Source of the DNA: an uncultured virus (IMG/VR IMGVR_UViG_3300008113_010842)
Taxonomy: Duplodnaviria > Heunggongvirae > Uroviricota > Caudoviricetes
Virus record (IMG/VR): IMGVR_UViG_3300008113_010842
Length of the DNA: 60,918 bases
Reading direction: 5' to 3' (one strand)
Positions 1 through 60,918 of the stretch are shown piece after piece. The first letter of the stretch is position 1, and each line of letters starts with the position of its first letter. The position numbers were made by a program, and so were the translations under genes. The notes below the pieces were generated by a model, which saw only the letters and a list, made by a program, of their open reading frames with translations, was not told the origin of the DNA and did no database searches.

Positions 1-552
1 ATTGGTATTCCGGTATTCAATGCTGATGTTGTAATTAAATTTATCTTAAATTATGATTATGAAATCATGAATGAGATAAAAGATAAAATAGGTTCAGATG
101 CTTTTATAGAAGGAAAATTAAATTCAAATTACGTTATAAACAATAAGTTTTTTGATAAAATCTTAAATATTATTGAACCAAAAATTTTTAATGCCTATGA
201 AAAATTTGAAAAACAAAATACCCAATCAATTTATACTATTTTTTTAAGTAGTATTTTATTTGAAAGAGATTGGAATAAGAAAATGAATTATACTATTTCT
301 GTCTTTGCTCCAAAAAATGAAAGAATAAAAAGAGCAAAATATCTTACTGATATAGATATATCAAGTTTACATAAACTAAGTAATTCTGAATTAGATGAAT
401 TAGTTAAAAATAAAATGGCTGATTTTGTAATTCATAATTATGACTCAAGTATTGACAGTTTAGATGATGTGTGTTTGATAGATAAAAAAATAATTGATAA
501 TTATTTAAATATTCTCAGAAATGAAAAAAATAAGATTCAAGTTACTTTCTAG
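1..552 (+). CDS. coaE: Dephospho-CoA kinase-like protein (5' truncated by window edge)
   Basis: Frame open from base 1 (IGIPVFNADVVIK...); motifs ILFE, VFAP..ERIKR and ADFVIHN resemble CoaE. Confidence 0.6.
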   Translation: MGIPVFNADVVIKFILNYDYEIMNEIKDKIGSDAFIEGKLNSNYVINNKFFDKILNIIEPKIFNAYEKFEKQNTQSIYTIFLSSILFERDWNKKMNYTISVFAPKNERIKRAKYLTDIDISSLHKLSNSELDELVKNKMADFVIHNYDSSIDSLDDVCLIDKKIIDNYLNILRNEKNKIQVTF

Positions 553-958
553 ATGTGATAACAAACTTCAAGTTGTCAAATTAATTAAAGATTGTACCGG
601 ATTAGGTCTTAAAGATTCTAAAGATATTGCTGACTTAATGTTCAATAATGTTGGATTAGTAAGAGAAATTGAATTAACAGAACCTTATATAAGAGATGGT
701 AAAGTCTTTAATCCTTATCAAGAATTTACAAATAAAATAAAAGATTTTGGTGACTTTTATGTCACTGGTGGTCTTTCTTGGGAAAGAGATTATAAAATGT
801 TAAGCATAGGTGTTGGTGAAACAGAAGATTATGCTAATTTTATATCTGAATATATGAAACTTAACAACACTGATGAAAATAAAATAATATTAAATAGTCT
901 TTTTAATAAACTTAAAAAAGAAGATTTAGTTGAATTAGTAAATCAAATAAAAATATAA
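521..958 (+). CDS. Ribosomal protein bL12 (L7/L12) C-terminal-domain-containing protein
   Basis: NKLQVVKLIKDCTGLGLKDSKDIAD matches the bL12 CTD signature K+.V+K.++..TGLGLKE+K.+V. Confidence 0.75.
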   Translation: MKKIRFKLLSRCDNKLQVVKLIKDCTGLGLKDSKDIADLMFNNVGLVREIELTEPYIRDGKVFNPYQEFTNKIKDFGDFYVTGGLSWERDYKMLSIGVGETEDYANFISEYMKLNNTDENKIILNSLFNKLKKEDLVELVNQIKI

Positions 959-961
959 CAT

Positions 962-1357
962 ATGGCAAATGCATGGATTCATTCAAAATCTTCGGCTAGA
1001 AAATTCGGAGGAGAACCGGAAGATTATTTAAACATTCACATAAAAATGGATTGTTCAAAGGCCTATGTTGCCGATAACAGACATAGAGCACTCACTCATA
1101 CGAATTTCTGGATACACGAAGTAATGATTCCAATTTTTGGATATACAATTAAAAATTCAATTGATAAGGTTGTTTCTGTCAAAGATATATGTGAGCAACA
1201 TATTTTAGAGGATTTCGGAATGAAGTTTATTCCGACAGCTCAAGACTACTTAGAAAATATGGAATTTAAAGATTGGATGCAAAACGGAATTAAAGGACAT
1301 CCGAGTTCATTCGAGAAAATATCACAAAAAGGCAATATAAAAGTAAATTTAGACTAA
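962..1357 (+). CDS. Conserved phage protein (DUF6915-like)
   Basis: HSKSSARKFGGEPEDY..IH...D.SK....D.RHRAL.H pattern recalled for this family. Confidence 0.55.
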   Translation: MANAWIHSKSSARKFGGEPEDYLNIHIKMDCSKAYVADNRHRALTHTNFWIHEVMIPIFGYTIKNSIDKVVSVKDICEQHILEDFGMKFIPTAQDYLENMEFKDWMQNGIKGHPSSFEKISQKGNIKVNLD

Positions 1358-1358
1358 T

Positions 1359-2084
1359 ATGATAGTAATTTCAAAAATAGCAAATAAGAAACTTCTAAAA
1401 GGTCACCGATATGAAGTCCAGAATCTATGGAATAATGGATCTAACCAAAGATGGGTCGAGGGTAAAGTTCAATTACTTGGATTTGGTAGATACTCTGTTG
1501 ATAGTTTTACAGATACTAATGGAAGTCCTCTTCCTAAAACAAATTATACTTCCACTCAAATACAAGTTGAAAGATTTATTAAATTTGAAGATTGTAAAGA
1601 AGGTGAAATTTTAGTTTGTAATTCAGATCATTACAAAACTTTGGCTAAAGGATCGATGTATAAAATCGAAAAATTAGAAAAAATAGAATCTGAGGTTACT
1701 GGATTTGGTGGTAGAAAATGGAATCGAGTTGATACTAGTATAAAGTTTGAGGGTATAAAAAGAAAACTTAAATTCAATGGTTGGGCTTTTAGAAAGCTAA
1801 CCTCTGAAGAAAGTAGAGAAATATCTCTCGGATCTATTTTAAATGGAGAAGAACCAGCTATTGTGAAAACAGCCGATATTAGAAAAATTGACCTATCTGC
1901 TAATAAAAATAAAACTCTTATGGAGTCAATTGCCAAAACTATTCTTGATACAAACCGACACCATCTTTCAATTATTGACTGGACTTGTCAAAAAACAGGA
2001 GAGAAATTGAGAATAAAACCAGAAGATTTTAAGGAACTACTTGACATGAAGCTATCTGATATAATTGCAAAAATTGAAAAATAA
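1359..2084 (+). CDS. Hypothetical protein
   Basis: 241-aa ORF in a tightly packed + strand run. Confidence 0.8.
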   Translation: MIVISKIANKKLLKGHRYEVQNLWNNGSNQRWVEGKVQLLGFGRYSVDSFTDTNGSPLPKTNYTSTQIQVERFIKFEDCKEGEILVCNSDHYKTLAKGSMYKIEKLEKIESEVTGFGGRKWNRVDTSIKFEGIKRKLKFNGWAFRKLTSEESREISLGSILNGEEPAIVKTADIRKIDLSANKNKTLMESIAKTILDTNRHHLSIIDWTCQKTGEKLRIKPEDFKELLDMKLSDIIAKIEK

Positions 2085-2089
2085 ATAAT

Positions 2090-2581
2090 ATGACATACGA
2101 GGAAAAATTAAAAAAATTAAAAACTAAAAATTCAGAAATCAGTAGAATTCAAAATGAAGTGGTAAAACTATCATCTTCTATTTTTGACGATTTTAGAAAC
2201 TATATTTTTGATAAATACAATAAATTAGAATCTTTTGGATGGACGCAGTATACTCCCTACTTTAATGACGGCGAAGCCTGTACGTTTTGTGCAAATACCG
2301 ATTATTTAATTATAAATGGTGATTATGTTGATGAATCAAATTGGATTAGTCCGGTAAATATAATTAGTTGGGGGAATTGGAATACAGAAACAAAATCATA
2401 TGTTGGTAGAGTAGAAGAAGAAAATAAAAACTTTGATAAAAATTTATCAGATGCTTCTAATGAAATTATTGATTTCTTATCTAACTTTGATAACGAATTT
2501 TATCTAAGAAAATTTGGAGACCATGCCGAAATTATAGTAACTCGAACTGGTGTTGATATTTCTGACTATGACCACGATTAA
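2090..2581 (+). CDS. Hypothetical phage protein
   Basis: 163-aa ORF with WTQYTPYFNDGEAC.F motif. Confidence 0.8.
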   Translation: MTYEEKLKKLKTKNSEISRIQNEVVKLSSSIFDDFRNYIFDKYNKLESFGWTQYTPYFNDGEACTFCANTDYLIINGDYVDESNWISPVNIISWGNWNTETKSYVGRVEEENKNFDKNLSDASNEIIDFLSNFDNEFYLRKFGDHAEIIVTRTGVDISDYDHD

Positions 2582-2855
2582 GATTTTTATTTTTTGTTTT
2601 CTTTTTAATTTTTTTACTTTTACTCAAAATACTATCAAATTGAAAAGAGAACATTTTTTAAGCGGTTGCGTAACAGCAACCGCTTCTATTTTACCTCATT
2701 ATATTGCTATCAATACATATACTAATAATAAAAATAATCCATATTCTTATCTTTATACTGGTGTTTGGTTTTCATTTGGTTTGACACTTGATATTAAAGC
2801 CACTAAACATTTTATAGAATATCATAAATTAAAAAAGAAATCCTTATCTTTGTAA
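2550..2855 (+). CDS. Hypothetical membrane protein (start uncertain)
   Basis: Hydrophobic segments; fills the gap between neighbours. Confidence 0.55.
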   Translation: MLIFLTMTTIKIFIFCFLFNFFTFTQNTIKLKREHFLSGCVTATASILPHYIAINTYTNNKNNPYSYLYTGVWFSFGLTLDIKATKHFIEYHKLKKKSLSL

Positions 2856-2856
2856 C

Positions 2857-3084
2857 ATGAAAAGAGGTGATATTGTTATTTGTGTTACCAATAAAATGTA
2901 TGGTCAAGAATATCCACTAAATATAGGAGAGAAATATATTATTGATGATATTATTGAAATGTCTGAAAAAAAAATAGTGCAGGTTTCTGATATTGAAAAA
3001 AAAGAAATTGGATTATATGATGATAGACATTTCATACCATTAGATATTTGGCGTGAATTTCAACTTAAAAAAGTTTTAGAATAA
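2857..3084 (+). CDS. Hypothetical protein
   Basis: 75-aa ORF just after a TATCTTTG element. Confidence 0.7.
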   Translation: MKRGDIVICVTNKMYGQEYPLNIGEKYIIDDIIEMSEKKIVQVSDIEKKEIGLYDDRHFIPLDIWREFQLKKVLE

Positions 3085-3824
3085 TGTATAATAAAATATA
3101 TGATTTTTGTAAAGTTAGAAATGAAGGAAATATCTTTCAAAATTCTGATGTACCAACACCGCGAGTTCAATTTCTAATCGATTTTATTAAATCAGAAGGA
3201 ATAAATTTTGAGTTAGATAAATTTGAGACTTCTGGAACTTATGGGTATAATATCATTATGAAAGGCACTTCTGATAGAATGGTTGTTGCTCATCACGATA
3301 TAGTAAATCCTCTAATTGACAATGCCAATGATAACTCAGCATCTTGTATCAACGCTATTATGGTAAAAAAATTGATGCCACATATAAATGTTGTTTTAGT
3401 TGATGGTGAAGAATGTGGTGGAATTGGAAGTCAAAGATTGTCTAATCAAATTTTAGATGATAATTTTGGATGTATCGACTGGGTTCTCAATTTAGAATTG
3501 ACGGGTAGAGGCGGAAAACATTTCTTTATTGGAAACTATTCAGGTAAATTACACGAACACATAAAATCACTATTTAAGTGTCCTGTAGTAAATACTCCTT
3601 ACAATGACTCTGTAACTTTAAGAAGAAATGGTATAGACTCTTGTGTCATTAATCCACTACCTCCTCTATTGGAAGGTACCTCATCTGTGAAATGGAATGA
3701 TACTACTTATTTAGATTATTCAATGCTTTTGAATTGTCATTCAAAACGCGATACTATTGACACTATTTGTCCAAATGATATGAAGGAATTTGTTGAAGAA
3801 GTGATTTTAAAAATATTAAATTAA
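3084..3824 (+). CDS. M28-family zinc peptidase
   Basis: AHHD, ANDNSAS, DGEE, NLE and late His metal-ligand motifs. Confidence 0.8.
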   Translation: MYNKIYDFCKVRNEGNIFQNSDVPTPRVQFLIDFIKSEGINFELDKFETSGTYGYNIIMKGTSDRMVVAHHDIVNPLIDNANDNSASCINAIMVKKLMPHINVVLVDGEECGGIGSQRLSNQILDDNFGCIDWVLNLELTGRGGKHFFIGNYSGKLHEHIKSLFKCPVVNTPYNDSVTLRRNGIDSCVINPLPPLLEGTSSVKWNDTTYLDYSMLLNCHSKRDTIDTICPNDMKEFVEEVILKILN

Positions 3825-4064
3825 ATCCCAGATTTCAGTTTCAACGTCTTTTTCTAATATAGAATGATCTTTATTAATCAACTCTATTAAGTTTGTCATT
3901 TTTGATTCTAAAACAATCCAATCTGTGTGATTTAAAAATTCAGAATAATCTATATCATGAATTAAATTATCCGTTGGAAAGACAAATTTGCCTTTTCCGT
4001 TGATGAATATCAATTTGCACATCTCAACAAATTTTTGCTTTATATCTAATTCTGAATTAATCAT
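3816..4064 (-). CDS. Hypothetical protein
   Basis: 82-aa ORF preceded by TATATTTG on the minus strand. Confidence 0.65.
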   Translation of the reverse strand: MINSELDIKQKFVEMCKLIFINGKGKFVFPTDNLIHDIDYSEFLNHTDWIVLESKMTNLIELINKDHSILEKDVETEIWDLI

Positions 4065-4084
4065 ATCACAAATATAAGAAAATT

Positions 4085-4576
4085 TTAGAAAATGTCAATA
4101 AATCTTATGACATCATTTCCTTTTTTACCAGGAAGTATTGTAATTATTTTTACCTCGTATATACCATCAATATATTCATCAATACTGAAGTCTAATATTA
4201 TAGTAAAATTATACTCAGTTGAGTATAGTGAGTATTTTCCAGAGGCATATAATTCTTTACCAACCATATCTGGAAATATTTTATTGAATTCCGTCTTGAA
4301 ATATTGATTGAAATCCTCAACGCTGTTAAAAGACGTTCTTTCTTTTATCCTTTTTATAAGATTGTGTGTTGCTGAATCATTCCATTCAATTTCAAATTGA
4401 ATTTTTTTATTATTGACTCTTTTTTTAAGTGTTATAAATCTAACTAATTTTTTACTTATATCAAATTCAGCATCTTTTATCTTTTGCATTTCTTTGGCCA
4501 ATTCTGAATCTCCTTTTATATTTAAAAGATCTGCTAATCGTGCCTCTAAAAATAATTTATAATTCTTAATAATCAT
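4085..4576 (-). CDS. Hypothetical protein, possible virion internal protein
   Basis: N-terminal MIIKNYKLFLEA motif; upstream TTTTATATATA. Confidence 0.7.
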   Translation of the reverse strand: MIIKNYKLFLEARLADLLNIKGDSELAKEMQKIKDAEFDISKKLVRFITLKKRVNNKKIQFEIEWNDSATHNLIKRIKERTSFNSVEDFNQYFKTEFNKIFPDMVGKELYASGKYSLYSTEYNFTIILDFSIDEYIDGIYEVKIITILPGKKGNDVIRFIDIF

Positions 4577-4587
4577 AAACTATATAT

Positions 4588-4617
4588 AAAAAAACCTCAG
4601 AATAATTCTGAGGTTTT
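4588..4617 (-). terminator. Intrinsic terminator after the bS1-like gene
   Basis: Perfect 12-bp inverted repeat AAAACCTCAGAA/TTCTGAGGTTTT with U-tract on the minus strand. Confidence 0.8.
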
Positions 4618-4626
4618 AGGAATCAA

Positions 4627-5724
4627 TTAAGCTACTGTTAGGAAAATTTTCCTACTTGTTCTATCAACTGATAGAACTTTTACTTTTAAATCTTGGCCCG
4701 GTGTAAACTTCTTTTTCAATTTTTCCATCTCGGAAGTATGAATGAGTCCAACGGTTTCTTCATCAAGATTTACTAATGTTCCGAAAGGTTTTACATCTTT
4801 TACAGAACCTTCAATTACCTGACCATTTTTGATAGTGTCCCACAATGTTTCTCTAAGAATTTGTGTAAGAATTAACTTAGGTAAATATTTATCTCGAATA
4901 ATTTCTTTAATGTAGAAAGTAATCTCGAAGCCTGGCTTAATTTCATTGATTCTTTCTTGCCATTCAGGATTAATGTTAGCTTTATGAATCATGCCTGTAA
5001 GACACTCGTTGAATTCAACAAATACTCCGAATGGAGTTGTGCCTGTCACATGTCCGTCATAGGTCACATTATATTCAAGATTTTTTACTGCTTCAGGAAT
5101 TAACGTTTGTAAATATTTTCTTCTACTTACAATGTAAGTTCCTTCCTGTTCAGCATAAGATTCGATCATTACCTCAAATGTTTGACCAACGATTGAGTTA
5201 GGATCGTGTAACTTATTGATTCCTGCTAATGTGTTAGGCATAAAACCAGGTAGTGTTACACCACCATGCATAAGTTCAACGTCATATCCAGCAGGATTTA
5301 GTGATTTAATGTGAGCTGTAACTGAAGCTCCTTCCTCAAGAGATTTCAGATTTTGATGAGCTCTAGATTCATAAAGTTCAGATATACTTCCTCTAATGTA
5401 AAAGTGGTTATTATCAACATTTACGATGAGCACATCAACAAAGTCACCTTCTGATACGTTTTTTAGATATTTGCTTTCTGAAGTTCTATTTTCAACTCGA
5501 ATATCATCTTTATATCCTGGAACATGAAATACATGTTGATTTGCATTCAGTCCTTGATATTCTGCTGAGATAATGTCACCTTTATTTGGAATTTTCAAAG
5601 CAGTTTTTTCATAAAGTTTTGCCAATTCTTTGTAAGAATCGCTTTTTTGTCTTGATTTAAATGAGCTATCGTCAAATAAGTAGTCAAGTTCTGGGTTTCC
5701 GATTATTGTTTCTGTCATATTCAT
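4627..5724 (-). CDS. rpsA: Ribosomal protein bS1-like multi-S1-domain RNA-binding protein
   Basis: About four S1 repeats (GHVTGTTPFGVFVEF..LTGMIH; GSVKDVKPFGTLVNL...GLIHTSE...KVKVLSVD...KIFL) plus IVSRR linker. Confidence 0.8.
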   Translation of the reverse strand: MNMTETIIGNPELDYLFDDSSFKSRQKSDSYKELAKLYEKTALKIPNKGDIISAEYQGLNANQHVFHVPGYKDDIRVENRTSESKYLKNVSEGDFVDVLIVNVDNNHFYIRGSISELYESRAHQNLKSLEEGASVTAHIKSLNPAGYDVELMHGGVTLPGFMPNTLAGINKLHDPNSIVGQTFEVMIESYAEQEGTYIVSRRKYLQTLIPEAVKNLEYNVTYDGHVTGTTPFGVFVEFNECLTGMIHKANINPEWQERINEIKPGFEITFYIKEIIRDKYLPKLILTQILRETLWDTIKNGQVIEGSVKDVKPFGTLVNLDEETVGLIHTSEMEKLKKKFTPGQDLKVKVLSVDRTSRKIFLTVA

Positions 5725-5769
5725 ATTATTTAAAAGTTAAAGTTTCTATTGATATTAGTAATAAAAGTT

Positions 5770-6165
5770 TTATTTATTTGAAATTCTTTTTATTTTTTTC
5801 ATTTTCATCCAATCTCTTATATGAGCGGCCTCCTCGAATCTTTCTTCAGATATTAAATTATCTAGCTTTTGATTTATTTCTTTCTGAATTTCTTCTTGTG
5901 ATTTTTTTACCATTTCTTTTTCATCGATTAATGAAGCATAAAAGTCTTCCATCTGTGATATGCTTATAAAATTAAGTGGTTTCGGATTATTTTGATTTAT
6001 ATTCTCATCGGAGGATAAATTATCAAGATTAGTATTATTCAAAACACTTTCTATAAATTTCTTATTTAATGCAGAATTATCAAGTAAATATTTTGCTAAA
6101 TGATAAGGCCTATTTTTGAATAACTTCAATAAGGTAATCAAATTTTTATAAGAATCACTTTCCAT
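5770..6165 (-). CDS. Protein with C-terminal UVR (UvrB/UvrC) coiled-coil motif
   Basis: LDNLISEERFEEAAHIRD. Confidence 0.7.
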   Translation of the reverse strand: MESDSYKNLITLLKLFKNRPYHLAKYLLDNSALNKKFIESVLNNTNLDNLSSDENINQNNPKPLNFISISQMEDFYASLIDEKEMVKKSQEEIQKEINQKLDNLISEERFEEAAHIRDWMKMKKIKRISNK

Positions 6166-6195
6166 AAATAATTTATGAATAAATCTTAATAAAGT

Positions 6196-6882
6196 TTATA
6201 TTTTCTCATACAAAAGATTGAAGAAATAATTAAAACAATATTCTTGACTTGATTTTTCTTGGCTAAAGATAACTTTAATCTCTGAATCATCAAAAGCAGT
6301 TTCTGTTTGAATTTTAGACAAAATGTTTTCCTGTTTTAAATCTGATTTCCAATAGTTTTTATACCTTAGAATATCTTGGTCTCTTAAATCTTTATATTCA
6401 ACAAATAACTCTATAGAACTAAATTTATATCTATTTAAAACATTATAGTCAATATACTTTCTTATAGACACATTTATATCTCCCTCGGAAACCATATTTG
6501 ATTTTAAACCTTCAAATGTTCTATATTTTTTTAAAGTAGCAAATAAATAACTATAAAATATTTCTTTTAGATTCACTTTTAAAATCCACCTTGTGTTTCC
6601 ATTTTTTTGAAAACTATTCTGAGACTCGTCTAAAATCAAAGTATGATTTTGTAATTTATTTGTAGATGATGAAAAAACATAAGGTTGTAAAGATGACTCG
6701 ATAGCATAGTCTAATTGTTCACCTGTCTGTTTTTGATAATAAATTAATTCTTGATTATCTATAGAAATAAAATCTTCAACTTCTAACATCTTTGCTGAAA
6801 AAAAATTACTTTCTTCATACATATTATATGAGCCATATATATTGTTATTTTTAAATTCAGGTGTAATGTATGTTCTTCTCAT
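6196..6882 (-). CDS. Hypothetical protein, probably virion-associated
   Basis: 228-aa ORF directly after two giant ORFs in the same operon. Confidence 0.75.
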   Translation of the reverse strand: MRRTYITPEFKNNNIYGSYNMYEESNFFSAKMLEVEDFISIDNQELIYYQKQTGEQLDYAIESSLQPYVFSSSTNKLQNHTLILDESQNSFQKNGNTRWILKVNLKEIFYSYLFATLKKYRTFEGLKSNMVSEGDINVSIRKYIDYNVLNRYKFSSIELFVEYKDLRDQDILRYKNYWKSDLKQENILSKIQTETAFDDSEIKVIFSQEKSSQEYCFNYFFNLLYEKI

Positions 6883-6883
6883 A

Positions 6884-9800
6884 TCATAGATTTAAATTTT
6901 GGTCTTGTGATGAAATTGGTTTACCTATGCTACTGACTACCTCGTTTGGAATGTTTAAAAGTGCATTACTTACATTTACAAAATACTTTATATCATTGAC
7001 TACGGTCTCGTTATGATATTGTGTGTCCCATGTACTTCTAAAAATAAAAAAGTCTTCATATGAATAACCAAATTCATCAATCATTGGATATATGGATTTA
7101 AATTCTTTTTTATCTCTGAGTTTCAATAGCGAACCTTTTCTATTAACTTTTCTAAATTTTCTTTCTTTTATCATTCCAAACTCAGTAAGTGAAGTATCAA
7201 ATTTATAATTTCCTACCTCTTTATATTCAAAGTCTTTCTCAAATAATTGTATGTCGTAAAATAATGGCATATAATAACCACTAAATCTATATAAATCATC
7301 TTTTACAAAATTTTGATTTCCATGAAAATTTTCAAAAACTTTTGGCTCAAATTTGTTTTCTATAATATTGTATGCTAGTGGTACATCATTATACCAATTC
7401 AAATTTAAAAGTGTCTTTATATTACCATCTTTTAATTTTTTAAATGGTTTCAAATCTGGTGGCGATTCTAAAGCTACAAAATCTAAAGACTTGATTTTGA
7501 CCTCAAGTAATTCAGGAACTTCAGCTGTAAGTAAATAAGGAAGACTATTAATATTATTATCAAAGCTATAATTATTTATAGTTCCATCTTTTTCTATTAT
7601 GACATATTTAATATAATCAGTAAAGTCATATTTATTTGATATATCATTTACACATCTTATGAAGTTATATGCTGTAAGCTTTTTGTATAAATCAGTGTAA
7701 ATTGTATCTCTATCACTATTATTGATATTTGGTAATGTATTATCATTTATATTAATATTTACAAATATATTTTTCCATTTTTTATTCACATAAACAACTA
7801 TACCATTTTCTAAAGTTGAATCTGTAGTATTTGAATTTATCAAATAATATTTGTTATTCATTTCAATAATTGAGTTAGCGTAAGAATTATAAACAAAGTT
7901 AGTGTCAGGCTCAAAGCTATATTTTCTAATCCACAAAGGTGATATACCTGGTTCTTTTTCAGCCATTATAGATGTTAAGGTTGGCGCTGAGGCATAAACA
8001 GTGTTTTCATGAACAACTAACTTTTCTCCAGTAAATACATAATTTTGACTTGGATTCCACATTTCTATTGGTTTCCAATTAGGGTTATTAGATTGAGTTG
8101 CTGTCCAGAATTTTCTTAGTTTAAATGAGAATCCTGTAAATGTACCATTGATACTTGTTTTAGGTTTCTTTTCAAACCAAGGTGTTGTATAATCGGGTGA
8201 AAAGTTATTACTTGCAGTTAATGACATATAATATTTTCCTTTAAAAAGGACAATATCACCATAATCATAACCAACAATTAAACTTGCTATACTTGGATTC
8301 CAAAAATCATCACCAGATGAGGTAGCATAATAATAATATTCACCATGATTATAAACAAAATCACCTAAATTATAAGTTGCCATCGGTGACCAGAATATAG
8401 TATTATCATCTGGATTGAAGTAGTCCCAATCATTTATATTATATGGTGCTGATTTAACTTGCTTTAAACTTATCAATTGAAAAGGTTTTTTTGCATTTTC
8501 GATATCAATATCTGAATTCGATTTATATAAAATATCCTCAAAAACAACTATTGAGTCTTTTTTATATTCTTTATCCATTTGCCATTCATCTACTATAGAC
8601 CAATTCATTTCATTGTTATAGGATTCCCAATAGTGGCACCAAGAACCACTACAACCAGTTGGAAATACCAATTTATCAATGTAAGAAGATATACTCCAAT
8701 AGGTTTGAATTACTCTTGTCCAATCTGAATCAATTGGATAATCTTGATTTTCATTTGAATATGCGTATATTAAAGTTGCATTTATACCATCAAATGATTC
8801 ATATATTTCCCATCTTTCTAAAGCTGATGACCAAATACAATATGCTTCAATATCATTATCTTCATCAGTCAATTTATAGTAATATTTACCATTGAATGGA
8901 ATTGTAGATTTGATACCTATTAATGTTTGAAATAATCCTACTGAAACCTGAAATTTAAAATATAAAGGTGAGTTACTCTCATCACCTATAAGACTTATCG
9001 TATCATTTAAGTCCCAATCTGTTAAATTATCTTCATAGATAGAAAAAGTTCCTGTGTTACAACTGGATTCCAATTTAATTTTTGAACCAGGTTTTAGTCT
9101 ATCAATGTAACCTGGGCCTACAAAAACTCTATTTTCTAATTTTACTAAAGAAAAGTTAGTTATATTATTACTCGATGTTCCATTTATTGTAACTGATATT
9201 TGTGTTGGAGTCGCTGTTGGTCCAATTATTTTTACTTCACTAATGTATAAATTAGTAAGTTGTCCATTGAGCTTCAAATACCAACCTAAGTAATTGTATA
9301 TCTCTAATTCAGTTGTTGTGTGTGTCAAAAGACCACCGTTCCACGTTAAAGTCGTTGTTGAATAATCAATTGTCTCTACTTGTTGAGAACTAATAGATAA
9401 GTCAAAACAAGTTGTTTCACTAAATGGTTTATTATTATCTGATAATAATATAGAAAATTTATAATCTTCAAAATTATTTGAATTTTTGAGACTTATAGTA
9501 TCTATTGAACCAGAATCATCTAAACTTATACCATCTACATCATACATTCTGAATTCGATACCTCTGAAAAGAGTCATATTTGGTATTGATGAATCACCAA
9601 TATTAAATTCTGAGTATTTTTTTACATTTTTTTGAATAAGTGATTTTAAAAAATGTTGCTTAGTTTCAAAAAATGATGTAAAATAATCAAAATCATATAC
9701 TTTACTTGAAGTACCAAAGGAATAGGTAGCTGTTCCTAAATATTTATCTATATCAAATCTATATGTGGTGTCAATTACACCTGATTCAACTTTTTCAACA

Positions 9801-11698
9801 TGTAATGAGTGATGTAGATATGATGAAGTTGAAGAGTTTATAGTATAAAAATAATCTAAATTTCTTTCTATTCTTTTAGGTTCTGGATCGAAAGGATTAG
9901 TTGTTCTATTATAGTCTTCAAAAATCTGAGAATTATTCAAAAGATATGGCCAGTCATTTGCTGATAATGAATTTTGATAAACCCATCTACAATGAACCGG
10001 ATTTTTTCTCCATAGATCGGTAAGTTCACCATCTTCAATTTTAAATGTTTCAAAATTTGCAGTATACTCTGATGACACAGGTATGTTTACAATCTCATTT
10101 TTAAATCTAAAATCATCTAAGTCTTTAGGATCCGAAAGACTATTTATGTTTTGAAAATACATTTTTGTTTCGTCCGTAAGAGTTAAATTATCTCTTTTTT
10201 CATATTCAAATTTTGAAAACTCTGTGTCAACTATTCTATCATCAAAATCTTTTATGTCTGTAAAATTAAGTTTATAAATATTGAATTTTTTTGGTTCATT
10301 ATTAAAGTCAGTAATGAAATCAATTGTTTTTGTAGTTCCACCTACTTTGTACTCATATTTATTTTCAAAAAAATTAAAGGAATAGTCAGTGTTTAATTTA
10401 ATTGAATTACCATCTTGTATCAAGTTGTGAAAATTGCCATTTATTTCAATCAACCACACATCTGCATCTGAGAAGCCATCAATTTGAATAAAACTTCCAT
10501 CCCAGTTTACAAGTTTATTTTCTGAATCTATATAACCAGTGTTTATATTTAATAAAGACTCTTTGCCTATTAAATCAATATCTGAAATAATTTTATATTT
10601 ATTGTAGAAAATTTCTACATACTCTTCAGATGTAAAACCATCATTATTTACTTGTTGAAGTTGCACACCATTACTTTGTTTTACTACCTCTACTTTGTAA
10701 TACTCACCTAAATATTCTACATACATCGGTGTGTTAAATTTATAACCATTTAAGAAAGGATCTTCATTAGTTGCCGACTTTAAAAAGTTTCCTGATATTA
10801 TTTCGACATCACTTCTTAAAACTGGTGGCTCATATGGTGATAATGTTGTAACCAGTTTCATTTCATCTAAATAGAAACCAAAATATCTATTTATAGACCA
10901 TTTTCTATAAACATCTGGATTTGATGGTGTATCATCAAATAGAAATGATAAATTAAGAATGTTAGGAAATACGACTTTATTATTTTTATAACTACTAAAT
11001 ATAAACTTTTCTAGTTCAAATATTTCTTTTTCTTCATCAAGTATGTCATCAATAAAAAATGATTTTGTTGTATATCCACCCGTATCATAGTCTATACCAT
11101 TCCATTTACAGAATTCTAAACTTCTAAAATCAATTTCGAGTGGTGTTTCTGGAAAATTTACATTATTTGTGAAGTTTTTTTCCATCCATTCACCAACATT
11201 AGTAGATTTAGAAAGATCAAAAACCTTTACCGTTTTAAATTTTTTTAGAATGTTTGACCTAAATACATTTTTATCTAATGCTTCTATACCTGGTCCATCA
11301 ACTCTAAATATTATGAATGATTTTGGTAATTTGTTTCTTTTTATGTAAAGAGGTGCAAAATATTCATATTCTTCAATATAATTTTTGTTATTTACTATAT
11401 TTCTTGCACCATATTGATAAAGTTCGTCATACTGATTTTGAAATGTATCGATCATAGTATCAACATCATTATCATATTTTATTTCAAATGCTAACTCTGC
11501 TGGAGTATCTTTAAAAAAATACGGTACCAATTCGTCATAAAAATTTCGATTAGTAAAAATCATTTTTTTGTATCTATCTTGTGATAGACTCTGATTGGAC
11601 TCTATACTTTCTAGACTCATTTTATAATTAGAATCTACCATAATCTTGACATTAGTTGTCAAGCCAACATTTGTTCTCAATATAGCAAAACTTCTCAT
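6884..11698 (-). CDS. Large putative virion structural protein
   Basis: 1604 aa; W..xxxY..G..V repeats resembling carbohydrate-binding modules in the C-terminal half; function not confirmed. Confidence 0.6.
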   Translation of the reverse strand: MRSFAILRTNVGLTTNVKIMVDSNYKMSLESIESNQSLSQDRYKKMIFTNRNFYDELVPYFFKDTPAELAFEIKYDNDVDTMIDTFQNQYDELYQYGARNIVNNKNYIEEYEYFAPLYIKRNKLPKSFIIFRVDGPGIEALDKNVFRSNILKKFKTVKVFDLSKSTNVGEWMEKNFTNNVNFPETPLEIDFRSLEFCKWNGIDYDTGGYTTKSFFIDDILDEEKEIFELEKFIFSSYKNNKVVFPNILNLSFLFDDTPSNPDVYRKWSINRYFGFYLDEMKLVTTLSPYEPPVLRSDVEIISGNFLKSATNEDPFLNGYKFNTPMYVEYLGEYYKVEVVKQSNGVQLQQVNNDGFTSEEYVEIFYNKYKIISDIDLIGKESLLNINTGYIDSENKLVNWDGSFIQIDGFSDADVWLIEINGNFHNLIQDGNSIKLNTDYSFNFFENKYEYKVGGTTKTIDFITDFNNEPKKFNIYKLNFTDIKDFDDRIVDTEFSKFEYEKRDNLTLTDETKMYFQNINSLSDPKDLDDFRFKNEIVNIPVSSEYTANFETFKIEDGELTDLWRKNPVHCRWVYQNSLSANDWPYLLNNSQIFEDYNRTTNPFDPEPKRIERNLDYFYTINSSTSSYLHHSLHVEKVESGVIDTTYRFDIDKYLGTATYSFGTSSKVYDFDYFTSFFETKQHFLKSLIQKNVKKYSEFNIGDSSIPNMTLFRGIEFRMYDVDGISLDDSGSIDTISLKNSNNFEDYKFSILLSDNNKPFSETTCFDLSISSQQVETIDYSTTTLTWNGGLLTHTTTELEIYNYLGWYLKLNGQLTNLYISEVKIIGPTATPTQISVTINGTSSNNITNFSLVKLENRVFVGPGYIDRLKPGSKIKLESSCNTGTFSIYEDNLTDWDLNDTISLIGDESNSPLYFKFQVSVGLFQTLIGIKSTIPFNGKYYYKLTDEDNDIEAYCIWSSALERWEIYESFDGINATLIYAYSNENQDYPIDSDWTRVIQTYWSISSYIDKLVFPTGCSGSWCHYWESYNNEMNWSIVDEWQMDKEYKKDSIVVFEDILYKSNSDIDIENAKKPFQLISLKQVKSAPYNINDWDYFNPDDNTIFWSPMATYNLGDFVYNHGEYYYYATSSGDDFWNPSIASLIVGYDYGDIVLFKGKYYMSLTASNNFSPDYTTPWFEKKPKTSINGTFTGFSFKLRKFWTATQSNNPNWKPIEMWNPSQNYVFTGEKLVVHENTVYASAPTLTSIMAEKEPGISPLWIRKYSFEPDTNFVYNSYANSIIEMNNKYYLINSNTTDSTLENGIVVYVNKKWKNIFVNININDNTLPNINNSDRDTIYTDLYKKLTAYNFIRCVNDISNKYDFTDYIKYVIIEKDGTINNYSFDNNINSLPYLLTAEVPELLEVKIKSLDFVALESPPDLKPFKKLKDGNIKTLLNLNWYNDVPLAYNIIENKFEPKVFENFHGNQNFVKDDLYRFSGYYMPLFYDIQLFEKDFEYKEVGNYKFDTSLTEFGMIKERKFRKVNRKGSLLKLRDKKEFKSIYPMIDEFGYSYEDFFIFRSTWDTQYHNETVVNDIKYFVNVSNALLNIPNEVVSSIGKPISSQDQNLNL

Positions 11699-14600
11699 TA
11701 TTTAATTGATGTATTTATTGCTTGTGCAGTTTTCTTAACGATAACCTTGCTTCTATTAATGTTGAACTTTATAGAAAAAGTAAATGGTCTATTATCAGCT
11801 TCATTTTCTAAGAAAAATTTGACTTTTTTAATATGTTTTACTGTTTTCAAAGCATTGTTAAAATTTATATAATTGTAATTATTACCAGTTTGGCTACCAT
11901 CTAAAGCATTTAATTTAAAATAAATATTTAAAGGTATAATTATAGAATTATCTTCACCAGAATTGATAGTCTTAACTTTTTCAGAATTAGATTCTACTAA
12001 ATTTTCTAAATCTTTTACAACTGGATGAATTGTAGTCAGTAATTTAGTAGTTGATGCAACACTCACCGTAGAATCTATCCATTTTGCTGGATCTAATAAA
12101 GATTTATTATTACCTACAAATGAAAGTATAGAAGTCTCGTTATATCCCAAGTTGTATTCAGTTGAAGATAAAACATTGGTCAAACAATTAGATATCAATG
12201 AAGTCGATATAAATGAATTGCCTATATTTTCCGAAAGTTTTGAAACTGTTTCTTGTGTTACAGAATCATAATTTACCATCCATATAAACTGATTATTTAA
12301 TTGAGTTCTTGATTGTCCAGAAACATCAGATGTTATCAATTCATCTTGGTCATTTACCCAAAAAGTTTGAGGAACACTTGTATTGTAAACAGCTGAATTT
12401 TGCAAGTATGTTCTATTTGACAAAATTCCAAGTGGTGATTCTTGTGATTTATTTCTAAGTTTGATAACAAAATCTTTTATCACATAAACATTGTTTTCAT
12501 AAACTCTACCTGTAGGTATTTTTGGACCAGAGGTTCTATCACAATAATCCTCACATTCTATATTGAATATTGTTTCTGAGCCATTTGCAACTTTAAATTC
12601 CTGATTATTTCTGAGGATAATAACTTCCAATTCACCTTTAGCTCTTCTAATTTTCTCTTCAAGTCCTCTTACTCTATCTTCCAACTTTTTCATATATTCA
12701 AACAAGTCAAGTGCTACACCATTTTCATCTTTAAAACCTGATAAAATTTTATTAGAATCATGATGATAAACTTTATTATTTACAACTATAGAGTCTGATA
12801 AATGTTCGTCAAGTCCTTTAGCCGATAATTCGTTGGCCATACTGACTTTTAAATCCTCTTTACTTGCTTCTTGAAGAATAAAATCATTTTCATTAAGTAC
12901 ATTATTCAAATCATCTGGGAAATCGACAGTCAATATTTCCGACCAATCAGATTCTACTGGTGATTCTGGCCAACCAACTTCAGAAATTGATTTAACTCTA
13001 AATTCTACTTTTTCATTTGATTGAATAGAAATATCCATTTGATTTATGTTTGGTGTATCTGCGCTTTCTAAATCTTCAATCTGCCAAAAATATTCACCGG
13101 TTGATGGGTCATAGCTTCTTTTTCTTGCGTCTGTTTTGAACTCTGTCCAGTTTGAAAAAGATGCTTTACTCTGTGGATTATCTACTTGAAATTGTTCTAC
13201 AGGTGTTTCTTTTCCATCTTTACTCACATATCTATATTGAACTCTAAATTGAACAATTTCTTGTGGTTTAGTTCCCCTAGTCACAACAGCCTCAGGCATA
13301 GCCCAGAAACCTCTTAGTCTATATTTAGGCTCAATTTTAGTTTTTGGGTCTTTTGCTAATGATATTATCTCTTGTGTTACAGAAGATAATAGTTTACTTC
13401 TACTTTCTTTCTTTTTAGTTAATTCATCTACTTCTAAAAGTGCTTGTTTTTTAGATGAGTCATTTTTAAATTTAGCTACTTTTATTTTCTTATTTCTATC
13501 TATAAGAGCTTGATCAATTTGTTGAATTTCTGATTTAAGAGTTTGTTGGTAGTTATGTTTTACTTTGATTAAATTAGCGTCTGGGGTATCAGTTAAATGT
13601 TTGTTAATTTGAACTACTTTAAAATTATCAATATTTAAAGTTGGGGAAACTGGTGTGCCAGCTAACGCATTAGGTGTTTTCTTTGCAACTAAATCTTGTA
13701 GAGCTATCCCATAATCATAAACATAGTCAATATAAAATTGTTCCATTGTAAGACCATTTGCATTTCCAGTAGAATCTAATCTTAAGTCATTAGTATAGAA
13801 ACCAGAGCCAGATGACCATTTTTTTGAAACTAAATTATTATCAGCATTAATCGCTTTTATGAAAACTACGTTTCTTTCATTATAACCAACACTCACTCTT
13901 ACTTTTTTTGTATATACTACTGGTGAGTAAATTTTCAAAGTTCCTATTCCTACCGGAATTGGTTCAATTCCCTCAACCCTTTCAAATCTTACTCTTGGAT
14001 TAGACTCTGCTAAAGAAATTTCTACAACTCTATATCTCGTTGATGTTTTTGTAGAGTTAATTATTACCTCATCAGCTACTGCTAATTGTCTAGCATCGCC
14101 TGTGTCTATTTTAACATAATCTAATGTGTTTAATACATACCACAATTTTCTATTTAATCTGTCTTCTTGAATTCTTAAAACAGTAAATTCACCATCAAAT
14201 GCTAATTCGTTAGGTTCTAAGTCAAAAACTTGTTCATCGAATTTAGGATTTAATGGTTCTATTAAACCAGGAGTAGTAGCATGCCAGTTTTCAAATTCTG
14301 AAAGTACAATATTAGAATTTCCTCTAAATTGGTCATTAAAACTATTTAATGCTGATTGTCCAAGTGGTGTTAAATTACCATCAGTATCCTTTGCAAATTC
14401 AACTATGTATCTTCTTGCTTGACACTTTCTAACATTGTCTTCTACCTTACCGGCTAAGTCTATTTCAATAGATAAAAGTGGATCTAATAACGAATCAAAA
14501 AACCAATTTGGACTAGATTTAAAACTTGTAACTGGTCCTATATTGTTAACAGGTAAAGGTTCTCGATTTAAATCAACTGTAATAATTTTTTTAAACTTAT

Positions 14601-14871
14601 TTTGATTACTTTGAGCTATCATAGCACCTGCGGCATCAATACTATAAAGTGAATTTATATTATTATTCAATCTATCTATTTCAGCTTTAAGTGAAGTAAA
14701 AGAAGGAACCGTGAATGTTCTAAGTACACCACGTTCATCCACTAATTCTATATTTACAGAAGACTCTGGTGTCGTAGTTAGAGTATTTATTTTTGCTAAA
14801 ATATCTATGATATTTTTATTGAATGTAATTACTTGATCAGCTACTTTAGGAAATGAACTTTGTATTGCCAT
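11698..14871 (-). CDS. Large putative virion structural protein
   Basis: 1057 aa; coiled-coil and FN3-like segment (FRVKSISEVGWP..SDWS). Confidence 0.6.
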   Translation of the reverse strand: MAIQSSFPKVADQVITFNKNIIDILAKINTLTTTPESSVNIELVDERGVLRTFTVPSFTSLKAEIDRLNNNINSLYSIDAAGAMIAQSNQNKFKKIITVDLNREPLPVNNIGPVTSFKSSPNWFFDSLLDPLLSIEIDLAGKVEDNVRKCQARRYIVEFAKDTDGNLTPLGQSALNSFNDQFRGNSNIVLSEFENWHATTPGLIEPLNPKFDEQVFDLEPNELAFDGEFTVLRIQEDRLNRKLWYVLNTLDYVKIDTGDARQLAVADEVIINSTKTSTRYRVVEISLAESNPRVRFERVEGIEPIPVGIGTLKIYSPVVYTKKVRVSVGYNERNVVFIKAINADNNLVSKKWSSGSGFYTNDLRLDSTGNANGLTMEQFYIDYVYDYGIALQDLVAKKTPNALAGTPVSPTLNIDNFKVVQINKHLTDTPDANLIKVKHNYQQTLKSEIQQIDQALIDRNKKIKVAKFKNDSSKKQALLEVDELTKKKESRSKLLSSVTQEIISLAKDPKTKIEPKYRLRGFWAMPEAVVTRGTKPQEIVQFRVQYRYVSKDGKETPVEQFQVDNPQSKASFSNWTEFKTDARKRSYDPSTGEYFWQIEDLESADTPNINQMDISIQSNEKVEFRVKSISEVGWPESPVESDWSEILTVDFPDDLNNVLNENDFILQEASKEDLKVSMANELSAKGLDEHLSDSIVVNNKVYHHDSNKILSGFKDENGVALDLFEYMKKLEDRVRGLEEKIRRAKGELEVIILRNNQEFKVANGSETIFNIECEDYCDRTSGPKIPTGRVYENNVYVIKDFVIKLRNKSQESPLGILSNRTYLQNSAVYNTSVPQTFWVNDQDELITSDVSGQSRTQLNNQFIWMVNYDSVTQETVSKLSENIGNSFISTSLISNCLTNVLSSTEYNLGYNETSILSFVGNNKSLLDPAKWIDSTVSVASTTKLLTTIHPVVKDLENLVESNSEKVKTINSGEDNSIIIPLNIYFKLNALDGSQTGNNYNYINFNNALKTVKHIKKVKFFLENEADNRPFTFSIKFNINRSKVIVKKTAQAINTSIK

Positions 14872-14950
14872 TTTATTAATGATTTTTTTGTATATATTAT
14901 TTTTTAGTTATTTCTTTGATGTTTGTTTTCTATTTTTTATATTTGTGATT

Positions 14951-15187
14951 ATGAAGATATTTACAGTCACATTTAATGACGGTGGTTGGCACACATCAAG
15001 ACCTGACTACCAAGTAGTCGCTGAGGATCCAAAATCAGCAATTAAAAAAGTTATAGATAAAAATCCTCAGTACAAAACAGGACACGATGCATGGGCTGTT
15101 GAGTTTAAAATTGAAGGTTATGTCATTGAGGTCTATGATGAAAAGACATATAATCGTGAAAAGAATTTAGAAAATCTTGATATTTAA
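14951..15187 (+). CDS. Hypothetical protein (start re-assigned to MKIFTV)
   Basis: ATG at 14951 follows a TATATTTG promoter element; the upstream extension is low-complexity. Confidence 0.7.
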   Translation: MKIFTVTFNDGGWHTSRPDYQVVAEDPKSAIKKVIDKNPQYKTGHDAWAVEFKIEGYVIEVYDEKTYNREKNLENLDI

Positions 15188-15211
15188 TAATAAATTGACT
15201 ATATTTGTATT

Positions 15212-17053
15212 ATGATTAATGAGTTAAAAGAAAAGATTGTAAAAGCTAACGAGGCTTATAGAATTGGTCAACCAATTATGTCTGATAAAGAATATGACCA
15301 ATTGGTTGAAGAATTAGAATTACTTTCTCCTAACGATGATTTACTTACTAAAGTGGGTCATCAAATCTCTGACGAATCTCGTAAAAGTCTTTTACCTATT
15401 GAAATGGCTAGTATGAACAAAATTAAATCTGTTGAAGATATTGATGACTGGTCAAGACTTAAAGAAATTCCTAAATCTACTGAGGTTGTTATCACTCCTA
15501 AATATGACGGTCTTTCTCTTTGTGTGAGTGAAATGACGGGTGAGGCATGGACTCGCGGAGATGGTACTTATGGTCAAAAATCAAATCAACATTATAAATT
15601 GATTGGAAATCATTTGTATTCTAATCTAAAATCTGGATCTCATCTACATAAATTTGATTTTACTTGGGGTGAGGTTATGATGTCTAAAAAAACCTTTTTA
15701 GAAAAATATTCCTCCGAATTTGCTAATCCAAGAAACTTAGTCGCCGGTCTTCTTAACTCAAAAGAACCTTCTGATTTTCTTAAAGATACCTCGTATATTA
15801 AATACGGTGCCAATTCTGTTTATTCTTTTTCAACAAAAGTTGAAATATTAAATGAATTAAATAATAATCAAATTATAAAAGTTCCATTTCACGTTTGTAA
15901 AATTTCAGACCTGTCTGAGCAATTACTAATTTCTTTATTCAAAGAGTATTCGGTTGATTACGAAATTGATGGTCTTATTATCGAAGTTAATGACCTAAAA
16001 CTTCAAAATCAATTAGGACGTGAGACTTCTTCTAATAATCCTTGTTACGCAAGAGCATTCAAACATCCTTCTTTTGAGCAATCCGCTGAAACTGAAATTA
16101 TCGGTATTTCTTGGAATATTTCAAAACAAGGTTATCTTAAACCTACACTTCATATCAATCCTGTTAAATTGGATGGAGTCACTGTATCCAATGTTACTGG
16201 TAACAATGCTCGTTTTGTAAAAGATATGGGTATCGGTGTTGGTGCAAAAGTTGTGGTAAAACGAAGTGGAATGGTCATTCCTATTATCGCTGATGTTATC
16301 GAGATGGTTGAATTCCAAATGCCTGATGTCCAAAACATTGATTGGAATGAAAATGGGGTCGAGTTAATGACCTTAACCGAAACTGATGAACAAAAATTAA
16401 AAAAGAACATTTCTTTCTTTGAAATCTTAGAATCTGATAATGTTTCTGAAGGTGTTATTACTCAATTGTGGGATGCTGGATATAAAACCATTAAAGATAT
16501 TCTTTCACTTACAACTTCTGACTTAGAGAAAATTGACCGATTTGGTAAAAGAAAAGCAAAAATTGTCTATGACTCTATTCAAAAGTCGGTTACTAATGTA
16601 AGTTTGTCTAAACTACAACATGCTACCGGTATCTTTAAAGGTTTAGGTAGTAAGAAATTATTGTTGTTAGAAGATTTTGTCACTAAACCAAGTGTTGAAC
16701 AGGTTATGGCAATCGAAGGATTTGCTGAGATTTCTGCTAAGTCTTATGTTGATAGTTACTATGAATTCTTTAACTTTGTAAAAGACTTACCAATTACAAT
16801 TGCTGAAAAAGTAGAAGTTGTTAAAACTGGAAATGACTTAGATGGAAAACAATTTGTTTTCACGGGTGTAAGACGAAAAGATTTAGAAGATGTAATTGAA
16901 TCTCGTGGTGGTAAAATTGGAGGATCTGTTTCTAAAAACACAACTCACCTTATTATGAAAGTTACCGGTTCTGGTTCTTCTAAAGAGAAGAAGGCTTTAG
17001 AGTTAGGTGTTGAAATTATGACGGTTGAACAATTAGAAGATTTACTTAAATGA
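15212..17053 (+). CDS. ligA: NAD-dependent DNA ligase
   Basis: KYDG adenylation motif, TRGDG, NPRN, EIDG, OB fold, HhH repeats, C-terminal BRCT (VFTG...GG...SVSKNT). Confidence 0.95.
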   Translation: MINELKEKIVKANEAYRIGQPIMSDKEYDQLVEELELLSPNDDLLTKVGHQISDESRKSLLPIEMASMNKIKSVEDIDDWSRLKEIPKSTEVVITPKYDGLSLCVSEMTGEAWTRGDGTYGQKSNQHYKLIGNHLYSNLKSGSHLHKFDFTWGEVMMSKKTFLEKYSSEFANPRNLVAGLLNSKEPSDFLKDTSYIKYGANSVYSFSTKVEILNELNNNQIIKVPFHVCKISDLSEQLLISLFKEYSVDYEIDGLIIEVNDLKLQNQLGRETSSNNPCYARAFKHPSFEQSAETEIIGISWNISKQGYLKPTLHINPVKLDGVTVSNVTGNNARFVKDMGIGVGAKVVVKRSGMVIPIIADVIEMVEFQMPDVQNIDWNENGVELMTLTETDEQKLKKNISFFEILESDNVSEGVITQLWDAGYKTIKDILSLTTSDLEKIDRFGKRKAKIVYDSIQKSVTNVSLSKLQHATGIFKGLGSKKLLLLEDFVTKPSVEQVMAIEGFAEISAKSYVDSYYEFFNFVKDLPITIAEKVEVVKTGNDLDGKQFVFTGVRRKDLEDVIESRGGKIGGSVSKNTTHLIMKVTGSGSSKEKKALELGVEIMTVEQLEDLLK

Positions 17054-17385
17054 AAACTCTCGCTGAAATAGAATTGGATTATGTCAGAAATATTATTGAA
17101 TTTTTCTGTAGAGAGTATCAGATTCAAACTAAATTTGATAAGTATTCTGGATATAAAAAGACTGAACTACAAGATATGATTTCTAGACAAATCAAAAATA
17201 GATTAGTCAATTCTAATTTATTAAAAGATTATAAAGTCCAGATAAATGTTCATCCAAAAGATGAAAAGAGGAATTGTCAAATTGACAATGTTTTGGAAAA
17301 TAAAAATATAGTTTTAGAAGATAATATAACCGTCTTTTATGAATATAGACGAGGTGAATTTTATGAATATAAATATAAATTATAA
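17050..17385 (+). CDS. Hypothetical protein
   Basis: 111-aa ORF overlapping the ligA stop. Confidence 0.75.
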   Translation: MKTLAEIELDYVRNIIEFFCREYQIQTKFDKYSGYKKTELQDMISRQIKNRLVNSNLLKDYKVQINVHPKDEKRNCQIDNVLENKNIVLEDNITVFYEYRRGEFYEYKYKL

Positions 17386-17387
17386 AT

Positions 17388-17891
17388 ATGGGATGTGATA
17401 TACATTTTTATGTAGAAAGATGGACTTCATCAAATAACTATGATGGACCAAGAGACCTATCTGAAGATAGAGAACAAAAATTAAGTGAGGTATTAGAAGA
17501 TGTTCCAACTAAATTTAGATGGGTATCTGCTGATAAATGGGTATGTGATGATGGAAGTTGGGAAGTATCTTATAACTCTTTGTATTATAATGATAGAAAT
17601 TACTATCTTTTTAGTATCTTAGCTGATGTGAGAAATGGTGGAAGTGTTGAACCAATAGATTATGATAGAGGTATTCCTGATGATGCTTCAGCTGGATATC
17701 TTTATATATGTAACTTATGGGATAGTGATGCTCACTCACATTCTTACTTTACGCTAGAAGAGTTATTAAATGTGGATTGGTCTCAATATGATTCAGAATA
17801 TATTGATGATTTTATGGATACTTTAGAAAAAATGAAGGAGATTGATGAAAATCCTTCAAATGTAAGATGTTGCTTCTTTTTTGATAATTAA
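17388..17891 (+). CDS. Conserved phage protein (MGCDIH family)
   Basis: MGCDIH...RNYYLFSILADVRN...RGIPDD...HSHSY..L.EL...FFDN. Confidence 0.75.
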   Translation: MGCDIHFYVERWTSSNNYDGPRDLSEDREQKLSEVLEDVPTKFRWVSADKWVCDDGSWEVSYNSLYYNDRNYYLFSILADVRNGGSVEPIDYDRGIPDDASAGYLYICNLWDSDAHSHSYFTLEELLNVDWSQYDSEYIDDFMDTLEKMKEIDENPSNVRCCFFFDN

Positions 17892-17994
17892 TTTAAAAAG
17901 AAACTAAACTTTTAGGATATATACAATATAATTATAATATTAACGGCAATTAAAAGGCGATGACGGTCAATGGTCAAAAAAAATAACGGCAATT

Positions 17995-18597
17995 ATGGAA
18001 TCAAAAGCAATTTTGTTCTCTGAAAAAGAGAAATTATTTAAAGAAAGAACTGGTAAAGACTTCACAACACTTTATCAAAAGTATTACCCAAAATTAATCT
18101 ATTTTACTTCAAGAATTTGTAATGATGCTCAAAAAGCAGAAGACTTATCTACAGACTCATTTATGATAGCATTAGATAAGATTGAAAAGTATGATAGAGA
18201 AAAGTCACAATTTTCAACATGGTTATTCACTATAGCCAAAAACCTCACACTTCAAGATATCAAATTAGATAAAAAGAAAATATCATTGGATATTGAGTTT
18301 GATGAAGAAGGTACAACAATGAAAGATTTCATAACAATTGAAGATGAAACAGACAATCATATTCATGATGTAGTTTCTAAAAAATCTGAGATTATGAAAA
18401 AGTACATGCATACATTAAAAGAGCCATACAAAACGGTCATTCAGATGAGAGAAGTAGATGGTATGGCATACAAAGACATTGCCGATAAGCTTGGTAAAAA
18501 TCTCTCTACAATTAAATCACAAATCAGAAATGGAAGACATATCTTAATTTCACAAACTAAGAAGGAGTTTGATGATATTGATGAAATGTATATGTAA
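17995..18597 (+). CDS. ECF-type sigma-70 factor
   Basis: Region 2 (AEDL..DSF.....I..YD...SQFSTWLFTIAKN) and region 4 HTH (YKDIADKLG..LSTIKSQIRNGR). Confidence 0.9.
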   Translation: MESKAILFSEKEKLFKERTGKDFTTLYQKYYPKLIYFTSRICNDAQKAEDLSTDSFMIALDKIEKYDREKSQFSTWLFTIAKNLTLQDIKLDKKKISLDIEFDEEGTTMKDFITIEDETDNHIHDVVSKKSEIMKKYMHTLKEPYKTVIQMREVDGMAYKDIADKLGKNLSTIKSQIRNGRHILISQTKKEFDDIDEMYM

Positions 18598-18624
18598 TAT
18601 TTATAAACTAAAATTAAAAATAAA

Positions 18625-19191
18625 ATGGCAGAAAATTTACCGTTACCAAAAAAACGAGACTTATTTTTTAATAAACAAGTCGACCAAACATCTATTGGTG
18701 AATTGACACAAAAAATTATCGAAATCAATGGAGATGATGAACATTTGAGAAAAGTTTACTCTATATATGATATAGAATATAAACCAGAGCCTATAAAAAT
18801 TTATATAGATTCTTATGGTGGTGCTGTTTATCAATGTTTTGGATTACTTTCAGTTATAGAAAGAAGTAATACCCCAGTGCACACTATAGTTACAGGATGT
18901 GCTATGAGTTGTGGATTTTTACTTCTTATTTCTGGACATAAACGATTTGCTCATAAAATGTCTACTCCGCTTTATCACCAAGTTTCAACTGGATTTTATG
19001 GTAAAGTACAGGATATGGAAGAAAAGTTAGAAGAAACAAAAAGACTTCAAAAACAAATTGAAGACTATACTACCGATAAAACAAAAATCGGAAAAAAGAA
19101 ACTAAAAGAGATTTTAGAGAATAAAAAAGACTGGTACATGACTTCTAATGAAGCTTTAGAACTTGGAGTTGTAGATGAAATTTTAAAATAA
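18625..19191 (+). CDS. clpP: ClpP-like serine protease
   Basis: IYIDSYGGAVY, GCAMSCG (catalytic Ser), LYHQ, DWYMTSNEALELGVVDEI. Confidence 0.9.
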   Translation: MAENLPLPKKRDLFFNKQVDQTSIGELTQKIIEINGDDEHLRKVYSIYDIEYKPEPIKIYIDSYGGAVYQCFGLLSVIERSNTPVHTIVTGCAMSCGFLLLISGHKRFAHKMSTPLYHQVSTGFYGKVQDMEEKLEETKRLQKQIEDYTTDKTKIGKKKLKEILENKKDWYMTSNEALELGVVDEILK

Positions 19192-19197
19192 GATAAT

Positions 19198-20493
19198 ATG
19201 AACATCGATAGTCTTGTAAGAACTGCTGTAGAAAGAATCAAATCAAATTGGGGCTTACCAGAACATGGCTTCATTGCTGGTGGTTCAATAGCTAACATAG
19301 TTTGGGAATTAGTATCGGAAAACAAAGCGGTCGTTAATGATGTAGATGTATTCATTTTTGATGGTCTTATCTCAGAAATTGATGATAGTGATAAATCTTT
19401 ACTTTATAAGTATCAAGAAAGAGAAACAAAATTTTGGGAAGATTATACCGGAATGAGATATGGCTCAGTCAAAAAAGATTTCTATACTATTATTAGTTCT
19501 GAACACGATGGTATGTTTAATAAAGTAAAATATAAGTCTAATAAGATTGATACTGATTTGATATTAAGGTCTTTTGATATCAATGCTACAAAAGTAGGTT
19601 ATTCTGTTGAAGAAGATAAAGTTTATTGGACACCAGAATTTGAAGAATTCTTAAATACTGGTGAATTAAAAGTTTGTAATTTAATGACACCGGCTCATAC
19701 AGTAATTAGAGTTACAAAAAAGAGAGATGAACTTAATTGTAAATTAGACTACTTTGAAATAAAACTTATTAAACATGCAATTGGTGTAAGATTCAATGAT
19801 GTTTTTAAATTAAGATTCAAATCAAGATATTTTGAAATGTTTGAGAAATATTCAGACTCTCTTAGTAAAGATTTTGACATTAAAAGAGATACCGGTATAG
19901 AAGATTATGTCAGATTGAACTTTAACGAAGATACTCAAATTTATTATTTAGAGCCAAAGTATGAAGAAAAAATGAAAGATGATGATGTATCTAAATTTAT
20001 CTATGGTGAAGAGGTTTTTGTAGATGATAACATAAGAAAAATTCACAATTCTTTTGAGTTCTTATTCTATATGAGAAATATTTGGAATAAGGATAATCTA
20101 CCTCAATTGTGGGAAAAGCTTCATTTCTTTTTTAATGATGATATTAGTTATATTGATTGTCAACCAACACCTGAAGATTTAGAACTAATGAGTCGTATTG
20201 GTAAATATGCTCCAAATTCAATTGATAATCTAAAAGGTTTAAAACTTTCTCAGCAAATATCATTAGTCAAAAATGTCTTACAAAAATTTGAAGATGATCC
20301 AATTGTTGGTATTTCAATTTTAGAAAAACATAAATTAGAAGGCGTTGAGTTAAATACTGAAAATTTACTACTACTTGAGCTTTCTGTTAGAAAACAAATT
20401 GTAAATGATACAAAAGGAAAAGTAAATAAAGTTTTAGGAAAAAAAGAAATAAAAGAAGATTCACCTCTAAACAATCCAGATTGGTGGAACTAA
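19198..20493 (+). CDS. Nucleotidyltransferase with CCA-adding/poly(A) polymerase-like head domain
   Basis: FIAGGSIAN...NDVDVF (GG...DxD) and RSFDINA, similar to the RRDFTIN motif. Confidence 0.55.
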   Translation: MNIDSLVRTAVERIKSNWGLPEHGFIAGGSIANIVWELVSENKAVVNDVDVFIFDGLISEIDDSDKSLLYKYQERETKFWEDYTGMRYGSVKKDFYTIISSEHDGMFNKVKYKSNKIDTDLILRSFDINATKVGYSVEEDKVYWTPEFEEFLNTGELKVCNLMTPAHTVIRVTKKRDELNCKLDYFEIKLIKHAIGVRFNDVFKLRFKSRYFEMFEKYSDSLSKDFDIKRDTGIEDYVRLNFNEDTQIYYLEPKYEEKMKDDDVSKFIYGEEVFVDDNIRKIHNSFEFLFYMRNIWNKDNLPQLWEKLHFFFNDDISYIDCQPTPEDLELMSRIGKYAPNSIDNLKGLKLSQQISLVKNVLQKFEDDPIVGISILEKHKLEGVELNTENLLLLELSVRKQIVNDTKGKVNKVLGKKEIKEDSPLNNPDWWN

Positions 20494-20529
20494 AATTTAA
20501 TAAATAATAAACAAAAAATAAATTAAATT

Positions 20530-20874
20530 ATGGTAGCATACATAACAGAACTCAATAGTAAAACCTTTGAAGAATTCATCAATAATGAGTATTCATTAAT
20601 TGACGTATGGGCTCCCTGGTGTGGACCTTGTAAATTAATTTCTCCACTTATTGATGAGGTTTCTTCTGAATATGTTGGTAAATTATCAGTTGGTAAATTG
20701 AATGCTGATGATAATATGGAATTAGTAAAAGAATTGGCTGTAAGAAATATTCCTACTCTTCTTTTTTACAAAAATGGACAAAAACTTTTAGATAATGAAG
20801 GCAATCCTATTAAATTAGTAGGAAATGTTGATAGAGAAAAGCTTAAATCAGTGATTAACGAACACCTTTCATAA
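20530..20874 (+). CDS. trxA: Thioredoxin
   Basis: WAPWCGPCK active site. Confidence 0.95.
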   Translation: MVAYITELNSKTFEEFINNEYSLIDVWAPWCGPCKLISPLIDEVSSEYVGKLSVGKLNADDNMELVKELAVRNIPTLLFYKNGQKLLDNEGNPIKLVGNVDREKLKSVINEHLS

Positions 20875-21429
20875 ATGAATTCAAAAGAAGATTTGTGTAA
20901 ATTGATTGAAGAATCACCACTTACACTTATTGGTTACACCTTCCAGGATGAAAAGAAAAAAGACGAATTAATTTCTAATTTCAATTATGTTGAGATTAAA
21001 GAAATTGATTCGTCTTTTTCTTTTAAATCATTTTTAAGAAATGAGAAGTTAAATCATATTTTATATGATGGTAAAAAGTTTGATTATATTCTTTTAGACT
21101 TAAATGATATTCTTCCAACATCATATGATCCTTCTAAAGTTTTTAGTAGAGTTGGTTTTATTAGAAATGTCCTCGAAAGATTAAGAGAACGTATATGGAC
21201 AGAAGGAAAACCTCAATATAAAATTATTATAACTTCACCACTTAACAAAACTTTTGATAAAGCCGTGGTAACACCTCCACTGGGTAGTTTTGTTGGAGGA
21301 AATCAACCGATTTACATGTCTGATTTGGTAATAGTATTAAAAGAAAATTTAGCTAAAGTAATTAAGAATAGAAATGGTAGTGACGGTGATTATATTCTTT
21401 ATAATACTAAACAAAGTGTAGAAATTTAA
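20875..21429 (+). CDS. Hypothetical protein
   Basis: 184-aa ORF abutting thioredoxin. Confidence 0.75.
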   Translation: MNSKEDLCKLIEESPLTLIGYTFQDEKKKDELISNFNYVEIKEIDSSFSFKSFLRNEKLNHILYDGKKFDYILLDLNDILPTSYDPSKVFSRVGFIRNVLERLRERIWTEGKPQYKIIITSPLNKTFDKAVVTPPLGSFVGGNQPIYMSDLVIVLKENLAKVIKNRNGSDGDYILYNTKQSVEI

Positions 21430-21442
21430 TTATATTTGTATT

Positions 21443-21877
21443 ATGAGTATAGTAACAAATAGAAAGGCCCTTTACGAATATCACGTTTTAGAAGAATTTG
21501 AAGCCGGAATTGTGCTATTGGGTTCCGAAGTAAAGTCAATTAGAATGGGTAATGTCACCTTAACTGATTCTTTTATTTACTTGAAATCTGGTGAAGTTTG
21601 GATTAAGAATTTTAAAGTAAGTAGATATAAACAAACACATCTTTCTGAAAAGCATGATGAAGGTAGAGAAAAGAAATTACTACTTACAAAAATTCAAATT
21701 GTTAAAATATCTCGAATGATGGAAGACAAAGGAACAACTTGTGTTCCACTTTCAGTATTTTCTAAGAACAATAAACTTAAAGTTAAAATCGGAGTTGTAA
21801 AAGGTAAAAAACTTTACGATAAAAGACAATCTATTAAAGAAAGAGACATAAAAAGAGAATTACAAAGAGGGTTGTAG
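21443..21877 (+). CDS. smpB: SsrA-binding protein SmpB
   Basis: NRKA..EY...EEFEAGIVLLGSEVKSIR, REKKLLL, KGKKLYDKR. Confidence 0.95.
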   Translation: MSIVTNRKALYEYHVLEEFEAGIVLLGSEVKSIRMGNVTLTDSFIYLKSGEVWIKNFKVSRYKQTHLSEKHDEGREKKLLLTKIQIVKISRMMEDKGTTCVPLSVFSKNNKLKVKIGVVKGKKLYDKRQSIKERDIKRELQRGL

Positions 21878-21904
21878 TGTGTGTTGTTAGATTCTTCCTA
21901 CTAA

Positions 21905-23563
21905 TTAAGGAAAAATTGATTTTATATATTTTTCAATTCTATCTAACAATTTTAAATCATTATTCATTTCATCTTCTCTGTAAACAGAACCACCTTGTTC
22001 GGAGTAATCTCTAATGTAATATTTGAAATTTTCTTCACTATAAAACTCACCAATTATATTTCTCATAGAATAGGAAAGTCTGTTGAAATCATTTTGCATA
22101 AATTGTCTAATAGAACTCAATTTATTTTGAATTATCATTACATCATCTAAGTTTTGAGCATTTTCTTTTCTAACTCTATCTGTAACATAATTTCCTAATT
22201 CAAATATTTTATTAAAAGTTTTTTCAAATGCAGAACCTTTAAGTAGTGGTTTGTTAGTTAATAACTGTGTCTGATCTTTATAGTAGTTTTGATTTATACT
22301 TTTATAAAGATTTTTTATTTGTTCAATGTAGTATTCTTTTGAGTCTTCTGATATTATGTAATATAATTGTCTGCATAATGATTGTAATACACCAAGAACA
22401 TCTCTTCTATTTAATGATAAATTTATGTAAGCTGAGTCTCCAGCTAAACATTTATTTACAATTCTACCTAAATTACTTAAATCTTCTACTGATATTTCTA
22501 AATTACTTGATAATTTAGAAATGTATCTTTCTATATTTTCTTTTTTAATTTTTTCATCACTCATAAAAGATAAGGCTCCTTCTTTTTCTTCTGATCTTTT
22601 TCTTTTTATATCAGAAGGTTTTTCATAAAAAATTGCATCTTTATCTGGATTAATCATATCATCAAAGTAAAGAACAAGTGCAAAATCAGCCTCTTTTATT
22701 TTATCCTGACTAGTAATTGAAAATTGAGAACGACCCCATTGGCTAAATGCAATCCTATTAGTTAGTGGTAAGTTCCAAGATAATGGATTTTCTTCAGTTT
22801 CTTTTTCTTCTTTTTCTTCTTTTTCTTCAGGTGGTTGTATATAATGTAGTTCATCTGATGATGGTCTAAAATAGTGAAGTTTTCTATGGTCATTTCCCAT
22901 TTCGTCTTTATCGTACAACCACCAAGATAGATCACCAAATTGAGTCCATTGTCTCCATTCTTGATTATTTTCCGGATATGATCCAGAACAAACACCCTGT
23001 ATCGCATAAGTCCTATTTCTATCACCCCTATCTACAAAGATTTTAGCAAATGTAATATTATCTTCACGATATGATGAGTCAAATTGACCAATTACGGTTT
23101 GTCCAGTTTGTAATTTTTTATAGTCAGTTACTGGCCAAATTTCACCAGTTCTTGTTATATTTTGTTTTATAAATCTTAAATCCGACTCGGAAAAAGGCTC
23201 AGCTGATCTTAATCCATCATTGTATTCACCACTTGAACCGCTACTATGTTCTTTTTCATCATTTCCCGTTCCAGTAAAACCTAAATACCCTTTATCTAAT
23301 GAAAACCAAAACTTTATTAACCAAATTCCTCTTGAGTTTGTTACTTTTTCTTCAGCTCTTAGTTTTAAAGCTTTTTTTGCACTCATATACTTTAAATCAT
23401 CATCTGAAATTTTATCAATTGGGAAATCAACAATTTGCATAAATTGTCTCAAGTATTCTAAAAAATTCTCTTGAGATGAACTACCAACTTTGTTTCTTAA
23501 AAAATTTAAGGTATTAGAAATTCCTTTAGATTTAAAAGCTTCGTAAAATTTCAAATATTTCAT
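21905..23563 (-). CDS. Hypothetical protein, possible virion internal protein (start re-assigned to MKYLKFYEAF)
   Basis: ATG at 23563 follows TTTAATATATA and begins the shared N-terminal motif; 552 aa. Confidence 0.75.
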   Translation of the reverse strand: MKYLKFYEAFKSKGISNTLNFLRNKVGSSSQENFLEYLRQFMQIVDFPIDKISDDDLKYMSAKKALKLRAEEKVTNSRGIWLIKFWFSLDKGYLGFTGTGNDEKEHSSGSSGEYNDGLRSAEPFSESDLRFIKQNITRTGEIWPVTDYKKLQTGQTVIGQFDSSYREDNITFAKIFVDRGDRNRTYAIQGVCSGSYPENNQEWRQWTQFGDLSWWLYDKDEMGNDHRKLHYFRPSSDELHYIQPPEEKEEKEEKETEENPLSWNLPLTNRIAFSQWGRSQFSITSQDKIKEADFALVLYFDDMINPDKDAIFYEKPSDIKRKRSEEKEGALSFMSDEKIKKENIERYISKLSSNLEISVEDLSNLGRIVNKCLAGDSAYINLSLNRRDVLGVLQSLCRQLYYIISEDSKEYYIEQIKNLYKSINQNYYKDQTQLLTNKPLLKGSAFEKTFNKIFELGNYVTDRVRKENAQNLDDVMIIQNKLSSIRQFMQNDFNRLSYSMRNIIGEFYSEENFKYYIRDYSEQGGSVYREDEMNNDLKLLDRIEKYIKSIFP

Positions 23564-23580
23564 ATTTGTATATATTAAAG

Positions 23581-23612
23581 TTTGTGACTCAAAAACTTTT
23601 TTTATATCTTTG
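23581..23612 (+). promoter_or_regulatory. Bacteroidota housekeeping-sigma promoter
   Basis: TTTG-N20-TATCTTTG. Confidence 0.7.
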
Positions 23613-23616
23613 TATA

Positions 23617-24050
23617 CAATTAAAAAGACATTAAGACAATAGTTTCTATACAGATATGGAACAAGTGAAAACTTCAATAATCTCTGAATATGTAAATTTA
23701 TTTTGTGAGTCTTAGTGTAATTATGGTGGTAAGTAGCTGACAAATAAATTAACACTCTTACTAAAAATCAGTGAACCACCTTGTATTTATATTATATGAT
23801 AGTATACAAGAGTGTAGATATGAAAATTTGTGTTGGTGGAAGTATCTGTAGTTATATTAAGAAAAAATAACAACACTAAAGAGATTTTAAACGAGCAGAA
23901 TGGTAACACTGCTCAACCGAGGCGATGAGCATATTAAAAGGCAATCCTAAGTGATGAGGTCACTAAAAGTTAAGTTGAAGCGAGTAATACATAGCGGAGA
24001 GGTTCTAGGGTTTCGACCATACTTAACAGACGTTCCAAAACTCTCTTTAA
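23617..24050 (+). ncRNA. Candidate large structured non-coding RNA, family unassigned
   Basis: Promoter-led, ORF-poor interval with at least nine complementary pairings, including long-range and pseudoknot pairings. Confidence 0.55.
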
Positions 24051-24065
24051 AAAATAAATTTTAAA

Positions 24066-25925
24066 ATGAATAGTATCAGTGATACAAATGATTACAAAGA
24101 ATTTTGTACTATAGCTACTCAAAATGATGAAGTTTTTAAAAGTTTCAAAATTAATCCAACTTATAATGGTATACTTGAACATGTTTCATATGAACAAGGA
24201 CTTCTTTATCTACAATACCTAAATAATAATTTTCCAGAATTTATTGAAAAAATAGAACTTTTTAAAAAAAATGATTTATTAGGTTCGCCTAAAACTTATA
24301 TCTATGAAAATATAGGTCGAATATCACCAACCACACTCAGGTATATAAAAGTATTGAGTGATTTGAAAAATTTATTTGGTGATCTTAGTGGAAAAAAAAT
24401 TATTGAAATTGGTGTTGGTTATGGTGGTCAATGTTTTATATTAAATCAATTATTTAATATAAAAGAATATGTGTTAGTTGATTTAGACGAAGCACTTTTA
24501 CTTAGTAAAAAATACCTTTCGAATTTAGGAGTCGAACATAGAGTTTTAAAAATAGATGAAATAGATAATTTAGATGAAGATTTTGATTTAGTCATAAGTA
24601 ATTATGCGTACTCCGAATTAAGTAGAGAATTACAAGAAATATATTATGATAAAATAATCAAAAAGTCAAAAAATGGATATTTTACATTTAACTTTATAAG
24701 TGATATCTTTGGAATCAATTCATTTAGTTATGAAGAAGTAGTTGAAAAGTTTAGTGAAAAAAATCTACAAATTTTAACAGAATATCCGGAAACTTTTGAA
24801 AATAATAAAATAATTTATTTTAATTCTGAATCTCACTCTCAAGTCAAACAAGATCTTTGGGTTTTAGAAATGACAAAATATAAAAAAGGTGGTTTTTTTT
24901 TAGATGTCGGTGCCTATGATGGTGTAAGTTTTTCTAATTCCTATTTATTAGAAAAAAATTATGATTGGAAAGGTTTATTAATTGAAGCTCACCCGGACAC
25001 TTTCAAAAGATTATGTGAGTATAGAAATAACATTTGTTTAAATTATGCCGTTACTAGTCAATCCGGTAAAGTAAAATTTGAAAATTTTAGTTATACTGGT
25101 AGTAAAATTTCAGAAAACGGTGAGTTGATTGTAGATTCAATAAACTTTATAGACATTTTCAAAAACAACTTTGTTCCCAAAACTATTGATTATATGAGTT
25201 TAGATATAGAAGGAGGAGAATATGATGCTTTACTATCTTTTCCATTTGAAGAATATATCTGTAATCTAATGACCATTGAGCATAATTTATATATCGATGG
25301 TCCTGAAAAGAAACAAATGATTATTGAACTACTTTTATCAAAAGGTTATGTTTTGTATAGAGAAAACGTGGAATGTGATGGTAATCCATTTGAAGATTGG
25401 TATGTTCATAATACCTTCTTTGTTCAAAAGAAGTTCAGTCAGATATTTAGTAAGCTAAAAATAGATGGTGTAATTAATATTGGTCAGTATACTATAGAAA
25501 AAAAAGAAATGTTTTTAACTTCGACTGATAAAATTATTTGTATAGAACCTTCGGATAGAAAAACAGATATCTCTATTGAAGAGTATTATAATTTTTTTGT
25601 TTCCGATAAAGAAGATATGTACTATCTTTTAGAAGAAAATCAAGTTTTAAAATCTAAAAGAATGGATTCAATAATCGAAGAATATAACATTAGTATAGGT
25701 TTGTATAATTTTTTAATAATAAATATGGAAGAACCAATTTCAGTCATCAAAAGCTTTGATAATTTTATAAATAATATGGAATTTATTTACATAGAATTAA
25801 AAGAAAATAATAACTCTGAAAATAAAATTGAAGAAATTACTAAATATCTTCAAAATTATAATTTTAAAAATTTAGAATTGTTTTTAGTTAATAATAAAAT
25901 TGATTCTATATTATTACAAAAATAA
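24066..25925 (+). CDS. Multi-domain SAM methyltransferase (sugar O-methyltransferase-like + FkbM-like)
   Basis: EIGVGYGG and LVISNYAYSEL; second domain FLDVGAYDG..SNS...IDYMSLDIEGGE. Confidence 0.8.
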   Translation: MNSISDTNDYKEFCTIATQNDEVFKSFKINPTYNGILEHVSYEQGLLYLQYLNNNFPEFIEKIELFKKNDLLGSPKTYIYENIGRISPTTLRYIKVLSDLKNLFGDLSGKKIIEIGVGYGGQCFILNQLFNIKEYVLVDLDEALLLSKKYLSNLGVEHRVLKIDEIDNLDEDFDLVISNYAYSELSRELQEIYYDKIIKKSKNGYFTFNFISDIFGINSFSYEEVVEKFSEKNLQILTEYPETFENNKIIYFNSESHSQVKQDLWVLEMTKYKKGGFFLDVGAYDGVSFSNSYLLEKNYDWKGLLIEAHPDTFKRLCEYRNNICLNYAVTSQSGKVKFENFSYTGSKISENGELIVDSINFIDIFKNNFVPKTIDYMSLDIEGGEYDALLSFPFEEYICNLMTIEHNLYIDGPEKKQMIIELLLSKGYVLYRENVECDGNPFEDWYVHNTFFVQKKFSQIFSKLKIDGVINIGQYTIEKKEMFLTSTDKIICIEPSDRKTDISIEEYYNFFVSDKEDMYYLLEENQVLKSKRMDSIIEEYNISIGLYNFLIINMEEPISVIKSFDNFINNMEFIYIELKENNNSENKIEEITKYLQNYNFKNLELFLVNNKIDSILLQK

Positions 25926-25934
25926 ATTAATAAA

Positions 25935-26489
25935 ATGAACATAAGCACTTTGTCGGAAAAATTTGGTAGACCTAAAGGTATAATTCATGTTAGTCCACAA
26001 TTTTTTTTTATGAGGAATGCCTATCTTAACCTGAGTATATCTAATATAGTTTGGATAGAATCTAATCCCTTCTTTTATGAATTAGGTCTAAAAATTATTG
26101 AAACTGATTTTGAATTTTTATATAATAATAATATAGGTAGTATGAATGTAGGAATGAATCTTTCTGTTGATGGTGGTGAAAATACATTTCATCTTATAGA
26201 ATCTCTCAGTCTTTCAACACTTATAAACAATAATAAATTAGATATTAACAATTATGATTATTTATACATAGGTAGACAAGTGTCAAACTTAGAACTCGAT
26301 TTATTTGATTTAGATAGCTTCAAGTATATAACTATAGAAACTACAACTCTTAAAAAAGATTCTACATATTACTCAAAGTCTGTAAAAAATTACATGAAAG
26401 AAAAAAGATTTAAGTTGGTCAATCAAGATTTAAATTCTAATTTTCTTTTACTTACATTTTTAAAGAAAAGAAAATATAATAAAAAATGA
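25935..26489 (+). CDS. Degenerate FkbM-like protein
   Basis: KGIIHV...IVWIESNP...FKYITIE resembles the FkbM fold without an intact SAM motif. Confidence 0.45.
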   Translation: MNISTLSEKFGRPKGIIHVSPQFFFMRNAYLNLSISNIVWIESNPFFYELGLKIIETDFEFLYNNNIGSMNVGMNLSVDGGENTFHLIESLSLSTLINNNKLDINNYDYLYIGRQVSNLELDLFDLDSFKYITIETTTLKKDSTYYSKSVKNYMKEKRFKLVNQDLNSNFLLLTFLKKRKYNKK

Positions 26490-26515
26490 TTATATTTGTA
26501 GAAATATAAACTATT

Positions 26516-26944
26516 ATGATAAAAGAACAAATTAACAAAGACTACCTGACAGCATTCAAAGCAAAGAATACTGTTGCTAAAAACTTACTTTCTGTTGTGA
26601 AAGGAGAAATTCAAACTATTGAAAAAAATACAGGAGTTGAAAACCTCTCTGATGAAGAAGTTATAAAAATTTTAACAAAGACATCAAAGTCTTTAAAAGA
26701 AACAATTAAATCTCTATCACCGATTGATGGTAAAGGTGAAGATATAGTTCAAGCTTGTTCAGAGTTAGCAATAATCGAATGTTATTTGCCAAAACAAATG
26801 AGTAAAGAAGAAATTACTCAAAAAGTAACAGAAATTGTGAATTCCGGAGTAACTAATATTGGAGCAATAATGAAAGAATTTGCTCAATTACCAGCTGATA
26901 AAAAAATAGTTTCTGAGGTAGTAAAACAAATTGTAAATAGTTAA
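26516..26944 (+). CDS. GatB/YqeY domain protein
   Basis: I..D...AFKAK....LL..VKGEI...LSDEEVIKIL...E..IIE.YLPKQMS.EEI...IGAIMK. Confidence 0.85.
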   Translation: MIKEQINKDYLTAFKAKNTVAKNLLSVVKGEIQTIEKNTGVENLSDEEVIKILTKTSKSLKETIKSLSPIDGKGEDIVQACSELAIIECYLPKQMSKEEITQKVTEIVNSGVTNIGAIMKEFAQLPADKKIVSEVVKQIVNS

Positions 26945-27186
26945 AATTCTGAAAATCTTAAAATATGATTTTCGGATACCTTATCTGGTAGATTTTGATG
27001 TTTTGTACTTGCAAAGTCTTTTAGTTTTTTTAGGTTTGACTTATATAATTTAGTTCCTTTTTTCTCACCTTTGATAAAAGATTTTGCAATTTTTTTTACT
27101 GAATCAGAAGCTTTAGGCATGTCACCTTTTGCATAAGAATATGCCATACCCATTAATTTCTGTTGTTTTTTTGACACTGAAGGCAT
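26941..27186 (-). CDS. DUF3008-like small protein
   Basis: MPSVSKKQQKLMGMA...FASTKHQNLP pattern; C-terminal HILRFSEF motif. Confidence 0.6.
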   Translation of the reverse strand: MPSVSKKQQKLMGMAYSYAKGDMPKASDSVKKIAKSFIKGEKKGTKLYKSNLKKLKDFASTKHQNLPDKVSENHILRFSEF

Positions 27187-27221
27187 GAAATTTAATATTT
27201 AATTATATATTAAATTAAAAA

Positions 27222-28043
27222 TCATATTCTTATCCAATTATCTGGTATTAAATCATTAGTATTAATATCTTCTCTATTAAACCATCTTTTTGGTGAGATA
27301 ACAATTTTATCTGTGTTTGTATTTAACCAAGCGGACCACCAAGCAAAAGTGCTATTAGGAATAATAAAATGTTTACAATTAGACATTAGTTGTAAATAAT
27401 AACTAAATTTATATCCTTTATATTTATGGTCAACTATTGTCATGTTTTTCAAATTAATATTTTGACTACACCATTCAATATCATCAGAGAATATAAAAAA
27501 CTCTGGCTGATTTACTTTAGAACTTATAATTTCAACAGATTTATTTATATAATCTAAACCAATTACCCCATGAAAATCATTATTTAGATAATCAGTCCTT
27601 CTTATATTGAGCATAACTGAATTAGAATTTCTAATTTTAGCAAGTAAATGTTTTGTGTAGATATCGGAATTTTCTATATTATCCTTAAAGTTGAAATGTC
27701 TTCTTAATTCTACTTCATCAAAATACAAATAACTTTGCCATTGTCCTAACAATAGGACATTTTTATCTATATTTTTTTCAACAATTTTATCTATTTCTAA
27801 GTTGTGATGAAAGAATTTTTCCTCGATTATGAAATTATTATCTGGTACTACAAAATTCGGCGAAATATTAAATATATCTAAATCATAATCTCGATAAGTA
27901 AACAAATTTCCAAAATCTCTACGTTTTAGATATGATAAATCTAAAGAAAAATCTAAATTATATTTTTTTGATAAATTTAAAGCGATGGCATACTGAAACA
28001 TTTGATTTCCTAAACCACCCATTAATTGAGTCGAAATCATCAA
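27222..28043 (-). CDS. GT11 alpha-1,2-fucosyltransferase-like protein
   Basis: GGLGNQMFQYA, IRRTDY, FIFSDDIEW, NSTFAWW.AWL. Confidence 0.9.
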   Translation of the reverse strand: MMISTQLMGGLGNQMFQYAIALNLSKKYNLDFSLDLSYLKRRDFGNLFTYRDYDLDIFNISPNFVVPDNNFIIEEKFFHHNLEIDKIVEKNIDKNVLLLGQWQSYLYFDEVELRRHFNFKDNIENSDIYTKHLLAKIRNSNSVMLNIRRTDYLNNDFHGVIGLDYINKSVEIISSKVNQPEFFIFSDDIEWCSQNINLKNMTIVDHKYKGYKFSYYLQLMSNCKHFIIPNSTFAWWSAWLNTNTDKIVISPKRWFNREDINTNDLIPDNWIRI

Positions 28044-29107
28044 TTTTTTTTATTTTTTTCAAATTGAACCATTTGATTTATAGTGTCTTCTAAACTGATA
28101 GTTATATTCCAGTCAGGATAATTTTTTTTGAATTTTGATAAATCGGAAATATACCAAATATGGTCACCAATTCTATTTTCCTCAGAGATAGTATAGTTGG
28201 ACCAGTTAGTTTCAGCAATTTTATTGATAGTATCAATTGCTTCTAATATAGAAGTTGAGTTTTCTCTACCACCACCCGCATTATAAACTTCACCCTGTTT
28301 AGGATTTTGATGAAAATGCCAAAACATATTAACTAAGTCCCAAGAATGTATATTATCTCTTACTTGTTTTCCTTTGTAACCAAATATTGTATATGGTTTA
28401 TCATTTACTACACATTTAACTAAATACGAAAGAAATCCGTGTAGTTCAGCACCAGCATGATTAGGTCCTGTCAAACAACCACCCCTGAATACACCAACAT
28501 TCATACCAAAGTATTTACCATATTCTTGACACATAATATCAGCTGCGACTTTAGAGGCACCAAACACAGAATGTTTAGTATGGTCAATTGACATTGTTTC
28601 ATCTATTGACATTGGATTTCCTAAATCATCAACACATTCCCATCTTGATTCTCTTTCTTGTAAATATGGGGATTTATTAGGAGTGTCACCATAAACCTTA
28701 TTAGTAGAGGTAAAAATGAATGTAGCATCAGGACAATTTAATCTTGTCAACTCTAGCATATTCATAGTTCCTAAAGCGTTAACACCAAAGTCGGTAATTG
28801 GTTCTTTGACTGCCCAATCATGAGATGGTTGAGCGGCTGTGTGAATCACAATTTCAATTTCATATTTATACTTACCAAATATTTCATTTAATTTATCATA
28901 GTCTCTTATATCAACATTATAGTGTTCATAATCAGATATATTTGATTTTATTGATTCTAATGAATCTTTAGTAGAAGAACCTTCTCCAAAGAAATAAGCT
29001 CTCATATCGTTGTCTATGCCAATAATTTTATAGCCTCTTTCACTGAAGAAACTACAAGCTTGAGAACCGATAAGTCCGGCTGAGCCTGTTATTAAAGCTA
29101 TTTTCAT
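28040..29107 (-). CDS. NAD-dependent nucleotide-sugar epimerase/dehydratase (CDP-paratose 2-epimerase-like)
   Basis: ITGSAGLIGS, HTAAQPSHD, STNKVYGD, GKQVRDNIH. Confidence 0.9.
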   Translation of the reverse strand: MKIALITGSAGLIGSQACSFFSERGYKIIGIDNDMRAYFFGEGSSTKDSLESIKSNISDYEHYNVDIRDYDKLNEIFGKYKYEIEIVIHTAAQPSHDWAVKEPITDFGVNALGTMNMLELTRLNCPDATFIFTSTNKVYGDTPNKSPYLQERESRWECVDDLGNPMSIDETMSIDHTKHSVFGASKVAADIMCQEYGKYFGMNVGVFRGGCLTGPNHAGAELHGFLSYLVKCVVNDKPYTIFGYKGKQVRDNIHSWDLVNMFWHFHQNPKQGEVYNAGGGRENSTSILEAIDTINKIAETNWSNYTISEENRIGDHIWYISDLSKFKKNYPDWNITISLEDTINQMVQFEKNKKN

Positions 29108-29138
29108 ATAAATTATATTCTAATAATTTATTAATGTT

Positions 29139-29238
29139 TTTGGACATTTAAAATATATCCGTATATTTGTAATCATATTAATAAATGATAAAAAATAGAT
29201 ATAAAATTTGGTAGATTTAAAACTTTTTACTAATTTTG
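29139..29238 (+). promoter_or_regulatory. Two tandem Bacteroidota-type promoters upstream of leader 1
   Basis: TTTG(29139)-N19-TATATTTG and TTTG(29207)-N20-TAATTTTG. Confidence 0.75.
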
Positions 29239-29294
29239 TATAAAATAAGAACAAAATAACAAAAGAGAATTAAACAATTTAATATATAATAAAA

Positions 29295-29393
29295 ATGAGA
29301 GCAATTCGTAAACATAGCACATTTAGTAAATCGTCTTGGTTTAGTCACCAAGGTTCGGTACTAAAAGAGTATTGCTCAAATTTAAAGGTATAA
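29295..29393 (+). CDS. Attenuator leader peptide 1, MRAIRKHSTFSKSSWFSHQGSVLKEYCSNLKV
   Basis: R/K/H/S/F/W codon patch matches array 1; contains AGGTTCGG, complementary to the terminator arm. Confidence 0.8.
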   Translation: MRAIRKHSTFSKSSWFSHQGSVLKEYCSNLKV

Positions 29394-29417
29394 AAACTTA
29401 TAAAGACAATATAATTT

Positions 29418-29449
29418 AACCCGAACCTCGAAAGAAGTTCGGGTTTTTT
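29418..29449 (+). terminator. Attenuator terminator 1
   Basis: AACCCGAAC-CTCGAAAGAA-GTTCGGGTT followed by a T-tract. Confidence 0.85.
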
Positions 29450-29473
29450 ATTTATAAAAAATAATTTTTAGAT

Positions 29474-29878
29474 TTGAAACAGATAAGAGATTATAATTAT
29501 AAAATTTCCGAAAGTGGAGAAATAATAAATTTAAGTAATGGTAAAGTTAAAGGTCAATGGATAAACTCAAGTGGTTATTATTGTGTTGAATTAACTATTG
29601 ATAAGTGTAAAAAGAAAAAGTTTTTAACACATAGATTAGTCGCTGAAACATATTTGGAATTACCAATTATTGAAAAAAAAGTACAAATTGATCACATAAA
29701 TAGAAATAGAATAGATAATCACTTTTCAAATTTAAGATGGGTTACATCATCTGAGAATTGTAAAAATAAAAATAGAGTTAAAGTAAAAATGGATGATATT
29801 AATAGCATAATTGAAATGTTCAAAAATGGAGAAACTATTGATAATATTTATAAAATTATAAATTGTTTTTGTCTGTAA
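29474..29878 (+). CDS. NUMOD4/HNH homing endonuclease
   Basis: YKISESGEI, GYYCVEL, HRLVAETY, IDHINRNRIDNHFSNLRWVT..EN; TTG start. Confidence 0.85.
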   Translation: MKQIRDYNYKISESGEIINLSNGKVKGQWINSSGYYCVELTIDKCKKKKFLTHRLVAETYLELPIIEKKVQIDHINRNRIDNHFSNLRWVTSSENCKNKNRVKVKMDDINSIIEMFKNGETIDNIYKIINCFCL

Positions 29879-29921
29879 GAGTGAAGATAGTAGTATAGTT
29901 ACTCGTCATACACCTAAAATT

Positions 29922-29994
29922 GGAACGGTGGCAGATCAGGTGATTGCGCTGGACTGAAAATCCAGAGGAGTGGGTTCGATACCCACCCGTTCCA
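29922..29994 (+). tRNA. tRNA-Phe(GAA)
   Basis: Cloverleaf; anticodon arm CTGGA-CTGAAAA-TCCAG. Confidence 0.9.
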
Positions 29995-30002
29995 CAAATT
30001 TT

Positions 30003-30075
30003 GGACTCGTAGCTTAATCGGGAAAGCACTCCGCTTTTAACGGAGGGAGAGTGGGATCGTAACCCACCGGGTCCA
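30003..30075 (+). tRNA. tRNA-Lys(TTT)
   Basis: CTCCG-CTTTTAA-CGGAG. Confidence 0.9.
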
Positions 30076-30082
30076 CTAATAT

Positions 30083-30155
30083 GATTTCGTAGCTCAGTTG
30101 GTAGAGCACCTCACTTTTAATGAGGGGGTCGTGGGTTCGAACCCCACCGGGATCA
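30083..30155 (+). tRNA. tRNA-Lys(TTT)
   Basis: CCTCA-CTTTTAA-TGAGG. Confidence 0.92.
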
Positions 30156-30157
30156 CT

Positions 30158-30230
30158 GTGAATGTAGCTCAGTTGGTAGAGCGCTTGATTGTGATTCAAG
30201 AGGTAGCGGGATCGTAACCCGTCATTCACC
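30158..30230 (+). tRNA. tRNA-His(GTG)
   Basis: CTTGA-TTGTGAT-TCAAG; C73 discriminator. Confidence 0.92.
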
Positions 30231-30235
30231 AAATT

Positions 30236-30306
30236 ACGTCATACAGACAAGGTGTCGGTCAGGCCTCCAAAACCTCGACGGGTGGGTTCAATTCCTACAT
30301 GGCGTG
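30236..30306 (+). tRNA. tRNA-Trp(CCA), atypical D and anticodon arms
   Basis: Acceptor ACGTCAT/ATGGCGT; loop CTCCAAA; G73. Confidence 0.7.
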
Positions 30307-30314
30307 CTAATAAT

Positions 30315-30442
30315 GGGGATGTAGCTCAGTGGTAGAGAAAACTATCTCTTTTGAAATTTTACCTCGTAAGAGTGTTGATTAAAAGAGTTACTTCGTATAT
30401 TTTGAAATTATAAGGTCGTTGGTTCGAATCCAACCATCCCCA
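30315..30442 (+). tRNA. tRNA-like RNA with ~56-nt insertion (apparent anticodon TGA)
   Basis: Perfect acceptor GGGGATG/CATCCCC, D arm and T arm GTTGG-TTCGAAT-CCAAC; hairpin insert between D and anticodon arms. Confidence 0.6.
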
Positions 30443-30450
30443 CAAAAAAT

Positions 30451-30523
30451 AGTTCCATCGTCTAATGGATGAGGACAGGTCGCTACGAACGATCAAGTGA
30501 AGGTTCGACTCCTTCTGGAACTA
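30451..30523 (+). tRNA. tRNA-Arg(ACG)
   Basis: GGTCG-CTACGAA-CGATC. Confidence 0.88.
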
Positions 30524-30529
30524 CAAATT

Positions 30530-30614
30530 GGAAGAGTAATTAAGCTGGCGCTTGACCTAGTCTTGAAAACTAGTGGTACTTTCGTGGTATGGGGATCGAT
30601 ACCTCACTCTTCCG
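30530..30614 (+). tRNA. tRNA-Ser(TGA)
   Basis: CTAGT-CTTGAAA-ACTAG; long variable arm; G73. Confidence 0.88.
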
Positions 30615-30619
30615 CAAAA

Positions 30620-30705
30620 GGAGAATAAACTAATCTGGTGATTAGGACCGCCTGCTAAGCGAGTTGCACGTGCAATTGTGTGGGGTTCAATTCCTCTGTT
30701 CTCCG
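30620..30705 (+). tRNA. tRNA-Ser(GCT)
   Basis: Loop CTGCTAA; long variable arm; G73. Confidence 0.85.
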
Positions 30706-30711
30706 CTCTGA

Positions 30712-33060
30712 TTAGTAAACTCTTACTCTGACTGTCATAACATGATTGACAGATGTTGGTGGTGTTCCCCAGGCTGGTGTTATCCATCTAATTTGTAAAT
30801 CATCATTCTCAGAAATAGATAATGGTGAACTTAATGTGAATGTATTGTGTGAGTCTGTTAATAGTTGAGCAGTTGATGTTATGACTACTGACGTTGCCTG
30901 TGTAAGGTTGTGCAATTGGTATATTACATTTTCTGAACTTCCGCCACCTGACATTGACCACATAATTGAAACTGATGTTATTTCACCTCTATAGGGACTT
31001 CTAACTCTTCTTGAGACTTGATTTGTGGTTGAAGGTTGTAAAGAAGGAATAAATCCAATATGATAAGTTGTTGAAATTACAGGTGATATACCTGAATGAG
31101 CAAATGATAAATCTCTAATGGATGATGTCCAAGAACCAACTCCATCTGCATTTGATACCATAATGTATCCATTAGATGCACCATTTGTCATTCTAAATCC
31201 AGTAGTTGAAACCGTACCAGAGACTTGTAATTTATATAAAGGGTTAGATGTTCCTATACCAATATAATCAGATGATGCATCTGCAAAAAATAAATTAGCA
31301 TCATTATCACCTTTTATAGTCAAATCTGAATTACCTTGTAACGAGTTGAAAATAACATTTCCTTGTTTTGTAAAAATAGCTGTTCCATTTGCAGGTACAT
31401 CTATGCTTATACCAGTATTTGAGTAAGTTGAACCATAAACATTGACATCTAATCCAATATTTGATAGTGATGTAGTATTGATATTTGCATAAAATCCTCT
31501 ATTTACAGAACCAGTCCCACCATTTTGGTAAAGAGTGTAAAATCCATAATTATTACTAATTGTAGAGTTACTAAGATCAGAAATTGCTGTATATGAATAG
31601 TTTTCTAAAATAGAACCTGTTGGTTGTAAATAAGAGTAGTAGCCTACATTTGCTCCTGTACCATTATCAACCTCAACAAAATGACCTACCGTAGTTGAAC
31701 CAACTCTTTTATTGATTACAACATTTGAAACATTTGCACCCGGTGGTAATATAGAAGAAGATGTAGAACCAATATAAACCGTATCAGATGATGAATCTAC
31801 ATAGAATAAATGAGATGCTGTATTTCCTTGAATTGTAAAATCAAATAATCCTCCATTACCATTGAATAATGCATTTCCTCTTACGTCTAAACTAGCAACA
31901 GGTGAATTTATACCTATACCGACTTTTCCTGCAAAATAGTTATTTCCACCATCTTCTACATAAATACCCCATCTACTTGATGTTGATGTAATATTTCCTA
32001 ATTTACCAGATTGGTCAGACATATAAAACCCATACATCTTATTAGTAGTTCCGTTATGAGTAAAATTACCATCAAAACCATTCATCCAGAATCCTACATA
32101 TTTATCAATAACACCACCTGATGTAATGTTTCTTAAAACAGAAGAAGAACTTTTGACGAATCCATTATAAGTTCCTGTAGAACTTTGAATCTGTATCACA
32201 TTTATATTAGTAGTCAATGATTCATTAGAAGTCAATAATGACAAGTCACCTGTGTATAATACAACACCTGCATTGGCGTTAAATAAAGCGTTTGATGATG
32301 ATGATAAATTCGGATATAATAAAGTTCCATCACCAACTACGACAGTAGATGAAGTTGTTGTAGGTCTATATTCTTTATATATGGACTTTATTGTCGATGT
32401 ATCTGTAGGTGTACTTACACCATCTAAGTAAACAAACTGAGGTGTAGTTGTTGTAGTAAGCGTTGATGTTTTGAAGTTAGTATTACCGAATACTTCTAAT
32501 TTGTAGCTAAGATTTGATGAAGTTCCAATTCCTAAAGACTTGCTTGTATTGTTCCAGAAAATATTAGAATCTTGACCTAATTTATTACCTGTACTTTGAA
32601 AAAATATTTGTCCATCAGAGCCACCAGCAATTGAAGTAGTTCCGATAAGTAATGGTGACCATTGTGTATTTCCGTTATTATCACTTGACGTTAATAAATA
32701 ACCTGTATTTGGACTCGATGATATTGTTAAATTAGATGTTGTAAGACCACCTACTCTTAATTTAGAGTAAGAATTTATATTTATATCACCGATGACAGTG
32801 TGGTCATCATTAGTTTCCACAAGAGCAAAAGTATCGTCTGATTCATCCCAAATGAAAGCTTGTGTAAGACCAGTACCTCTACCAAACATTATACCCTCAT
32901 CTAAAATAGGGGTTCCAGATTGGCTATGTCCTAAAGTTATTATAGTGTCCGATACAACTAAATTTGTTGTGCTGATTGTGGAAGCAGATCCTAATATTGA
33001 AAAAGAACCCGTTACTAATAAATCACCCCATATTTCTGAACTTCCGTATATTATTGGCAT
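30712..33060 (-). CDS. Putative tail fibre/receptor-binding protein
   Basis: S/T/G/N-rich; repeated VGIGT..P...L.V.G fibre motifs. Confidence 0.7.
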   Translation of the reverse strand: MPIIYGSSEIWGDLLVTGSFSILGSASTISTTNLVVSDTIITLGHSQSGTPILDEGIMFGRGTGLTQAFIWDESDDTFALVETNDDHTVIGDININSYSKLRVGGLTTSNLTISSSPNTGYLLTSSDNNGNTQWSPLLIGTTSIAGGSDGQIFFQSTGNKLGQDSNIFWNNTSKSLGIGTSSNLSYKLEVFGNTNFKTSTLTTTTTPQFVYLDGVSTPTDTSTIKSIYKEYRPTTTSSTVVVGDGTLLYPNLSSSSNALFNANAGVVLYTGDLSLLTSNESLTTNINVIQIQSSTGTYNGFVKSSSSVLRNITSGGVIDKYVGFWMNGFDGNFTHNGTTNKMYGFYMSDQSGKLGNITSTSSRWGIYVEDGGNNYFAGKVGIGINSPVASLDVRGNALFNGNGGLFDFTIQGNTASHLFYVDSSSDTVYIGSTSSSILPPGANVSNVVINKRVGSTTVGHFVEVDNGTGANVGYYSYLQPTGSILENYSYTAISDLSNSTISNNYGFYTLYQNGGTGSVNRGFYANINTTSLSNIGLDVNVYGSTYSNTGISIDVPANGTAIFTKQGNVIFNSLQGNSDLTIKGDNDANLFFADASSDYIGIGTSNPLYKLQVSGTVSTTGFRMTNGASNGYIMVSNADGVGSWTSSIRDLSFAHSGISPVISTTYHIGFIPSLQPSTTNQVSRRVRSPYRGEITSVSIMWSMSGGGSSENVIYQLHNLTQATSVVITSTAQLLTDSHNTFTLSSPLSISENDDLQIRWITPAWGTPPTSVNHVMTVRVRVY

Positions 33061-33075
33061 ATTTTATCTTTTATT

Positions 33076-36000
33076 TTATCCTATAACTATTATTTTTATA
33101 CTTGATAGTGTGTGACTAAACATAATATTTACTGAATTTGTTGTCATGATTTGTATCAAACCAGGTATTACTTGAATACCAGTTGAATCATAAGCTTGAA
33201 CTATCACTTCATCTGTTCCTAAATTATGGGTTATTGTTTCTGTAATTGAAGCGGTAAAGCCTCTTGTGACTGAATATTTAAAAGTAGCTGTAGACACTTT
33301 TGAATCAACATAACCTTTATGAACTAATGAGTAAGTTGAATAATTTGATGTATAATCATCGATATAAACTAAACCTTTTGATGAAATACTATCATTTATA
33401 ACTAATATGTTATCTGTGGAAAAGTCATTTACCGAAACAGGTGACGAATTCAAACATAATGAAGATGTGTTTGAACCATCCGTTGAGCTTGATTCTAGTA
33501 AAATATTATTATGAGAAATAATTTGTCTATTACTATAAGTTCCTAAGCCAATTTTAGTTATAATTTCACCTTGACCATTATTTTCATTCCCAACTCTTAT
33601 ATAAGATTCATATGATGAACTTTTTGATCTTATTTCTGAATATTTATTTTCAACTCTTAGTGTGTTTATAATTCCAGGGTAAATAGTTGATTGTCTATTT
33701 AAGTTAATTTCACTATTTGATGTATTTAGAGTAAAGTCATAATTAGAGAGATCAATAGTTGTTGGCTGAGAAAGAGTTCCGCCTAATCCAATAACCCCCG
33801 ATGAAATTTCTGATAAACCGTTAGTTGCTCCAATTGCATCTATAGCAGACCAAATGGAAGCAGTTGCTACGTTGACATAAGATCTAGAAGCTACTACTGA
33901 ATAGTCTATAGCTAAAGAAACAGACCCTGATGTTCCTCCTCCCGTCAGACCACTACCGGGTGTTATATCTAATATTGGTATGTTCCAAGTTGCATTACCA
34001 CCAGAATCAGAAGTGAGCACATATCCTTTTCGAGCACCGTCTGTAATTCTTATCGAGTTAGTAGTTATCTTTCCATCAACGTCTAAGTAAGATTTAGGAG
34101 AAAGACTATTTATACCAACAAATCCAAAATTTCGAGTAATAGTCTCAATTGATTGTAATGCATTTAATCCAGTATTTGAGACATAAATTTTACCCTTTTT
34201 ATAATCATAGTTTAATCCTCTTGGATTCCCTGTAGTTGATATTGTGGAAATGACTGAAGTTCCATTTATAACTGAAATGTTTGACGAGTTAAAATTTGAA
34301 ACATAAATATAACCAGTATTTTCATCTAAAATCACGCTATCTGGATTAGTGCCTACTGAAATTGTAGAAACTACCGATAATGTATTAGTGTTGATAACAC
34401 TTACACTATTTGCAGAATAATTAGTTACATATAAATATTGATTATTTGGACTATATACAATATCATAAGGATTAGTACCAACAGAAATTGTAGCTGTAAT
34501 TGTATTTGTACTTAAATTTATTCTTCCAACAAAGTCTGGACCAATACCTGTCACCCACAAATTATTTTTATCAAAGTCATATGCGAATGTTCTTGGTGTT
34601 GTTACTGAGAAAGTTGTTGATACTAAATTAGTAGATGTATTTATAACACTAATATTATTTGTTCCTTGATTGGCTACATAAATAAGATTACCTACTTTTT
34701 CAATACCAAATGGTAATGAACCAACTGAGATAGTACCAACTACAGTATCAGTTGCTGAGTTTATATAAGTAACATTGTTGGAACCTCTATTTGTAACCCA
34801 TACTAAGTTTGTACTTTCATCTATTAGAATTTCTGAAGGATTAGTTCCTACAGATATAGTTGCAGTAACTAAACCAGTTACTGAGTTTATTACTGTTAGA
34901 TTACTACTGCCATAATTAGCAACATATATTTTATTATTTAAGCTATTTATTTTTAAATTATAAGGAGTAGTACCAACATTTATAGTAGATTGTATGGTAT
35001 TTATTGTAGTTTCAGGTGACAAATATAAAGAAGAAGTTGTTGAAATTTCATCTGTATTTGACCAATAAGGAACATAATTTGATGAACCGGTACCACTTAC
35101 AATAGAAGAAATCGCTGTCCATATTGATGATGTTCCAAAATCAACATAACTTTTGTCTACTAAAGACCTATTTACATATCCAGATGAATAATCAGTTGCG
35201 TATTTTAAACCCTGATTATTTGATGTTGATATACTATTATCCGATAAGTTAATCGATAAGTTATTAGATTGTAATTCTATATCAGAACCATTTAGTTCTA
35301 TGTATGAAGTCGTTTGAGCTCCATCATCTGTTGATATCAAAACTCTATCAGCATTACCACCATAATCTAAATCAACTCTTCCTCCACCATTTACTGATTT
35401 TATAAAAGTAGAAGTACCCATAATCAAACTTAGTGTTTCGGTATTATTACCGGAGGTTAATACTTGAGAGATATTAGGACTCAAAACTGATGCTACTTTG
35501 TTATCAACATATTTTTTTGATACTAATGAGTTTGTTGCAAATGTAGAGTAATAGTCTGATGTGTATACTAAACCTAATCCATCGGATGTTGTAATAGATG
35601 ATGAATAAGTATCTAAAACAATTTGATTCTGTCCAATCAACAAATACGAATCGGTTAGTACACCGTTATCTGTTGATAAAAGAATTGAATTAGTAGAACC
35701 CCAATCTAAAGAAATTTTAGTATTAGAACTATTTGACAATAAAGAAGTAGATGTTCCAAGTATTATATTATTTGTTCCTGTTTCATTACCTGATTGTAAT
35801 ACATCAGATAGTTTTTGAATTTCATTTGACCAAATAACATTACCAGAACCATCGGTCTTTAAAAATTGACCATTTGTTCCATCTGTACTTGGTAATGTAT
35901 AAGCGTTGTTTATGTTTACATTATTTCCTAGATATACTGTATTGCTCTCAGTGGCTGTCAAATTGATACCTCCAATTACAACTGTATTAAGTAGATTTGC

Positions 36001-36570
36001 ATCTATTGATGAATTTTTTGAATTTATTATAACACCAGCATTAGAATCGACATTCGAAGATGTCATCGAAAATCCTAAATTTGATTTAATTAAAATGTTG
36101 TCAGAATTATTTAATACTCTAAACTTAATTTCATTTAATGAGCTAAAAAACATATCAGAGTTAATTCTAAACGTATTTGAATCGTTAGTAATACTAAATG
36201 TAGATGCTAAAATAAAATCTAAATAACTATCACCAACATCAGATAACAATAAAGAATTATAACCATTTGTTAATTGAACTACCGGATTTCCTGCAGAATC
36301 TAAACTTAATTGTGAGCCATTTGTTGATTGTATTACACTATTTTCACTTAAAGTTATACTATACGAACCTGTTTCGTTATTTACCGACAAAACATCTTCA
36401 AATGAAGGTGTAAGACCGGTACCACTAAAAGTATTTGTAATTGGTGTTATTGTACCAAACTCATCCTTTTGTTTAAAAATACCATCAGAATCAAATGCAA
36501 CAATAAAACCACTTGAAGGTGTTGCCGCGTCGATTAAAGACATTGTGCTACCAAATAGAATAGAACTCAT
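33076..36570 (-). CDS. Putative tail fibre with YVTN-type beta-propeller
   Basis: About seven repeats of TISVGTNP...IYV.N..SNN.SVIN; fibre motifs GQFLKTDGSGNVIW and SLV.K.YVD. Confidence 0.75.
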   Translation of the reverse strand: MSSILFGSTMSLIDAATPSSGFIVAFDSDGIFKQKDEFGTITPITNTFSGTGLTPSFEDVLSVNNETGSYSITLSENSVIQSTNGSQLSLDSAGNPVVQLTNGYNSLLLSDVGDSYLDFILASTFSITNDSNTFRINSDMFFSSLNEIKFRVLNNSDNILIKSNLGFSMTSSNVDSNAGVIINSKNSSIDANLLNTVVIGGINLTATESNTVYLGNNVNINNAYTLPSTDGTNGQFLKTDGSGNVIWSNEIQKLSDVLQSGNETGTNNIILGTSTSLLSNSSNTKISLDWGSTNSILLSTDNGVLTDSYLLIGQNQIVLDTYSSSITTSDGLGLVYTSDYYSTFATNSLVSKKYVDNKVASVLSPNISQVLTSGNNTETLSLIMGTSTFIKSVNGGGRVDLDYGGNADRVLISTDDGAQTTSYIELNGSDIELQSNNLSINLSDNSISTSNNQGLKYATDYSSGYVNRSLVDKSYVDFGTSSIWTAISSIVSGTGSSNYVPYWSNTDEISTTSSLYLSPETTINTIQSTINVGTTPYNLKINSLNNKIYVANYGSSNLTVINSVTGLVTATISVGTNPSEILIDESTNLVWVTNRGSNNVTYINSATDTVVGTISVGSLPFGIEKVGNLIYVANQGTNNISVINTSTNLVSTTFSVTTPRTFAYDFDKNNLWVTGIGPDFVGRINLSTNTITATISVGTNPYDIVYSPNNQYLYVTNYSANSVSVINTNTLSVVSTISVGTNPDSVILDENTGYIYVSNFNSSNISVINGTSVISTISTTGNPRGLNYDYKKGKIYVSNTGLNALQSIETITRNFGFVGINSLSPKSYLDVDGKITTNSIRITDGARKGYVLTSDSGGNATWNIPILDITPGSGLTGGGTSGSVSLAIDYSVVASRSYVNVATASIWSAIDAIGATNGLSEISSGVIGLGGTLSQPTTIDLSNYDFTLNTSNSEINLNRQSTIYPGIINTLRVENKYSEIRSKSSSYESYIRVGNENNGQGEIITKIGLGTYSNRQIISHNNILLESSSTDGSNTSSLCLNSSPVSVNDFSTDNILVINDSISSKGLVYIDDYTSNYSTYSLVHKGYVDSKVSTATFKYSVTRGFTASITETITHNLGTDEVIVQAYDSTGIQVIPGLIQIMTTNSVNIMFSHTLSSIKIIVIG

Positions 36571-36653
36571 TAAATAATTTATTTTATTATTCTATATATT
36601 ATTTTCAGAATCGCTTTTTATTTTTTATCTTTGAAAATATAACTCATATTACA

Positions 36654-36878
36654 ATGAAATTCAAATTAGGAGATATAGTAAATTCATCTTGGAATACTTA
36701 TGATAAAAATGCGGCTTGTGAGATTGATAGAATCTATACAAGGAAAGATAATATTGAAATGCTTAGATTAAAGTTTTATCATAAAGGAGTTGAAAAAAGA
36801 ATAAATGTGACAGCTTATACTTGTAAAATTGATATCTCTTATAGTAGAAACAACACTCTAGATCAGTTAGGCATTTAA
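36654..36878 (+). CDS. Hypothetical protein
   Basis: 74-aa ORF after TATCTTTG. Confidence 0.7.
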   Translation: MKFKLGDIVNSSWNTYDKNAACEIDRIYTRKDNIEMLRLKFYHKGVEKRINVTAYTCKIDISYSRNNTLDQLGI

Positions 36879-37243
36879 TATTTTGGTAATTTCATATCAG
36901 TTGATATTTCAACTTTGAAGCCAAAACCACTATCATCATCAGAACTATATTTGATTTCAGATTCATATCCATTTCTACCATCAAATGTGATTGGTTTAGG
37001 TCCATTTAATTTTGCATTTTTCAGATTATTTTGCCTCTTTTGATTTAATTCCTCTTGTGCCAACATTTCTTCAAATGTTAAACCAGGTTCAGAGGGTTGT
37101 TTCTCATCATTTTGCCTTGTAGAGTATTGTTGTGGTTCTGTGTAGCCGTATTTTCTTAATAGTTGTTCTGCCTCCCAACCTGTCACTTCTCTTTCTGATT
37201 CAACGTGTTGATGATCTATAATTCTTGCTTGTGGTCTTTCCAT
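36875..37243 (-). CDS. Hypothetical protein
   Basis: 122-aa ORF. Confidence 0.75.
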   Translation of the reverse strand: MERPQARIIDHQHVESEREVTGWEAEQLLRKYGYTEPQQYSTRQNDEKQPSEPGLTFEEMLAQEELNQKRQNNLKNAKLNGPKPITFDGRNGYESEIKYSSDDDSGFGFKVEISTDMKLPKY

Positions 37244-37248
37244 AACAT

Positions 37249-37647
37249 TTAATTATTTATTGATACTAATATATTAATTTCTTCTCTTCTATTTGTTTCT
37301 ACCTTTATTTCAGCATTTTGAAATCTATCCTTTATTCTATCTATAGCAACTTCAATGTCATCGAGTAAATCTAACATTGCTTTGTTTTTATTTCTCAAAA
37401 ATTCTAAATCAACTTCAACCATTCCTACATAAAGATTAGAATTTACTGGTTGTGGTATGCTTAAACTTTTACCCAATTCTATGTGTAATTTTAAATCAGC
37501 TTTAGGATTTATTCCAAACATTACCAGTCCTTCGGATTCAATTAACTCAACCTTAAAATTTGAATTCTCTGAGATATCCAAGAAACATTCTTCAATATAC
37601 TTCTTATCATCTTCATTATTTTCAAATATCTTTCTTAAATGTTTCAT
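37249..37647 (-). CDS. Hypothetical protein, possible virion internal protein
   Basis: N-terminal MKHLRKIFEN motif; upstream TAATATATA. Confidence 0.75.
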   Translation of the reverse strand: MKHLRKIFENNEDDKKYIEECFLDISENSNFKVELIESEGLVMFGINPKADLKLHIELGKSLSIPQPVNSNLYVGMVEVDLEFLRNKNKAMLDLLDDIEVAIDRIKDRFQNAEIKVETNRREEINILVSINN

Positions 37648-37650
37648 AAT

Positions 37651-39621
37651 TTATATATTAATTAAAATATTTTTAATATCAGTAGATAGTCTTTCAACAT
37701 TATAGTTTTTTTCTATAAATTCTTTATTTTCTTTTACTAATTTTTGATAATGATTATAATTCTGATAAACTTCAATTAACTTTTTTGAAGCATCTTCAAT
37801 TTTTGGATCAGCCCATTTTACAGACCATTTTACCGGTGAATCAAACATTTTATAATATATTGATTCTTTTGAGATATCAATTTTCTCATAATCTACTAAT
37901 TGACACTTATCACTTAAACAAAAATCCAAGTTTCCAGACCAACCAGTGCAGACTACTGGATTTTCTAACATTATAGATTCCATCATCGTTAAGCCAGAAC
38001 CTTCACTTCTGTGTAGTGATATATAAACATCCATTGCATTAAATAGTATTTCCATTTTTTCAGATGACCAATCTTCATTTATTAAAAGTATATTTTTGTT
38101 TAATTTAGAATTTAAAAGTGATTTTTGTTGAAAGTTCAAATTATGGGATTTTATTACTAATAAACATTCTTGATATTTTAGTAAAGAATTATTAAATGTA
38201 TCTATGACTGCTAATGGATTTTTTCTTTCTATGTCACTATGTGCATCAAATGTAAAACAAACAATAAATTTATCAGACAATTTCAAAATTTCTTTACACT
38301 CTTTTTTATTTCTTTTCTTTTTATATTCACCAGGTATATTTAACTGATGAATTTTTTTACCAGGTAGGCAATTTTCAAAAGATTTTTTACAAAATTCAGA
38401 TATAGTCCAAATTTCGTCAAACTTTTCCGAAACCTGAATCCATTTCATTGGTAGTTCTTCTAATTCCCAAGCCCAAAGAGTTATATTATACTTGTCTTTG
38501 ATATAGTTATTTCCAACAAAATTTTCAAAATCAAAGTCTGGATTACACAAAATTAAATTAGTATTAAAATAATTGAAATTTTCATCTTGATAAAAATTTT
38601 CATATTTATTGTGTGGATTCTGTATATTTAAATTGTACGGTATTTTTGCTTTCTCTAGTGCTTGTATAATTATTCTCATATTATGACCTAATCCGCATAT
38701 AGTATTTGCAAAACCATAAATATTTACACCACCTATTCCATTCAAAAATTTATTAAAATTATCATCATCAGAGAAACTATCAATAAATGGTTGATGACAA
38801 CCAAATGTATCTTCTTTATAAATATGTTCAAATGAAAAAAGTGATGCAACTTCTAAAGGACTTACTTTCCATTTATCAGATAATTCTATATGGTAAGAAA
38901 AGAAAAGATCTTCCCAAATGAACTCACATTCGGACTCATTATGTTTGACATAATAGTTTATTAGCTTATTGTTATTTTCTATAACGTCTTTTATTGCAGC
39001 AACCGTTCTTAAACTAAGACCACCATTTCCTATATTTATTTCTTTTGCAAAATTATAATCATTTTGTATCCTCTTACTATGGTCAGATGGTCCCCAAGGT
39101 GCTCCGATATAATCCCATTCTAAAAAAGAGTCATCAAAATCCTTAAATATAAATGTATCTGATTGATATATCAAAACCTTTTCACAATTGATTTTGTTCC
39201 AAAAGTCTAAACTCAAACACAAATTATTGTATGAATTTCTATTAATTTGATATTCTCCTAAATTTATTATTTGTATTTGTTCATTTATTTTTTTTGCAAA
39301 TTCATTAATTTTTTCAAAATTATCATTGTTACAAACAATTATATGACCCCAACCATCACCCAACTTTTGAATAGTATTTTTTATACAAAATTCAATTGTC
39401 TTATTCCATCTTGTTTCAACAATCAATGATTTTTTATAAGAGTCTTTATCTATTATGGGAAAATCATCTGATAGATATTTAAGTAATTTTGAACATAAAT
39501 CATTGAAAATTTCAAACTTGTTGTTGTTAAATTCTTTTATAATTTTTTTTGGATTTTCTATAAAGTTTTGTTTTTTAACTTTCCAATTATAAAGTGGATT
39601 TTCTCTAACATTTTTTTTCAT
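37651..39621 (-). CDS. DUF5672-like + GT4 glycosyltransferase fusion
   Basis: LIYQSD...WDYIGAPW...GNGGLSLR...EDLFF; C-terminal ERKNP...DVYISLHRSEG.GL..MESI. Confidence 0.8.
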   Translation of the reverse strand: MKKNVRENPLYNWKVKKQNFIENPKKIIKEFNNNKFEIFNDLCSKLLKYLSDDFPIIDKDSYKKSLIVETRWNKTIEFCIKNTIQKLGDGWGHIIVCNNDNFEKINEFAKKINEQIQIINLGEYQINRNSYNNLCLSLDFWNKINCEKVLIYQSDTFIFKDFDDSFLEWDYIGAPWGPSDHSKRIQNDYNFAKEINIGNGGLSLRTVAAIKDVIENNNKLINYYVKHNESECEFIWEDLFFSYHIELSDKWKVSPLEVASLFSFEHIYKEDTFGCHQPFIDSFSDDDNFNKFLNGIGGVNIYGFANTICGLGHNMRIIIQALEKAKIPYNLNIQNPHNKYENFYQDENFNYFNTNLILCNPDFDFENFVGNNYIKDKYNITLWAWELEELPMKWIQVSEKFDEIWTISEFCKKSFENCLPGKKIHQLNIPGEYKKKRNKKECKEILKLSDKFIVCFTFDAHSDIERKNPLAVIDTFNNSLLKYQECLLVIKSHNLNFQQKSLLNSKLNKNILLINEDWSSEKMEILFNAMDVYISLHRSEGSGLTMMESIMLENPVVCTGWSGNLDFCLSDKCQLVDYEKIDISKESIYYKMFDSPVKWSVKWADPKIEDASKKLIEVYQNYNHYQKLVKENKEFIEKNYNVERLSTDIKNILINI

Positions 39622-40085
39622 AGTCTTCTTAATAATATTGCGTTTCCACTTTGTCTTACATTAAAGCCATTTGGTGGATTCATATCTAAGTACCTCTTAT
39701 ATATTCTGGTTCTTGAAGTCACATATTCTTTTTCTTTTTCTTTTGCTAAACCTACAAAGTATATTTCTTTTACCCAATAGCATCTTTTAGTAAAATCATT
39801 TAATATATCTCCAAATACTGTTTGCAAAACCCTATATGGGTTTACATTAACAATTTTACTTACTGAATAGGAATCATTATCTTTAACAAAATAAAGTAAT
39901 TCATAAACATTACTAAGCTCCTTCTCTTTTATAACTGGAATATTTTTAAATTCTACCAAGTATTTGTTTCCAATAACATCTTCAAAATTATATGTGAAAA
40001 GCATAGGATTATTTGAATCAATCTCAAAATTATAAGACTGAATTTCTTCACATAAGAATTGATAAAAATGTTGTAAAATTCTCAT
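39618..40085 (-). CDS. Hypothetical protein
   Basis: 155-aa ORF; N-terminal MRILQHFYQFLCEE. Confidence 0.75.
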   Translation of the reverse strand: MRILQHFYQFLCEEIQSYNFEIDSNNPMLFTYNFEDVIGNKYLVEFKNIPVIKEKELSNVYELLYFVKDNDSYSVSKIVNVNPYRVLQTVFGDILNDFTKRCYWVKEIYFVGLAKEKEKEYVTSRTRIYKRYLDMNPPNGFNVRQSGNAILLRRL

Positions 40086-40198
40086 AAACTATATATAAAA
40101 AAATAGATAATATTTATATGATATCTGTTTTAGTAGTTAATCTTAATAATTTTTTAAAGAGGAAAAACTTTTTATTATATATACATACAATAAGAAAT

Positions 40199-40270
40199 TG
40201 CGGGGTGGAGTAGTGGAAGCTCGCTAGGCTCATAACCTAGAGGTCGCAGGTTCGAGTCCTGCCCCCGCTA
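40199..40270 (+). tRNA. Initiator-type tRNA-Met(CAT)
   Basis: 1:72 mismatch, fMet-like GCGGGGTGGAG 5' end, CTAGG-CTCATAA-CCTAG. Confidence 0.88.
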
Positions 40271-40289
40271 CAAAAAAATAGATAAAATA

Positions 40290-40321
40290 TTTGGTAGATT
40301 TAAAAAGTCTATTTATATTTG
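40290..40321 (+). promoter_or_regulatory. Bacteroidota-type promoter for leader 2
   Basis: TTTG-GTAGA..(N20)-TATATTTG. Confidence 0.8.
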
Positions 40322-40341
40322 TAAAATAAAAAATAAAAATA

Positions 40342-40410
40342 ATGAATACAATTTCAACATATTATTATAAGGAGAGCAAAGTCTCTGTCAGACGAGTAAG
40401 TATGTCGTAA
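40342..40410 (+). CDS. Attenuator leader peptide 2, MNTISTYYYKESKVSVRRVSMS
   Basis: TAT-TAT-TAT-AAG-GAG patch matches the Tyr/Glu array; TGTCAGAC complements the terminator arm. Confidence 0.8.
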   Translation: MNTISTYYYKESKVSVRRVSMS

Positions 40411-40433
40411 TTGAAATATATTATACAAACTTT

Positions 40434-40467
40434 AAACCCAGTCTGACAATTCAGACTGGGTTTTTTT
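40434..40467 (+). terminator. Attenuator terminator 2
   Basis: AAACCCAGTCTGA-CAAT-TCAGACTGGGTTT plus T-tract. Confidence 0.9.
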
Positions 40468-40470
40468 ATT

Positions 40471-40538
40471 GGGTTGAGTTATGGTGACGGCCGGATCTGT
40501 AAAATCCTAGCAGTTGAGTTCGAGTCTCAGGCAACCCA
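40471..40538 (+). tRNA. Atypical short tRNA-Tyr(GTA)-like
   Basis: Acceptor GGGTTG/CAACCC, GGAT-CTGTAAA-ATCC, T arm; reduced D arm, no long variable arm. Confidence 0.6.
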
Positions 40539-40543
40539 CAAAT

Positions 40544-40615
40544 GTTCCGTTCGTCTAGCGGTAGGACATCTCCCTTTCAAGGAGAAGGTCACGGGTTCGA
40601 ATCCCGTACGGAATA
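40544..40615 (+). tRNA. tRNA-Glu(TTC)
   Basis: TCTCC-CTTTCAA-GGAGA. Confidence 0.9.
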
Positions 40616-40631
40616 CAAGAATTAAAAAAGA

Positions 40632-40663
40632 TTTGGTAGATTAAAAATATTTACTTATCTTTG
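40632..40663 (+). promoter_or_regulatory. Internal Bacteroidota-type promoter within array 2
   Basis: TTTG-GTAGA..(N20)-TATCTTTG. Confidence 0.8.
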
Positions 40664-40680
40664 TAAAACAAAAAACAAAT

Positions 40681-40752
40681 GGTCCCATCGTCTAATGGTT
40701 AGGACGTTAGGTTTTCATCCTAGAAATCGGAGTTCGATCCTCCGTGGGACTA
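40681..40752 (+). tRNA. tRNA-Glu(TTC)
   Basis: TTAGG-TTTTCAT-CCTAG. Confidence 0.9.
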
Positions 40753-40847
40753 CAAAAGTCGGAGTAATTAACCGACTCTAACAAGAAGATGGTTCATATA
40801 GCTTAAAGAGATTTGCTAGCACTAATTTCTGGAAGTCTTCTTGATTA

Positions 40848-40923
40848 ACTACTTATGGTGTAAATTGGATTGCACGCGGGTCATTCGGCCCGAGGGTTGT
40901 AGGTTCGAGTCCTATGGGTAGTT
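40848..40923 (+). tRNA. tRNA-like RNA of undetermined identity (6-nt anticodon loop CATTCG)
   Basis: Acceptor ACTACTT/GGGTAGT, D arm, CGGGT-CATTCG-GCCCG, T arm GTAGG-TTCGAGT-CCTAT. Confidence 0.6.
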
Positions 40924-40930
40924 CAAATAT

Positions 40931-41012
40931 TGGAAGGTGGGTGAGTGGCTAAAACCGGCAGACTGTAAATCTGCTCTCTTTGAGTACGGGGGTTCGAATC
41001 CCTCCCTTCCAA
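40931..41012 (+). tRNA. tRNA-Tyr(GTA)
   Basis: GCAGA-CTGTAAA-TCTGC; class II variable arm. Confidence 0.92.
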
Positions 41013-41040
41013 CTTTTTTTATTTTCTTCATAAAACAAAG

Positions 41041-42078
41041 ATGGAGAATGAAGTTGTAATAATAACATCACATGCTAATACAGATTTTAAGTTAGACATT
41101 TTAAATGAATGTATCCAATATATTAAGTCATTTGGGTATCAAATCATTTTATCATCACATATTTCTGTTCCGGATTCTATACTGGATGATGTAGATTTTT
41201 TTGTCTATGATAAAGAAAATAGAATTATTAATTATTGGGAATATCAAGAAATTCCATCAGGCTATTATAAATACATAAATTTTGATGAATATCAGCATAC
41301 TATATCATCTGAGTTTGACCATGGTTATTCTGTATTGAGACTTATAAGAAATGGACTGAGCTTAGCGAGTATCAATGGATTTACAAAATCACATATTGTA
41401 GATTACGATTATATAATAAAAGATTCAAATTTTTTTAGAGAAAACACAAAATATTTAGGTAATCTTTATGATATCATAGGTTATCGATGTCATGATTATT
41501 ACTTTACTACAGGTATTTTTTCAGTTGTTTGTGATAAAATACTACCAGTATTACAAAGTATAAATTCAGTTGAGGCTTATAGCCAAATTCATTTAGAAAC
41601 AATAGATGATAATAAACTGACAAATAGTGGTGTTTTAGAAAACATATTTTTTTATTTAATTAAAAAAAATAATCTGAGTTTTTTTAATATCGAAGAAAAA
41701 GATTTAGACTTAGAATTGAATGAATTTGATAAAATAAATGTTTTTAATAATTTTTATTTGATTCAAGGAACTTCTATTGAGATTTTCAAATCAACCGATG
41801 GCTTTTTTGACTACCTAACTTTGCTTAATTATGGAACAATCTTAGAATATATAGAGATTCATTATAAAGAAAATTGTTCTATAAAAATAAATTACAATAA
41901 TATCTATGAAAAATCACAATCCGAAAATTCACATATTTCTATTTTAAAATTACCAGATTGGTTAAAAGATATTGAATTTACAATTGAGGCCATAGGTTAT
42001 GGGAAAAAGACTATAAGAAAAAACGAGAATAAAGCACAATGTCAAATAAAAAATCAAAATATTATTTTTGAAATTTAA
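41041..42078 (+). CDS. Hypothetical protein, possibly glycosyltransferase-related
   Basis: 345 aa; IILSSH...DFFVYDKEN...HGYSV...DYD pattern. Confidence 0.7.
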   Translation: MENEVVIITSHANTDFKLDILNECIQYIKSFGYQIILSSHISVPDSILDDVDFFVYDKENRIINYWEYQEIPSGYYKYINFDEYQHTISSEFDHGYSVLRLIRNGLSLASINGFTKSHIVDYDYIIKDSNFFRENTKYLGNLYDIIGYRCHDYYFTTGIFSVVCDKILPVLQSINSVEAYSQIHLETIDDNKLTNSGVLENIFFYLIKKNNLSFFNIEEKDLDLELNEFDKINVFNNFYLIQGTSIEIFKSTDGFFDYLTLLNYGTILEYIEIHYKENCSIKINYNNIYEKSQSENSHISILKLPDWLKDIEFTIEAIGYGKKTIRKNENKAQCQIKNQNIIFEI

Positions 42079-42145
42079 AAAAAATAACTAATTTTGTAAA
42101 AAGAAAGATAAAACTTTTTATATATAACAACATATAATAGAAACA

Positions 42146-42229
42146 ATGAAAAATTTAACTAACATATCACAAGCAGTTATAGCGACAGGCGCGGGGCGTT
42201 TGGTCGAGAGACTGAGTTATGTTATGTAA
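42146..42229 (+). CDS. Attenuator leader peptide 3, MKNLTNISQAVIATGAGRLVERLSYVM
   Basis: GCA-GTT-ATA-GCG-ACA-GGC-GCG-GGG patch matches the Ile(TAT)/Gly/Ala array; GAGACTGAGTTA complements the terminator arm. Confidence 0.8.
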   Translation: MKNLTNISQAVIATGAGRLVERLSYVM

Positions 42230-42253
42230 GATTTTGACTTTACATATTTATTT

Positions 42254-42283
42254 AACCCAGTCTCAAAAAGATTGGGTTTTTTT
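42254..42283 (+). terminator. Attenuator terminator 3
   Basis: AACCCAGTCT-CAAAA-AGATTGGGTT plus T-tract. Confidence 0.88.
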
Positions 42284-42287
42284 ATTT

Positions 42288-42361
42288 TGGTGAGTAGCTT
42301 AGACGGTAGAAGCACGTGTCTTATACACACGAGATAGTGGGTTCGATACCCACCTCACCAA
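42288..42361 (+). tRNA. tRNA-Ile(TAT)
   Basis: CGTGT-CTTATAC-ACACG. Confidence 0.85.
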
Positions 42362-42366
42362 CAAAA

Positions 42367-42438
42367 GCGGGTATCGTATAATGGTTATTACACCGGCCTT
42401 CCAAGTCGGTGATGTCAGTTCGATTCTGGTTACCCGCA
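42367..42438 (+). tRNA. tRNA-Gly(TCC)
   Basis: CCGGC-CTTCCAA-GTCGG. Confidence 0.88.
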
Positions 42439-42442
42439 CTAC

Positions 42443-42518
42443 GGGCTAGCATGTTCCAAGGCTTCGGCGACTTACCCTTGCAAGGTAGGTGTGGTGGGTT
42501 CGATTCCCATCTGGTCCA
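42443..42518 (+). tRNA. tRNA-Ala(TGC)
   Basis: TTACC-CTTGCAA-GGTAG; G3:U70 pair. Confidence 0.8.
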
Positions 42519-42528
42519 CAAAAAATAA

Positions 42529-42603
42529 GCGAGAGTAGCTCAGTGGTAGAATGTCTGCTTGCCAAGCAGAAGGTCGCGGGTTCGAATCCCGTCTCTCGCT
42601 CCA
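42529..42603 (+). tRNA. tRNA-Gly(GCC)
   Basis: TCTGC-TTGCCAA-GCAGA; U73; encoded CCA. Confidence 0.93.
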
Positions 42604-42607
42604 ATAT

Positions 42608-42644
42608 GCCGGTTGACCCACGTTGAATCGCGGTGCCGGCTCCA
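42608..42644 (+). ncRNA. tRNA minihelix-like RNA ending UCCA
   Basis: GCCGGT/GCCGGC stem, inner T-arm-like hairpin, 3' TCCA. Confidence 0.45.
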
Positions 42645-42717
42645 GGGGGATTAGCTCATTTGGCGGAGCGTTTGAATGGCATTCAAAAGGTGACGAGTTC
42701 GATCCTCGTATCCTCCA
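42645..42717 (+). tRNA. tRNA-Ala(GGC)
   Basis: TTTGA-ATGGCAT-TCAAA; G3:U70 pair. Confidence 0.9.
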
Positions 42718-42737
42718 CAAAAATTAATATATACTAA

Positions 42738-42920
42738 ATGACAATATTTAAAAACATATTAGATGGTAAGCTCTACACTATTTACAAAAATAGTGATGGA
42801 ACACTTACTGCATTTCCATCTGGTAAAGTTTTCGATAGAAACTCAATTTTAAAAGATTGTAAAATTGAAGACTTTGTTGTTTTTAAAATTGAAACTAATA
42901 AAATTAAAGGTTTTATATAA
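42738..42920 (+). CDS. Hypothetical protein
   Basis: 60-aa ORF after TTAATATATAC. Confidence 0.6.
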   Translation: MTIFKNILDGKLYTIYKNSDGTLTAFPSGKVFDRNSILKDCKIEDFVVFKIETNKIKGFI

Positions 42921-43064
42921 AAAATAATTAAAAGATATGGAGGATAAAGTAGTAATCAAAGGTGAATTTAGAGGAAGCAAATCTTATTTTAGATCAGTTG
43001 AAAAGAATGAAAAATCAAAAATTAATTGTGTTGGTTTAATAATCAAAACTTTTAAAAGAAAAAG

Positions 43065-43093
43065 AAAGTCCAGAAAATAACTGGACTTTTTTT
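43065..43093 (+). terminator. Intrinsic terminator
   Basis: AAAGTCCAG-AAAATAA-CTGGACTTT plus T-tract. Confidence 0.75.
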
Positions 43094-43116
43094 ATAAATA
43101 GAAATAAAAAATTTAA

Positions 43117-43851
43117 ATGAAAAATATTTTATTTCTCTTATTCACTCTGATTTCTCTCATTACTAATTCACAAACAATACTTTCGTGGAATATACAAAAT
43201 TTAGGAGAAACTAAATATAAAAAGGATTCAGTAATTTCTCAGCTTTCTAGTGTTATAAAGTCTTCAAAAGCAGACATTATTGCTATTCAAGAAGTTGTTA
43301 CTGGATCATATGGTGATTCTTGTATAATAAAAATATCTAAAAATATAGATTACAATTATGTAATTTCGACTAGAACAACAGGTGATGGTTCAGAAAGATA
43401 TGCTTTTCTTTATAAAAAGAATATCAAACTTAATTGGTCTAAATTAGATACCACTCTACAGGATTCTATTGATAGAGAACCATTTATGGCATCATTCAAA
43501 ATAAATAAAAAAGATATAACAATAAGACAAGTTCATCTTGTTCCAACAAATAAAAATCCTCAAAGAGAAGTAGAAGATTTATATTGTTATAAAGATGGTA
43601 TCATTTGTGGCGATTTTAATTTGACTTGTAATCATCTTATTTATATTCCCCTAAAGACTTATTTTAATATGCCACTTTGTGGTAAAGGAACCTCTTTAAA
43701 AAGAGATGGAACAATTAGTGAAAATAATTATGACCATTTTTTAGTAGAAAAATCTTATAAAATTTTAGAGAGTAAAGTTTATGTTTATCCATATAAAGGA
43801 AATAAAAACATTCTTTCAGATCATTTACCAATACTTATAAAACTAAAATAA
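43117..43851 (+). CDS. Exported EEP-family (DNase I-like) nuclease/phosphatase
   Basis: Signal-peptide-like N-terminus; SWNIQN, DIIAIQEV, ERYAFLY, REPF, GDFN, YDHF, SDHLPI. Confidence 0.88.
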   Translation: MKNILFLLFTLISLITNSQTILSWNIQNLGETKYKKDSVISQLSSVIKSSKADIIAIQEVVTGSYGDSCIIKISKNIDYNYVISTRTTGDGSERYAFLYKKNIKLNWSKLDTTLQDSIDREPFMASFKINKKDITIRQVHLVPTNKNPQREVEDLYCYKDGIICGDFNLTCNHLIYIPLKTYFNMPLCGKGTSLKRDGTISENNYDHFLVEKSYKILESKVYVYPYKGNKNILSDHLPILIKLK

Positions 43852-43882
43852 AACAATCTATTTTATAATTAGTATAATAATT

Positions 43883-44542
43883 ATGGAATTATTTCATTTT
43901 GATATAGAAACGGCTGGTCAATATAAAGACTATGATAATTTTTTGATTAATGATTCAAGAGGAGCCAAATTATTTGAGTCTAAATATGAAAAAATGAAGT
44001 GGTCTGAAAAATATTCTGATATAAATGAAGCTTATTTAGATAACTCAGGTATAATATCTACATATGGTCGTATTGTTTGTATTTCATTTGGTTTTATAGA
44101 CAACGATGGTAATAAAAAAATTACTTCTTTTTGTGGTGATGATGAACAAGATATAGTAACTTCATTCAATAATCTTCTCAACAAGATTGAAAAAAAATCT
44201 TTTAGTTTATGTGGTTTTAGAATTAATCACTTTGATATACCTTGGCTTTTGCACAAGTGTCATAAATATCAAATTATTCCTTCTAATATGATTTATGTAT
44301 ATGATAAAAAACCTTGGGAAATGAGAATTGTTGATATGTCTGATGATTGGCGTCAAAAATTTGCTTGGGCCTTTTCATTTGATGAGATGTGTTATGAATT
44401 AGGAGTAAAATCTCCTAAACAAAATATGAATGGTTCTTTAGTCCACTCAAAATTCTGGTCTGGTGATTATCTAAGTATAAAAAGTTATTGTGAAGAAGAT
44501 GTTTCATCATCTATTGATGCCTCTCTTTATCTTTACAAATAA
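43883..44542 (+). CDS. DEDD 3'-5' exonuclease (PolB-exonuclease-like)
   Basis: FDIET, GRIVCISFG, FDIPWL, YCEEDV. Confidence 0.85.
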   Translation: MELFHFDIETAGQYKDYDNFLINDSRGAKLFESKYEKMKWSEKYSDINEAYLDNSGIISTYGRIVCISFGFIDNDGNKKITSFCGDDEQDIVTSFNNLLNKIEKKSFSLCGFRINHFDIPWLLHKCHKYQIIPSNMIYVYDKKPWEMRIVDMSDDWRQKFAWAFSFDEMCYELGVKSPKQNMNGSLVHSKFWSGDYLSIKSYCEEDVSSSIDASLYLYK

Positions 44543-44544
44543 TT

Positions 44545-45018
44545 TCATTTAATAGTAGATTCATATGGAATTTCTATTTCATCTACACTAACCATGTTTA
44601 ATTCTAAATCAGGTATATTGCTACCACCTGTTTTTACATTTATTTTAGTCTTTGGTTTAAATGTATAATTTTTATAAGTAACTAAATTATTATATTTTTT
44701 TAAAGGCTCTTTAATTAAATTAAATTCATCATATTGTTCGATTATATTTATCGTATTATTTAATTCAGAAATATTTCTTATTTCAGTATAACCATCCATT
44801 CCAATATAATCTTCGACTATGAGATGTTCAAATTCTTTCAGTCTACATTCAATTTTTGAAATTAAATCTTTATGACCACGATAAATAAAACTTTTATCTA
44901 TGTCTATTGTGTAAATCTTGTTTATATTTTTCACTCGTTTTAAGTCTTGAACTCTTGTTATGCCAAACTTGAAATGTTTTTCATTTTTAAATGGTAAAAT
45001 ATATAATAAATAATTCAT
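44545..45018 (-). CDS. GIY-YIG/T5orf172-like protein
   Basis: YLLYI...FKFGITR....RVKNI...IE...DGYTE. Confidence 0.55.
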   Translation of the reverse strand: MNYLLYILPFKNEKHFKFGITRVQDLKRVKNINKIYTIDIDKSFIYRGHKDLISKIECRLKEFEHLIVEDYIGMDGYTEIRNISELNNTINIIEQYDEFNLIKEPLKKYNNLVTYKNYTFKPKTKINVKTGGSNIPDLELNMVSVDEIEIPYESTIK

Positions 45019-45074
45019 AATTTTTAAAACGTATATACAATTTTTAATATATAATTAAAAAAAGTTTAATTTTT

Positions 45075-45254
45075 ATGCCTTCTAAAGACAAAATGTTCTC
45101 ACTACGAATACCTGGAAGTTTATTAGATGAATATAGAATATTCTGCGAGGAAAATTCTATTAATATTTCAAAAAGACTTAGAAAGTTTATTGAAAGAGAT
45201 TTAGAAAATTGGAGGTCAAAAAAACTTCAACAAAAAAATAATTCTGGAAATTAA
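45075..45254 (+). CDS. Ribbon-helix-helix DNA-binding protein (59 aa, absent from ORF track)
   Basis: MPSKDKMFSLRIPGSLLDEYRIFCEENSINISKRLRKFIERDL has the Arc/CopG-type strand-helix-helix pattern. Confidence 0.7.
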   Translation: MPSKDKMFSLRIPGSLLDEYRIFCEENSINISKRLRKFIERDLENWRSKKLQQKNNSGN

Positions 45255-45286
45255 TATATAATATCAATAAAAAAAATATTTTATTT

Positions 45287-46693
45287 ATGAAGTATATGAG
45301 AAATTATCACTCTTTTATAAAAGAGTCGAAAAAACAAATAGGTAAAAACGCATTAATTGTTGAAAAGCAAGTATTAAAAGAATTTTCATCTGATTTTTGG
45401 GGTCTTTGTTTAAGATCTTCAATTTTTACAAATGAAGAAAAAACATACATTGAAAATAATCTTACTAATAAAAAAGTTTCACTTTTAAATGAAGAATGGG
45501 ATTGGTTAGATAAAGCGGTTGATTGGGCTAAAGATAAAGGTGAAAAAATGTTAAACTTTGTATCTGATAAAATTAAAGCTGTAAAAAACGGACTTAAAGA
45601 CTTTGTTAGTTCTATGGTGGGACTTGCTAAGAAGTTATTTTTAGCTGGATTAAACGGTGCATTATTACAAGCTGCTAAGTTTAAACAGAAAGTTTCAGGA
45701 GATGGTAAAGTTAAAAAACAAATTCAAGATTTAGATCCTGAAAAATCCAAAAACGAAATTGAAGATTTAAAAAAGACTTTTCAATTCTGGGCACCTGGTA
45801 AAACAGCAGCTGAAGCTAAACCAGCGGTCGATAAAGCAGGTGGTCAAATTGAGGCTAAGATTAAATCTGCAGAAGGAGAAGCTGTTTCATCAACTGAGAA
45901 AAATTTAACAGAAGCTGAACAAGAAGCAAAAAATGAATCAGTATCAAATATTATTTATTCAACTGGTGATGATGTTTTAGAAAGTTTCTATAATCTTTCT
46001 TTAATAAAAGAAGCTGAAGAAGTACCAGAAGGTGGTGAAGAAAAAAAGACAACTGGTCAAAAATGTATTGACTGGCTTTTAGGATTTTTAGGTCAAGAAA
46101 AAATGGATCCTGAAGCTAAAGCTGGTAAAAAATTATTTTGGTGGGGTAAGTTGTTCTTAAAGATTTTAGCTACTTGTTTAAGTCCTGTATTAAAAATAGT
46201 TGAGGCATTGGTAAAAACAGGAGCAAATTTAGCTCTTAAGGGAGTTTCGATGATTACTGGAGCATTAGGTGGTCCAGGTGCTTTTGAATTCGCTTTACTT
46301 GGAGGACTTTGTGGCGGTATTGTTGGTATTATATATGATACAATAATGTTATTTGGAGGCGAAGCAGGAGGAGCTGACACAATGGCTGCTGTTAAAAAAT
46401 GGTTAGCACATGCTGTAAATGAATCATTAGAATTATTTCCGTCTTATAAAACATTAAAATATATTATGGCTGGTTTCTGTGCTGGCATGACACTTTGGCA
46501 TGTTATTGAAGAAATTAAACACTTAGCGCACGGAGGACATGGAGAACACAAAGAAGGAGAGGAACACGGTGAAGAGGCAAAACCAGGAGATCCTGTAAAA
46601 CCAGGTGAAAAGCCAGCTCCTATAAAACCAGGTGAAAAGCCAGTAGAAGGTGAAAAACCAGCAGCCCCTGGAACTAAACCAGCTGTAGCTTAA
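45287..46693 (+). CDS. Hypothetical protein with Gly-rich hydrophobic helices and C-terminal KPGEKP repeats
   Basis: 468 aa; N-terminal MKYMRNYHSFIKES motif. Confidence 0.8.
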   Translation: MKYMRNYHSFIKESKKQIGKNALIVEKQVLKEFSSDFWGLCLRSSIFTNEEKTYIENNLTNKKVSLLNEEWDWLDKAVDWAKDKGEKMLNFVSDKIKAVKNGLKDFVSSMVGLAKKLFLAGLNGALLQAAKFKQKVSGDGKVKKQIQDLDPEKSKNEIEDLKKTFQFWAPGKTAAEAKPAVDKAGGQIEAKIKSAEGEAVSSTEKNLTEAEQEAKNESVSNIIYSTGDDVLESFYNLSLIKEAEEVPEGGEEKKTTGQKCIDWLLGFLGQEKMDPEAKAGKKLFWWGKLFLKILATCLSPVLKIVEALVKTGANLALKGVSMITGALGGPGAFEFALLGGLCGGIVGIIYDTIMLFGGEAGGADTMAAVKKWLAHAVNESLELFPSYKTLKYIMAGFCAGMTLWHVIEEIKHLAHGGHGEHKEGEEHGEEAKPGDPVKPGEKPAPIKPGEKPVEGEKPAAPGTKPAVA

Positions 46694-46710
46694 AAATATT
46701 TTAAATAAAA

Positions 46711-46742
46711 TTTGGTAGAATTAAAACTTTTATCTAAATTTG
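46711..46742 (+). promoter_or_regulatory. Bacteroidota-type promoter for leader 4
   Basis: TTTG-GTAGA..(N20)-TAAATTTG. Confidence 0.8.
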
Positions 46743-46799
46743 TATAAAATAATGACAAAAAAGTCAAAAGAGACAATTAATTTATAATATATAACAACA

Positions 46800-46913
46800 A
46801 TGAGAACAAATACGACAAATATGATGAACCTGACACTCAATGTGGTGAATATTACGTTATGTAATATTAGACCTTCTGAGGGTTCCTTCCTATTTAGAAA
46901 ATTTGTCTCGTGA
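46800..46913 (+). CDS. Attenuator leader peptide 4, MRTNTTNMMNLTLNVVNITLCNIRPSEGSFLFRKFVS
   Basis: Codons 2-24 encode only R/T/N/M/L/V/I/C, the amino acids of array 4; TCTGAGGGTTC is the exact complement of the terminator arm. Confidence 0.88.
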   Translation: MRTNTTNMMNLTLNVVNITLCNIRPSEGSFLFRKFVS

Positions 46914-46944
46914 ATGTGACGTATTTATAACTAAATATAAAAAG

Positions 46945-46974
46945 AACCCTCAGATAAAAATCTGAGGGTTTTTT
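46945..46974 (+). terminator. Attenuator terminator 4
   Basis: AACCCTCAGAT-AAAA-ATCTGAGGGTT plus T-tract. Confidence 0.9.
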
Positions 46975-46989
46975 GTTTTAATAAAATTT

Positions 46990-47062
46990 GGCTCCTTCGT
47001 TCAACGGGACAGGACATCGCTCTTCTAAAGCGAGGATACAGGTTCGAATCCTGTAGGAGCTA
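46990..47062 (+). tRNA. tRNA-Arg(TCT)
   Basis: TCGCT-CTTCTAA-AGCGA. Confidence 0.9.
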
Positions 47063-47069
47063 CTAAAAT

Positions 47070-47158
47070 GGGCTTGTAGCTGATTTGGTTTTAGCTGGTG
47101 ACTGTTAATCACTGTATGAAAAATTGAAATAAAGTAGGTTCGAATCCTGCCTGGCCCG
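47070..47158 (+). tRNA. tRNA-Asn(GTT) with ~20-nt variable region
   Basis: GGTGA-CTGTTAA-TCACT; G73. Confidence 0.75.
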
Positions 47159-47169
47159 CAAAAATAAAT

Positions 47170-47240
47170 GTCCTGATGGCGTAATGGGAGCGTGTTAGTG
47201 TTACATACTAACGGTACTGGTTCGAGTCCAGTTCAGGATA
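47170..47240 (+). tRNA. tRNA-Val(TAC)
   Basis: TTAGT-GTTACAT-ACTAA. Confidence 0.82.
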
Positions 47241-47247
47241 CTAAAAT

Positions 47248-47320
47248 TGTCAGTTAGCTCATTTGGTAGAGCACTTGTCTGATACACAAGAGGTGGTGGG
47301 ATCGTAACCCGCACTGACAA
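47248..47320 (+). tRNA. tRNA-Ile(GAT)
   Basis: CTTGT-CTGATAC-ACAAG. Confidence 0.9.
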
Positions 47321-47326
47321 CAAATT

Positions 47327-47399
47327 GACACCGTGTCTGAATGGCTTAGGTCCCAGTCTGCAAAACTGTGGTATGTCGGTTCGAACCCGACCGGTGTCT
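47327..47399 (+). tRNA. tRNA-Cys(GCA)
   Basis: CAGT-CTGCAAA-ACTG; U73. Confidence 0.88.
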
Positions 47400-47405
47400 C
47401 AATAA

Positions 47406-47477
47406 GCTTCTTAAGCATTAATGGTGATGCGCTAGTCTTGTAAACTAGAGAAATCGGATCGTTACCGGTAAGAAGCT
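47406..47477 (+). tRNA. tRNA-Thr(TGT)
   Basis: CTAGT-CTTGTAA-ACTAG. Confidence 0.88.
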
Positions 47478-47480
47478 CAA

Positions 47481-47597
47481 TAACAGATGGTGATTGAAAG
47501 TGTTACTTCGTTTAATGGATAAACAATTGACTTCTAATCAATACTTCGGTGGTTCGATTCCACCAGTAAAAACCTCTTTCAGGACTTTCCTCTGTTA
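47481..47597 (+). tRNA. tRNA-Arg(TCT)-like core (47501-47572) inside an extended hairpin
   Basis: ATTGA-CTTCTAA-TCAAT, T arm GGTGG-TTCGATT-CCACC; flanks TAACAGA/TCTGTTA and TGAAAG/CTTTCA pair. Confidence 0.55.
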
Positions 47598-47602
47598 TAT
47601 CT

Positions 47603-47693
47603 GCCTCAGTGGCGAAATTTGGTTGAAACGCGCTAGACTTAGGATCTAGTACCCAAGTGGCAAACGTTGTCGGTTCGAGTCCGACCTGAGGTA
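47603..47693 (+). tRNA. tRNA-Leu(TAG)
   Basis: CTAGA-CTTAGGA-TCTAG; long variable arm. Confidence 0.9.
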
Positions 47694-47700
47694 CAAAATT

Positions 47701-47791
47701 GCTCCAGTGGCGAAACTGGTTGAAACGCATGGGACTTAAAATCCCATACCCTATGAGGTGAACGTTGTCGGTTCGAATCCGACCTGGAGTA
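47701..47791 (+). tRNA. tRNA-Leu(TAA)
   Basis: TGGGA-CTTAAAA-TCCCA; long variable arm. Confidence 0.9.
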
Positions 47792-47797
47792 CAAAAT

Positions 47798-47867
47798 GCC
47801 GCGGCTTAGTGGAAAAGGACATTGGCTCATATCCTGTGTTAAGTGAGTTCGAACCTCATACGCGGTA
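47798..47867 (+). tRNA. Atypical tRNA with CAT anticodon (Met or Ile2)
   Basis: Acceptor GCCGCG/CGCGGT, loop CTCATAT, reduced D arm, elongated anticodon stem. Confidence 0.6.
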
Positions 47868-47875
47868 CAATATAA

Positions 47876-47948
47876 GCCCCTGTGACGTAATTGGTAGTCG
47901 TATTCGTTTCAAATGCGGAGTGTCCGAGTTCGAATCTCGGTAGGGGTA
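47876..47948 (+). tRNA. tRNA with CAA (Leu) anticodon but short variable loop
   Basis: TTCGT-TTCAAAT-GCGGA; 4-nt variable loop. Confidence 0.65.
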
Positions 47949-47981
47949 CAAACCAGATATATAAATAAAAAAAAATATATT

Positions 47982-48308
47982 ATGGTAGCAAGTATAACTG
48001 ATGAGAACTTTCAAGAAATAATTATAAGTTCTGACAAACTAATTTTAGTTGATTTTTGGGCTGAGTGGTGTAACCCGTGTAAAGCTTTGGCTCCTGCTTT
48101 AGAAGAGGCATCAAATGATTTAGGTGAAAAAATAATTGTATATAAAGTTAATATTGATGAAAATCCAGTCACTCCTCAAAAATATGGTGTCAGAGGAATT
48201 CCAACAATTATATTTTTTAAAGGTGGTGAAGTAGTGGATAGACAAGTAGGTGTATTACCAAAATCAAAACTTTATGAAAAAATAGAAGATGTTTTGTCTA
48301 ATAATTAA
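47982..48308 (+). CDS. trxA: Thioredoxin (start re-assigned to MVASIT)
   Basis: VDFWAEWCNPCK; the upstream in-frame extension overlaps a tRNA. Confidence 0.92.
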   Translation: MVASITDENFQEIIISSDKLILVDFWAEWCNPCKALAPALEEASNDLGEKIIVYKVNIDENPVTPQKYGVRGIPTIIFFKGGEVVDRQVGVLPKSKLYEKIEDVLSNN

Positions 48309-48902
48309 TTAACTTGGCCAGTTATCGTGTTTGTCCAAAAACCTTAAATCGTGAGTTGTAAGTTTAAAATCATCAAATCTATTTAGAAATTTTACAAATT
48401 CTTCCAAAGACTCATCTTCTAATGCAAAAACAGTATTGCTTCTATCAAACTTAGAATTATAGGTTGTATGTTGTATAACTTTGACCTTATTTGGTGATTC
48501 AATAGAAAACTCACATGCCATCAAATCACCATAAGTTATATCAATATTAATTCTGATTTTATTTGAATTATTATCCTTTGTAAAATATAAATCAAATTCT
48601 AAACAATCGGGCTCACCCCAATGATTTTCTGGTACACTCTCATAACTAATTTCTACCATGTCGGCAATAAGCATAATATTACCTTTTTTAAATTTTGACT
48701 TATTGCCTTTGTAAATAATTGTGATGTATTTAGGTAGAAATTTTTTCCAATCTTCATTATAAATCAATATTTGATTTTTATTTTTGACCGAAATATTAGG
48801 ATCATAAACATTACCATCTGGTAAGTCTTTTTCACCAGAACTTTTGACCTTTAGTGTATAATTATCACCTGGAAAACTCTCAAATTTCTTTAAATATTTC
48901 AT
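48309..48902 (-). CDS. Hypothetical protein, paralog of 54136..54885
   Basis: MKYLKKFESF N-terminus; GEPD.LEFD..F.K...IDITYGD.MA.EFS.E.PNK. Confidence 0.8.
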   Translation of the reverse strand: MKYLKKFESFPGDNYTLKVKSSGEKDLPDGNVYDPNISVKNKNQILIYNEDWKKFLPKYITIIYKGNKSKFKKGNIMLIADMVEISYESVPENHWGEPDCLEFDLYFTKDNNSNKIRINIDITYGDLMACEFSIESPNKVKVIQHTTYNSKFDRSNTVFALEDESLEEFVKFLNRFDDFKLTTHDLRFLDKHDNWPS

Positions 48903-48904
48903 AA

Positions 48905-51139
48905 TTACTCAAATAATGGAAATCTTGGAAGATATAATCTAGTAGTTGCATTATCTGCAAAAATCAAGTATTTAGAATCTTCTCCGATTATATATTGATT
49001 CAACATTTTAGTATGTACATTCTCTGGTAATACTTCAGAGAATAGTCTTATATTAGTAACTTTCATATCTGAACCTTTTATTACAGGATTCACTCTTATA
49101 GAGTATTCTATTGGTTCTATACTCTGTGAATTAAAATATACTTTTTGTAATATTGTGTTTGTCAAATCAGCTGCATCTTCTTCATCTTCAACATTTCTTT
49201 TATAAATGTATTGTTGTAAATTTCTTTGTTTTTGGTCTAAATTTATTAAGTAACAATACCAAGTCTCTTCGTTTAAGGCTGATGAATCAAAAGTAGAATT
49301 CAGATTAAATTCATAATTAGTTGTATTTAAAGTCACTGTTATTTTGTCATTTGAAAGTGAAGTTCTAAATCCTTGTTGAAGTTCTTCATCATAGAAATCA
49401 AAGAAAGAATAAACTTCATCAGGTATGTAATTGTGTAAGTTAAACCAAATTTGATAAGATAAATTATTAGAAACTTTTAATCTCGGATCGAAATTATAAT
49501 AAACAACACCTGGTGTTCCAAAATTTACGGATGCCAAGTCATAATTAGTTTTTGCAATAATTGTAGATGAGTTTTCAATTAGTTCTTTGTCAATTTCTGC
49601 AAAAATTTCTAATCTCATTTTTTCTCTTGTTAATGGAGCAAATTGTGGTTTATTTGCAATTGATGCTTTTTCTTGATCTTGTTCAAAACCCATCAATTCA
49701 TCAATTGTAGTATTCTTAGTGAGTTTATCAATAGTATTCTTAACCTCATCACTAGCTGGTTGAACATTTGATTTTTGAGTATATTTTTTCAAAATAAGTT
49801 TATAGTAAACCGCATTATTATTAAATCCTCTAAATTGTTGTGCGTGGTCAACTTGATACATTCTATTCAAATTACAGAAATAAAGAAAATCTTCTTTAGA
49901 CGGTCTTCTCTGTACACCAAATACTTGTTTGAATTGTTGTTTTGTTATATGAGCTTCCATCGTCTCAAATAAATTTAAATCAAATTGATTCATAACAATT
50001 TGCGAATCTGGAAAATTATTACCTTCAATAGATACTTTTAAATCACCTTGACAAACAATATTATATAATTGATATTCATTTAGTATATGGTCTTGTCCTT
50101 TTTTATCAGGGTCAGTTGCGAAATAAATTACTTGATGACCAAACATTTGTTGAGAATCATTACTTAATTTTTCAAGTAACTTAACTGCTGTATTCTGGGC
50201 GTATGGATTATAGAGATTTGCTTTTTCATCATCAGACATTGGTTTGAAGACATTAACATCACATGCAGGACCACCACCACTTGAGTTCAAGTTTGTGTTT
50301 GGTATAAAGTTTCCATTCTTATCATAAGAGCCGTACAAGTTAGATTGACAACATTCTCTTACACCAAACAAATTAGACTTTTGATAATCATTAGATACAT
50401 TTTGAAAATCACCTATTAAGTTAATATCTTGAATAGACATAGAGGTGTTTGAATTATTTTCAATCATATATTCTATTTGAAAAAATCTTATTGGATTTAT
50501 CCTTACACTAGTGATATTCTCTTTTGACAGAGGTTCCCATTTAGACCAAGTTCTTGTTGAATCTTGAGAGTATCTATATTTTATAGAAACACCACTTGGT
50601 AATACATCGGGATGTGAAGTCGAAATAATTTCAATATCTGAAATTGAAAAAACTTTAAAAATGAAAGGTGATTGTATAATCTTCATTTGACCAACAGAAA
50701 GGTTGATGGTTGAACCTAAATTTTCTACAAACCTATCAATTTCTCCCTCAATTTTATATTCAATTATTTTGATAGAGCCTACTGTTGATGTACCCTTTCT
50801 TTGCCACTTTATTTCTAAATGCAATTTTTCTTTAGGATCTAATTGTGGAAATCCATCAACTGACCTATTTAAGGGTAACCATTCGGACCAATTGACCATA
50901 TTATTTGAAATCCTAAAAAATTGTGTCAGATATCTTGTGTCATTTAATCCCAACGTATCATATGAAAACTTTGTAATTTTAGTGACGTTTTCTAAATCTG
51001 GAAATGTCAAAATATATTCGTCATTTGGTGCTAAAAAAACAGGACAAGCATCAGGTGCAGTTGAATTAGTTCCATAAACATCAAATTTATCACTGATAGT
51101 GATTTTACCAAAAGAACTATTTGAGACAATACTATACAT
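48905..51139 (-). CDS. Putative virion neck/head-closure-like structural protein (start re-assigned to MYSIVS)
   Basis: Central segment FG..V.Y...D.ILNEY...F.QVFG..RRP...DFLYF...NRMYQV.H recalls myovirus neck proteins; upstream TTTAATATATA. Confidence 0.5.
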   Translation of the reverse strand: MYSIVSNSSFGKITISDKFDVYGTNSTAPDACPVFLAPNDEYILTFPDLENVTKITKFSYDTLGLNDTRYLTQFFRISNNMVNWSEWLPLNRSVDGFPQLDPKEKLHLEIKWQRKGTSTVGSIKIIEYKIEGEIDRFVENLGSTINLSVGQMKIIQSPFIFKVFSISDIEIISTSHPDVLPSGVSIKYRYSQDSTRTWSKWEPLSKENITSVRINPIRFFQIEYMIENNSNTSMSIQDINLIGDFQNVSNDYQKSNLFGVRECCQSNLYGSYDKNGNFIPNTNLNSSGGGPACDVNVFKPMSDDEKANLYNPYAQNTAVKLLEKLSNDSQQMFGHQVIYFATDPDKKGQDHILNEYQLYNIVCQGDLKVSIEGNNFPDSQIVMNQFDLNLFETMEAHITKQQFKQVFGVQRRPSKEDFLYFCNLNRMYQVDHAQQFRGFNNNAVYYKLILKKYTQKSNVQPASDEVKNTIDKLTKNTTIDELMGFEQDQEKASIANKPQFAPLTREKMRLEIFAEIDKELIENSSTIIAKTNYDLASVNFGTPGVVYYNFDPRLKVSNNLSYQIWFNLHNYIPDEVYSFFDFYDEELQQGFRTSLSNDKITVTLNTTNYEFNLNSTFDSSALNEETWYCYLINLDQKQRNLQQYIYKRNVEDEEDAADLTNTILQKVYFNSQSIEPIEYSIRVNPVIKGSDMKVTNIRLFSEVLPENVHTKMLNQYIIGEDSKYLIFADNATTRLYLPRFPLFE

Positions 51140-51173
51140 AAGGTATATATTAAAAAAATAATATACCAAATAT

Positions 51174-51204
51174 TTTGCCAATTAGATAATTTGTATTATC
51201 TTTG
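51174..51204 (+). promoter_or_regulatory. Bacteroidota-type promoter
   Basis: TTTG-N19-TATCTTTG. Confidence 0.7.
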
Positions 51205-51234
51205 TATAGTAAAAGAATATCTAAACTTAAACAA

Positions 51235-52458
51235 ATGAATATTAAAGAAACATTCTTACAATTAACAAGCAAAACTTATCCACACGGAACAGAAGAACAA
51301 CTCTTTCCAATTCTTTACAATATTGTAGATAATCTTCAAAAAGATGAATTTGGTAATCTATTTATAAAAATTGGTGATAGTGATGTTATGTTTACCTCTC
51401 ACTTAGATACTGCAACTTCTGCTAATACTCCGGTTAACCATGTTTTTGATGGTAAAATTATAAAAACCGATGGTAAATCAATTTTAGGAGCTGATGATAA
51501 AGCTGGTGTGACTATTATGCTTTATATGATTAAAAATCAAATTCCAGGTCTTTATTACTTCTTTTTAGGTGAAGAAGTTGGATGTATTGGTTCTAAAAAA
51601 GTTGCGAATGTTCAAAAGGAAAATAAAATCGAAGGTATAAATAAAGTCATTTCTTTTGACCGAAGAGGAACTAATTCAGTAATTACTTTTCAAAGTGGTA
51701 AAAGATGTTGTTCAGATAACTTTGGTAAAAGTTTGTCTGCTCAACTTAATCAAGCTGAGTCAAGTTTTATTTATCAAAATGATCCTACTGGAATTTTAAC
51801 AGACTCTGTTCAATTTATAAGTATTTATCCAGAGTGTACAAACATTTCGGTTGGTTATCAATCAGAACACACGTTTTCTGAAACACAAAATATTGAACAC
51901 TTAGAAAAGTTAGCAGAAGCTTGTTTAAAAGTAGATTGGAAGTCTTTACCTGTTGAGAGAGATCCTTCTAAAGTTGAGTATAAATCTTATTATGGGTATC
52001 CTGGTTGGGATGATTGGGATGATGATTACTCTTATGGTTCTTATGGATACGGTTCGAGTCGTTGGTCTGGTTGGAGAAATAATAAGACTTTTGAAAAGCC
52101 TAAACCTAAAACAGAAAATGTTTGGTTTCATGACCGTGAATTCAACTATGTTTCTAAGGTAGAAGTAGAACAATATTCTAATAAAGTAATTTCTGTTGAT
52201 TTATGTAAAGAAAGAATTCTTAAAGAGAAACTTATAATTGATACTTTGTTGAAATCATTAGATTTAGATTTTGATTCTTCTTCATGGGATGGAATGAAGT
52301 ATGTAATAAATTTTTCAGACAACACAACAAATAATTGTGATAGAAATGAATTAGTAACATACCTACCTGAGTTGGACTACAGAACAATAGAAGAATTAGG
52401 AACTCCTGATAATTTTTTAGACGCATCTTTAGACATGTGTGATAGTTTTTATGATTAG
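51235..52458 (+). CDS. M28/M20-family zinc peptidase (start re-assigned to MNIKET)
   Basis: SHLDT, LGADDKAG, GEEVGCIGS, SFDRRG, NISVGY..EHT..E. Confidence 0.85.
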   Translation: MNIKETFLQLTSKTYPHGTEEQLFPILYNIVDNLQKDEFGNLFIKIGDSDVMFTSHLDTATSANTPVNHVFDGKIIKTDGKSILGADDKAGVTIMLYMIKNQIPGLYYFFLGEEVGCIGSKKVANVQKENKIEGINKVISFDRRGTNSVITFQSGKRCCSDNFGKSLSAQLNQAESSFIYQNDPTGILTDSVQFISIYPECTNISVGYQSEHTFSETQNIEHLEKLAEACLKVDWKSLPVERDPSKVEYKSYYGYPGWDDWDDDYSYGSYGYGSSRWSGWRNNKTFEKPKPKTENVWFHDREFNYVSKVEVEQYSNKVISVDLCKERILKEKLIIDTLLKSLDLDFDSSSWDGMKYVINFSDNTTNNCDRNELVTYLPELDYRTIEELGTPDNFLDASLDMCDSFYD

Positions 52459-52467
52459 TAATTTGAT

Positions 52468-52668
52468 ATGAAGCCTGTAAAAGACAGATGGATAACACAA
52501 AGTGTTAGATATACTAAGGTAGAGTTTCATAATAAGATATTTCGGAGATATCACTACTGTTATAAAGGAAGAACTACTGATATACTTTGGCTATCATCTG
52601 ATAGGTCATTCCTTCCAGAGTCATTAGAAAATAAATTAGAAAATGAATTCCAAAAAGAAGTCGATTAA
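52468..52668 (+). CDS. Hypothetical protein
   Basis: 66-aa ORF in operon. Confidence 0.6.
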   Translation: MKPVKDRWITQSVRYTKVEFHNKIFRRYHYCYKGRTTDILWLSSDRSFLPESLENKLENEFQKEVD

Positions 52669-52693
52669 AACCGACTTTTAAAATTTTTAACAT

Positions 52694-52831
52694 ATGAACA
52701 TTATAAAAAAATATAGAAGAAAAAGAAAACTCACTGATATAATATACAAGGAATTTGAAAAATCATTGAAAGATGGTGATTATCAAAGGGCATGTATTTT
52801 GTCTCATAGACTTTTAAAACTTAAAATATGA
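52694..52831 (+). CDS. Small hypothetical protein (45 aa, absent from ORF track)
   Basis: Fills a gap; stop overlaps the next start (ATGA). Confidence 0.5.
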   Translation: MNIIKKYRRKRKLTDIIYKEFEKSLKDGDYQRACILSHRLLKLKI

Positions 52832-53313
52832 CAATTAGTGAATTAAAATTGATAATTGATGAAAAAACTAATTCATCAAAAAAACTACATAAGCAACTAA
52901 CTGAACTACATCAAGAACTGAATTCTTTAAGAAACCAGTTTAATCAACTCGAAATGGAAGAGTTTGTAAATTACTTACAGATTGGAGAAGTTATTGAATT
53001 TGATAATTATTACTCATTAAAGGGTTACTGTAGAGATCCTAAATCTACAAATTCATTTCAATCTGGTGAAAAGATTAAGATTCTTAAAAAAAATAAAAAA
53101 TCTATTGTCATTGAAGTGATTAAAAAGTTTCAGAGAAGATGGGATGATGTTCAAAAAAAATCAGTTATTGTTGGTGAGACAAATCCTGGTTGGAACATAA
53201 GAGTTGATTTAGATTCATTTTTTCATTTTTATTTAAAAAGAAAAACTATGAAAGATGCTTTTGATTCATATGTAAAAAGAAAACACGCACTAGATAGTCT
53301 ATTTGATGAATAA
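52828..53313 (+). CDS. Hypothetical protein
   Basis: 161-aa ORF. Confidence 0.75.
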   Translation: MTISELKLIIDEKTNSSKKLHKQLTELHQELNSLRNQFNQLEMEEFVNYLQIGEVIEFDNYYSLKGYCRDPKSTNSFQSGEKIKILKKNKKSIVIEVIKKFQRRWDDVQKKSVIVGETNPGWNIRVDLDSFFHFYLKRKTMKDAFDSYVKRKHALDSLFDE

Positions 53314-53755
53314 AGAAGTTGAAATATTAAAGATAGGTAATATTATGCCAGTTCTTCCAATAAAAGGAACTAGAGTTTATGATACTTCTCAGTTTAGAGA
53401 CAAACAAACTATTATGGTGGTTTCTGATGGAGGGTATCTTTTTGATTACTACATCAACATACTAAGAAGTAATTGTGATGATTACAACTACTTAAAAACA
53501 GCAAAGTCAATTGTTGGAAAGCCTCAAACCTTTAGGAGCTCTTTGGTTGGAAATCAACCTGTAGATACACTAAAAGGTCTTTCAGATGGTGATCCACAAA
53601 TAGGTCAATCATATACCATAAATAATTCAAGTTGGTATACATCTAAAGTTGAAAAAATAATAGATGGTTGTGTTATCATCACAAAAAATTCTGTTTATGC
53701 AATACATAATGTTTCTGATGTCAGAGATAGCAAATTGAGAAATATAGGAATTTAG
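53303..53755 (+). CDS. Hypothetical protein
   Basis: 150-aa ORF with TSKV..I......TKNSVY motif. Confidence 0.75.
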   Translation: MMNKEVEILKIGNIMPVLPIKGTRVYDTSQFRDKQTIMVVSDGGYLFDYYINILRSNCDDYNYLKTAKSIVGKPQTFRSSLVGNQPVDTLKGLSDGDPQIGQSYTINNSSWYTSKVEKIIDGCVIITKNSVYAIHNVSDVRDSKLRNIGI

Positions 53756-53779
53756 TATTTCTATTTTAATATATACTCT

Positions 53780-54139
53780 ATGAAGTATATTAAACCCATA
53801 AATGAGTTTAACCGAACTATTGGATTCAGATATTCTAAACCGACAAATAAATTTAGAACTATTTTTTATTGTTTTGGTGAATTAATCCAAGAAGATTTAT
53901 CTAATTTATTAGAACATCTAGATATACCCTATGAAAATATCTCAATAGTTAATGATGATGGTACTATTTCTTTTGAAGATGGTGAATCAGAATATAATTT
54001 ACAATTGTCATTTGATTTTGCAGTTTATAGTGAGCAAGAAATAGAAAAGATAATACAAGATGTTAGATTTGGCTTAAGTAGAGAATTTGATGTGGAAACA
54101 ATTCATTTTCTCATAAAAGAATTGCCAAGATTAAAATGA
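53780..54139 (+). CDS. Hypothetical protein
   Basis: MKYIKPINEF N-terminus; upstream TTTAATATATA. Confidence 0.75.
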   Translation: MKYIKPINEFNRTIGFRYSKPTNKFRTIFYCFGELIQEDLSNLLEHLDIPYENISIVNDDGTISFEDGESEYNLQLSFDFAVYSEQEIEKIIQDVRFGLSREFDVETIHFLIKELPRLK

Positions 54140-54885
54140 AACATTTAAAAAGATTTAATGAAGGCGTTGGTATTGTCAATATAAATTCTAATCCAGAAAT
54201 GGATAGAATGCCAAATTTACAACACAGAGGTAATAATTTAGAAAATGGTAAAAATATTTCTATGTTTGAACAAGATTGGTTTGAAAAGTTATTACCAGAT
54301 ACTTTAGAGGTTCAATCTTGTCCGATGATAAAAAAACTTAACTTTGATCAAAGTTTATCAGATTTGAATACTGAAAATAGAATCTACACTCTTGTTAAAA
54401 ATGATTGCACTATCGACAGTGATTTGATACAATTTAATTATTATCAAAATACATTTGACAAACCAGAAGATGTTATAAATGATGGTGAACCAGATTTATT
54501 GGAATTTGATATTCATTTTGTAAAAAATGAATCTGGTATAAAGTTATTAGTAGATATAACCTATGGTGATAATATGGCATATGAATTTTCATTAGAAACT
54601 CCTAATAAAATTAATGTAATTCACTACACTGGTAAAGGCTCTTTACATGATTCTGAAACTCACTGGGGTTTTACTGAAAAATCAATAGGTGATATAGTTA
54701 AGTTTTTTAATGCTTTTAATCACGGTATAAAAGTTGATAATGATGATTTTAATTTTTTAGACTCAAGTGAAGATAGTTATAAATATGATAATAAAAATAA
54801 ACAACAACTATACTCTGATGATTCTAATCTTTTGAATTTTGGAAATTCAACTAAGGAGTCGATAAAAAAATTTAAAAATTTTTAA
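54136..54885 (+). CDS. Hypothetical protein, paralog of 48309..48902
   Basis: MKHLKRFNEG N-terminus; shared core motif. Confidence 0.8.
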   Translation: MKHLKRFNEGVGIVNINSNPEMDRMPNLQHRGNNLENGKNISMFEQDWFEKLLPDTLEVQSCPMIKKLNFDQSLSDLNTENRIYTLVKNDCTIDSDLIQFNYYQNTFDKPEDVINDGEPDLLEFDIHFVKNESGIKLLVDITYGDNMAYEFSLETPNKINVIHYTGKGSLHDSETHWGFTEKSIGDIVKFFNAFNHGIKVDNDDFNFLDSSEDSYKYDNKNKQQLYSDDSNLLNFGNSTKESIKKFKNF

Positions 54886-54978
54886 TTATATTTTTTTTAA
54901 TTAAAACTTATTTCTATATTTGTAGTATAATTTTGACAAATAATTAAAAGAGGTAAAAATAATTTAATATATACTAAA

Positions 54979-55074
54979 ATGAACAACGTAATTGTAAATA
55001 TCGCAGTAGTTAACCCACAACCGCAGGATCAGGATCGTGTGAGAGTGGCTAACTATGTATTTACAATAAGTTAA
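54979..55074 (+). CDS. Attenuator leader peptide 5, MNNVIVNIAVVNPQPQDQDRVRVANYVFTIS
   Basis: CCA-CAA-CCG-CAG-GAT-CAG-GAT patch matches the Gln/Asp/Pro array; TGGCTAACT pairs with the terminator arm. Confidence 0.85.
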   Translation: MNNVIVNIAVVNPQPQDQDRVRVANYVFTIS

Positions 55075-55097
55075 TGTTTAATTAAAAACGAATTTGT

Positions 55098-55132
55098 AAA
55101 ACCCGGTTAGTCAAAATCTAATCGGGTTTTTT
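55098..55132 (+). terminator. Attenuator terminator 5
   Basis: AAAACCCGGTTAG-TCAAAAT-CTAATCGGGTTTT plus T-tract. Confidence 0.88.
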
Positions 55133-55142
55133 GTTATTATAT

Positions 55143-55215
55143 TGTCGGGTCGTCTAGTTTGGCAGGACGCAAGATTTTGGCTCTTGAAACACAGGTTCGA
55201 TGCCTGTCTCGACAT
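55143..55215 (+). tRNA. tRNA-Gln(TTG)
   Basis: CAAGA-TTTTGGC-TCTTG; U1:A72. Confidence 0.88.
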
Positions 55216-55222
55216 CAAATAC

Positions 55223-55295
55223 GGATGTGAGGTCAAACGGTTAAGATGTCTGCCTGTCACGCAGTTCGGAGCGGGTTCAACTCCCGTCACGTCCG
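55223..55295 (+). tRNA. tRNA-Asp(GTC)
   Basis: CTGC-CTGTCAC-GCAG; G73. Confidence 0.88.
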
Positions 55296-55304
55296 CTAAA
55301 ATTT

Positions 55305-55387
55305 CGGGATGTAGCCTAGAGGTTACGCAAGTTAGAGGCACTTGGTTTGGGACCAAGACGACGCAGGTTCGATTCCTGTCATCCCGA
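55305..55387 (+). tRNA. tRNA-Pro(TGG) with enlarged D loop
   Basis: CTTGG-TTTGGGA-CCAAG; C1:G72. Confidence 0.85.
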
Positions 55388-55401
55388 CAAAAATAAACGA
55401 T

Positions 55402-55926
55402 ATGATAGACGGAACATTATACATTGACAATTTTATAGATAACGATAGTTTTCTATTTGATACACTAAGAGATAATTCTGATTGGGATAGAAGAATGGCT
55501 TCTAGATTAACAACATCATTTGGTGTTTCTTATAACTATTCTGATATATCTTATCCAGATGTTATCATACCAAATTATTTAGATGATTTGATAGTTAGAA
55601 TAAATGATGTTGTTGGTTTCACACCAAATAACTGCTTAGTGAATTACTATTTAGATGGTAGATCTAAGATGGGTTATCACTCAGATAGAACTGATATACT
55701 TTTACCAGGAACTGGAGTTGTTATTATATCTTTAGGTTCAACTAGAACATTGAGATTTAGAAATATAAATGATAGAAGTATAGTTGATTTTAGTTTAAGA
55801 AGTGGTTCACTTTTTTATATGACATCTGATGTTCAGGATTTATGGGTTCATTCTATTCCTGTTTCTGATGTTGATGGTAGTAGAATGAGTTTAACTTTCA
55901 GAAATCTCAATCCATCTACCATCTGA
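55402..55926 (+). CDS. AlkB-family 2OG-Fe(II) dioxygenase (start re-assigned to MIDGTL)
   Basis: NNCLVNYY.DG...MGYHSD, ISLGSTR.L.FR, L.SGSLFYM, WVHSIP, RMSLTFR. Confidence 0.92.
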   Translation: MIDGTLYIDNFIDNDSFLFDTLRDNSDWDRRMASRLTTSFGVSYNYSDISYPDVIIPNYLDDLIVRINDVVGFTPNNCLVNYYLDGRSKMGYHSDRTDILLPGTGVVIISLGSTRTLRFRNINDRSIVDFSLRSGSLFYMTSDVQDLWVHSIPVSDVDGSRMSLTFRNLNPSTI

Positions 55927-56283
55927 TAGGAATTGAAATTTACCAACGTAGATGTATCTATTTCTCCATTCTTCTGGTGATATCATTGAAAGAAATTCTT
56001 CATTTTCTTTTTGATAAAGATAGTAAGAGTGACCAGGAATTGGTTCAAAGTTATGTTTAGCTAAATACAATCTTTCATTTATAGAAATTTCTTGCATCAA
56101 TTTTTGATACTCTTTTTGAATTTCTTCAAATTTAGATGTGTAGTGATGTTTGAGTTTATTAGTTTTCTCTATTTTAAATAGAGTTATGTCATCAGGTGAG
56201 AATTTCTGTGAACCTAATTCAGTCGGATAAGATTTTAATCTCCTATCAGTAACGTAAGAATCGGGTAATTTATTTTCTTTCAT
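55891..56283 (-). CDS. DUF2452-like protein
   Basis: YPTELGSQKF.P...A..NFEP..G..YYLY...FLSMISPEEW...G.F....DGRW. Confidence 0.6.
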   Translation of the reverse strand: MKENKLPDSYVTDRRLKSYPTELGSQKFSPDDITLFKIEKTNKLKHHYTSKFEEIQKEYQKLMQEISINERLYLAKHNFEPIPGHSYYLYQKENEEFLSMISPEEWRNRYIYVGKFQFLSDGRWIEISES

Positions 56284-56359
56284 TGGATTTATATAAAAAT
56301 TTTCAAATATGTTTTTTTTTGTTATAATTATTAGTATATTTGTAATTAATATATAATTT

Positions 56360-56818
56360 ATGAAGACATGTGTTTATAGAGTAGAATTTTCAAAGTCATC
56401 AGTTGATTTGATTGATGAATATGAAAGACTTTCCGAACATGAAAAAGAATGGATTTCTCAACTAGATGCTGAGTCATTTTTTGACTACGATACTCAAAAT
56501 GACAATTATATATGTTTTGTTATAACAACACCTATAGAAATAAAAAAATATTTAGAAATTCTAACAAATAATTTAATAGAGAATAAATGTGAAGATTTAT
56601 CTAAACAAATCCTAAGCTCTAAAATAAACTTATACGAAGATTTGAAATCTATAATAACTCCTTTGAATTCCATAAAATGGAGCTTCTTTATAGAAGACTT
56701 AGATGAGTGGATTTTATCAAATCTTGATATAGATATCGTATTAGATAGAATTTCAGAAGTAGGAATGGCATCATTAAACAAAACAGAAAAACAATTTTTA
56801 AAAAACTATCATTTATGA
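56360..56818 (+). CDS. Hypothetical protein
   Basis: C-terminal LDIDIVLDRISEVGMASL...EK.FL. Confidence 0.75.
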   Translation: MKTCVYRVEFSKSSVDLIDEYERLSEHEKEWISQLDAESFFDYDTQNDNYICFVITTPIEIKKYLEILTNNLIENKCEDLSKQILSSKINLYEDLKSIITPLNSIKWSFFIEDLDEWILSNLDIDIVLDRISEVGMASLNKTEKQFLKNYHL

Positions 56819-56994
56819 AAAATTTAAAAAAAAGAATTATTAGATATTTTACTCAAATCTATGCTGACACGTTAGTAAGAAGAATGCAAACAGAATTAGA
56901 CTTAGAGAATGACACTCAATTTTGGATTCTCTATGAACAAGCAGCTAAACTTAATGCTTATTGTATAGTATTTCATGACATTTATTTAGATTAA
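56815..56994 (+). CDS. Small hypothetical protein (59 aa, absent from ORF track)
   Basis: ATGA-coupled to the upstream gene; ends 1 nt before the next ATG. Confidence 0.65.
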   Translation: MKNLKKRIIRYFTQIYADTLVRRMQTELDLENDTQFWILYEQAAKLNAYCIVFHDIYLD

Positions 56995-56995
56995 T

Positions 56996-57415
56996 ATGAC
57001 AAAACTTTTTTTAGATGATATCAGAATTCCAAAAGATGCAATTGGATTGATACCATCAACATTAAATCAATTTTATTGGGATGATAATTGGATTATAGTA
57101 AGAAACTACTATGAGTTCTGTAACTATATACAAAAATTTGGACTACCTGATTTTATATCTTTCGATCATGATTTAGCGGATGACCACTATAACGATTTAT
57201 TTTCAGATGAAAACTGGTCAAAAGACAATGCTGATATTGTTTTAAAATATGATGAATATAAAGAAAAAACAGGATATGAGTGTGCAAAATGGTTGGTAGA
57301 TTGGTGTTTAGAGACAAAATCTAAGTTACCTGATTATATTGTTCATTCTGCTAATCCAGTTGGTAAAAGAAATATCGAGTCTTATTTTAATAATGCAAAA
57401 AAACATTTATTGTAA
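56996..57415 (+). CDS. Cyclic-phosphate-processing receiver-like domain protein
   Basis: LFLDDIRIP, ISFDHDL, TGYECAKWL, VHSANPVG..NI. Confidence 0.75.
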   Translation: MTKLFLDDIRIPKDAIGLIPSTLNQFYWDDNWIIVRNYYEFCNYIQKFGLPDFISFDHDLADDHYNDLFSDENWSKDNADIVLKYDEYKEKTGYECAKWLVDWCLETKSKLPDYIVHSANPVGKRNIESYFNNAKKHLL

Positions 57416-57717
57416 TGGATTTTATAAAAACACATCTTATAACAAAAATTAAAGACCAAGTTAAAGAAAAACAAAATATTCTTAAATTTGAAGGTTTTCT
57501 TTTTTTAGATAATTATATTACTGATGGTGATAAAAAGATAAATCGTGTTAATAAATGGAATGTTTATCCTAAAGAAGAATTAATACCACTTAATTGGTAT
57601 CAAATAAAAGGTGGTTCTCTTTTAGAAGTTTATTCTCAGTTAAAAGATAACAACTTTTACATCTATAAAATATTAGATGGTAAATCTCACAAAATGAGAA
57701 TTAAGAAAAAGAAATGA
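57415..57717 (+). CDS. Hypothetical protein
   Basis: 100-aa ORF in operon. Confidence 0.7.
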   Translation: MDFIKTHLITKIKDQVKEKQNILKFEGFLFLDNYITDGDKKINRVNKWNVYPKEELIPLNWYQIKGGSLLEVYSQLKDNNFYIYKILDGKSHKMRIKKKK

Positions 57718-58427
57718 TAGAAGCACTTCGTAACGATTTTAAATATTCAGTATCGTATGATTATGATACTGAATATTCATGCGAAGAATCTGGTTGTGTT
57801 GAAGAGGGAATTTGTAGATGTGGTTATATCACAAATACCTATTTATACAATGTTGATATCAGTGATATAACTTCTAATATTTATTCGGATATTTTTGATA
57901 ATTCAATTTCTACAAAAAGACACAATGCCATTAATTCTCTTTGGGGAATAACTACTGAAATTGATAAATACACAATTGATAGAATATTAAGAATAAATAA
58001 AGTTTGGAAACCAGAATTCTGGGAAATAAATGTCGGTGGTGGTTATTATGGTCAAGAAATTGATGAAGTTGTGATTATTGAAGATATGATTCAAAAATTA
58101 AATATTCAATTAGAAAGTGCTTTTGAAATTGATAATCTAACACAAAGAATAGAGTATCTTTTAGAGTTAGAAAATGGATTCATTTTAGATGAATTAAAAG
58201 ATAAAAGATATAGTGTTTCTGTAATTGATATAGATGATATCACTTTCTCAAATCCGGAACATAGGAAAAGAGTTTTAATTGAAGAGTTAGAGCATTATTC
58301 AGACAAAAACTACAAAGGTATTAGAGGTATTGTCAAAAAGGATGGTAACAAATTCAAACTAATTGATGGTTACCATAGACTTTCTAAAACAGAAAATAAA
58401 TTAGTCAAAGTCTTAGTTGTTGAATAA
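57714..58427 (+). CDS. Hypothetical protein with C-terminal ParB/Srx-like motif
   Basis: KLIDGYHRL; N-terminal C...C....CRC. Confidence 0.65.
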   Translation: MIEALRNDFKYSVSYDYDTEYSCEESGCVEEGICRCGYITNTYLYNVDISDITSNIYSDIFDNSISTKRHNAINSLWGITTEIDKYTIDRILRINKVWKPEFWEINVGGGYYGQEIDEVVIIEDMIQKLNIQLESAFEIDNLTQRIEYLLELENGFILDELKDKRYSVSVIDIDDITFSNPEHRKRVLIEELEHYSDKNYKGIRGIVKKDGNKFKLIDGYHRLSKTENKLVKVLVVE

Positions 58428-58456
58428 ACTTTTTACCTTATAATCATAACATAATT

Positions 58457-59179
58457 ATGGAATTAAATAAAATCTACCACGGTGATTGTGTTGAAGGACT
58501 TAAATCAATGCCAGATGCAATTGTTGATTTAGTCGTAACATCACCTCCCTATAATCTAAATATAGATTATGCTCATCATAAAGATGATATGAAATTAGAA
58601 GCTTATTACTCCTGGTGTAAAGAGTGGATTTCAGAATGTTATAGGGTTTTGAAACCAGGTGGTAGATTTTGTCTTCAAATAGGTTGCTTTCAGTCTCAGT
58701 TAAATGAGCCTTCTTATGCAACCTTCACAAATATATTTCAAGAGGTAGGATTTACTTTTAGAGAGTTTATTATTTGGAATAAAAATCAGATTCCTAAAAG
58801 AACAGCTTGGGGTAGTTGGAAAAGTCCATCTAATCCAAGAATCCTACCTCCATTTGAAATGATTATAAATTTTCATAAAGAGTCTCCTAAGATTTTAGAA
58901 AAAGGTGAAACTGATTTAACTAAAGAAGAGTTTGTTCAATGGACAAATGGTCTTTGGGTTATTGCTCCTGAAAGTGCTAAAAAAAGAAATCACCCAGCTC
59001 CTTTTCCTGAAGAATTAGCTATTCGTTGTATTAAAATGCACTCTTATATCGGAGGAGTTGTTTTAGATCCTTTTAACGGTAGTGGAACAACTACATCAGT
59101 TGCAAACAAATTAGGTAGAAAATATATTGGGTTTGATATTACTGCAGATTATTGTCAGTTGGCTGAAGATAGAATTTAA
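58457..59179 (+). CDS. Beta-class DNA amino-methyltransferase (probably N4-cytosine), no adjacent restriction enzyme
   Basis: VTSPPYN, RVLKPGG, HPAPFP, VLDPFNGSGTT. Confidence 0.92.
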   Translation: MELNKIYHGDCVEGLKSMPDAIVDLVVTSPPYNLNIDYAHHKDDMKLEAYYSWCKEWISECYRVLKPGGRFCLQIGCFQSQLNEPSYATFTNIFQEVGFTFREFIIWNKNQIPKRTAWGSWKSPSNPRILPPFEMIINFHKESPKILEKGETDLTKEEFVQWTNGLWVIAPESAKKRNHPAPFPEELAIRCIKMHSYIGGVVLDPFNGSGTTTSVANKLGRKYIGFDITADYCQLAEDRI

Positions 59180-60918
59180 TTATTTTCCAATAAATTCATT
59201 TGTATCTATTTCTTCTAATCTAGTTTGAAATCTTTCTAATCTCTTTCTAAGTTGTTGTCTGTAGTTATCTTTATCTTTATCACTGAATTTGATTTGTAAT
59301 TGTCCTTTTTCTTCAATTATATCTTCAATTCTCCTAATTTCTGAGTTAAGTTTAGATTTAATCATATCTCTTATAGGTAATATACTATCTTCATAGGCAA
59401 ATTTATCAGTAAATCTTTCTTTATCATTATCCACTTTAACTCCTAAAAGAAGGGCATCTACTTCTGATAAATAATCAATATCTTCCAATTCTTCTGGTTT
59501 TTCACCTTCAATCTTATAAGTATTTAATTGGAATTGAATTGGAATAGGTTCATCTTTATAATCTAAATCAAATAGTTCTCTTAGAGCCCAGTCATAATCA
59601 ACCCAGTTAGACCACTCTTGTGAAAGAACTTTATACCAAGTTTGACCTCTATATTCACTCGCTCTAATTATATCATCATCATCTTTATGATACCAGTTAG
59701 AATCGGCTCCTAATGCTTCACCATCAGTATCTATACGCTTAATAACTTCAACAGCATTTGCATCATAAAGATAATATCCATATGCTTCTGAATATACCGC
59801 ATCATCNNNNNNNNNNNNNNGACCAAACACCAGATGCTATCTGGTCATATCCACCCTGTGTATCATTTAATATATATTGACCTTCATAGCTTTCATCTTC
59901 ATCATCATCGTTGTAAAGAATTCCTTCATCTGAATCATATCTTCTAAAAGTATCCATATAAGGGTATCTTCTATAATTTTTAGCTTCTACTTTTACTGAT
60001 AAATTTGCATTTTTTTCTTCACCTTCTATTGTTACATTACTAAACGAATGATGATTATTAGAAGATTTGTAAATCCAACCTTTTTCTTTAGCATAGTTTC
60101 TAAATTTTTCAACATCAGAATCTTTGATTGTATATTGTCTATCCATAAACCAGCTATCTTGTTTTGGATCTTTTCCGTAAATTTTAATTGAATTTAGTTT
60201 CCATACAAGAGCTCTTCCTATGAGTTCATCATCTTCTACAAGAATAAGCATTTTACAAACATCTGGATTCTCTGTATAAATTGTGAATAATCCTGATTTT
60301 TTTGCCATACAAGAGTTTCCTAATGTTCCAGACATTTCTTTATAATTGTCTGCATTATACCAATGGTTAATATCCTCTCCAGAAACTTCTTCAAATCTTT
60401 CACCTTGTTTTGATAAGGCAGCTTTAAATTTATTTGTAAATTCTTCAATATCTTTTGATGTGTATTTTCCAGGTAAAAGTGCATTTACTAATCTACCTAA
60501 TTTGACATCGTTTCTTGATTTCGTTCCTAATTCATATTGATTAAACATATGATTGACATCTGATTGAGAGGTTTCACCTTTTTCAATCTTATCAATCATT
60601 ATGTCTAAAATTTGTTTAGTTCTTTCATCACCTAAATTATGGTCTTTAGCCCAATCTTTGAAAGATTTTTCAACATTATTTTTTAAGTTTCTTAAAGTAG
60701 AACCTGAAATATACCCTTCTCTATCGGAAAGAGATATAAAAGTCATATCATTTTTAACATCTTTATATTCTAAATCAATAAGGTCTTTTGCTATCTGAGA
60801 TTGTGTTGATAATTTATAAAGAGCATCTTTAAAATCTTTTACATAATAAACATAAGTTTCATTGATTAAACTTTCAAAAAGTAAATCTTCATTAATAAAG
60901 GAATTATATCTTAAAATC
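59180..60918 (-). CDS. Large hypothetical protein spanning an N-gap; starts at or just beyond the window edge
   Basis: Frame open from the window end (ILRYNSFINEDLLFES...); NSCM and GRALVW...FMDRQY...YPYMDTF motifs; probably continues across Ns at 59807-59820. Confidence 0.65.

What the first reader, a model, noticed from the sequence alone, without database searches (positions are those of the whole stretch)
29295..55387. Five codon-matched leader-peptide attenuators gate the phage tRNA arrays: a candidate tRNA-shortage sensing system
Seen: every multi-tRNA array (starting 29922, 40471, 42288, 46990, 55143) has the same upstream layout. It runs promoter, 22-37 codon ORF, AT-rich spacer, intrinsic terminator (AACCC...GGGTT-T-tract), then tRNAs. 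Each ORF has a codon patch for the amino acids of its own array: RKHS.FSKSSWFSH; YYY.E; A.IA.GAG; RTNTTNMMNLTLNVVNITLCNIR; PQPQDQD. One to four codons after each patch is an 8-12 nt segment complementary to the 5' arm of that terminator. The five terminators differ in sequence and each antiterminator co-varies with its own. Established: this is the logic of trp/his/thr-type ribosome-mediated attenuation, which normally controls amino-acid biosynthesis or synthetase genes. Inference: stalling on the patch leaves the antiterminator free and induces exactly the missing tRNAs. The trigger could be starvation or host defences that destroy tRNA (PrrC, RloC, PARIS AriB, VapC). I know of no description of attenuator-controlled phage tRNA arrays, but could not search the literature.
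Basis: partly seen in the sequence, partly recalled or inferred. Interest (0 to 1): 0.97.

Follow-up and report, generated by a model that had tools for sequence, protein, structure and literature searches.

The report
Leader-peptide attenuators gate phage tRNA arrays
A huge lake-water phage puts a tiny translated "test" gene and a conditional stop signal in front of each block of its own tRNA genes, apparently so that slow reading of particular codons switches on exactly the tRNAs that read them; this classic bacterial control device does not seem to have been described for tRNA genes.

Summary
All five multi-tRNA arrays in the window follow the same layout. A Bacteroidetes-type promoter comes first. 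A 22-37 codon ORF follows, enriched in codons read by that array's tRNAs, then an intrinsic terminator, then the tRNAs. In four units the tRNAs start 9-19 nt after the terminator stem. In unit 1 an HNH gene intervenes.

I found 48 such units in 10 related huge-phage genomes, plus 59 distinct versions of one leader. Leader content follows array content. Gln-only arrays have poly-Gln leaders, Arg/Ser arrays have SSRSRSS, and a fused Glu/Tyr/Gly/Ile/Ala array has a fused patch. The match holds at synonymous-codon level (ATA vs ATT, AGA vs CGN).

A segment just 3' of each patch pairs with the terminator's 5' arm and co-varies with it. An upstream segment inside the patch pairs with that segment first. 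This is the 1:2 / 2:3 / 3:4 architecture of trp/his-type attenuators.

The same clade places matching leaders before aminoacyl-tRNA synthetase genes (IIII before IleRS, VVVV before ValRS, NNRNR before AsnRS).

Best reading: ribosome-mediated attenuation acting as feedback on phage tRNA supply. Nothing is shown experimentally. Ten literature searches found no prior description. A link to host defence remains speculation.

The parts
29207..29238 (+). Unit 1 promoter: -33 TTTG (29207-29210) and -7 TAATTTTG (29231-29238), Bacteroidetes-type
   Evidence: A TAnnTTTG box lies within 140 nt upstream in 37 of 48 units, against 0.14 expected per 140 nt
29295..29393 (+). Unit 1 leader ORF MRAIRKHSTFSKSSWFSHQGSVLKEYCSNLKV
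   Evidence: homologues in 7 other genomes
29307..29348 (+). Unit 1 codon patch RKHSTFSKSSWFSH. 13 of 14 codons encode amino acids of the array; Thr is the exception. The Arg codon is CGT, read by Arg(ACG)
   Evidence: 7 of the best 8 codons readable by the array, p=0.0003
29348..29359 (+). Unit 1 antiterminator segment (region 2), core GGTTCGG, pairs with CCGAACC of the terminator 5' arm
   Evidence: -13.8 kcal/mol, shuffle fraction 0.027
29418..29451 (+). Unit 1 intrinsic terminator AACCCGAACC..GTTCGGGTT plus T-tract
29474..29878 (+). HNH_3/NUMOD4 homing-endonuclease-like ORF inserted between terminator 1 and array 1
   Evidence: PF13392 E=1.3e-9; PF07463 E=4e-5
29922..30706 (+). Array 1: Phe(GAA), Lys(UUU) x2, His(GUG), Trp(CCA), a tRNA-like gene with an insertion (30311-30444), Arg(ACG), Ser(UGA), Ser(GCU)
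40290..40321 (+). Unit 2 promoter: -33 TTTG (40290-40293), -7 TATATTTG (40314-40321)
40342..40410 (+). Unit 2 leader ORF MNTISTYYYKESKVSVRRVSMS
40360..40374 (+). Unit 2 codon patch YYYKE (Tyr, Glu)
   Evidence: 4 of 8, p=0.067; the weakest unit. Relatives have YESYYEE, YYYEE and YYYEAE
40385..40394 (+). Unit 2 antiterminator segment, core GTCAGAC, pairs with GTCTGAC of the terminator 5' arm and loop
   Evidence: -12.4 kcal/mol, shuffle fraction 0.007
40434..40469 (+). Unit 2 intrinsic terminator AAACCCAGTCTGA..TCAGACTGGGTTT plus T-tract
40471..41013 (+). Array 2: weak Tyr(GUA) at about 40471, Glu(UUC) x2, an odd tRNA-like gene (40848-40924), Tyr(GUA)
42067..42096 (+). Unit 3 promoter: -33 TTTG (42067-42070), -7 TAATTTTG (42089-42096)
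42146..42229 (+). Unit 3 leader ORF MKNLTNISQAVIATGAGRLVERLSYVM
42173..42196 (+). Unit 3 codon patch AVIATGAG. The Ile codon is ATA, read by Ile(UAU)
   Evidence: (6 of 8, p=0.010)
42207..42220 (+). Unit 3 antiterminator segment, core GAGACTG, pairs with CAGTCTC of the terminator 5' arm
   Evidence: -15.1 kcal/mol, shuffle fraction 0.003. Relatives have GTGGCTG paired with CAGTCAC, a compensatory change
42254..42285 (+). Unit 3 intrinsic terminator AACCCAGTCTC..GATTGGGTT plus T-tract
42288..42718 (+). Array 3: Ile(UAU), Gly(UCC), Ala(UGC), Gly(GCC), Ala(GGC)
46711..46742 (+). Unit 4 promoter: -33 TTTG (46711-46714), -7 TAAATTTG (46735-46742)
46800..46913 (+). Unit 4 leader ORF MRTNTTNMMNLTLNVVNITLCNIRPSEGSFLFRKFVS
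   Evidence: 59 distinct homologues
46803..46871 (+). Unit 4 codon patch, codons 2-24. All 23 codons encode amino acids of the array (R,T,N,M,L,V,I,C). Arg is AGA and Ile is ATT, matching Arg(UCU) and Ile(GAU)
   Evidence: (8 of 8, p=0.002)
46848..46868 (+). Conserved hairpin AATATTAC-GTTAT-GTAATATT inside the patch. I infer it is part of the 1:2 structure and a possible RNA polymerase pause hairpin
   Evidence: 87.5% of cells paired, no covariation
46874..46886 (+). Unit 4 antiterminator segment TCTGAGGGTTC pairs with GAACCCTCAGA
   Evidence: -20.4 kcal/mol, 0 of 300 shuffles; covariation
46941..46976 (+). Unit 4 intrinsic terminator (AAAG)AACCCTCAGAT..ATCTGAGGGTT plus T-tract
   Evidence: 94% of cells paired across 57 sequences
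46990..47949 (+). Array 4: Arg(UCU), Asn, Val(UAC), Ile(GAU), Cys, Thr(UGU), Arg(UCU), Leu(UAG), Leu(UAA), Met(CAU), Leu(CAA)
54915..54922 (+). Unit 5 -7 box TATATTTG. No TTTG at -33
54979..55074 (+). Unit 5 leader ORF MNNVIVNIAVVNPQPQDQDRVRVANYVFTIS
55015..55035 (+). Unit 5 codon patch PQPQDQD
   Evidence: (5 of 8, p=0.0067, scored before the third tRNA was re-read as Pro)
55046..55067 (+). Unit 5 antiterminator segment, core GGCTAAC(T), pairs with (G)GTTAGTC
   Evidence: -14.1 kcal/mol, shuffle fraction 0.013. P(2:3) is 0.10 without a ribosome and 0.78 with a ribosome on the patch
55098..55136 (+). Unit 5 intrinsic terminator AAAACCCGGTTAGTC..TAATCGGGTTTT plus T-tract
55143..55388 (+). Array 5: Gln(UUG), Asp(GUC), and a Pro(UGG)-like tRNA with an enlarged D region, which ARAGORN calls Leu(GAG)

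Best explanation
Each unit is a ribosome-mediated (leader-peptide) transcription attenuator of the trp/his/ilv type. Here it controls a block of phage tRNA genes instead of biosynthetic genes.

Proposed sequence of events:
1. Transcription starts at a Bacteroidetes-type promoter.
2. The short leader ORF is translated while RNA polymerase moves on.
3. If the charged tRNAs for the patch codons are plentiful, the ribosome runs through the patch. Region 1, inside the patch, pairs with region 2, just 3' of the patch. The terminator (regions 3:4) forms, and transcription stops a few bases before the first tRNA.
4. If decoding of the patch codons is slow, the ribosome sits on region 1. Region 2 pairs with the terminator's 5' arm (region 3), the terminator cannot form, and the array is transcribed.

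The patch codons are the ones read by the array's own tRNAs. The circuit is therefore negative feedback: the phage makes a given set of tRNAs until those codons are read fast enough. In relatives the same design sits in front of phage aminoacyl-tRNA synthetase genes. The whole phage decoding apparatus thus appears to be organised in amino-acid-specific attenuator regulons.

Shown from sequence and comparison: the layout, the codon match, the alternative pairings and their covariation, and reading-frame conservation. Inferred: translation of the leaders, the direction and size of the response, the role of kinetics, and the physiological trigger.
For: 1. Layout. All 5 multi-tRNA arrays of the window have the layout. 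There are 48 units in 10 genomes. In 37 of 48 units the first detected tRNA starts 31 nt or less after the terminator stem. That leaves no room for a separate promoter, so the tRNAs can only be made by read-through.

2. Codon match in the window. p = 0.0003, 0.067, 0.010, 0.002 and 0.0067 for units 1-5, combined 7e-8. Across all 48 units, codons upstream of the antiterminator are readable by the unit's own array in 466 of 947 cases. From the antiterminator to the stop codon the figure is 68 of 400.

3. Natural experiments:
- Gln-only arrays have leaders MTTSFQQQQQQQINRTD, MTTTQQIQQQQINQTD, MRTTTQYQQQQQINPTD and MNNLVQQVQQQQ...
- Arg/Ser arrays have ..SSRSRSS.. leaders.
- In one genome the Glu/Tyr and Ile/Gly/Ala arrays are fused, and its single leader has a fused patch, IYIGYIAEGGYEAG.

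4. Synonymous-codon specificity:
- Leaders of arrays with Ile(UAU) only hold 17 ATA and 3 ATT/ATC. Leaders of arrays with Ile(GAU) only hold 0 and 14 (Fisher 1e-6).
- Arrays with Arg(UCU/CCU): 12 AGR and 1 CGN. Arrays with Arg(ACG etc.): 4 and 11. The background is 1515 AGR to 204 CGN.

5. Translation. All 10 gap runs in the patch region of the 57-sequence alignment are multiples of three. After the stop codon only 10 of 35 are.

6. Antiterminator:
- The duplex with the terminator 5' arm beats dinucleotide shuffles at 0.05 or better in 16 of 19 units, and in 5 of 5 in the window.
- Cognate beats swapped within families, 0 of 2000 permutations.
- For 59 distinct NLVIT leaders, cognate is -19.3 and swapped -15.1 kcal/mol, 0 of 5000.
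- Alignment counts: 81% of cells paired against 30-49% when slid, covariation 0.206 against 0.087. On the larger alignment, 75% against 33-53%.

7. Region 1:2. Before the terminator is transcribed, region 2 is predicted to pair with a segment in codons about 4-16 in 45 of 48 units.

8. Ribosome footprint scan. P(2:3) is at least 0.5 with the ribosome on patch codons in 48 of 48 units. It falls to 0.35 or less just beyond the patch in 45 of 48.

9. The same architecture precedes aaRS genes in relatives, with matching amino acids:
- IIII before IleRS
- VVVV before ValRS
- NNRNR before AsnRS plus an ArgRS-like gene
- HFHFHF before a HisRS-like gene plus a PheS-related ligase
- DD before AspRS
- LLL before a LeuRS-like gene

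10. Negative control. The same detection rule finds 0 units in the tRNA regions of two unrelated tRNA-rich phages, with 22 and 23 tRNAs.
Against: There are no expression data of any kind. No RNA run holding the sequence was listed, so translation and conditional termination are not shown.

Equilibrium folding does not give a clean 'off' state:
- Without a ribosome the antiterminator is already favoured (P at least 0.5) in 37 of 48 units.
- With the ribosome at the stop codon, P falls to half or less of the patch value in only 17 of 48.
- Termination in the unstalled state therefore rests on the kinetic assumption that 1:2 forms first.

Some patches are short or statistically weak: window unit 2 has p=0.067, and two W01 units have p=0.097 and p=0.38.

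Tracking is not perfect at fine scale:
- All 9 NLVIT leaders keep a Cys codon, yet only 3 of 9 arrays hold a detected tRNA-Cys.
- Phe/His/Trp/Lys leaders keep Ser codons where the Ser tRNAs sit in a separate unit.
- Pro/Asp leaders keep Gln codons where Gln has its own downstream unit.
- Non-array residues occur inside patches: Thr in unit 1, Lys in unit 2, Val and Thr in unit 3.

Several tRNA identities rest on low ARAGORN thresholds or on likeness to relatives.

The related genomes are not independent samples, so permutation p-values overstate independence.

In unit 1 an HNH gene separates terminator and array, and it could carry its own promoter.
Confidence: 0.85

Rival explanations
1. The architecture is an attenuator, but the signal it evolved to read is damage to the tRNA pool by host defences (anticodon nucleases such as PrrC, RloC, VapC-like toxins or PARIS). 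On this view the arrays are an inducible counter-defence rather than a general supply feedback.
For: A stall-to-read-through switch would respond to any loss of decodable tRNA. RNA-ligase genes lie next to leader-controlled HisRS-like genes in two relatives. From recall: phage tRNAs have been proposed to replace cleaved host tRNAs. [quoted passage not shown]
Against: No data here bear on the trigger. The leaders cover nearly all amino acids (Phe, His, Trp, Lys, Arg, Ser, Glu, Tyr, Ile, Gly, Ala, Asn, Leu, Val, Thr, Cys, Met, Pro, Asp, Gln). By recall, known anticodon nucleases hit only a few tRNAs such as Lys, Glu, Gln and fMet. aaRS genes are under the same control, which points to general decoding capacity. 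No defence or anti-defence gene was identified in the window.
Confidence: 0.15
2. The short ORFs are ordinary small phage genes, or non-functional ORFs, with ordinary leaky terminators. The tRNA arrays are expressed by constitutive read-through, and the codon match is a by-product.
For: The AACCC...GGGTT hairpin with a T-tract is also the general terminator style of these phages at the ends of protein genes. Parts of the leader peptide are conserved, for example NVVNITLCNIRPSEG.
Against: This reading does not explain several results.
- Patch content follows array content across split and fused arrays.
- Synonymous codon choice follows the anticodon.
- The ORF segment after the patch co-varies with the terminator 5' arm even at the cost of amino-acid changes, for example AGA (Arg) to TGG (Trp) in the Ile/Gly/Ala family.
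- The patch always ends where a stalled ribosome would begin to cover the antiterminator.
- The conserved peptide stretch coincides with a conserved RNA hairpin.
Confidence: 0.04
3. The element is a translation-independent RNA switch that binds tRNA directly, in the manner of a T-box. The 'ORF' is incidental.
For: The physiological logic is the same: sensing tRNA status to control translation genes. T-boxes are the usual device for aaRS genes in many bacteria (recall).
Against: Rfam finds no T-box or any other cis-regulatory family in the window at gathering threshold or at E up to 1 in two of the leader regions. ATG, stop codon and frame are conserved, with indels in threes. The patches are runs of many codons for up to eight amino acids, not one specifier codon. 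The leaders are only about 130-180 nt long, with no conserved T-box-like sequence.
Confidence: 0.03
4. The polarity is reversed. Efficient translation of the leader, when tRNAs are plentiful, promotes read-through, and stalling causes termination. This would occur through loss of transcription-translation coupling or through Rho.
For: Equilibrium folding already favours the antiterminator without a ribosome in 37 of 48 units. The default state is therefore not settled by thermodynamics.
Against: A ribosome on patch codons leaves 2:3 intact in 48 of 48 units. A ribosome just past the patch destroys 2:3 in 45 of 48. That is the geometry of stall-to-read-through. Positive feedback, in which more tRNA leads to still more tRNA, makes little regulatory sense. 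The aaRS leaders with cognate codon runs parallel the pheST attenuator of E. coli, which by recall is derepressed by shortage.
Confidence: 0.05

Closest known systems
Leader-peptide attenuators of amino-acid biosynthetic operons in enterobacteria (trpL, hisL, pheL, leuL, thrL, ilvL)
   Same: Both have a short translated leader with a run of regulatory codons, followed by an intrinsic terminator. Both have a segment that can pair either upstream (1:2) or with the terminator 5' arm (2:3). Several leaders here report on several amino acids at once, as ilvL (Ile/Leu/Val) and thrL (Thr/Ile) do. The poly-Gln leaders resemble the seven-His run of hisL. These names and properties are from recall. The pheL mechanism was read in passages of PMC3082878.
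   Different: The controlled genes here are tRNA genes, in relatives also aaRS genes, and not biosynthetic enzymes. The product is sensed directly by the codons it reads. The element belongs to a phage. It has a Bacteroidetes-type promoter and no Shine-Dalgarno sequence. The patches cover up to eight amino acids and 23 codons. There is no sequence likeness to Rfam leader families.
pheM leader / pheST attenuator of E. coli (control of phenylalanyl-tRNA synthetase)
   Same: Both apply leader-peptide attenuation to a gene of the translation apparatus, with codons of the cognate amino acid. This is the direct parallel of the aaRS leaders found in the relatives. The comparison is from recall.
   Different: pheM is a single known case in a bacterial chromosome, controlling a protein gene. 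Here a whole set of units covers about 20 amino acids, and most of them control tRNA genes.
T-box riboswitches
   Same: Both have the same physiological input, the charging state of a specific tRNA. Both use the same output logic, terminator versus antiterminator, upstream of translation-related genes (recall).
   Different: T-boxes bind the uncharged tRNA directly and are not translated. No T-box match was found. The present elements have conserved ORFs.
tRNA gene clusters of other phages (T4-like Aeromonas phage Aswh_1, Klebsiella phage phi1_175008)
   Same: Both are dense head-to-tail arrays of phage tRNA genes.
   Different: With the same detection rule, 0 terminator-plus-leader units precede tRNAs in these two regions. 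The E. coli tRNA-Phe genes pheV and pheU also start directly after their promoters, with no leader ORF.

Membership tests
Ribosome-mediated (leader-peptide) transcription attenuator | Short ORF with start and stop codon between the promoter and the regulated genes, conserved as a reading frame | tested here: met
   There are 5 ORFs of 22-37 codons in the window and 48 units in 10 genomes. In the patch region, 10 of 10 gap runs are multiples of three, against 10 of 35 after the stop codon.
Ribosome-mediated (leader-peptide) transcription attenuator | Enrichment of codons whose decoding reports on the regulated function | tested here: met
   Window p = 0.0003 to 0.067 per unit, combined 7e-8. 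Patch content follows array content. The match is specific at synonymous-codon level.
Ribosome-mediated (leader-peptide) transcription attenuator | Intrinsic terminator between the leader and the regulated genes, with no separate promoter behind it | tested here: met
   Hairpins of 10-15 bp followed by a T-tract. The gap to the first tRNA is 31 nt or less in 37 of 48 units. Unit 1 of the window is an exception, with 476 nt and an HNH gene.
Ribosome-mediated (leader-peptide) transcription attenuator | Antiterminator: a segment that pairs with the terminator 5' arm and excludes the terminator | tested here: met
   Duplexes beat shuffles in 16 of 19 units. Covariation is seen. This is prediction and comparison only, with no structure probing.
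Ribosome-mediated (leader-peptide) transcription attenuator | Anti-antiterminator (1:2) pairing that overlaps the regulatory codons, so that a stalled ribosome frees region 2 | tested here: met
   Region 2 is predicted to pair with codons about 4-16 in 45 of 48 units. Equilibrium folding alone does not give a clean off state: the antiterminator is already favoured without a ribosome in 37 of 48 units.
Ribosome-mediated (leader-peptide) transcription attenuator | The leader is translated, and read-through rises when the cognate charged tRNA is limiting | not testable with these tools
   No RNA run was listed. Testing needs reporter assays, Term-seq or Ribo-seq.
Curated Rfam leader families (Trp_leader, His_leader, Leu_leader, Thr_leader and the like; names from recall) | Match to the family covariance model | tested here: not met
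   Only tRNA matches at gathering score over the whole window. Nothing relevant at E up to 1 in 29200-30600 and 40150-42800. These leaders are therefore not members of a described family.
T-box riboswitch | Specifier loop and conserved T-box sequence; match to the Rfam T-box model | tested here: not met
   No match.

The most novel reading that the evidence does not exclude
The huge Bacteroidetes-infecting phages of this clade carry a self-contained, codon-resolved regulator of translation capacity. Essentially all of their tRNA arrays and many of their aminoacyl-tRNA synthetase genes are wired, amino acid by amino acid, to leader peptides that measure how fast the infected cell reads exactly those codons. 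The phage would then rebuild whichever part of the decoding apparatus is failing. The cause could be a codon-usage mismatch, host shut-off, starvation, or host nucleases that destroy tRNAs. In the last case the system would be an inducible, self-limiting counter-defence.
Probability: 0.2. Interest if true: 0.95.

Novelty: new variant of a known kind. Interest (0 to 1): 0.88.

Why it matters
Leader-peptide attenuation is a textbook mechanism. As far as 10 full-text searches and my own knowledge reach, it has been described only for amino-acid biosynthesis genes and a few other protein genes, including one synthetase operon. It has not been described for tRNA genes or for a virus.

Three points make it worth attention:

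- **Regulation of phage tRNAs.** Phage tRNAs would not be simply co-expressed cargo. They would be regulated set by set, through a feedback loop in which the product is measured by the codons it decodes. This gives a concrete, testable answer to the long-standing question of why and when large phages use their own tRNAs.
- **A regulon for translation.** The same logic extends to phage aaRS genes in relatives. That suggests a whole regulon for translational autonomy.
- **Practical uses.** The leaders give a way to read the intended specificity of odd phage tRNAs. The patch predicted Trp, Ser, Ala, Met and Pro tRNAs that the default tRNA finder missed or mis-called. They also provide a compact set of amino-acid-specific sensors for Bacteroidota.

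Tried and rejected
- **Whole genome of the window:** none is held.
- **Expression:** no RNA holder was listed for window:40100-48000, so I did not lay reads.
- **A recalled precedent:** I remembered that E. coli pheU/pheV tRNA genes have an attenuator-like Phe leader. This is not borne out. Both genes start a few bases after their promoters, with no ORF.
- **RNAalifold on 9 NLVIT leaders:** it recovers only the terminator and two small helices, not 1:2 or 2:3.
- **The conserved hairpin inside the NLVIT patch:** it shows no covariation. Its role as a pause hairpin is only a guess.
- **MAFFT alignment of 57 leaders:** MAFFT misaligns the most divergent antiterminator variants (GGTTCGGG, ATCTGGG). 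The alignment-based covariation is therefore diluted. 'Further pair types' was below the shuffle mean (12 against 15.4), and 'pairs with a change on both sides' was not significant (133 of 500). The alignment-free cognate-versus-swapped test is the stronger one.
- **Pfam on 31 window ORFs:** no aaRS or tRNA-repair gene lies inside the window.
- **Clade name:** I first thought the relatives were 'Whopperphages'. The passage read in PMC7162821 places the genomes above 634 kb in the 'Mahaphage' clade, with Bacteroidetes hosts. Linking LR756502.1 and LR745206.1 to that paper is my inference from their lengths.
- **Literature searches with nothing relevant:**. The main text of PMC7162821 has 0 occurrences of 'attenuat' or 'leader'. 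I did not see its supplements.

Full report
**What is in the window**

The window has 29% G+C. Its closest named relatives are two uncultured-phage genomes of 642 and 635 kb, LR756502.1 and LR745206.1, at about 74-77% nucleotide identity over the tRNA region. By their lengths they correspond to genomes described in PMC7162821. That paper says all genomes above 634 kb are predicted to replicate in Bacteroidetes and fall in its 'Mahaphage' clade (passages read). The link between records and paper is my inference.

Default ARAGORN finds 27 tRNA genes, all on the + strand. They form five clusters plus one lone tRNA-Met. Rfam reports only tRNAs.

**The layout**

Upstream of each cluster the sequence reads as follows:
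- a TTTG ... TAnnTTTG promoter of the Bacteroidetes type (coordinates; the consensus itself is from recall);
- an AT-rich stretch, often holding TTTAATATATA;
- an ATG-initiated ORF of 22-37 codons;
- a spacer of 23-31 nt;
- a strong hairpin of the form AACCC...GGGTT followed by a T-tract;
- the first tRNA.

The first detected tRNA starts 9-19 nt after the hairpin stem in units 3-5. In unit 2 the weak Tyr(GUA) gene starts about 8 nt after it. Unit 1 has 476 nt, holding an HNH/NUMOD4 endonuclease ORF. Because there is no room for another promoter, the tRNAs can only be made by read-through of the terminator.

**The codon match**

With ARAGORN at lower thresholds, every array gains tRNAs for amino acids already present in its leader patch. 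These are Trp and two Ser in array 1, Ala(UGC) in array 3, Met in array 4 and a weak Tyr in array 2. The third gene of array 5, called Leu(GAG) by ARAGORN, shares its anticodon arm and acceptor stem with the Pro(UGG) genes of relatives.

The result per unit:
- Leader 4: all 23 patch codons are for amino acids of array 4.
- Leader 1: 13 of 14.
- Leader 5: PQPQDQD sits before Gln, Asp and Pro.

I scored the best 8-codon window readable by the unit's own array, using standard wobble rules. Against 20000 random coding segments of the same length, the five units give p = 0.0003, 0.067, 0.010, 0.002 and 0.0067. The combined value is 7e-8. In leader-by-array matrices the diagonal is highest. The exception is the column of the very large Asn/Leu/Val/Ile/Thr array, which reads many common codons.

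**Relatives**

I collected related sequence from three sources:
- the tRNA regions of the two named genomes;
- five IMG/VR contigs of 152-508 kb, plus two shorter ones;
- 73 metagenome loci.

An automated rule looked for a terminator followed within 700 nt by a tRNA, with a 12-60 codon ORF ending within 75 nt upstream. After one ORF was corrected by hand, it gave 48 units in 10 genomes, in seven leader families plus one fused form.

These provide natural experiments.
- Where Gln tRNAs form their own array, its leader is a Gln run, for example MTTSFQQQQQQQINRTD.
- Where Arg and Ser tRNAs form their own array, the leader reads ..SSRSRSS...
- In the most divergent genome the Glu/Tyr and Ile/Gly/Ala arrays are fused. 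Its single leader carries the fused patch IYIGYIAEGGYEAG.

The match holds between synonymous codons.
- Ile is ATA in leaders of arrays with Ile(UAU) only (17 ATA, 3 ATT/ATC). It is ATT/ATC with Ile(GAU) only (0 and 14).
- Arg is AGR with Arg(UCU/CCU) (12 and 1). It is CGN with Arg(ACG and relatives) (4 and 11). CGN makes up only 204 of 1719 Arg codons in the phages' long ORFs.

A functional peptide would not explain this.

Overall, 466 of 947 codons upstream of the antiterminator are readable by the unit's own array. From there to the stop codon the figure is 68 of 400.

The frame is conserved. All 10 gap runs in the patch part of a 57-sequence alignment are multiples of three, against 10 of 35 after the stop codon.

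**RNA structure**

In each unit a segment just 3' of the patch is complementary to the terminator's 5' arm. The best duplex beats 300 dinucleotide shuffles at 0.05 or better in 16 of 19 units of the first three genomes. In the window the fractions are 0.027, 0.007, 0.003, 0.000 and 0.013.

When the transcript is cut before the terminator's 3' arm, the minimum-energy fold pairs the 5' arm with that segment in 14 of 19 units, by my reading. In the window this holds for units 2, 3 and 4.

The two segments change together between genomes. Examples I read:
- GTTCGG:CCGAAC against ATTCGA:TCGAAT;
- GGTTCGA:TCGAACT against GATTCGA:TCGAATC;
- GAGACTG:CAGTCTC against GTGGCTG:CAGTCAC, the last at the cost of an Arg-to-Trp change in the peptide.

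Formal tests agree.
- Within-family cognate duplexes are more stable than swapped ones. The observed sum is -644.9 against -564.2 +/- 13.2, reached by 0 of 2000 permutations.
- For 59 distinct Asn/Leu/Val/Ile/Thr leaders there are about 40 different antiterminator/arm combinations, including wholly different cores such as GGTTCGGGTT:AACCCGAACC and ATCTGGGTT:AACCCAGAT. Cognate is -19.3 and swapped -15.1 kcal/mol, 0 of 5000.
- On a 9-sequence alignment, 81% of cells pair, against 30-49% when slid. Covariation is 0.206 against 0.087 +/- 0.025.
- On a 57-sequence alignment, 75% pair, against 33-53% when slid. Cells with a change on both sides number 48 against 23.7 +/- 6.4. Two other measures are not significant.
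- The terminator itself is 94% paired.

**Four-region logic**

Before the terminator is transcribed, the antiterminator segment (region 2) is predicted to pair with an upstream segment in codons about 4-16, inside the patch. This holds in 45 of 48 units.

I then masked a 30-nt ribosome footprint at every codon in turn. The probability that the terminator 5' arm is held by region 2 stays at 0.5 or more while the A site is on patch codons, in 48 of 48 units (mean 0.77). It falls to 0.35 or less within a few codons past the patch in 45 of 48 (mean minimum 0.14). The 3' end of every patch thus coincides with the last position at which a stalled ribosome leaves the antiterminator free.

There is a caveat. 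At equilibrium the antiterminator is already favoured without a ribosome in 37 of 48 units. A ribosome at the stop codon lowers it by half in only 17 of 48. The terminated state therefore depends on region 1:2 forming first, as in the classical kinetic model. I could not simulate this.

**Independent corroboration from aaRS genes**

I scanned the same loci for strong terminators not followed by tRNAs. This turned up further short ORF-terminator units 30-45 nt upstream of protein genes, 166 nt in one case. Pfam and NCBIfam identify these genes as aminoacyl-tRNA synthetases whose amino acid matches the leader:

| Leader | Gene(s) downstream | Score |
|---|---|---|
| MNFNTIIIIRYS.. | IleRS | TIGR00392, 674 bits, above cut-off |
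| ..NNVVVVNRN.. | ValRS | partial fetch, below cut-off |
| ..INNRNRL.. | AsnRS, then an ArgRS-like gene | TIGR00457, 394 bits, above cut-off |
| ..THFHFHFE.. | HisRS-like gene, then a PheS-related ligase | NF051887, 434 bits |
| ..KLKDD.. and ..KLADD.. | AspRS | NF003483, above cut-off |
| ..NILLLPLT | LeuRS-like gene | below cut-off |

Two further units with weak patches (..LHTYK..) precede a HisRS-like gene and an RNA ligase. None of these lies in the window.

**Controls**

The same detection rule finds no unit in the tRNA regions of two unrelated tRNA-rich phages, with 22 and 23 tRNAs.

**Interpretation**

The five units are leader-peptide transcription attenuators that gate phage tRNA arrays. 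Shortage of decodable charged tRNA for the patch codons should give read-through. Because the arrays encode the tRNAs for those codons, the loop is a negative feedback on phage tRNA supply.

Some relatives have internal units without a promoter of their own. Poly-Gln leaders, for example, follow directly after the Pro/Asp array. This suggests attenuators in series within one transcript.

Whether the physiological trigger is codon-usage mismatch, host shut-off, starvation or tRNA-cleaving defence cannot be told from sequence.

**Comparison with what is known, and novelty**

All defining sequence features of a ribosome-mediated attenuator are met. The functional ones cannot be tested here. The leaders match no Rfam family. 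The closest precedents are the multivalent ilv/thr leaders and the pheM-pheST attenuator (recall).

Ten full-text searches found no paper that links leader peptides or attenuators with phage tRNA genes, tRNA arrays or huge phages. The main text of the huge-phage paper does not mention them. I did not see its supplements, and subscription journals are outside the library.

I therefore rate this as a new variant of a known kind of mechanism, of high interest.

Noticed in passing
L010:3899-6254, L010:12375-14898, L028:117-1556, L028:8545-9999, L029:11056-12961, L005:18214-19640, L011:6566-8099 (relatives, not the window): Leader-ORF plus terminator units of the same design precede phage aminoacyl-tRNA synthetase genes, and the codon runs match the amino acid: IIII with IleRS, VVVV with ValRS, NNRNR with AsnRS plus an ArgRS-like gene, HFHFHF with a HisRS-like gene plus a PheS-related ligase, DD with AspRS, LLL with a LeuRS-like gene.
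   Followed up: partly
window 29474-29878: An HNH_3/NUMOD4 homing-endonuclease-like ORF sits between terminator 1 and tRNA array 1, so it is formally under the attenuator. One relative has a different small ORF in the equivalent place of its Asn/Leu/Val/Ile/Thr unit (L001:1782-1983).
   Followed up: partly
window 30311-30444: A tRNA-like gene has normal acceptor, D and T arms but about 60 extra bases in the anticodon region. This may be an intron or other insertion. Rfam scores only its 3' part (27.5 bits, below threshold).
   Followed up: no
window 55305-55388; L024 homologue: A Pro(UGG)-like tRNA has an enlarged D region. ARAGORN mis-calls it as Leu(GAG) in the window and Ser(GGA) in a relative. 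The leader patch (PQPQDQD) predicted the right identity.
   Followed up: yes
window 40848-40924: ARAGORN reports a tRNA with a two-base 'anticodon' (tt) inside array 2. Rfam does not score it. Similar odd calls occur in relatives (L006).
   Followed up: no
window 40199-40271: A lone tRNA-Met(CAU) lies just upstream of the unit 2 promoter and has no leader or terminator of its own. A tRNA-Met occupies the same place in LR756502.1, LR745206.1 and other relatives.
   Followed up: no
window 29270-29294, 42118-42145, 46770-46799, 54955-54978: A conserved AT-rich motif (TTTAATATATA or a close variant) lies 8-15 nt upstream of the leader ATG in most units (TWATATA present in 31 of 48). It may be a translation-initiation signal in a host group that rarely uses Shine-Dalgarno sequences.
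   Followed up: partly
L005:14937-15045, L011:9638-9751, L024 about 17590-17698: Poly-Gln leaders follow directly after the last tRNA of the Pro/Asp array, with no recognisable promoter. Two attenuators appear to act in series on one transcript, and a leader would be translated from a tRNA precursor RNA.
   Followed up: partly
L029:11861-12961: The gene behind the HFHFHF leader matches the NCBIfam model 'PheS-related mystery ligase SrmL' (434 bits, cut-off 300). The leader suggests that its function is tied to Phe and/or His decoding.
   Followed up: no
window 46941-46974: Terminator 4 is flanked by an A-tract and a T-tract, and the consensus scan calls it on both strands. It may be bidirectional. 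The A-tract side is also the part that co-varies with the antiterminator.
   Followed up: partly
L003:10183-10836, L008:8320-9033: RNA-ligase genes (PF09414) lie in the same leader-controlled operons as HisRS-like genes in two relatives.
   Followed up: no

Follow-up and report, generated by a model that had tools for sequence, protein, structure and literature searches.

We found that a 32-codon leader ORF ahead of an eight-tRNA array in a large phage probably overlaps a ribosome-controlled transcription attenuator, such that the tRNAs would be made mainly when the codons of a short patch in the leader are decoded slowly. By every testable feature, this would be a known mechanism, the leader-peptide attenuator, in a seemingly undescribed setting, phage tRNA arrays, in which the product itself reads the sensor. 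A first-pass annotation of the region had proposed such an attenuator, and the proposal is supported by a conserved start, a kept frame, the codon match, mutually exclusive helices with covariation, the position of the predicted switch and the lack of a promoter motif behind the terminator.

The window (60,918 nucleotides, the whole stretch of DNA that was analysed) makes up the second half of a contig of 122,918 bases with 29% GC. Judging from its PHROG and protein matches (tail-fibre, virion, primase, PhoH, ligase, sigma factor), the contig is a fragment of a large phage. The leader and array studied here (unit 1) also occur in relatives: IMG/VR contigs that reach 476 kb and, from GenBank, two megaphage records (635 and 642 kb). 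The available text of PMC7162821 assigns its five genomes of >634 kb to the Mahaphage clade and predicts that they are phages of Bacteroidetes. Habitat was taken from DNA runs covering half or more of the stretch, with small-share runs left out, and their labels are freshwater, lake and "fungus metagenome." Because contigs from two of the DNA runs (X1 and X3) bridge 29355 to 29956 with 0 differences, the assembly across this interval is supported. Four RNA runs, available as contigs only, gave short pieces that are mostly tRNAs of other organisms and were left out of the evidence; one 183-base piece (29370–29552) crosses the terminator at a depth of 3 and may be DNA. In the GenBank phage set, cultured phages matched only in single tRNAs or the HNH gene among the best 30 of 493 matches. 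Exact patterns for the unit-1 leader and for a Ser/Arg leader had 0 matches in 185,579 prokaryote genomes, a search that diverged host versions could escape. The phage encodes a sigma factor at 17995 to 18597, and a translation-related gene near the arrays (26516–26944) matches a GatB/Yqey-like "tRNA amidotransferase" PHROG.

The control region of unit 1 is laid out as follows.

29207–29238, plus strand: predicted Bacteroidota-type promoter motif (TTTG ... TAHHTTTG); the same motif precedes all five leaders
29261–29288, plus strand: second upstream motif (AAAAGAG ... AATATATA), a candidate phage promoter by inferred function
29295–29393, plus strand: leader ORF, 32 codons; ATG at 29295, A at −3, no Shine–Dalgarno sequence seen
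29299–29328, plus strand: segment 1 of the predicted protector (1:2) hairpin; 29299–29305 pairs with 29371–29377, and 29322–29328 with 29359–29365
29307–29342, plus strand: likely sensing patch, codons 5 to 16 (RKHSTFSKSSWF); 11/12 array amino acids
29351–29377, plus strand: segment 2, with the antiterminator 5′ strand (29351–29358) and its extension (29370–29374), from pairing and covariation
29407–29428, plus strand: segment 3, CAATA (29407–29411) and the terminator 5′ arm, pairing with segment 2
29420–29453, plus strand: intrinsic terminator hairpin (29420–29443) and U-tract, 26 bases past the leader stop codon; z −4.5

The Bacteroidota promoter consensus was taken from the available text of PMC6847099. 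A AATATATA-like motif occurs at most 60 bases upstream of 28 of the contig's 105 long ORFs and lies 12 to 13 bases from the ATG in 14 of those; sites include window positions 29281, 46787 and 54968. Between the unit-1 terminator and the end of the array, neither the host nor the phage promoter motif was found. A scan for sigma-70 promoters was uninformative, with 9 sites against 8.7 expected.

Codons 5 to 18 of the leader read R K H S T F S K S S W F S H, as quoted in the first-pass annotation, and 13 of these 14 codons specify amino acids of the array (F, K, H, W, R or S), whereas the other two frames of the same DNA give 2 and 2. Among 200,000 random 31-codon leaders drawn with the contig's codon usage, only two reached 13 or more in any 14-codon window, a count that allows for the choice of window, and 0 of 34,832 14-codon windows in the contig's long ORFs reached 13. 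Since the antiterminator is predicted to fail at S17 and H18 (0.60 and 0.30), codons 5 to 16 are the likely sensing stretch, and codons 17 and 18 would probably come too late to sense; the match of 11/12 in this geometry-defined window has a binomial p of ∼1e-5. The claim that both Ser boxes are used, matching Ser(GCT) and Ser(TGA), stands in part: the Ser codons are present and S8 is informative, but S11 and S13 are partly RNA-structural. These two are weak evidence for Ser sensing because they lie in RNA segment 1 and are kept in relatives that carry their Ser tRNAs in a different unit, and because in LR756502, where S13 has given way to Leu, the accompanying RNA change is compensated. In run X11, one contig (depth 5) has an extra Ser codon in the patch through an in-frame three-base insertion at 29330.

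The annotated array (Phe, Lys, Lys, His, Trp, Arg(ACG), Ser, Ser) is present. Phe(GAA), both copies of Lys(TTT), His(GTG) and Arg(ACG) were detected at the default ARAGORN threshold; Trp(CCA), Ser(TGA) and Ser(GCT) appeared only at a lowered threshold together with sub-threshold Rfam matches. The genes behind the terminator, which include an HNH gene and a tRNA-like RNA absent from the first-pass annotation, are as follows.

29474–29878, plus strand: HNH endonuclease gene, 134 codons, TTG start (PHROG 59, E 2e-25), between terminator and tRNA-Phe
29922–29995, plus strand: tRNA-Phe(GAA)
30003–30076, plus strand: tRNA-Lys(TTT)
30083–30156, plus strand: tRNA-Lys(TTT), second copy
30158–30230, plus strand: tRNA-His(GTG)
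30236–30307, plus strand: tRNA-Trp(CCA), atypical; lowered threshold, conserved in relatives
30315–30442, plus strand: enlarged tRNA-like RNA, 128 bases, between Trp and Arg, with ∼55 extra bases in a long hairpin
30451–30524, plus strand: tRNA-Arg(ACG)
30530–30615, plus strand: tRNA-Ser(TGA); lowered threshold, sub-threshold Rfam match
30620–30706, plus strand: tRNA-Ser(GCT); lowered threshold, sub-threshold Rfam match

The HNH gene appears to be a recent insertion: in a tblastn search of loci L001 to L114, the only hit outside the window was in L034, whose sequence here equals that of the window and which we did not treat as a separate case; L001, L013 and L026 lack the gene. Behind the terminator, it would be expressed solely on read-through. 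A contig skipping 29403 to 29919 occurs in all four DNA runs, as would be expected if these samples also contain relatives that lack the HNH gene. The enlarged tRNA-like RNA, at the end of the Lys/Trp block, is conserved at 128 to 135 bases in the window, in L001 (3504–3638) and in 19 more loci; its acceptor, D and T arms are kept, with double changes at 7 of 39 pairs among 21 distinct aligned variants, and an inserted long hairpin replaces the normal anticodon arm. It could be a decoy for tRNA-cutting enzymes. An ARAGORN call of Ser(TGA) at 30372 to 30441 was rejected as part of this RNA.

The complementarities on which the first-pass annotation built its antiterminator hold: AGGTTCGG (29351–29358) is the exact reverse complement, over 8 bases, of 29421 to 29428, and TATTG (29370–29374) pairs with CAATA (29407–29411) in the predicted structure, which has a free energy of −18.4 kcal/mol (z −3.4; 0/200 shuffles as good). 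Across 70 distinct homologs, the 1:2 helices are paired in 90% of cells, with 15 double changes against 7.4 in shuffles, and the 2:3 helices in 98.6%. Both values lie above all 500 shuffles and all slid controls, with part of the invariance owed to the search pattern; because FSKS..WF and GTTCGGT were part of the pattern used to pick the unit-1 homologs, these sites are invariant by construction. At the pair flanking the antiterminator (n = 70), 28 homologs have A-U, 26 have G-C and 6 have a wobble or U-A pair; in 28, the C does not match the 3′ arm of the terminator and therefore serves the antiterminator. In LR756502, which was found without the pattern, segments 1, 2, 3 and 4 have changed together with all pairings kept, at the cost of Ser13. 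These joint changes indicate that the structure is under selection and that S13 is partly structural.

The geometry of the terminators is compatible with control by a translating ribosome. The distance from stop codon to terminator is 22 to 47 bases across 67 distinct leaders, and in units 1 to 5 the terminators lie 26, 26, 26, 33 and 27 bases after the stop, clear of a ribosome there. The five leader terminators, all before tRNAs, are five of the eight plus-strand terminators in the contig. Among seven control terminators not before tRNAs, a free-standing short ORF at the right distance was seen at one and the end of a long gene at two; four had neither. We modelled the ribosome as covering 7 bases beyond the A-site codon. 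In this model the terminator 5′ arm was held (0.74–0.79) through F16 and freed at S17 to Q19, and a stall anywhere on codons 2 to 16 was predicted to hold the antiterminator. The last holding codon lay two to three codons after Trp in the homologs (n = 70), and holding exceeded 0.5 on all patch codons in 65 of them. With no ribosome on the leader, the antiterminator was disfavoured (predicted off, protector dominant) in 43/70 homologs, an effect that is weak in the window (z −1.5). Equilibrium folding favoured the terminator at every ribosome position (0.97–0.99), and the switch must therefore be kinetic. As a test of switching, equilibrium folding has no power, for the terminator also always wins for Escherichia coli thrL, trpL and hisL. 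No Rfam cis-regulatory family (known leader or riboswitch) reached its gathering score in the window; the T-box gave no match at gathering score in the window, nor at E up to 10 in 29100 to 30800, and Thr_leader stayed below its family threshold (17.7 bits against 55, E 2.8).

The homologs bear the marks expected of a translated leader. The pattern FSKS..WF plus the antiterminator core retrieved 12 viral and 82 metagenome loci, which with earlier loci gave 105 matches, 57 of them distinct. An ATG stands nine codons upstream of FSKS in 105/105 matches, at a position outside the search pattern. The spacing within the patch, for which 3 to 9 bases were allowed, is 7 in 55 and 4 in 2 distinct leaders, and the frame is kept in 57/57. 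After the patch the spacing is 8, 10 or 11 bases and falls into two frames (38 and 19 leaders), so that the second half of the peptide is not conserved though its RNA is. Also outside the pattern are His7 (53/57), Lys8 (49/57; AAA 33, AAG 16) and His9 (48/57), whose codons lie in a predicted unpaired loop. In 22 distinct Ser/Arg leaders found by geometry alone, the Ser runs vary in length and use mixed codons, and 22/23 Arg codons are CGY compared with ∼9% CGN in the contig.

Each of the five tRNA arrays of the contig has a promoter motif, a leader ORF, an antiterminator strand of 7 to 11 bases and a terminator, and by its predicted genes a near-complete phage tRNA set is divided among five such modules. 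The sister units are as follows.

40342–41013, plus strand: unit 2, Tyr/Glu array; leader 40342–40410 (YYYKE), terminator 40437–40460, promoter motif at 40656 inside the array
42146–42718, plus strand: unit 3, Ile(TAT)/Gly/Ala array; leader 42146–42229 (AVIATGAG, Ile as ATA), terminator 42256–42276
46800–47949, plus strand: unit 4, Arg(TCT)/Asn/Val/Ile(GAT)/Cys/Thr/Leu/Met array; leader 46800–46913 (LNVVNITLCNIR), terminator 46947–46968
54979–55388, plus strand: unit 5, Gln/Asp/Pro array; leader 54979–55074 (PQPQDQD), terminator 55102–55126

The third tRNA of unit 5, called Leu(GAG) by ARAGORN at 55305, reads as Pro(TGG), as in L001. We compared leaders and arrays over the 12 codons whose end lies two codons ahead of the antiterminator strand. 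This rule was chosen once the leaders were known, and the arrays were curated by hand, with Pro for the ARAGORN Leu in unit 5; own-array matches in units 1 to 5 were 11, 4, 6, 12 and 7. The true pairing of the five leaders with the five arrays ranked first of 120 at both the amino-acid and the codon level. Unit 2 is weak, its 4/12 being tied with two other arrays. Isoacceptors follow as well: ATA is used before Ile(TAT), ATT before Ile(GAT), CGT before Arg(ACG) and AGA before Arg(TCT). A tRNA-Met(CAT) at 40199 to 40271 and the second tRNA-Glu (40656–40753) look ungated, as promoter-like motifs of their own lie directly ahead of them with no leader or terminator. A tRNA with a 6-base loop lies at 40848 to 40924, and an AlkB-like gene (55402–55926; PHROG E 3e-24) directly 3′ of array 5.

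Among relatives, the leader follows the array. For 65 distinct leaders in six families, the mean own-array match was 0.61, 0.67, 0.40, 0.50, 0.92 and 0.62, in each case the highest of its row; two unassigned leaders were left out, and the unit-1 rows are sequence-selected and include truncated arrays. The unit-5 pattern found only 2 loci. We then compared unit-1 leaders whose Ser/Arg tRNAs are fused to the array with those whose Ser/Arg tRNAs are separate; of the 57 distinct leaders, 23 with no Ser/Arg tRNA in the fetched DNA were dropped, which left 7 fused and 25 separate. Extra Ser at codons 6 to 9 occurred in 6/7 fused and 0/25 separate leaders (Fisher 8e-6, kinship ignored), in three different Ser-bearing motifs among the fused leaders. 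On a tree built without codons 5 to 9, the fused state needed 6 changes, at least 4 of them forced by well-supported branches, although these are not clean independent events since short units may recombine. The closest relative of the window in this set (L046, 94%) belongs to the separate class and has neither R5 nor S8. Contrary to this trend, one fused leader (L026) lacks the extra Ser, and leaders with separate Ser arrays still hold 2 to 5 Ser. Two further candidates for the fused class were dropped, L068 because it has its own Ser/Arg leader and L086 because it has no true Ser tRNA; Arg at codon 5 proved a weak marker of fusion (7/7 fused, 13/25 separate). Arrays are regrouped differently in L001 and L015, and the leaders follow: L001 (974–1650) joins Tyr, Ile(TAT), Gly and Ala behind a leader with I-A-C-Y-Y-E-G-G, and L015 divides the set between two arrays whose leaders (at 7777 and 12006) complement each other. 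In L004, L014 and L016, a single 47-codon leader with all 20 amino acids precedes a large array of nearly all tRNAs (minus strand, with the leader at 7564 when the locus is reversed).

From the sequence anatomy, its conservation, the covariation and the leader–array matching, we infer a cycle of leader translation, termination and switching, with a physiological trigger, that would run as follows. Host RNA polymerase would start at the Bacteroidota-type promoter and a ribosome would start on the leader. A ribosome lingering on codons 5 to 16 would block the protector, leaving segment 2 to pair with the terminator 5′ arm, and polymerase would read through the HNH gene into the array. Once past codon 17, the ribosome would cover segment 2 and the terminator would form, whereas an untranslated leader would tend to fold as protector plus terminator, the off state. 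Slow decoding of K, H, F and W, and here also of S and R, would thus open the gate, and the new tRNAs would restore speed and close it. As the array tRNAs read the sensor codons, this would amount to a self-limiting feedback loop that tops up a scarce group of tRNAs.

Shortage of tRNA would be a likelier trigger and purpose than amino-acid starvation, though starvation should trip the switch, because more tRNA would not cure a missing amino acid. The physiological trigger may be loss of tRNA during infection, for example to host tRNA-cutting defences; depletion of host tRNAs in infection is described in the available text of PMC10264068. That defence-driven loss is the main signal we put forward tentatively, at somewhat under an even chance. 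In a wider and likewise tentative reading, which we would also place a little short of even, large Bacteroidota phages carry a modular immune-evasion homeostat: a hungry-codon sensor for each block would detect nuclease destruction of the matching host tRNAs, turn on replacements and be shut off by them, and the sensors would be rewritten when blocks fuse or split. If so, the leader codons record which tRNAs hosts attack.

The switch could also be real and yet serve as a general gauge of translation speed or amino-acid supply, with the codon match merely tuning it and tRNA loss not the signal. In the model, a stall at any of codons 2 to 16 keeps the antiterminator in place; Ser codons are also retained in leaders that gate no Ser tRNA, and uncharged tRNA from starvation stalls classical leaders (available text of PMC3082878). 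Such a gauge, however, would have no need of five different leaders each matching its own array, or of leader changes that follow array fusion and fission, and extra tRNA presumably cannot supply a missing amino acid; we consider it unlikely.

The fixed ATG and the frame kept in the patch, the synonymous changes in the unpaired loop and the variable-length Ser runs in mixed codons make it very improbable that the ORF goes untranslated and arises only as a side effect of a structured 5′ RNA that responds to a protein or an RNA (T-box-like or an antitermination factor). Such an RNA would account for the base pairing of much of the ORF in the protector fold and for the change of S13 to Leu when pairing demands it; no Rfam cis-regulatory family, however, matched at gathering score in the window. 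A constitutive or leaky terminator, with the tRNAs made by constant read-through or from a different promoter and the leader encoding a small trans-acting peptide, seems a most doubtful account. Equilibrium folds do give the terminator and the unit 2 array has an internal promoter motif, but the second half of the peptide is in different frames among relatives, covariation is specific to the antiterminator, no promoter motif lies behind the unit-1 terminator, and in several relatives the first tRNA lies within 12 to 25 bases of the terminator. A ribosome-controlled attenuator responding to tRNA supply remains our preferred reading.

Why phages carry tRNAs has been debated for decades, between codon compensation and the replacement of depleted host tRNAs, according to the available text of PMC10264068, which also covers an anticodon-mutation model of phage tRNAs. 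On-demand control keyed to the codons of each block fits replacement, not constant compensation. It would also mean that transcription and translation are closely coupled on phage DNA in Bacteroidota, and would provide compact multi-amino-acid sensors of tRNA supply. A T5-like tRNA-Tyr rescues infection against the retron Eco7, a rescue that depends on a strong promoter (available text of PMC11555353). Replacing lost host tRNAs is the likely purpose that the present arrays share with phage tRNAs set against tRNA-cutting defences. PARIS is reportedly another such defence answered by phage tRNAs. Our literature search, which covered mainly openly available papers, returned no published leader attenuator before phage tRNA arrays. 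Judging by their abstracts, PMC5331693, PMC9023263 and PMC8229198 deal with other subjects. By word search, "attenuat" and "leader" are absent from PMC7162821, PMC12619734, PMC11555353, PMC10264068 and PMC13015707, and in the available text of PMC3082878 and PMC13602947 the attenuation examples are pheL and trpL only.

The closest published counterparts in the presumed host phylum are the leader attenuators of Flavobacterium amino-acid operons (ilvE and hisG leaders), predicted from transcriptomics in the available text of PMC9723704. They resemble the phage units in their phylum-type promoter, A-rich start context and short leader with terminator; they gate biosynthetic operons, and none stands before tRNA genes among three supplement rows of that paper. 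Leader attenuators of Bacteroidota hosts are the probable source of the phage design.

Some tRNA operons of Firmicutes are controlled by the T-box, and TrcR represses the trn operon of Anabaena; there, too, tRNAs are induced under translational stress, but through direct tRNA–RNA binding or a repressor protein and with no translated leader, unlike the phage units. The pheST (pheM) attenuator controls the cell's phenylalanyl-tRNA synthetase and senses one amino acid, and its product feeds the charged-tRNA pool that it senses, like the phage loop. The ilvGMEDA leader is a multivalent attenuator. To our knowledge, all described leader-peptide attenuators gate amino-acid biosynthesis or synthetase genes. 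The genes gated here are tRNAs and an inserted HNH gene, and unit 1 is therefore a variant rather than a member of a named operon family.

The amino-acid operon attenuators thrL, trpL, hisL and pheL likewise have a short ORF with sensor codons, 1:2/2:3/3:4 helices and an intrinsic terminator, a mechanism described in the available text of PMC3082878. Under the same script, E. coli thrL, trpL and hisL gave the same computed switch and equilibrium profiles as unit 1, and the stop-to-stem distance of thrL is 24 bases compared with 26. Unlike them, the phage leaders gate tRNAs and not enzymes, are phage-encoded and form five parallel units; each holds up to six or more amino acids, and the product itself reads the sensor codons. 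With these units, trp-type attenuation, familiar for enzymes in cells, would reach tRNA genes and viruses and include a closed feedback loop.

What the first reader, a model, noticed from the sequence alone, without database searches (positions are those of the whole stretch)
42146..42717. Attenuator 3: Ala/Gly/Ile(ATA) leader ahead of Ile(TAT), Gly, Ala, Gly, Ala tRNAs
The patch GCA GTT ATA GCG ACA GGC GCG GGG is strikingly GC-rich for this genome. Both Ile codons in the leader are ATA, matching the unusual tRNA-Ile(UAU), while leader 4 uses ATT before tRNA-Ile(GAU). GAGACTGAGTTA (42208-42219) pairs 11/12 with TAACCCAGTCTC (42253-42264), and TATGTAA/TTACATA extends that hairpin across the stop codon.
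Basis: partly seen in the sequence, partly recalled or inferred. Interest (0 to 1): 0.85.

Follow-up and report, generated by a model that had tools for sequence, protein, structure and literature searches.

The report
Codon-matched attenuator gating phage tRNA genes
A giant uncultured phage puts a tiny translated test gene and a switchable transcription stop directly in front of its isoleucine, glycine and alanine tRNA genes, so it probably makes these tRNAs mainly when ribosomes read the matching codons slowly.

Summary
A 27-codon ORF (42146-42229) is followed by an intrinsic terminator (42254-42278) whose T tract runs into tRNA-Ile(UAU). Behind it lie Gly(UCC), an atypical Ala(UGC), Gly(GCC) and Ala(GGC).

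The last codons at which a stalled ribosome would still leave the antiterminator free are Ile/Ala/Gly codons (6 of 8, P=0.0005). The unit is conserved in five related huge-phage contigs and in 53 further public loci, giving 38 distinct sequences:
- The ATG is invariant.
- Sensor-region indels are in frame in 37 of 38.
- The antiterminator arm is kept in two different reading frames.
- One column covaries with both its antiterminator and its terminator partner.

All five tRNA clusters of the window have such a unit, and the true leader-to-cluster assignment ranks 1 of 120. Codon choice tracks isoacceptors: ATA before Ile(UAU) and ATT before Ile(GAU); CGY before Arg(ACG) and AGA before Arg(UCU).

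The best reading is a leader-peptide attenuator acting on tRNA genes. There are no expression data, and the switch appears only in a co-transcriptional folding model. Seven of my eight literature searches looked for such control and found none; the eighth only located the huge-phage paper, whose text has no mention. This scan noted the same class earlier on other DNA.

The parts
42089..42096 (+). Candidate host-type (Bacteroidota-like) -7 promoter element.
   Evidence: Read. The consensus is recalled, not tested. It is absent from the relatives, where the leader directly follows a tRNA-Tyr.
42110..42126 (+). Conserved 17-base A/T motif 20 nt upstream of the ATG. It is a candidate phage promoter or start-context element.
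   Evidence: Identical in 6 of 6 genomes and an exact match in the window. A related 10-mer occurs 12 times against 1.8 expected.
42146..42229 (+). Leader ORF of 27 codons plus a TAA stop.
   Evidence: The ATG is invariant and an ORF of 22-30 codons is kept in 38 of 38 distinct relatives.
42161..42169 (+). Core of region 1 (5' arm of the anti-antiterminator). It includes the first ATA codon.
   Evidence: It pairs with part of region 2 in 34-38 of 38 sequences. It is part of the full-length MFE fold.
42173..42196 (+). Sensor patch, codons 10-17 (Ala Val Ile Ala Thr Gly Ala Gly). It uses ATA and the rare codons GCG, GGC and GGG.
   Evidence: 6 of 8 codons are Ile/Ala/Gly against 0.17 expected (P=0.0005, or 0.009 after correcting for 19 windows). 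GCG is 4% of Ala codons; GGC is 6% and GGG 2% of Gly codons. These are the last codons compatible with the antiterminator.
42183..42206 (+). Small G+C-rich hairpin inside the leader. It may be an RNA polymerase pause hairpin (inferred).
   Evidence: Present in the folds. Its pairs are only 58% kept in relatives (helix 5).
42208..42230 (+). Region 2: 5' arm of the antiterminator. It overlaps the last seven codons and the stop.
   Evidence: It is conserved at the nucleotide level in two different reading frames (20 and 16 sequences).
42239..42264 (+). Region 3: 3' arm of the antiterminator. Its 3' part (42254-42264) is also the 5' arm of the terminator.
42254..42288 (+). Intrinsic terminator: a 10-pair stem-loop at 42254-42278 and a T tract that runs into the first base of tRNA-Ile.
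   Evidence: Stability is -12.8 kcal/mol. 98.2% of cells are paired in 38 sequences.
42288..42362 (+). tRNA-Ile, anticodon UAU.
42367..42439 (+). tRNA-Gly, anticodon UCC.
42443..42519 (+). Atypical tRNA-Ala-like gene: anticodon UGC, G3:U70, unusual D arm.
   Evidence: Found by relaxed ARAGORN only. It falls below Rfam's tRNA threshold. ARAGORN calls Ala(tgc) behind the leader in 11 of the 38 relatives; whether those genes are positional homologues of this one was not checked.
42529..42603 (+). tRNA-Gly, anticodon GCC.
42645..42718 (+). tRNA-Ala, anticodon GGC.

Best explanation
This is a ribosome-mediated (leader-peptide) transcription attenuator that controls a tRNA operon of a huge phage of a Bacteroidota-type host.

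Proposed mechanism:
1. Transcription starts upstream of 42146, and a ribosome translates the 27-codon leader.
2. If Ile(ATA), Ala or Gly codons at positions 7-17 are decoded slowly, the ribosome sits upstream of 42208. Region 2 (42208-42230) then pairs with region 3 (42239-42264) as soon as region 3 is made. The terminator cannot form, and RNA polymerase reads into tRNA-Ile(UAU), Gly, Ala, Gly and Ala.
3. If these codons are decoded quickly, the ribosome reaches codons 19-28 or the stop and covers region 2. Region 3 then pairs with region 4 and transcription ends at the T tract that abuts tRNA-Ile.
4. Without any ribosome, region 1 can hold region 2.

The net effect would be negative feedback: the phage tops up exactly those tRNAs whose codons are read slowly.

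Shown here: the anatomy, its conservation, reading-frame conservation, covariation of the three helices, and the leader-to-cluster and codon-to-anticodon matches. Inferred: translation of the leader, the coupling, the direction of regulation and its physiological trigger.
For: Anatomy:
- ORF, antiterminator, terminator and abutting tRNA are all present.
- There is no room for a promoter between the T tract and tRNA-Ile.

Folding of the transcript cut before region 4:
- The -19 kcal/mol antiterminator forms with the ribosome A site at codons 1-17 and partly at 18. It is lost at codons 19-28.
- The terminator is weaker, at -12.8 kcal/mol.
- In 28 of 38 relatives the last permissive codon is 14-19, directly after the Gly-Ala-Gly block.

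Composition:
- Codons 10-17 are 6 of 8 Ile/Ala/Gly (P=0.0005; 0.009 corrected).

Conservation:
- The unit is present in LR745206.1 and in four IMG/VR contigs of 152-476 kb.
- It is also in 6 viral and 47 metagenome loci. Together these give 56 loci and 38 distinct sequences.

Evidence for translation:
- The ATG is invariant.
- The distance between two anchors in the sensor region varies (13, 16, 19, 22) but stays in frame in 37 of 38.

RNA-level selection on region 2:
- The same bases are used in two reading frames, 20 and 16 sequences.

Covariation:
- Column 132 pairs with column 72 in the antiterminator (UA:26, AU:8) and with column 142 in the terminator (AU:26, UG:7, UA:2).
- The region 1:2 core is kept in 34-38 of 38.

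Downstream genes in relatives:
- ARAGORN finds a Gly tRNA in 33 of 38 and Ile(tat) in 14 of 38, plus Ala and sometimes Met(cat).

Generality:
- All 5 tRNA clusters of the window have a leader ORF and a terminator.
- The true leader-to-cluster assignment ranks 1 of 120 by amino acid and by codon.
- Of 38 terminator rows in six genomes, I read 35 as such units. They include poly-Gln leaders ahead of three tRNA-Gln genes, and Ser/Arg leaders ahead of Arg(acg) plus Ser.

Isoacceptor match:
- Ile: ATA is 13 of 16 in this family, against ATT 12 of 13 in the family ahead of Ile(gat).
- Arg: leaders ahead of Arg(acg) use CGY at sensor positions, although CGN makes up 9% of Arg codons. Leaders ahead of Arg(tct) use AGA in 13 of 15.
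Against: - No transcript ends, ribosome footprints or reporter data exist. The RNA runs gave nothing over the leader.
- In equilibrium folds of the full transcript the terminator persists at 25 of 28 ribosome positions. The antiterminator appears only at codons 6-8. The switch therefore appears only in a co-transcriptional model.
- Over the whole leader the Ile/Ala/Gly excess is not significant (7 of 26, P=0.14). The sensor window was defined from my own fold model.
- The patch also holds Val GTT and Thr ACA, which this cluster does not serve. It holds no GCC or GCT codon for Ala(GGC).
- The 8-base G+C block is invariant even at synonymous sites. This fits structure (the small hairpin) as well as codon sensing.
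- The first ATA lies in the region 1 helix.
- In the wider set 27 of 74 Ile codons are ATC or ATT.
- The 53 extra loci were selected by a pattern that fixes three blocks. Their conservation of those blocks says nothing.
- Orthologues are not independent samples.
- Antiterminator complementarity alone is modest (16 of 1000 shuffles do as well).
Confidence: 0.75

Rival explanations
1. The unit is a leaky or constitutive terminator with a translated upstream ORF that senses general translation activity or ribosome availability, not particular codons. The Ile/Ala/Gly and G+C-rich content would serve RNA structure, such as a pause hairpin.
For: - The 8-base G+C block is invariant at synonymous sites and lies in a hairpin.
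- The whole-leader enrichment is weak (P=0.14).
- ATC and ATT occur in relatives.
Against: - The true leader-to-cluster assignment ranks 1 of 120 in the window.
- Leaders of other clusters carry runs of exactly the amino acids served behind them, for example poly-Gln ahead of three tRNA-Gln genes.
- Codon choice follows isoacceptors for both Ile and Arg.
- Substitutions within the sensor stay among Ile, Ala and Gly.
Confidence: 0.12
2. The unit is an RNA-only switch, T-box-like or protein-bound, that reads tRNA or another ligand directly. The ORF would be incidental.
For: - Alternative helices are conserved.
- Region 2 is selected at the RNA level.
Against: - No T-box or other cis-regulatory family matches at 42060-42290, even at E up to 10. 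None reaches gathering score.
- The ATG is invariant, and indels are in frame in 37 of 38.
- The stop codon always falls in or just after region 2.
Confidence: 0.05
3. The ORF encodes a functional micropeptide, or the hairpin is simply the terminator of the upstream 345-aa gene. Either way the elements lie next to the tRNAs by chance.
For: - The 345-aa ORF ends at 42078, 176 nt upstream of the terminator.
Against: - In four relatives the unit directly follows a tRNA-Tyr, not that gene.
- The C-terminal half of the peptide is read in two different frames.
- The same architecture recurs at all five clusters.
Confidence: 0.03

Closest known systems
Leader-peptide transcription attenuators of enterobacterial amino-acid operons (trp, his, leu, pheA; the multivalent thr and ilv leaders). 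Recalled textbook knowledge.
   Same: - A short translated leader carries clustered regulatory codons.
- Four regions form mutually exclusive 1:2, 2:3 and 3:4 helices.
- The intrinsic terminator is weaker than the antiterminator.
- Rare or slowly read codons serve as sensors.
- Several amino acids are sensed at once, as in thr and ilv.
   Different: - The regulated genes are tRNA genes, not biosynthetic enzymes. The product is the very molecule whose shortage stalls the ribosome.
- The element is phage-borne and lies in a Bacteroidota-type context.
- The sensor matches a whole tRNA cluster, down to isoacceptor codons.
- There is no sequence or Rfam relationship.
The pheST (pheM leader) attenuator of E. 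coli. Recalled. A pheL paper, PMC3082878, was seen only in a search listing.
   Same: Leader-peptide attenuation is applied to a component of the translation apparatus that handles the sensed amino acid.
   Different: It controls an aminoacyl-tRNA synthetase, senses a single amino acid, and is a cellular gene.
T-box riboswitches (Rfam RF00230). Recalled function.
   Same: Antiterminator or terminator choice depends on the state of a specific tRNA, and the element is codon-specific.
   Different: A T-box binds uncharged tRNA directly and needs no translation. No T-box match was found here. Here the ORF is conserved in frame.
Earlier notes of this scan on other DNA: leader-peptide attenuators gating phage tRNA genes. 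These are AI notes, mostly unchecked.
   Same: The same architecture and logic were noted in other uncultured phages. One look-alike stretch holds a Tyr/Glu leader like the window's attenuator 2.
   Different: Those are different genomes and leader families. None of the notes named a publication.

Membership tests
Leader-peptide (ribosome-mediated) transcription attenuator | A short ORF with its own start codon lies in the 5' leader, upstream of the regulated genes. | tested here: met
   ORF at 42146-42229. The ATG is invariant and the ORF is kept in 38 of 38 relatives.
Leader-peptide (ribosome-mediated) transcription attenuator | An intrinsic terminator lies between the leader ORF and the regulated genes. 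| tested here: met
   Stem at 42254-42278 plus a T tract abutting tRNA-Ile. 98.2% of cells are paired in relatives.
Leader-peptide (ribosome-mediated) transcription attenuator | An antiterminator helix shares a strand with the terminator and overlaps the 3' end of the ORF. | tested here: met
   The core is paired in 85.7% of cells against 30-41% in slid controls, and there is a compensatory pair. 16 of 1000 shuffles do as well.
Leader-peptide (ribosome-mediated) transcription attenuator | Regulatory codons are clustered where a stalled ribosome frees the antiterminator. | tested here: met
   Codons 10-17 are 6 of 8 Ile/Ala/Gly. The permissive boundary is at codon 17/18 and at codons 14-19 in 28 of 38 relatives. 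This rests on a fold model only.
Leader-peptide (ribosome-mediated) transcription attenuator | Ribosome position decides the fate of transcription in vivo or in vitro. | not testable with these tools
   The RNA runs held only short contigs and none over the leader.
Leader-peptide (ribosome-mediated) transcription attenuator | The regulated genes are amino-acid biosynthesis or aminoacyl-tRNA synthetase genes (all described cases that I recall). | tested here: not met
   The genes behind the terminator are tRNA genes. I therefore file this as a new variant, not a plain member.
T-box riboswitch | Specifier loop and T-box sequence, recognisable by the Rfam model. | tested here: not met
   No match at gathering score or at E up to 10 over 42060-42730.

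The most novel reading that the evidence does not exclude
Phage tRNA supply is under codon-resolved, closed-loop control. Each tRNA cluster is gated by a leader that tests decoding of exactly the codons its tRNAs read, down to isoacceptors: ATA for Ile(UAU) against ATT for Ile(GAU), and CGY for Arg(ACG) against AGA for Arg(UCU). The phage thus measures, codon by codon, whether the host can decode its A+T-rich genes, or whether host defences have depleted particular tRNAs. It then transcribes only the tRNA sets that are short.
Probability: 0.45. Interest if true: 0.9.

Novelty: new variant of a known kind. Interest (0 to 1): 0.8.

Why it matters
Phage tRNA genes are usually discussed as a fixed supplement for codon usage or as a counter to host tRNA-cleaving defences. 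How their expression is controlled is largely unknown.

A leader-peptide attenuator in front of tRNA genes would be direct feedback in which slow decoding of a codon switches on the tRNA that reads it. That would extend a classic regulatory principle to a new class of targets.

It also gives a readable signature, because the leader's codons predict which tRNAs a cluster is meant to supply. Isoacceptor-level sensing (ATA against ATT) becomes directly testable with synonymous swaps. The compact units could also serve as codon-specific sensors in synthetic biology.

Tried and rejected
- The whole genome of the window is not held.
- The search for related loci with the upstream 345-aa protein found no relative in viral contigs.
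- Megablast to the phage collection gave only one distant relative with real synteny, LR745206.1 at 78% identity over 8% of the query. The other hits were single tRNAs.
- Equilibrium folding of the full transcript with a masked ribosome did not reproduce the switch. I replaced it with a truncated-transcript model.
- RNA runs: three runs hold 5-6% of the sampled words, as contigs only. Laid on 41000-44000, they gave short pieces, none covering 42111-42211. This says nothing about transcript ends or read-through.
- The hairpin at 42607-42640 is not exceptional by energy (z = -0.62).
- A permutation test of leader-to-cluster assignment in the five related genomes was not run. Only the window's own 120-permutation test and the listing stand.
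- Literature: eight full-text searches in all. Seven looked for leader-peptide or attenuator control of tRNA genes and found no such paper. The eighth only located the huge-phage paper. That paper (PMC7162821, passages read with 'find') has no occurrence of 'attenuat' or 'leader'. Its supplements were not read.
- From the 38 terminator rows I dropped three: a second weak hairpin behind the same ORF in L020, and two ahead of lone tRNA-Met genes with no matching ORF.

Full report
**What the window is.** The window is 28.7% G+C. ARAGORN finds 27 tRNA genes on the + strand, in five clusters, and all 26 Rfam matches at gathering score are tRNAs. Pfam finds an S1-domain protein, an NAD-dependent DNA ligase, glycosyltransferases, DNA methylases and an HNH/NUMOD4 endonuclease. 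The nearest public record is LR745206.1, an uncultured phage of 634,780 bp, at about 78% identity over syntenic pieces. [quoted passage not shown] That this record is one of those genomes is my inference from its length.

**The observation.**
- The ORF at 42146-42229 has 27 codons and an ATG start.
- Its two Ile codons are both ATA.
- The patch at 42173-42196 is 16 of 24 G+C. Only 31 of 57,809 24-nt windows outside tRNA genes reach that value, at six places, and 19 of the 31 are at this locus.
- The 12-mers at 42208-42219 and 42253-42264 pair 11 of 12, and the 7-mers at 42223-42229 and 42240-42246 extend the helix across the stop codon.
- A 10-pair terminator lies at 42254-42278. Its T tract runs into base 1 of tRNA-Ile(UAU) at 42288, so there is no room for a promoter between them.
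- Behind it lie Gly(UCC), Gly(GCC) and Ala(GGC). At 42443-42519 there is an atypical Ala(UGC)-like gene with G3:U70, found only with relaxed ARAGORN and below Rfam's tRNA threshold.

**Anatomy and fold model.**
- The full-length minimum-energy fold pairs the 5' part of the ORF with region 2 and forms the terminator (-37.7 kcal/mol, z = -3.39).
- When the transcript is cut before region 4, regions 2 and 3 form a hairpin of about -19 kcal/mol, stronger than the terminator (-12.8).
- With 28 nt masked for a ribosome, this hairpin forms for A-site codons 1-17, partly at 18, and is lost for codons 19-28.
- The last permissive codons are therefore 10-17. Six of these eight are Ile, Ala or Gly, against a background of 0.17 (P=0.0005; 0.009 after correcting for 19 windows).
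- Against this reading, equilibrium folds of the complete transcript keep the terminator at 25 of 28 ribosome positions. The switch exists only in a co-transcriptional model.
- Also against it, the whole leader is not significantly enriched (7 of 26, P=0.14).

**Relatives.**
- The unit is present in LR745206.1 with Ile(tat), Gly, Met(cat) and Gly behind it.
- It is also in four IMG/VR contigs of 152-476 kb that I reached through a different leader or through the start of this one.
- In these six genomes the 8-base G+C block, the ATG and a 17-base upstream motif are identical.
- A pattern of three conserved blocks then found 6 viral and 47 metagenome loci. Together with the earlier loci this makes 56 loci and 38 distinct sequences.
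- Because the pattern fixes those blocks, only other features count as evidence from this set.
- All 38 keep an ORF of 22-30 codons from the same ATG.
- The spacing between two anchors in the sensor region takes the values 13, 16, 19 and 22, and once 14. It is thus in frame in 37 of 38, although any value from 13 to 25 was allowed.
- Region 2, in contrast, is conserved as nucleotides in two different reading frames (20 and 16 sequences; not found in 2). This argues against a functional peptide and for an RNA arm.
- ARAGORN finds a Gly tRNA behind 33 of 38 and Ile(tat) behind 14 of 38. Several others carry a structurally odd gene with a UAU-type anticodon loop.

**Covariation (alignment A1).**
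- The antiterminator core is paired in 85.7% of cells, against 30-41% when the partner is slid. One pair switches UA:26/AU:8.
- The terminator is paired in 98.2% of cells.
- The column that switches in the antiterminator also switches with its terminator partner (AU:26, UG:7, UA:2). One base therefore covaries with two alternative partners.
- The region 1:2 core is kept in 34-38 of 38. That core contains the first ATA codon, so its invariance may be structural.
- The extension of the antiterminator across the stop codon is poorly conserved (55-58%).
- In 28 of 38 relatives the last permissive codon lies at 14-19, directly after the Gly-Ala-Gly block. Seven have a later isolated permissive position, and three never reach my threshold.

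**Not a single case.**
- All five clusters in the window are preceded by a small ORF and a terminator.
- Each terminator's 5' arm finds a partner in its own leader better than shuffles do: 16, 4, 16, 0 and 10 of 1000.
- The true leader-to-cluster assignment ranks 1 of 120 permutations by amino acid and by codon. This holds with default tRNA calls and with an extended set.
- Across six genomes, I read 35 of the 38 terminator rows ahead of tRNAs as such units. They include leaders rich in Gln ahead of three tRNA-Gln genes, and leaders rich in Ser and Arg ahead of Arg(acg) plus Ser.
- The only tRNA with an upstream motif but no leader is tRNA-Met at 40199.

**Isoacceptor level.**
- In window ORFs ATA makes up 40% of Ile codons.
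- In the six independently found genomes this leader family uses ATA in 13 of 16 Ile codons. The family ahead of Ile(gat) uses ATT in 12 of 13 (Fisher P=1e-4; orthologues are not independent).
- In the wider set ATA is 47 of 74 outside the fixed codon, so the preference is real but not exclusive.
- A second case, not part of the finding: leaders ahead of Arg(acg) carry CGT or CGC at their sensor positions, although CGN codons are 9% of Arg codons. Leaders ahead of Arg(tct) use AGA in 13 of 15.
- The sensor's GCG, GGC and GGG are the rarest synonymous codons of the phage (4%, 6% and 2%). GCG and GGG would be read by U34 wobble of Ala(UGC) and Gly(UCC), which would make them sensitive reporters; this is inference. 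The same bases also form a small hairpin, so structure is an equally good reason for them.

**Rivals.**
- No T-box or other known leader family matches, even at E up to 10.
- An ordinary gene terminator is unlikely, because in four relatives the unit follows a tRNA-Tyr rather than the 345-aa gene.
- A general translation sensor without codon specificity remains possible. It is my main rival.

**Known or new.** Seven full-text searches for leader-peptide or attenuator control of tRNA genes found no such paper. An eighth search only located the huge-phage paper, which does not mention it in its main text; its supplements were not read. This scan has noted the same class before on other DNA, including a look-alike stretch with a Tyr/Glu leader. 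Those are unchecked AI notes and not independent evidence. I file the element as a new variant of leader-peptide attenuation. It meets the structural criteria, but it regulates tRNA genes rather than biosynthetic or synthetase genes.

**Verdict.** Translation, coupling and the direction of regulation are untested.

Noticed in passing
window 29474-29878: An HNH_3/NUMOD4 homing-endonuclease ORF lies between the terminator of attenuator 1 (29418-29445) and its tRNA cluster (from 29922). In relatives the terminator lies 20-107 nt from the first tRNA.
   Followed up: partly
window 55305-55388: ARAGORN calls this gene Leu(gag). I read a 5-bp stem with a 7-nt loop carrying anticodon UGG, that is tRNA-Pro with an insertion. 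Relatives have Pro(tgg) in this cluster, and the leader there carries Pro, Gln and Asp codons.
   Followed up: partly
window 30315-30443: A tRNA gene is interrupted by about 44 nt in the anticodon region. Relaxed ARAGORN calls it Glu(ttc) with an intron, but the identity is uncertain.
   Followed up: no
window 47070-47159 and many loci: Many tRNAs of normally short types (Asn, Lys, Gln, Thr, Ile, Glu, Met, Pro) are 83-92 nt long in this phage group. This suggests a recurrent insertion or a long extra arm.
   Followed up: no
window 42607-42640; also in L009: A G+C-rich hairpin ending in CCA lies between Gly(GCC) and Ala(GGC). It is conserved in a relative but is not exceptional by energy (z = -0.62). 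Its function is unknown.
   Followed up: partly
window, 12 sites, e.g. 29279, 42724, 54964, 56346: A 10-base A/T motif occurs 12 times against 1.8 expected. It often lies just upstream of the first ATG of a gene block and of leaders 1 and 5. Variants lie upstream of leaders 3 and 4 and of tRNA-Met. It is a candidate phage promoter or start context.
   Followed up: partly
window 40199-40271: tRNA-Met has the upstream motif but no leader ORF or terminator. It is the only tRNA unit in the window without an attenuator.
   Followed up: no
L015 3934-3987; L027 3639-3689; L013 6283-6360; L022 3577-3651; L024 3631-3705: The relatives carry extra internal attenuators that the window lacks. One is a leader with a run of Gln codons ahead of three tRNA-Gln genes. 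The other is a Ser/Arg-rich leader ahead of Arg(acg) and Ser tRNAs.
   Followed up: partly
window 4627-5724 (- strand): A 365-aa protein has an S1 RNA-binding domain (E = 1.7e-24). The huge-phage paper mentions this kind of translation-related gene.
   Followed up: no
window 42738-42920: A 60-aa ORF lies directly behind the tRNA cluster. A similar small ORF sits inside the cluster in a relative (L009). It has no Pfam match.
   Followed up: no

Follow-up and report, generated by a model that had tools for sequence, protein, structure and literature searches.

Organization of the tRNA array and its leader region

The window, by which we mean the entire 60,918-nt stretch of DNA analyzed, comes from an uncultured virus (IMG/VR IMGVR_UViG_3300008113_010842) and carries an array of 11 tRNA genes downstream of a short leader ORF, referred to below as leader 4. 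ARAGORN and Rfam identified the tRNA genes, which are arranged in the order Arg(tct), Asn(gtt), Val(tac), Ile(gat), Cys(gca), Thr(tgt), Arg(tct), Leu(tag), Leu(taa), Met(cat) and Leu(caa). The CAT tRNA (47796-47869) was low-scoring, and tRNA was the only Rfam family matched at the gathering level in the whole window. The preliminary description of this locus correctly gave eight amino acids for the array but overlooked the second Arg(tct) gene. The leader ORF and the tRNA genes are separated by an intrinsic terminator, and a predicted antiterminator shares one strand with the terminator, its other strand lying just past the regulatory codons of the ORF. The features of the unit are as follows:

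46711-46742, + strand, Bacteroides-type promoter-like site (-33 box at 46711-46714, 20-nt spacer, -7 box at 46735-46742)
46785-46794, + strand, AT box, 15 nt ahead of the leader ATG
46800-46913, + strand, leader ORF (ATG at 46800, 37 sense codons, TGA at 46911-46913), with homologous ORFs at 9 other loci
46803-46871, + strand, regulatory stretch, codons 2-24 of the leader ORF, with 23/23 codons specifying amino acids of the downstream array
46848-46868, + strand, small hairpin in the regulatory stretch (8 bp, 5-nt loop)
46875-46897, + strand, predicted antiterminator 5' strand (46875-46885 and 46891-46897), within codons 26-33 of the leader ORF
46931-46954, + strand, predicted antiterminator 3' strand (46931-46937 and 46944-46954, the latter overlapping the terminator 5' arm)
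46945-46979, + strand, intrinsic terminator (stem 46945-46955/46960-46970, 4-nt loop, T-run from 46969; -16.3 kcal/mol)
46990-47949, + strand, putatively regulated array of 11 tRNA genes

The position of the promoter-like site suggests that transcription would start near 46749. A search of the window with the Bacteroides-type promoter pattern gave 14 matches where 6.2 were expected, including sites ahead of leaders 1, 2, 3 and 4. The -7 consensus was taken from PMC4747536. The 9-mer of the AT box occurs 15 times in comparison with 4.3 expected, also preceding leader 1 (29280) and leader 5 (54965), and AT boxes are found 13-31 nt ahead of ordinary ORF starts in the window as well. With just 11 nt from the end of the T-run to tRNA-Arg, there is no room for a second promoter between the terminator and the tRNAs.

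The same cassette, in which a short ORF is followed by a terminator just upstream of the array, accompanies each of the five tRNA arrays of the window, which together cover 19 amino acids. In each of the five units this ORF has a start codon and is situated between the promoter and the putatively regulated genes. The other four units and their arrays are:

29207-29449, + strand, sister unit 1, with promoter, leader ORF (29295-29393) and terminator (29418-29449)
29922-30706, + strand, array 1: Phe, Lys x2, His, Trp, Arg(acg), Ser x2
40290-40467, + strand, sister unit 2, with promoter, leader ORF (40342-40410) and terminator (40435-40467)
40471-41013, + strand, array 2: Tyr, Glu x2, one odd tRNA, Tyr
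42067-42283, + strand, sister unit 3, with promoter, leader ORF (42146-42229) and terminator (42254-42283)
42288-42718, + strand, array 3: Ile(tat), Gly x2, Ala x2
54965-55132, + strand, sister unit 5, with AT box, leader ORF (54979-55074) and terminator (55100-55132)
55143-55388, + strand, array 5: Gln, Asp, Leu(gag)

Within array 2, transcription from a promoter-like site at 40632-40663 would escape the attenuator proposed for unit 2. One tRNA gene, an initiator-like tRNA-Met at 40199-40271 (unpaired 1:72), has a promoter and neither leader nor terminator, and is alone in this. Because an initiator tRNA is beyond sensing by elongation, its exemption from leader control would follow from the reading proposed below.

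Correspondence between leader codons and array tRNAs

It had been claimed that codons 2-24 of the leader ORF are limited to Arg (AGA), Thr, Asn, Met, Leu, Val, Ile (ATT) and Cys, and inspection of the sequence bore this out. The 11 tRNAs serve the same eight amino acids, and the regulatory codons are thus cognate to what the downstream genes would supply. The check named in the preliminary description, the chance of 23/23 matches, gave 0.422^23 = 2.4e-9, where 0.422 is the share of the eight array amino acids among the 15,019 codons of 39 long ORFs of the window. Under strict wobble rules the array anticodons read 22/23 codons (codon-set frequency 0.305, p = 7e-11). The sole exception, CTC, needs Leu(gag), which is encoded in array 5.

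We considered the possibility that the match is due to chance or is a by-product of AT-richness, and that the ORF is untranslated. Asn, Ile, Leu and Thr are indeed common in this 28% GC genome, in which the eight-amino-acid set accounts for 42% of codons; however, the value of 2.4e-9 already allows for that frequency. Among 392 ATG-started ORFs of 15-80 codons in the six frames, the runner-up in-set run was 13 codons, and none of 200,000 simulated 36-codon ORFs contained a run of 23, the maximum being 18. When any frame of the window was allowed, the leader run was again the longest, reaching 27 with the upstream in-frame codons, and the next was 15. Moreover, the pattern recurs in all of the arrays and in 10/10 homologues. 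We consider it very improbable that chance or base composition produced this match.

In each of the 10 homologues, 21-24 of the 22-25 codons in the regulatory stretch are in-set and the sole out-of-set residue is a Lys at codon 2 in 4/10, whereas only 2-8 of the 11-17 codons in the remainder of the ORF are in-set. The tails of the leader ORFs are poorly conserved among the homologues, unlike those of a functional peptide. The leader ORF at 46800-46913 is predicted to be translated.

The locus had also been singled out as the clearest of five such leaders in the window. Its best-segment score of 8.62 agrees with that ranking, as the other four scored 3.00 to 6.19. Codons 5-18 of leader 1 are in-set at 13/14 positions (score 6.19), codons 7-11 of leader 2 at 4/5 (3.05), codons 10-17 of leader 3 at 6/8, with ATA at both Ile codons, and codons 14-19 of leader 5 at 5/6 (3.00). 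Scored against array 4, the first half of leader 5 does about as well (2.92), and this leader retains two Pro codons in a window that has no Pro tRNA.

We extended the comparison to three relatives, LR756502.1 (7 arrays), LR745206.1 (7 arrays) and a 508-kb IMG/VR contig (6 arrays); a search of viral contigs with the 758-aa neighbor protein as query found no related loci, and relatives were located by DNA pattern. In these three genomes, too, each array is immediately preceded by a terminator, and a short ORF ends ahead of the terminator. The true leader-to-array pairing was the single best permutation in the window (1/120), LR756502.1 (1/5040), LR745206.1 (1/5040) and the 508-kb contig (1/720), although these tests are not independent because the four genomes are mutually related. 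Each leader's own array was the row maximum in 5/5, 6/7, 6/7 and 5/6 rows, respectively.

Leader composition also tracks array content through array splits and fusions. The Phe/His/Trp/Lys and Arg/Ser tRNAs form a single array with a single mixed leader in the window; where they are split into two arrays, each of these has a matching leader of its own. Conversely, where the Glu/Tyr and Ile/Gly/Ala arrays are fused, one leader mixes all five amino acids. Gln-only arrays of the relatives are preceded by leaders with runs of Gln codons, seven of them consecutive in LR756502.1.

The correspondence extends to the choice among synonymous codons. In leaders preceding Ile(tat) arrays 10/13 Ile codons are ATA, compared with 0/10 in leaders preceding Ile(gat) arrays (Fisher 3.6e-4). 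Similarly, 9/9 Arg codons are CGN before Arg(acg/gcg/tcg) arrays, and 6/7 are AGA before Arg(tct) arrays (Fisher 8.7e-4). The Arg/Ser leaders of both GenBank phages contain AGT Ser codons, and ARAGORN found no Ser(gct) there. Because codon choice tracks the isoacceptors of each array, the signal would be tRNA supply rather than amino-acid supply.

This result bears on whether the same attenuator machinery could instead respond to amino-acid starvation, with uncharged tRNA as the signal and the phage raising tRNA transcription when its host starves. Stalling alone cannot discriminate between a missing and an uncharged tRNA, and in most units the amino-acid-level match equals the codon-level match. 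On the other hand, extra tRNA gives no relief of amino-acid starvation, and sensing of amino acids would not select for synonymous codons that track isoacceptors, including the exclusive use of CGN before Arg(acg/gcg/tcg) arrays when AGA makes up 85% of the Arg codons in the window's ORFs. Starvation therefore appears to us an unlikely signal, and we favor tRNA supply.

Terminator and predicted antiterminator structures

The perfect 11-nt complementarity between 46875-46885 and 46944-46954 reported in the preliminary description was found as stated, and the 7-nt complement said to extend the helix pairs 46891-46897 with 46931-46937. The predicted antiterminator duplex with its own terminator arm has an energy of -20.4 kcal/mol, versus -7.1 to -9.3 kcal/mol with the arms of the other four units. 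When the terminator 3' arm was omitted from folding, 10/11 bases of the terminator 5' arm paired with the antiterminator 5' strand in the minimum-energy structure.

Both structures are maintained in the 10 homologues. In the terminator 96.4% of alignment cells pair and 5/11 pairs have changed on both sides. In the antiterminator 84.2% of cells pair, in comparison with 26-52% when the partner was slid, and two pairs that lie outside the terminator stem have changed on both sides, in 4 sequences each. Most of the unpaired antiterminator cells come from the most diverged homologue, L011, in which MAFFT misaligned the ORF segment; comparison by eye indicated that the terminator and the ORF segment of L011 changed together.

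Matching of each antiterminator strand with its own terminator arm ranked 1/120 among permutations in the window, 7/5040 in LR745206.1 and 365/5040 in LR756502.1. The antiterminator is weak in several sister units; among 19 units in all, the minimum-energy fold shows the pairing in 10 and the own arm ranked first in 9. When a ribosome mask was placed at each codon in turn, the equilibrium probability of the terminator stayed at 0.92 or above except at codons 5-7, and no switch was reproduced. Since equilibrium folds favor the terminator almost everywhere, the decision between the two folds would have to be kinetic, as in classical attenuators, and equilibrium folding was dropped as a model of it.

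The same observations could be taken to mean that the terminator is constitutive or leaky, or ends a separate small transcript, that the ORF is a small gene or a non-coding leader that senses nothing, and that the tRNAs arise from unregulated read-through. The predominance of the terminator in nearly every equilibrium state and the weak antiterminators of several sister units fit such an arrangement. What it does not account for is the match of leaders to their own arrays in four genomes, the tracking of array splits and fusions by leader composition, or the lasting complementarity of the ORF segment to the terminator 5' arm by way of two-sided changes; furthermore, the poorly conserved tails are not those expected of a functional small protein. 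For these reasons unregulated read-through is, in our judgment, quite improbable, and we regard attenuation as the probable explanation of this locus.

Additional folds were observed within the leader. The hairpin at 46848-46868 forms in 10/10 homologues, of which six have 8 bp and four have 6 bp, and one of its pairs has changed on both sides; it may be a pause or anti-antiterminator element. In the window sequence, 46877-46885 pairs back to codons 9-13 (-19.6 kcal/mol), a possible anti-antiterminator that is weakly better than those of shuffled sequences (z = -1.78). A conserved anti-antiterminator helix was not recovered by RNAalifold in the 5' half of nine homologues.

RNA-library contigs from related phages (4 metatranscriptome runs, 3 studies) cover the leader, with ends, strand and level that are unreadable and a possible origin in DNA. 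Examples correspond to 46693-46983 and 46625-46980, the latter continuing beyond the terminator.

Proposed mechanism and relationship to known attenuators

The promoter and terminator layout, the cassette common to five units, the leader-to-array pairing in the relatives and the two-sided changes in the antiterminator all support the earlier suggestion that the locus is an attenuator. These features lead us to propose that ribosome-mediated attenuation probably gates this phage tRNA operon, constituting a negative feedback of tRNA supply on tRNA transcription.

Transcription would start from the host-type promoter at 46711-46742, and a ribosome would begin translation at the ATG at 46800 and read 23 codons requiring precisely the tRNAs encoded downstream. 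The ribosome would be delayed within 46803-46871 whenever a tRNA of the array was scarce, had yet to be made, or had been destroyed or left uncharged, and 46875-46897 would then be bare while RNA polymerase makes 46931-46954. These two segments would pair (11 + 7 bp) and sequester the terminator 5' arm, allowing polymerase to pass the T-run into tRNA-Arg, 11 nt downstream. With quick decoding, the ribosome would instead cross 46875-46897 and reach the stop codon at 46911, located in the antiterminator's apical loop, such that the terminator hairpin (46945-46955/46960-46970) would form and transcription would stop near 46975-46979. A ribosome at the stop codon would leave 46875-46885 itself uncovered; translation may block the antiterminator by steric hindrance or by re-pairing of this segment with codons 9-13. 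The net outcome would be that each tRNA set represses its own transcription, in five such units in the window.

Multivalent leader attenuators are familiar from enterobacteria, in which the ilvGMEDA leader contains Ile/Leu/Val codons, the thr leader Thr/Ile codons, and hisL a run of His codons. The phage element resembles these leaders in having a promoter, a short ORF rich in regulatory codons, an intrinsic terminator and an alternative pairing that would seize the terminator 5' arm. As with ilvGMEDA and thr, several amino acids would be sensed together. In the relatives, Gln-only units contain as many as seven consecutive Gln codons and in this resemble the histidine leader. In contrast to the enterobacterial leaders, the phage element would control tRNAs rather than enzymes, such that the loop closes on decoding capacity, its codon choice is isoacceptor-specific, and it resides in a giant phage with Bacteroides-type promoters. 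The Rfam leader families (His_leader, Thr_leader, Leu_leader, Trp_leader and others) did not reach their cut-offs here, the best being His_leader at 23.7 bits (49) and Thr_leader at 21.3 (55). An E-value scan of Rfam yielded terminator-like matches, all of them sub-threshold.

The E. coli pheST operon, which encodes phenylalanyl-tRNA synthetase, has a leader-peptide attenuator in which ribosomes stall at codons for the enzyme's own amino acid. The phage leader is similar in that translation-apparatus genes would be controlled by stalling at codons of their own amino acids. Whereas pheST concerns one synthetase and the charging of one tRNA, each phage leader would govern a whole set of tRNA genes, with eight amino acids in the leader described here. 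T-box riboswitches also read the state of a specific tRNA through a terminator/antiterminator switch. However, they recognize uncharged tRNA by direct binding, with no part played by translation, and the genes under their control are synthetase and amino-acid genes; in both respects the phage element would differ. No T-box was matched at the gathering level in the window, nor at E values up to 10 in 46650-47000, and no Rfam cis-regulator reached its cut-off in the window.

The known kind to which this element would belong is leader-peptide attenuation, the general principle of which is set out in PMC1183508; what would be new here is that the regulated genes are tRNAs. The genes downstream of the leader are neither amino-acid biosynthesis enzymes nor synthetases. 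They are 11 tRNA genes, which sets the element apart from plain leader-peptide attenuators. We did not find attenuation of tRNA genes described in the open-access literature searched, which included passages of PMC2965389 and PMC3082878; neither pheST nor pheM was found in a search of PMC3082878.

More tentatively, giant phages may have divided almost all of the genetic code among five to seven tRNA regulons, each gated by a codon-matched leader of its own, that gauge decoding per isoacceptor. A set would be transcribed only at times when its codons are decoded slowly, as might happen early in infection or under attack by host anticodon nucleases, and the initiator tRNA alone would be exempt. 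In that event, no earlier case would be known of decoding feeding back on tRNA transcription by attenuation, and the leaders would be a direct read-out of the tRNAs that the phage expects to lack.

The control of tRNA genes is thought to be exerted mainly at the promoter, and the reason that phages carry tRNAs is still debated. PMC10264068 and PMC11555353 set codon compensation against escape from tRNA-targeting defenses. Because the leaders would spell out each codon that the phage treats as limiting, this debate would become testable. If the proposed mechanism is correct, the range of leader-peptide attenuation would widen to include non-coding RNA genes, phages and hosts with Bacteroides-type promoters. 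Such leaders would be compact, programmable sensors of how available a single tRNA species is. With an attenuator composed of the codons of its own array, the phage would be monitoring decoding and replenishing tRNAs on demand.

Codon content of leader 4 and its tRNA array

Leader 4, an ORF of 37 sense codons (46800-46913), precedes tRNA array 4, and the two together with the terminator between them make up unit 4 of the window. The elements of this unit outside the ORF are as follows:

46711-46742, + strand: match to a two-box promoter of the Bacteroides type, found by pattern search
46945-46955 with 46960-46970, + strand: stem of terminator 4 (-16.3 kcal/mol), with a T-run from 46969
46990-47949, + strand: array 4, comprising Arg(tct) x2, Asn, Val(tac), Ile(gat), Cys, Thr(tgt), Leu(tag), Leu(taa), Leu(caa) and a low-scoring CAT tRNA (47796-47869)

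The preliminary description held that codons 2-24 of leader 4 specify only Arg, Thr, Asn, Met, Leu, Val, Ile and Cys, and that the same eight amino acids are represented in array 4. Both statements were borne out, by the sequence and by the tRNA content of the array, respectively. We refer to codons for amino acids carried by tRNAs of a leader's own array as in-set codons. The eight amino acids account for a fraction of 0.422 of codons (15,019 codons in 39 long ORFs of the window), which gives p = 2.4e-9 for 23 in-set codons out of 23. Under strict wobble rules the anticodons of array 4 read 22 of the 23 codons (p = 7e-11), the exception being CTC. Among 392 short ATG ORFs in the six frames of the window the next-longest in-set run was 13 codons, and none of 200,000 simulated ORFs reached 23.

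The ORF, the terminator and an array of the Asn/Leu/Val/Ile/Thr/Arg/Met type were present in all ten loci that we compared: one in the window, one in each of two GenBank phages and seven in IMG/VR contigs (55-508 kb). From codon 2 to a conserved Arg, 21-24 of 22-25 codons were in-set in every homologue, and the only out-of-set residue was a Lys at codon 2 (4 of 10 homologues). The ORF tails contained just 2-8 in-set codons out of 11-17.

Leader-to-array pairing in related phages

The GC content of the AT-rich window is 24-39% in 2-kb steps. Its five + strand arrays contain 27 tRNAs detected by ARAGORN, and more when thresholds are lowered. Neighboring ORFs include thioredoxin, an HNH homing endonuclease, a glycosyltransferase and nucleases. 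The closest records, LR756502.1 (642 kb) and LR745206.1 (635 kb), are 'uncultured phage' assemblies that match parts of the region at ~75% identity. In a few places the arrays show peculiarities. Terminator 1 (29418-29449), which follows leader 1, is separated from array 1 (from 29922) by an HNH_3/NUMOD4 homing-endonuclease ORF (29474-29878). In the relatives terminator and array lie closer together: they are 14 nt apart in LR745206.1, and in LR756502.1 the first tRNA detected by ARAGORN is 91 nt away. The window also contains three odd tRNA genes: one detected only when a 44-nt intron was allowed in ARAGORN (30315-30443), a tRNA-Asn of 90 nt with a long insertion (47070-47159), and one whose anticodon loop ARAGORN left unnamed (40848-40924). 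In a diverged 508-kb IMG/VR contig, tRNAs with anticodons tta (L016, 1121-1192) and cta (L019, 1031-1103), whose cognate codons would be the stops TAA and TAG, hint at stop-codon recoding.

A scan of the window, LR756502.1 and LR745206.1 for + strand tRNAs preceded by a terminator hairpin identified 19 units (5, 7 and 7, respectively), and in all 19 one short ATG ORF ended shortly 5′ of the 5′ arm of the terminator. Every leader was scored against every array by best-segment binomial enrichment. The true pairing was the single best of 120 permutations in the window and of 5040 in each of the two relatives. In the window every leader scored highest with its own array (5/5 rows) at both the amino-acid and the codon level; in LR756502.1 this held for 6/7 rows by amino acid and 5/7 by codon, and in LR745206.1 for 6/7 rows by either measure. 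The rows off the diagonal were those of Pro/Asp leaders, which contain Gln codons as well and have a Gln array directly downstream. The 508-kb contig, a fourth and more diverged genome (L011, L015-L017), ranked 1 of 720 with 5 of 6 rows on the diagonal, although the four tests are not independent because the genomes are related. Codons 2-12 of leader 5 (54982-55014) are rich in Asn, Val and Ile and score 2.92 against array 4, close to the 3.00 that the second half of that leader reaches with its own array.

Leader composition followed array content when arrays were divided or combined. Arrays of 3-4 tRNA-Gln follow leaders with Gln runs, seven consecutive in LR756502.1. Phe/His/Trp/Lys and Arg/Ser tRNAs form two arrays in the three relatives, each behind its own matching leader, whereas the window has them in one array, preceded by a single leader that mixes both sets (13/14 codons). 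Conversely, Glu/Tyr and Ile(tat)/Gly/Ala tRNAs share one array in the 508-kb contig, where the leader mixes all five, and are split into two arrays with two leaders in the window. Leader 5 has two Pro codons though the window lacks a Pro tRNA; four occur in its LR745206.1 orthologue, the leader of a Pro/Asp array.

The correspondence extended to isoacceptors. Ile was encoded by ATA in 10 of 13 codons of leaders before arrays with Ile(tat) as the only Ile tRNA, and in 0 of 10 before Ile(gat) arrays (Fisher 3.6e-4). All nine Arg codons were CGN in leaders before Arg(acg/gcg/tcg) arrays, and six of seven were AGA before Arg(tct) arrays (Fisher 8.7e-4); in ORFs of the window, AGA makes up 85% of Arg codons and CGN ~9%. 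As judged from these sequences, the codon choice favors a mechanism in which tRNA species rather than amino acids would be sensed. Counter-examples are CTC in leader 4 and AGT in the Arg/Ser leaders of the two GenBank phages, for which ARAGORN found no Ser(gct).

Terminator and predicted antiterminator of unit 4

We propose that slow reading of the leader codons would allow an antiterminator (46875-46897 with 46931-46954) to form, resulting in read-through of the terminator (46945-46979). The complementarity claimed for this structure proved exact (46875-46885 with 46944-46954, and 46891-46897 with 46931-46937). Its 5′ strand corresponds to codons 26-33, immediately after the regulatory stretch, and the stop codon of leader 4 sits in its apical loop. 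On alignment A1 of the ten homologues the terminator had 96.4% of cells paired, with both-sided changes in 5 of 11 pairs. The antiterminator had 84.2% of cells paired versus 26-52% with the partner slid, most of the unpaired cells coming from L011, whose row was misaligned by MAFFT. In this most diverged homologue other sequences have taken the place of both the terminator and the ORF segment, and these are again complementary to each other. Two antiterminator pairs outside the terminator stem showed both-sided changes, in four sequences each.

When the 3′ arm of the terminator was omitted, the minimum-energy folds of 10 of 19 units showed pairing between the 5′ arm and the ORF segment; in unit 4, 10 of the 11 bases of this arm were so paired. 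Nine of the 19 ORFs had a better duplex energy with their own arm than with foreign ones, and arm permutations ranked 1/120 (window), 365/5040 (LR756502.1) and 7/5040 (LR745206.1). The antiterminator is thus, as modeled, strong in the leader-4 type and weak in some other leaders. When a ribosome mask was placed at each codon, equilibrium folding favored the terminator almost throughout; hence the choice would have to be kinetic, as in classical attenuators. With a ribosome at the stop codon, 46875-46885 itself would stay uncovered. Fast translation may block the antiterminator by steric hindrance or by allowing 46877-46885 to re-pair with codons 9-13. The fold between 46877-46885 and codons 9-13 (-19.6 kcal/mol, z = -1.78) was absent from the RNAalifold result. 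A hairpin inside the regulatory codons (46848-46868) was kept in 10 of 10 homologues, with 8 bp in six and 6 bp in four and one pair changed on both sides. We speculate that it could act as a pause element; RNA structure may partly underlie the strong nucleotide conservation around it.

Upstream signals and comparison with known attenuators

The two-box promoter pattern, whose -7 consensus is as described in passages of PMC4747536, matched 14 sites in the window versus 6.2 expected, including sites before leaders 1, 2 and 3. A 9-nt AT box occurred 15 times versus 4.3 expected (e.g. 29280, 42725, 46785, 53767, 54965 and 56347). It lies 13-31 nt 5′ of ordinary ORF starts and also precedes leaders 1, 4 and 5, in leader 4 at 15 nt 5′ of the ATG. 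Thus leader 4 has an upstream signal like that of real genes, which may function either as a phage promoter or in translation initiation. The gap of 11 nt between terminator 4 and tRNA-Arg leaves no space for a second promoter. The untranslated 5′ part of leader 4 contains a small hairpin (46763-46774), whose end positions co-change from G:C to C:G in contigs of related phages and likewise in IMG/VR homologues. Another two-box match (40632-40663), inside array 2 and directly 5′ of the second tRNA-Glu, would bypass the array 2 attenuator.

The tRNA-Met(cat) at 40199-40271 has a promoter-like site without a leader ORF or terminator, and the layout is the same in LR756502.1. Position 1:72 is unpaired in the ARAGORN drawing, a mark of bacterial initiator tRNA, and by sequence this tRNA looks like an initiator. 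The lack of a leader fits the scheme, since elongation codons cannot report an initiator.

Contigs of related phages from four metatranscriptome runs (three studies) span the leader; ends, strand and level are unreadable from contigs, and such libraries may include DNA, so these contigs carry no weight here. No Rfam leader family or T-box scored at cut-off. The full-text literature searched contained no case of attenuation of tRNA genes, nor did passages of PMC2965389, which surveys premature terminators. Unit 4 would work like the multivalent leader-peptide attenuators of amino-acid operons, and four of their defining sequence features are present in it. Unlike those attenuators, unit 4 would control tRNA genes, and its match is codon-level and isoacceptor-specific. 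The codon match, the leader-array permutations and the covariation of terminator and antiterminator all support the attenuator reading put forward in the preliminary description. We consider it likely that unit 4 is a ribosome-mediated attenuator in which the tRNA array is gated by how fast its own codons are decoded.
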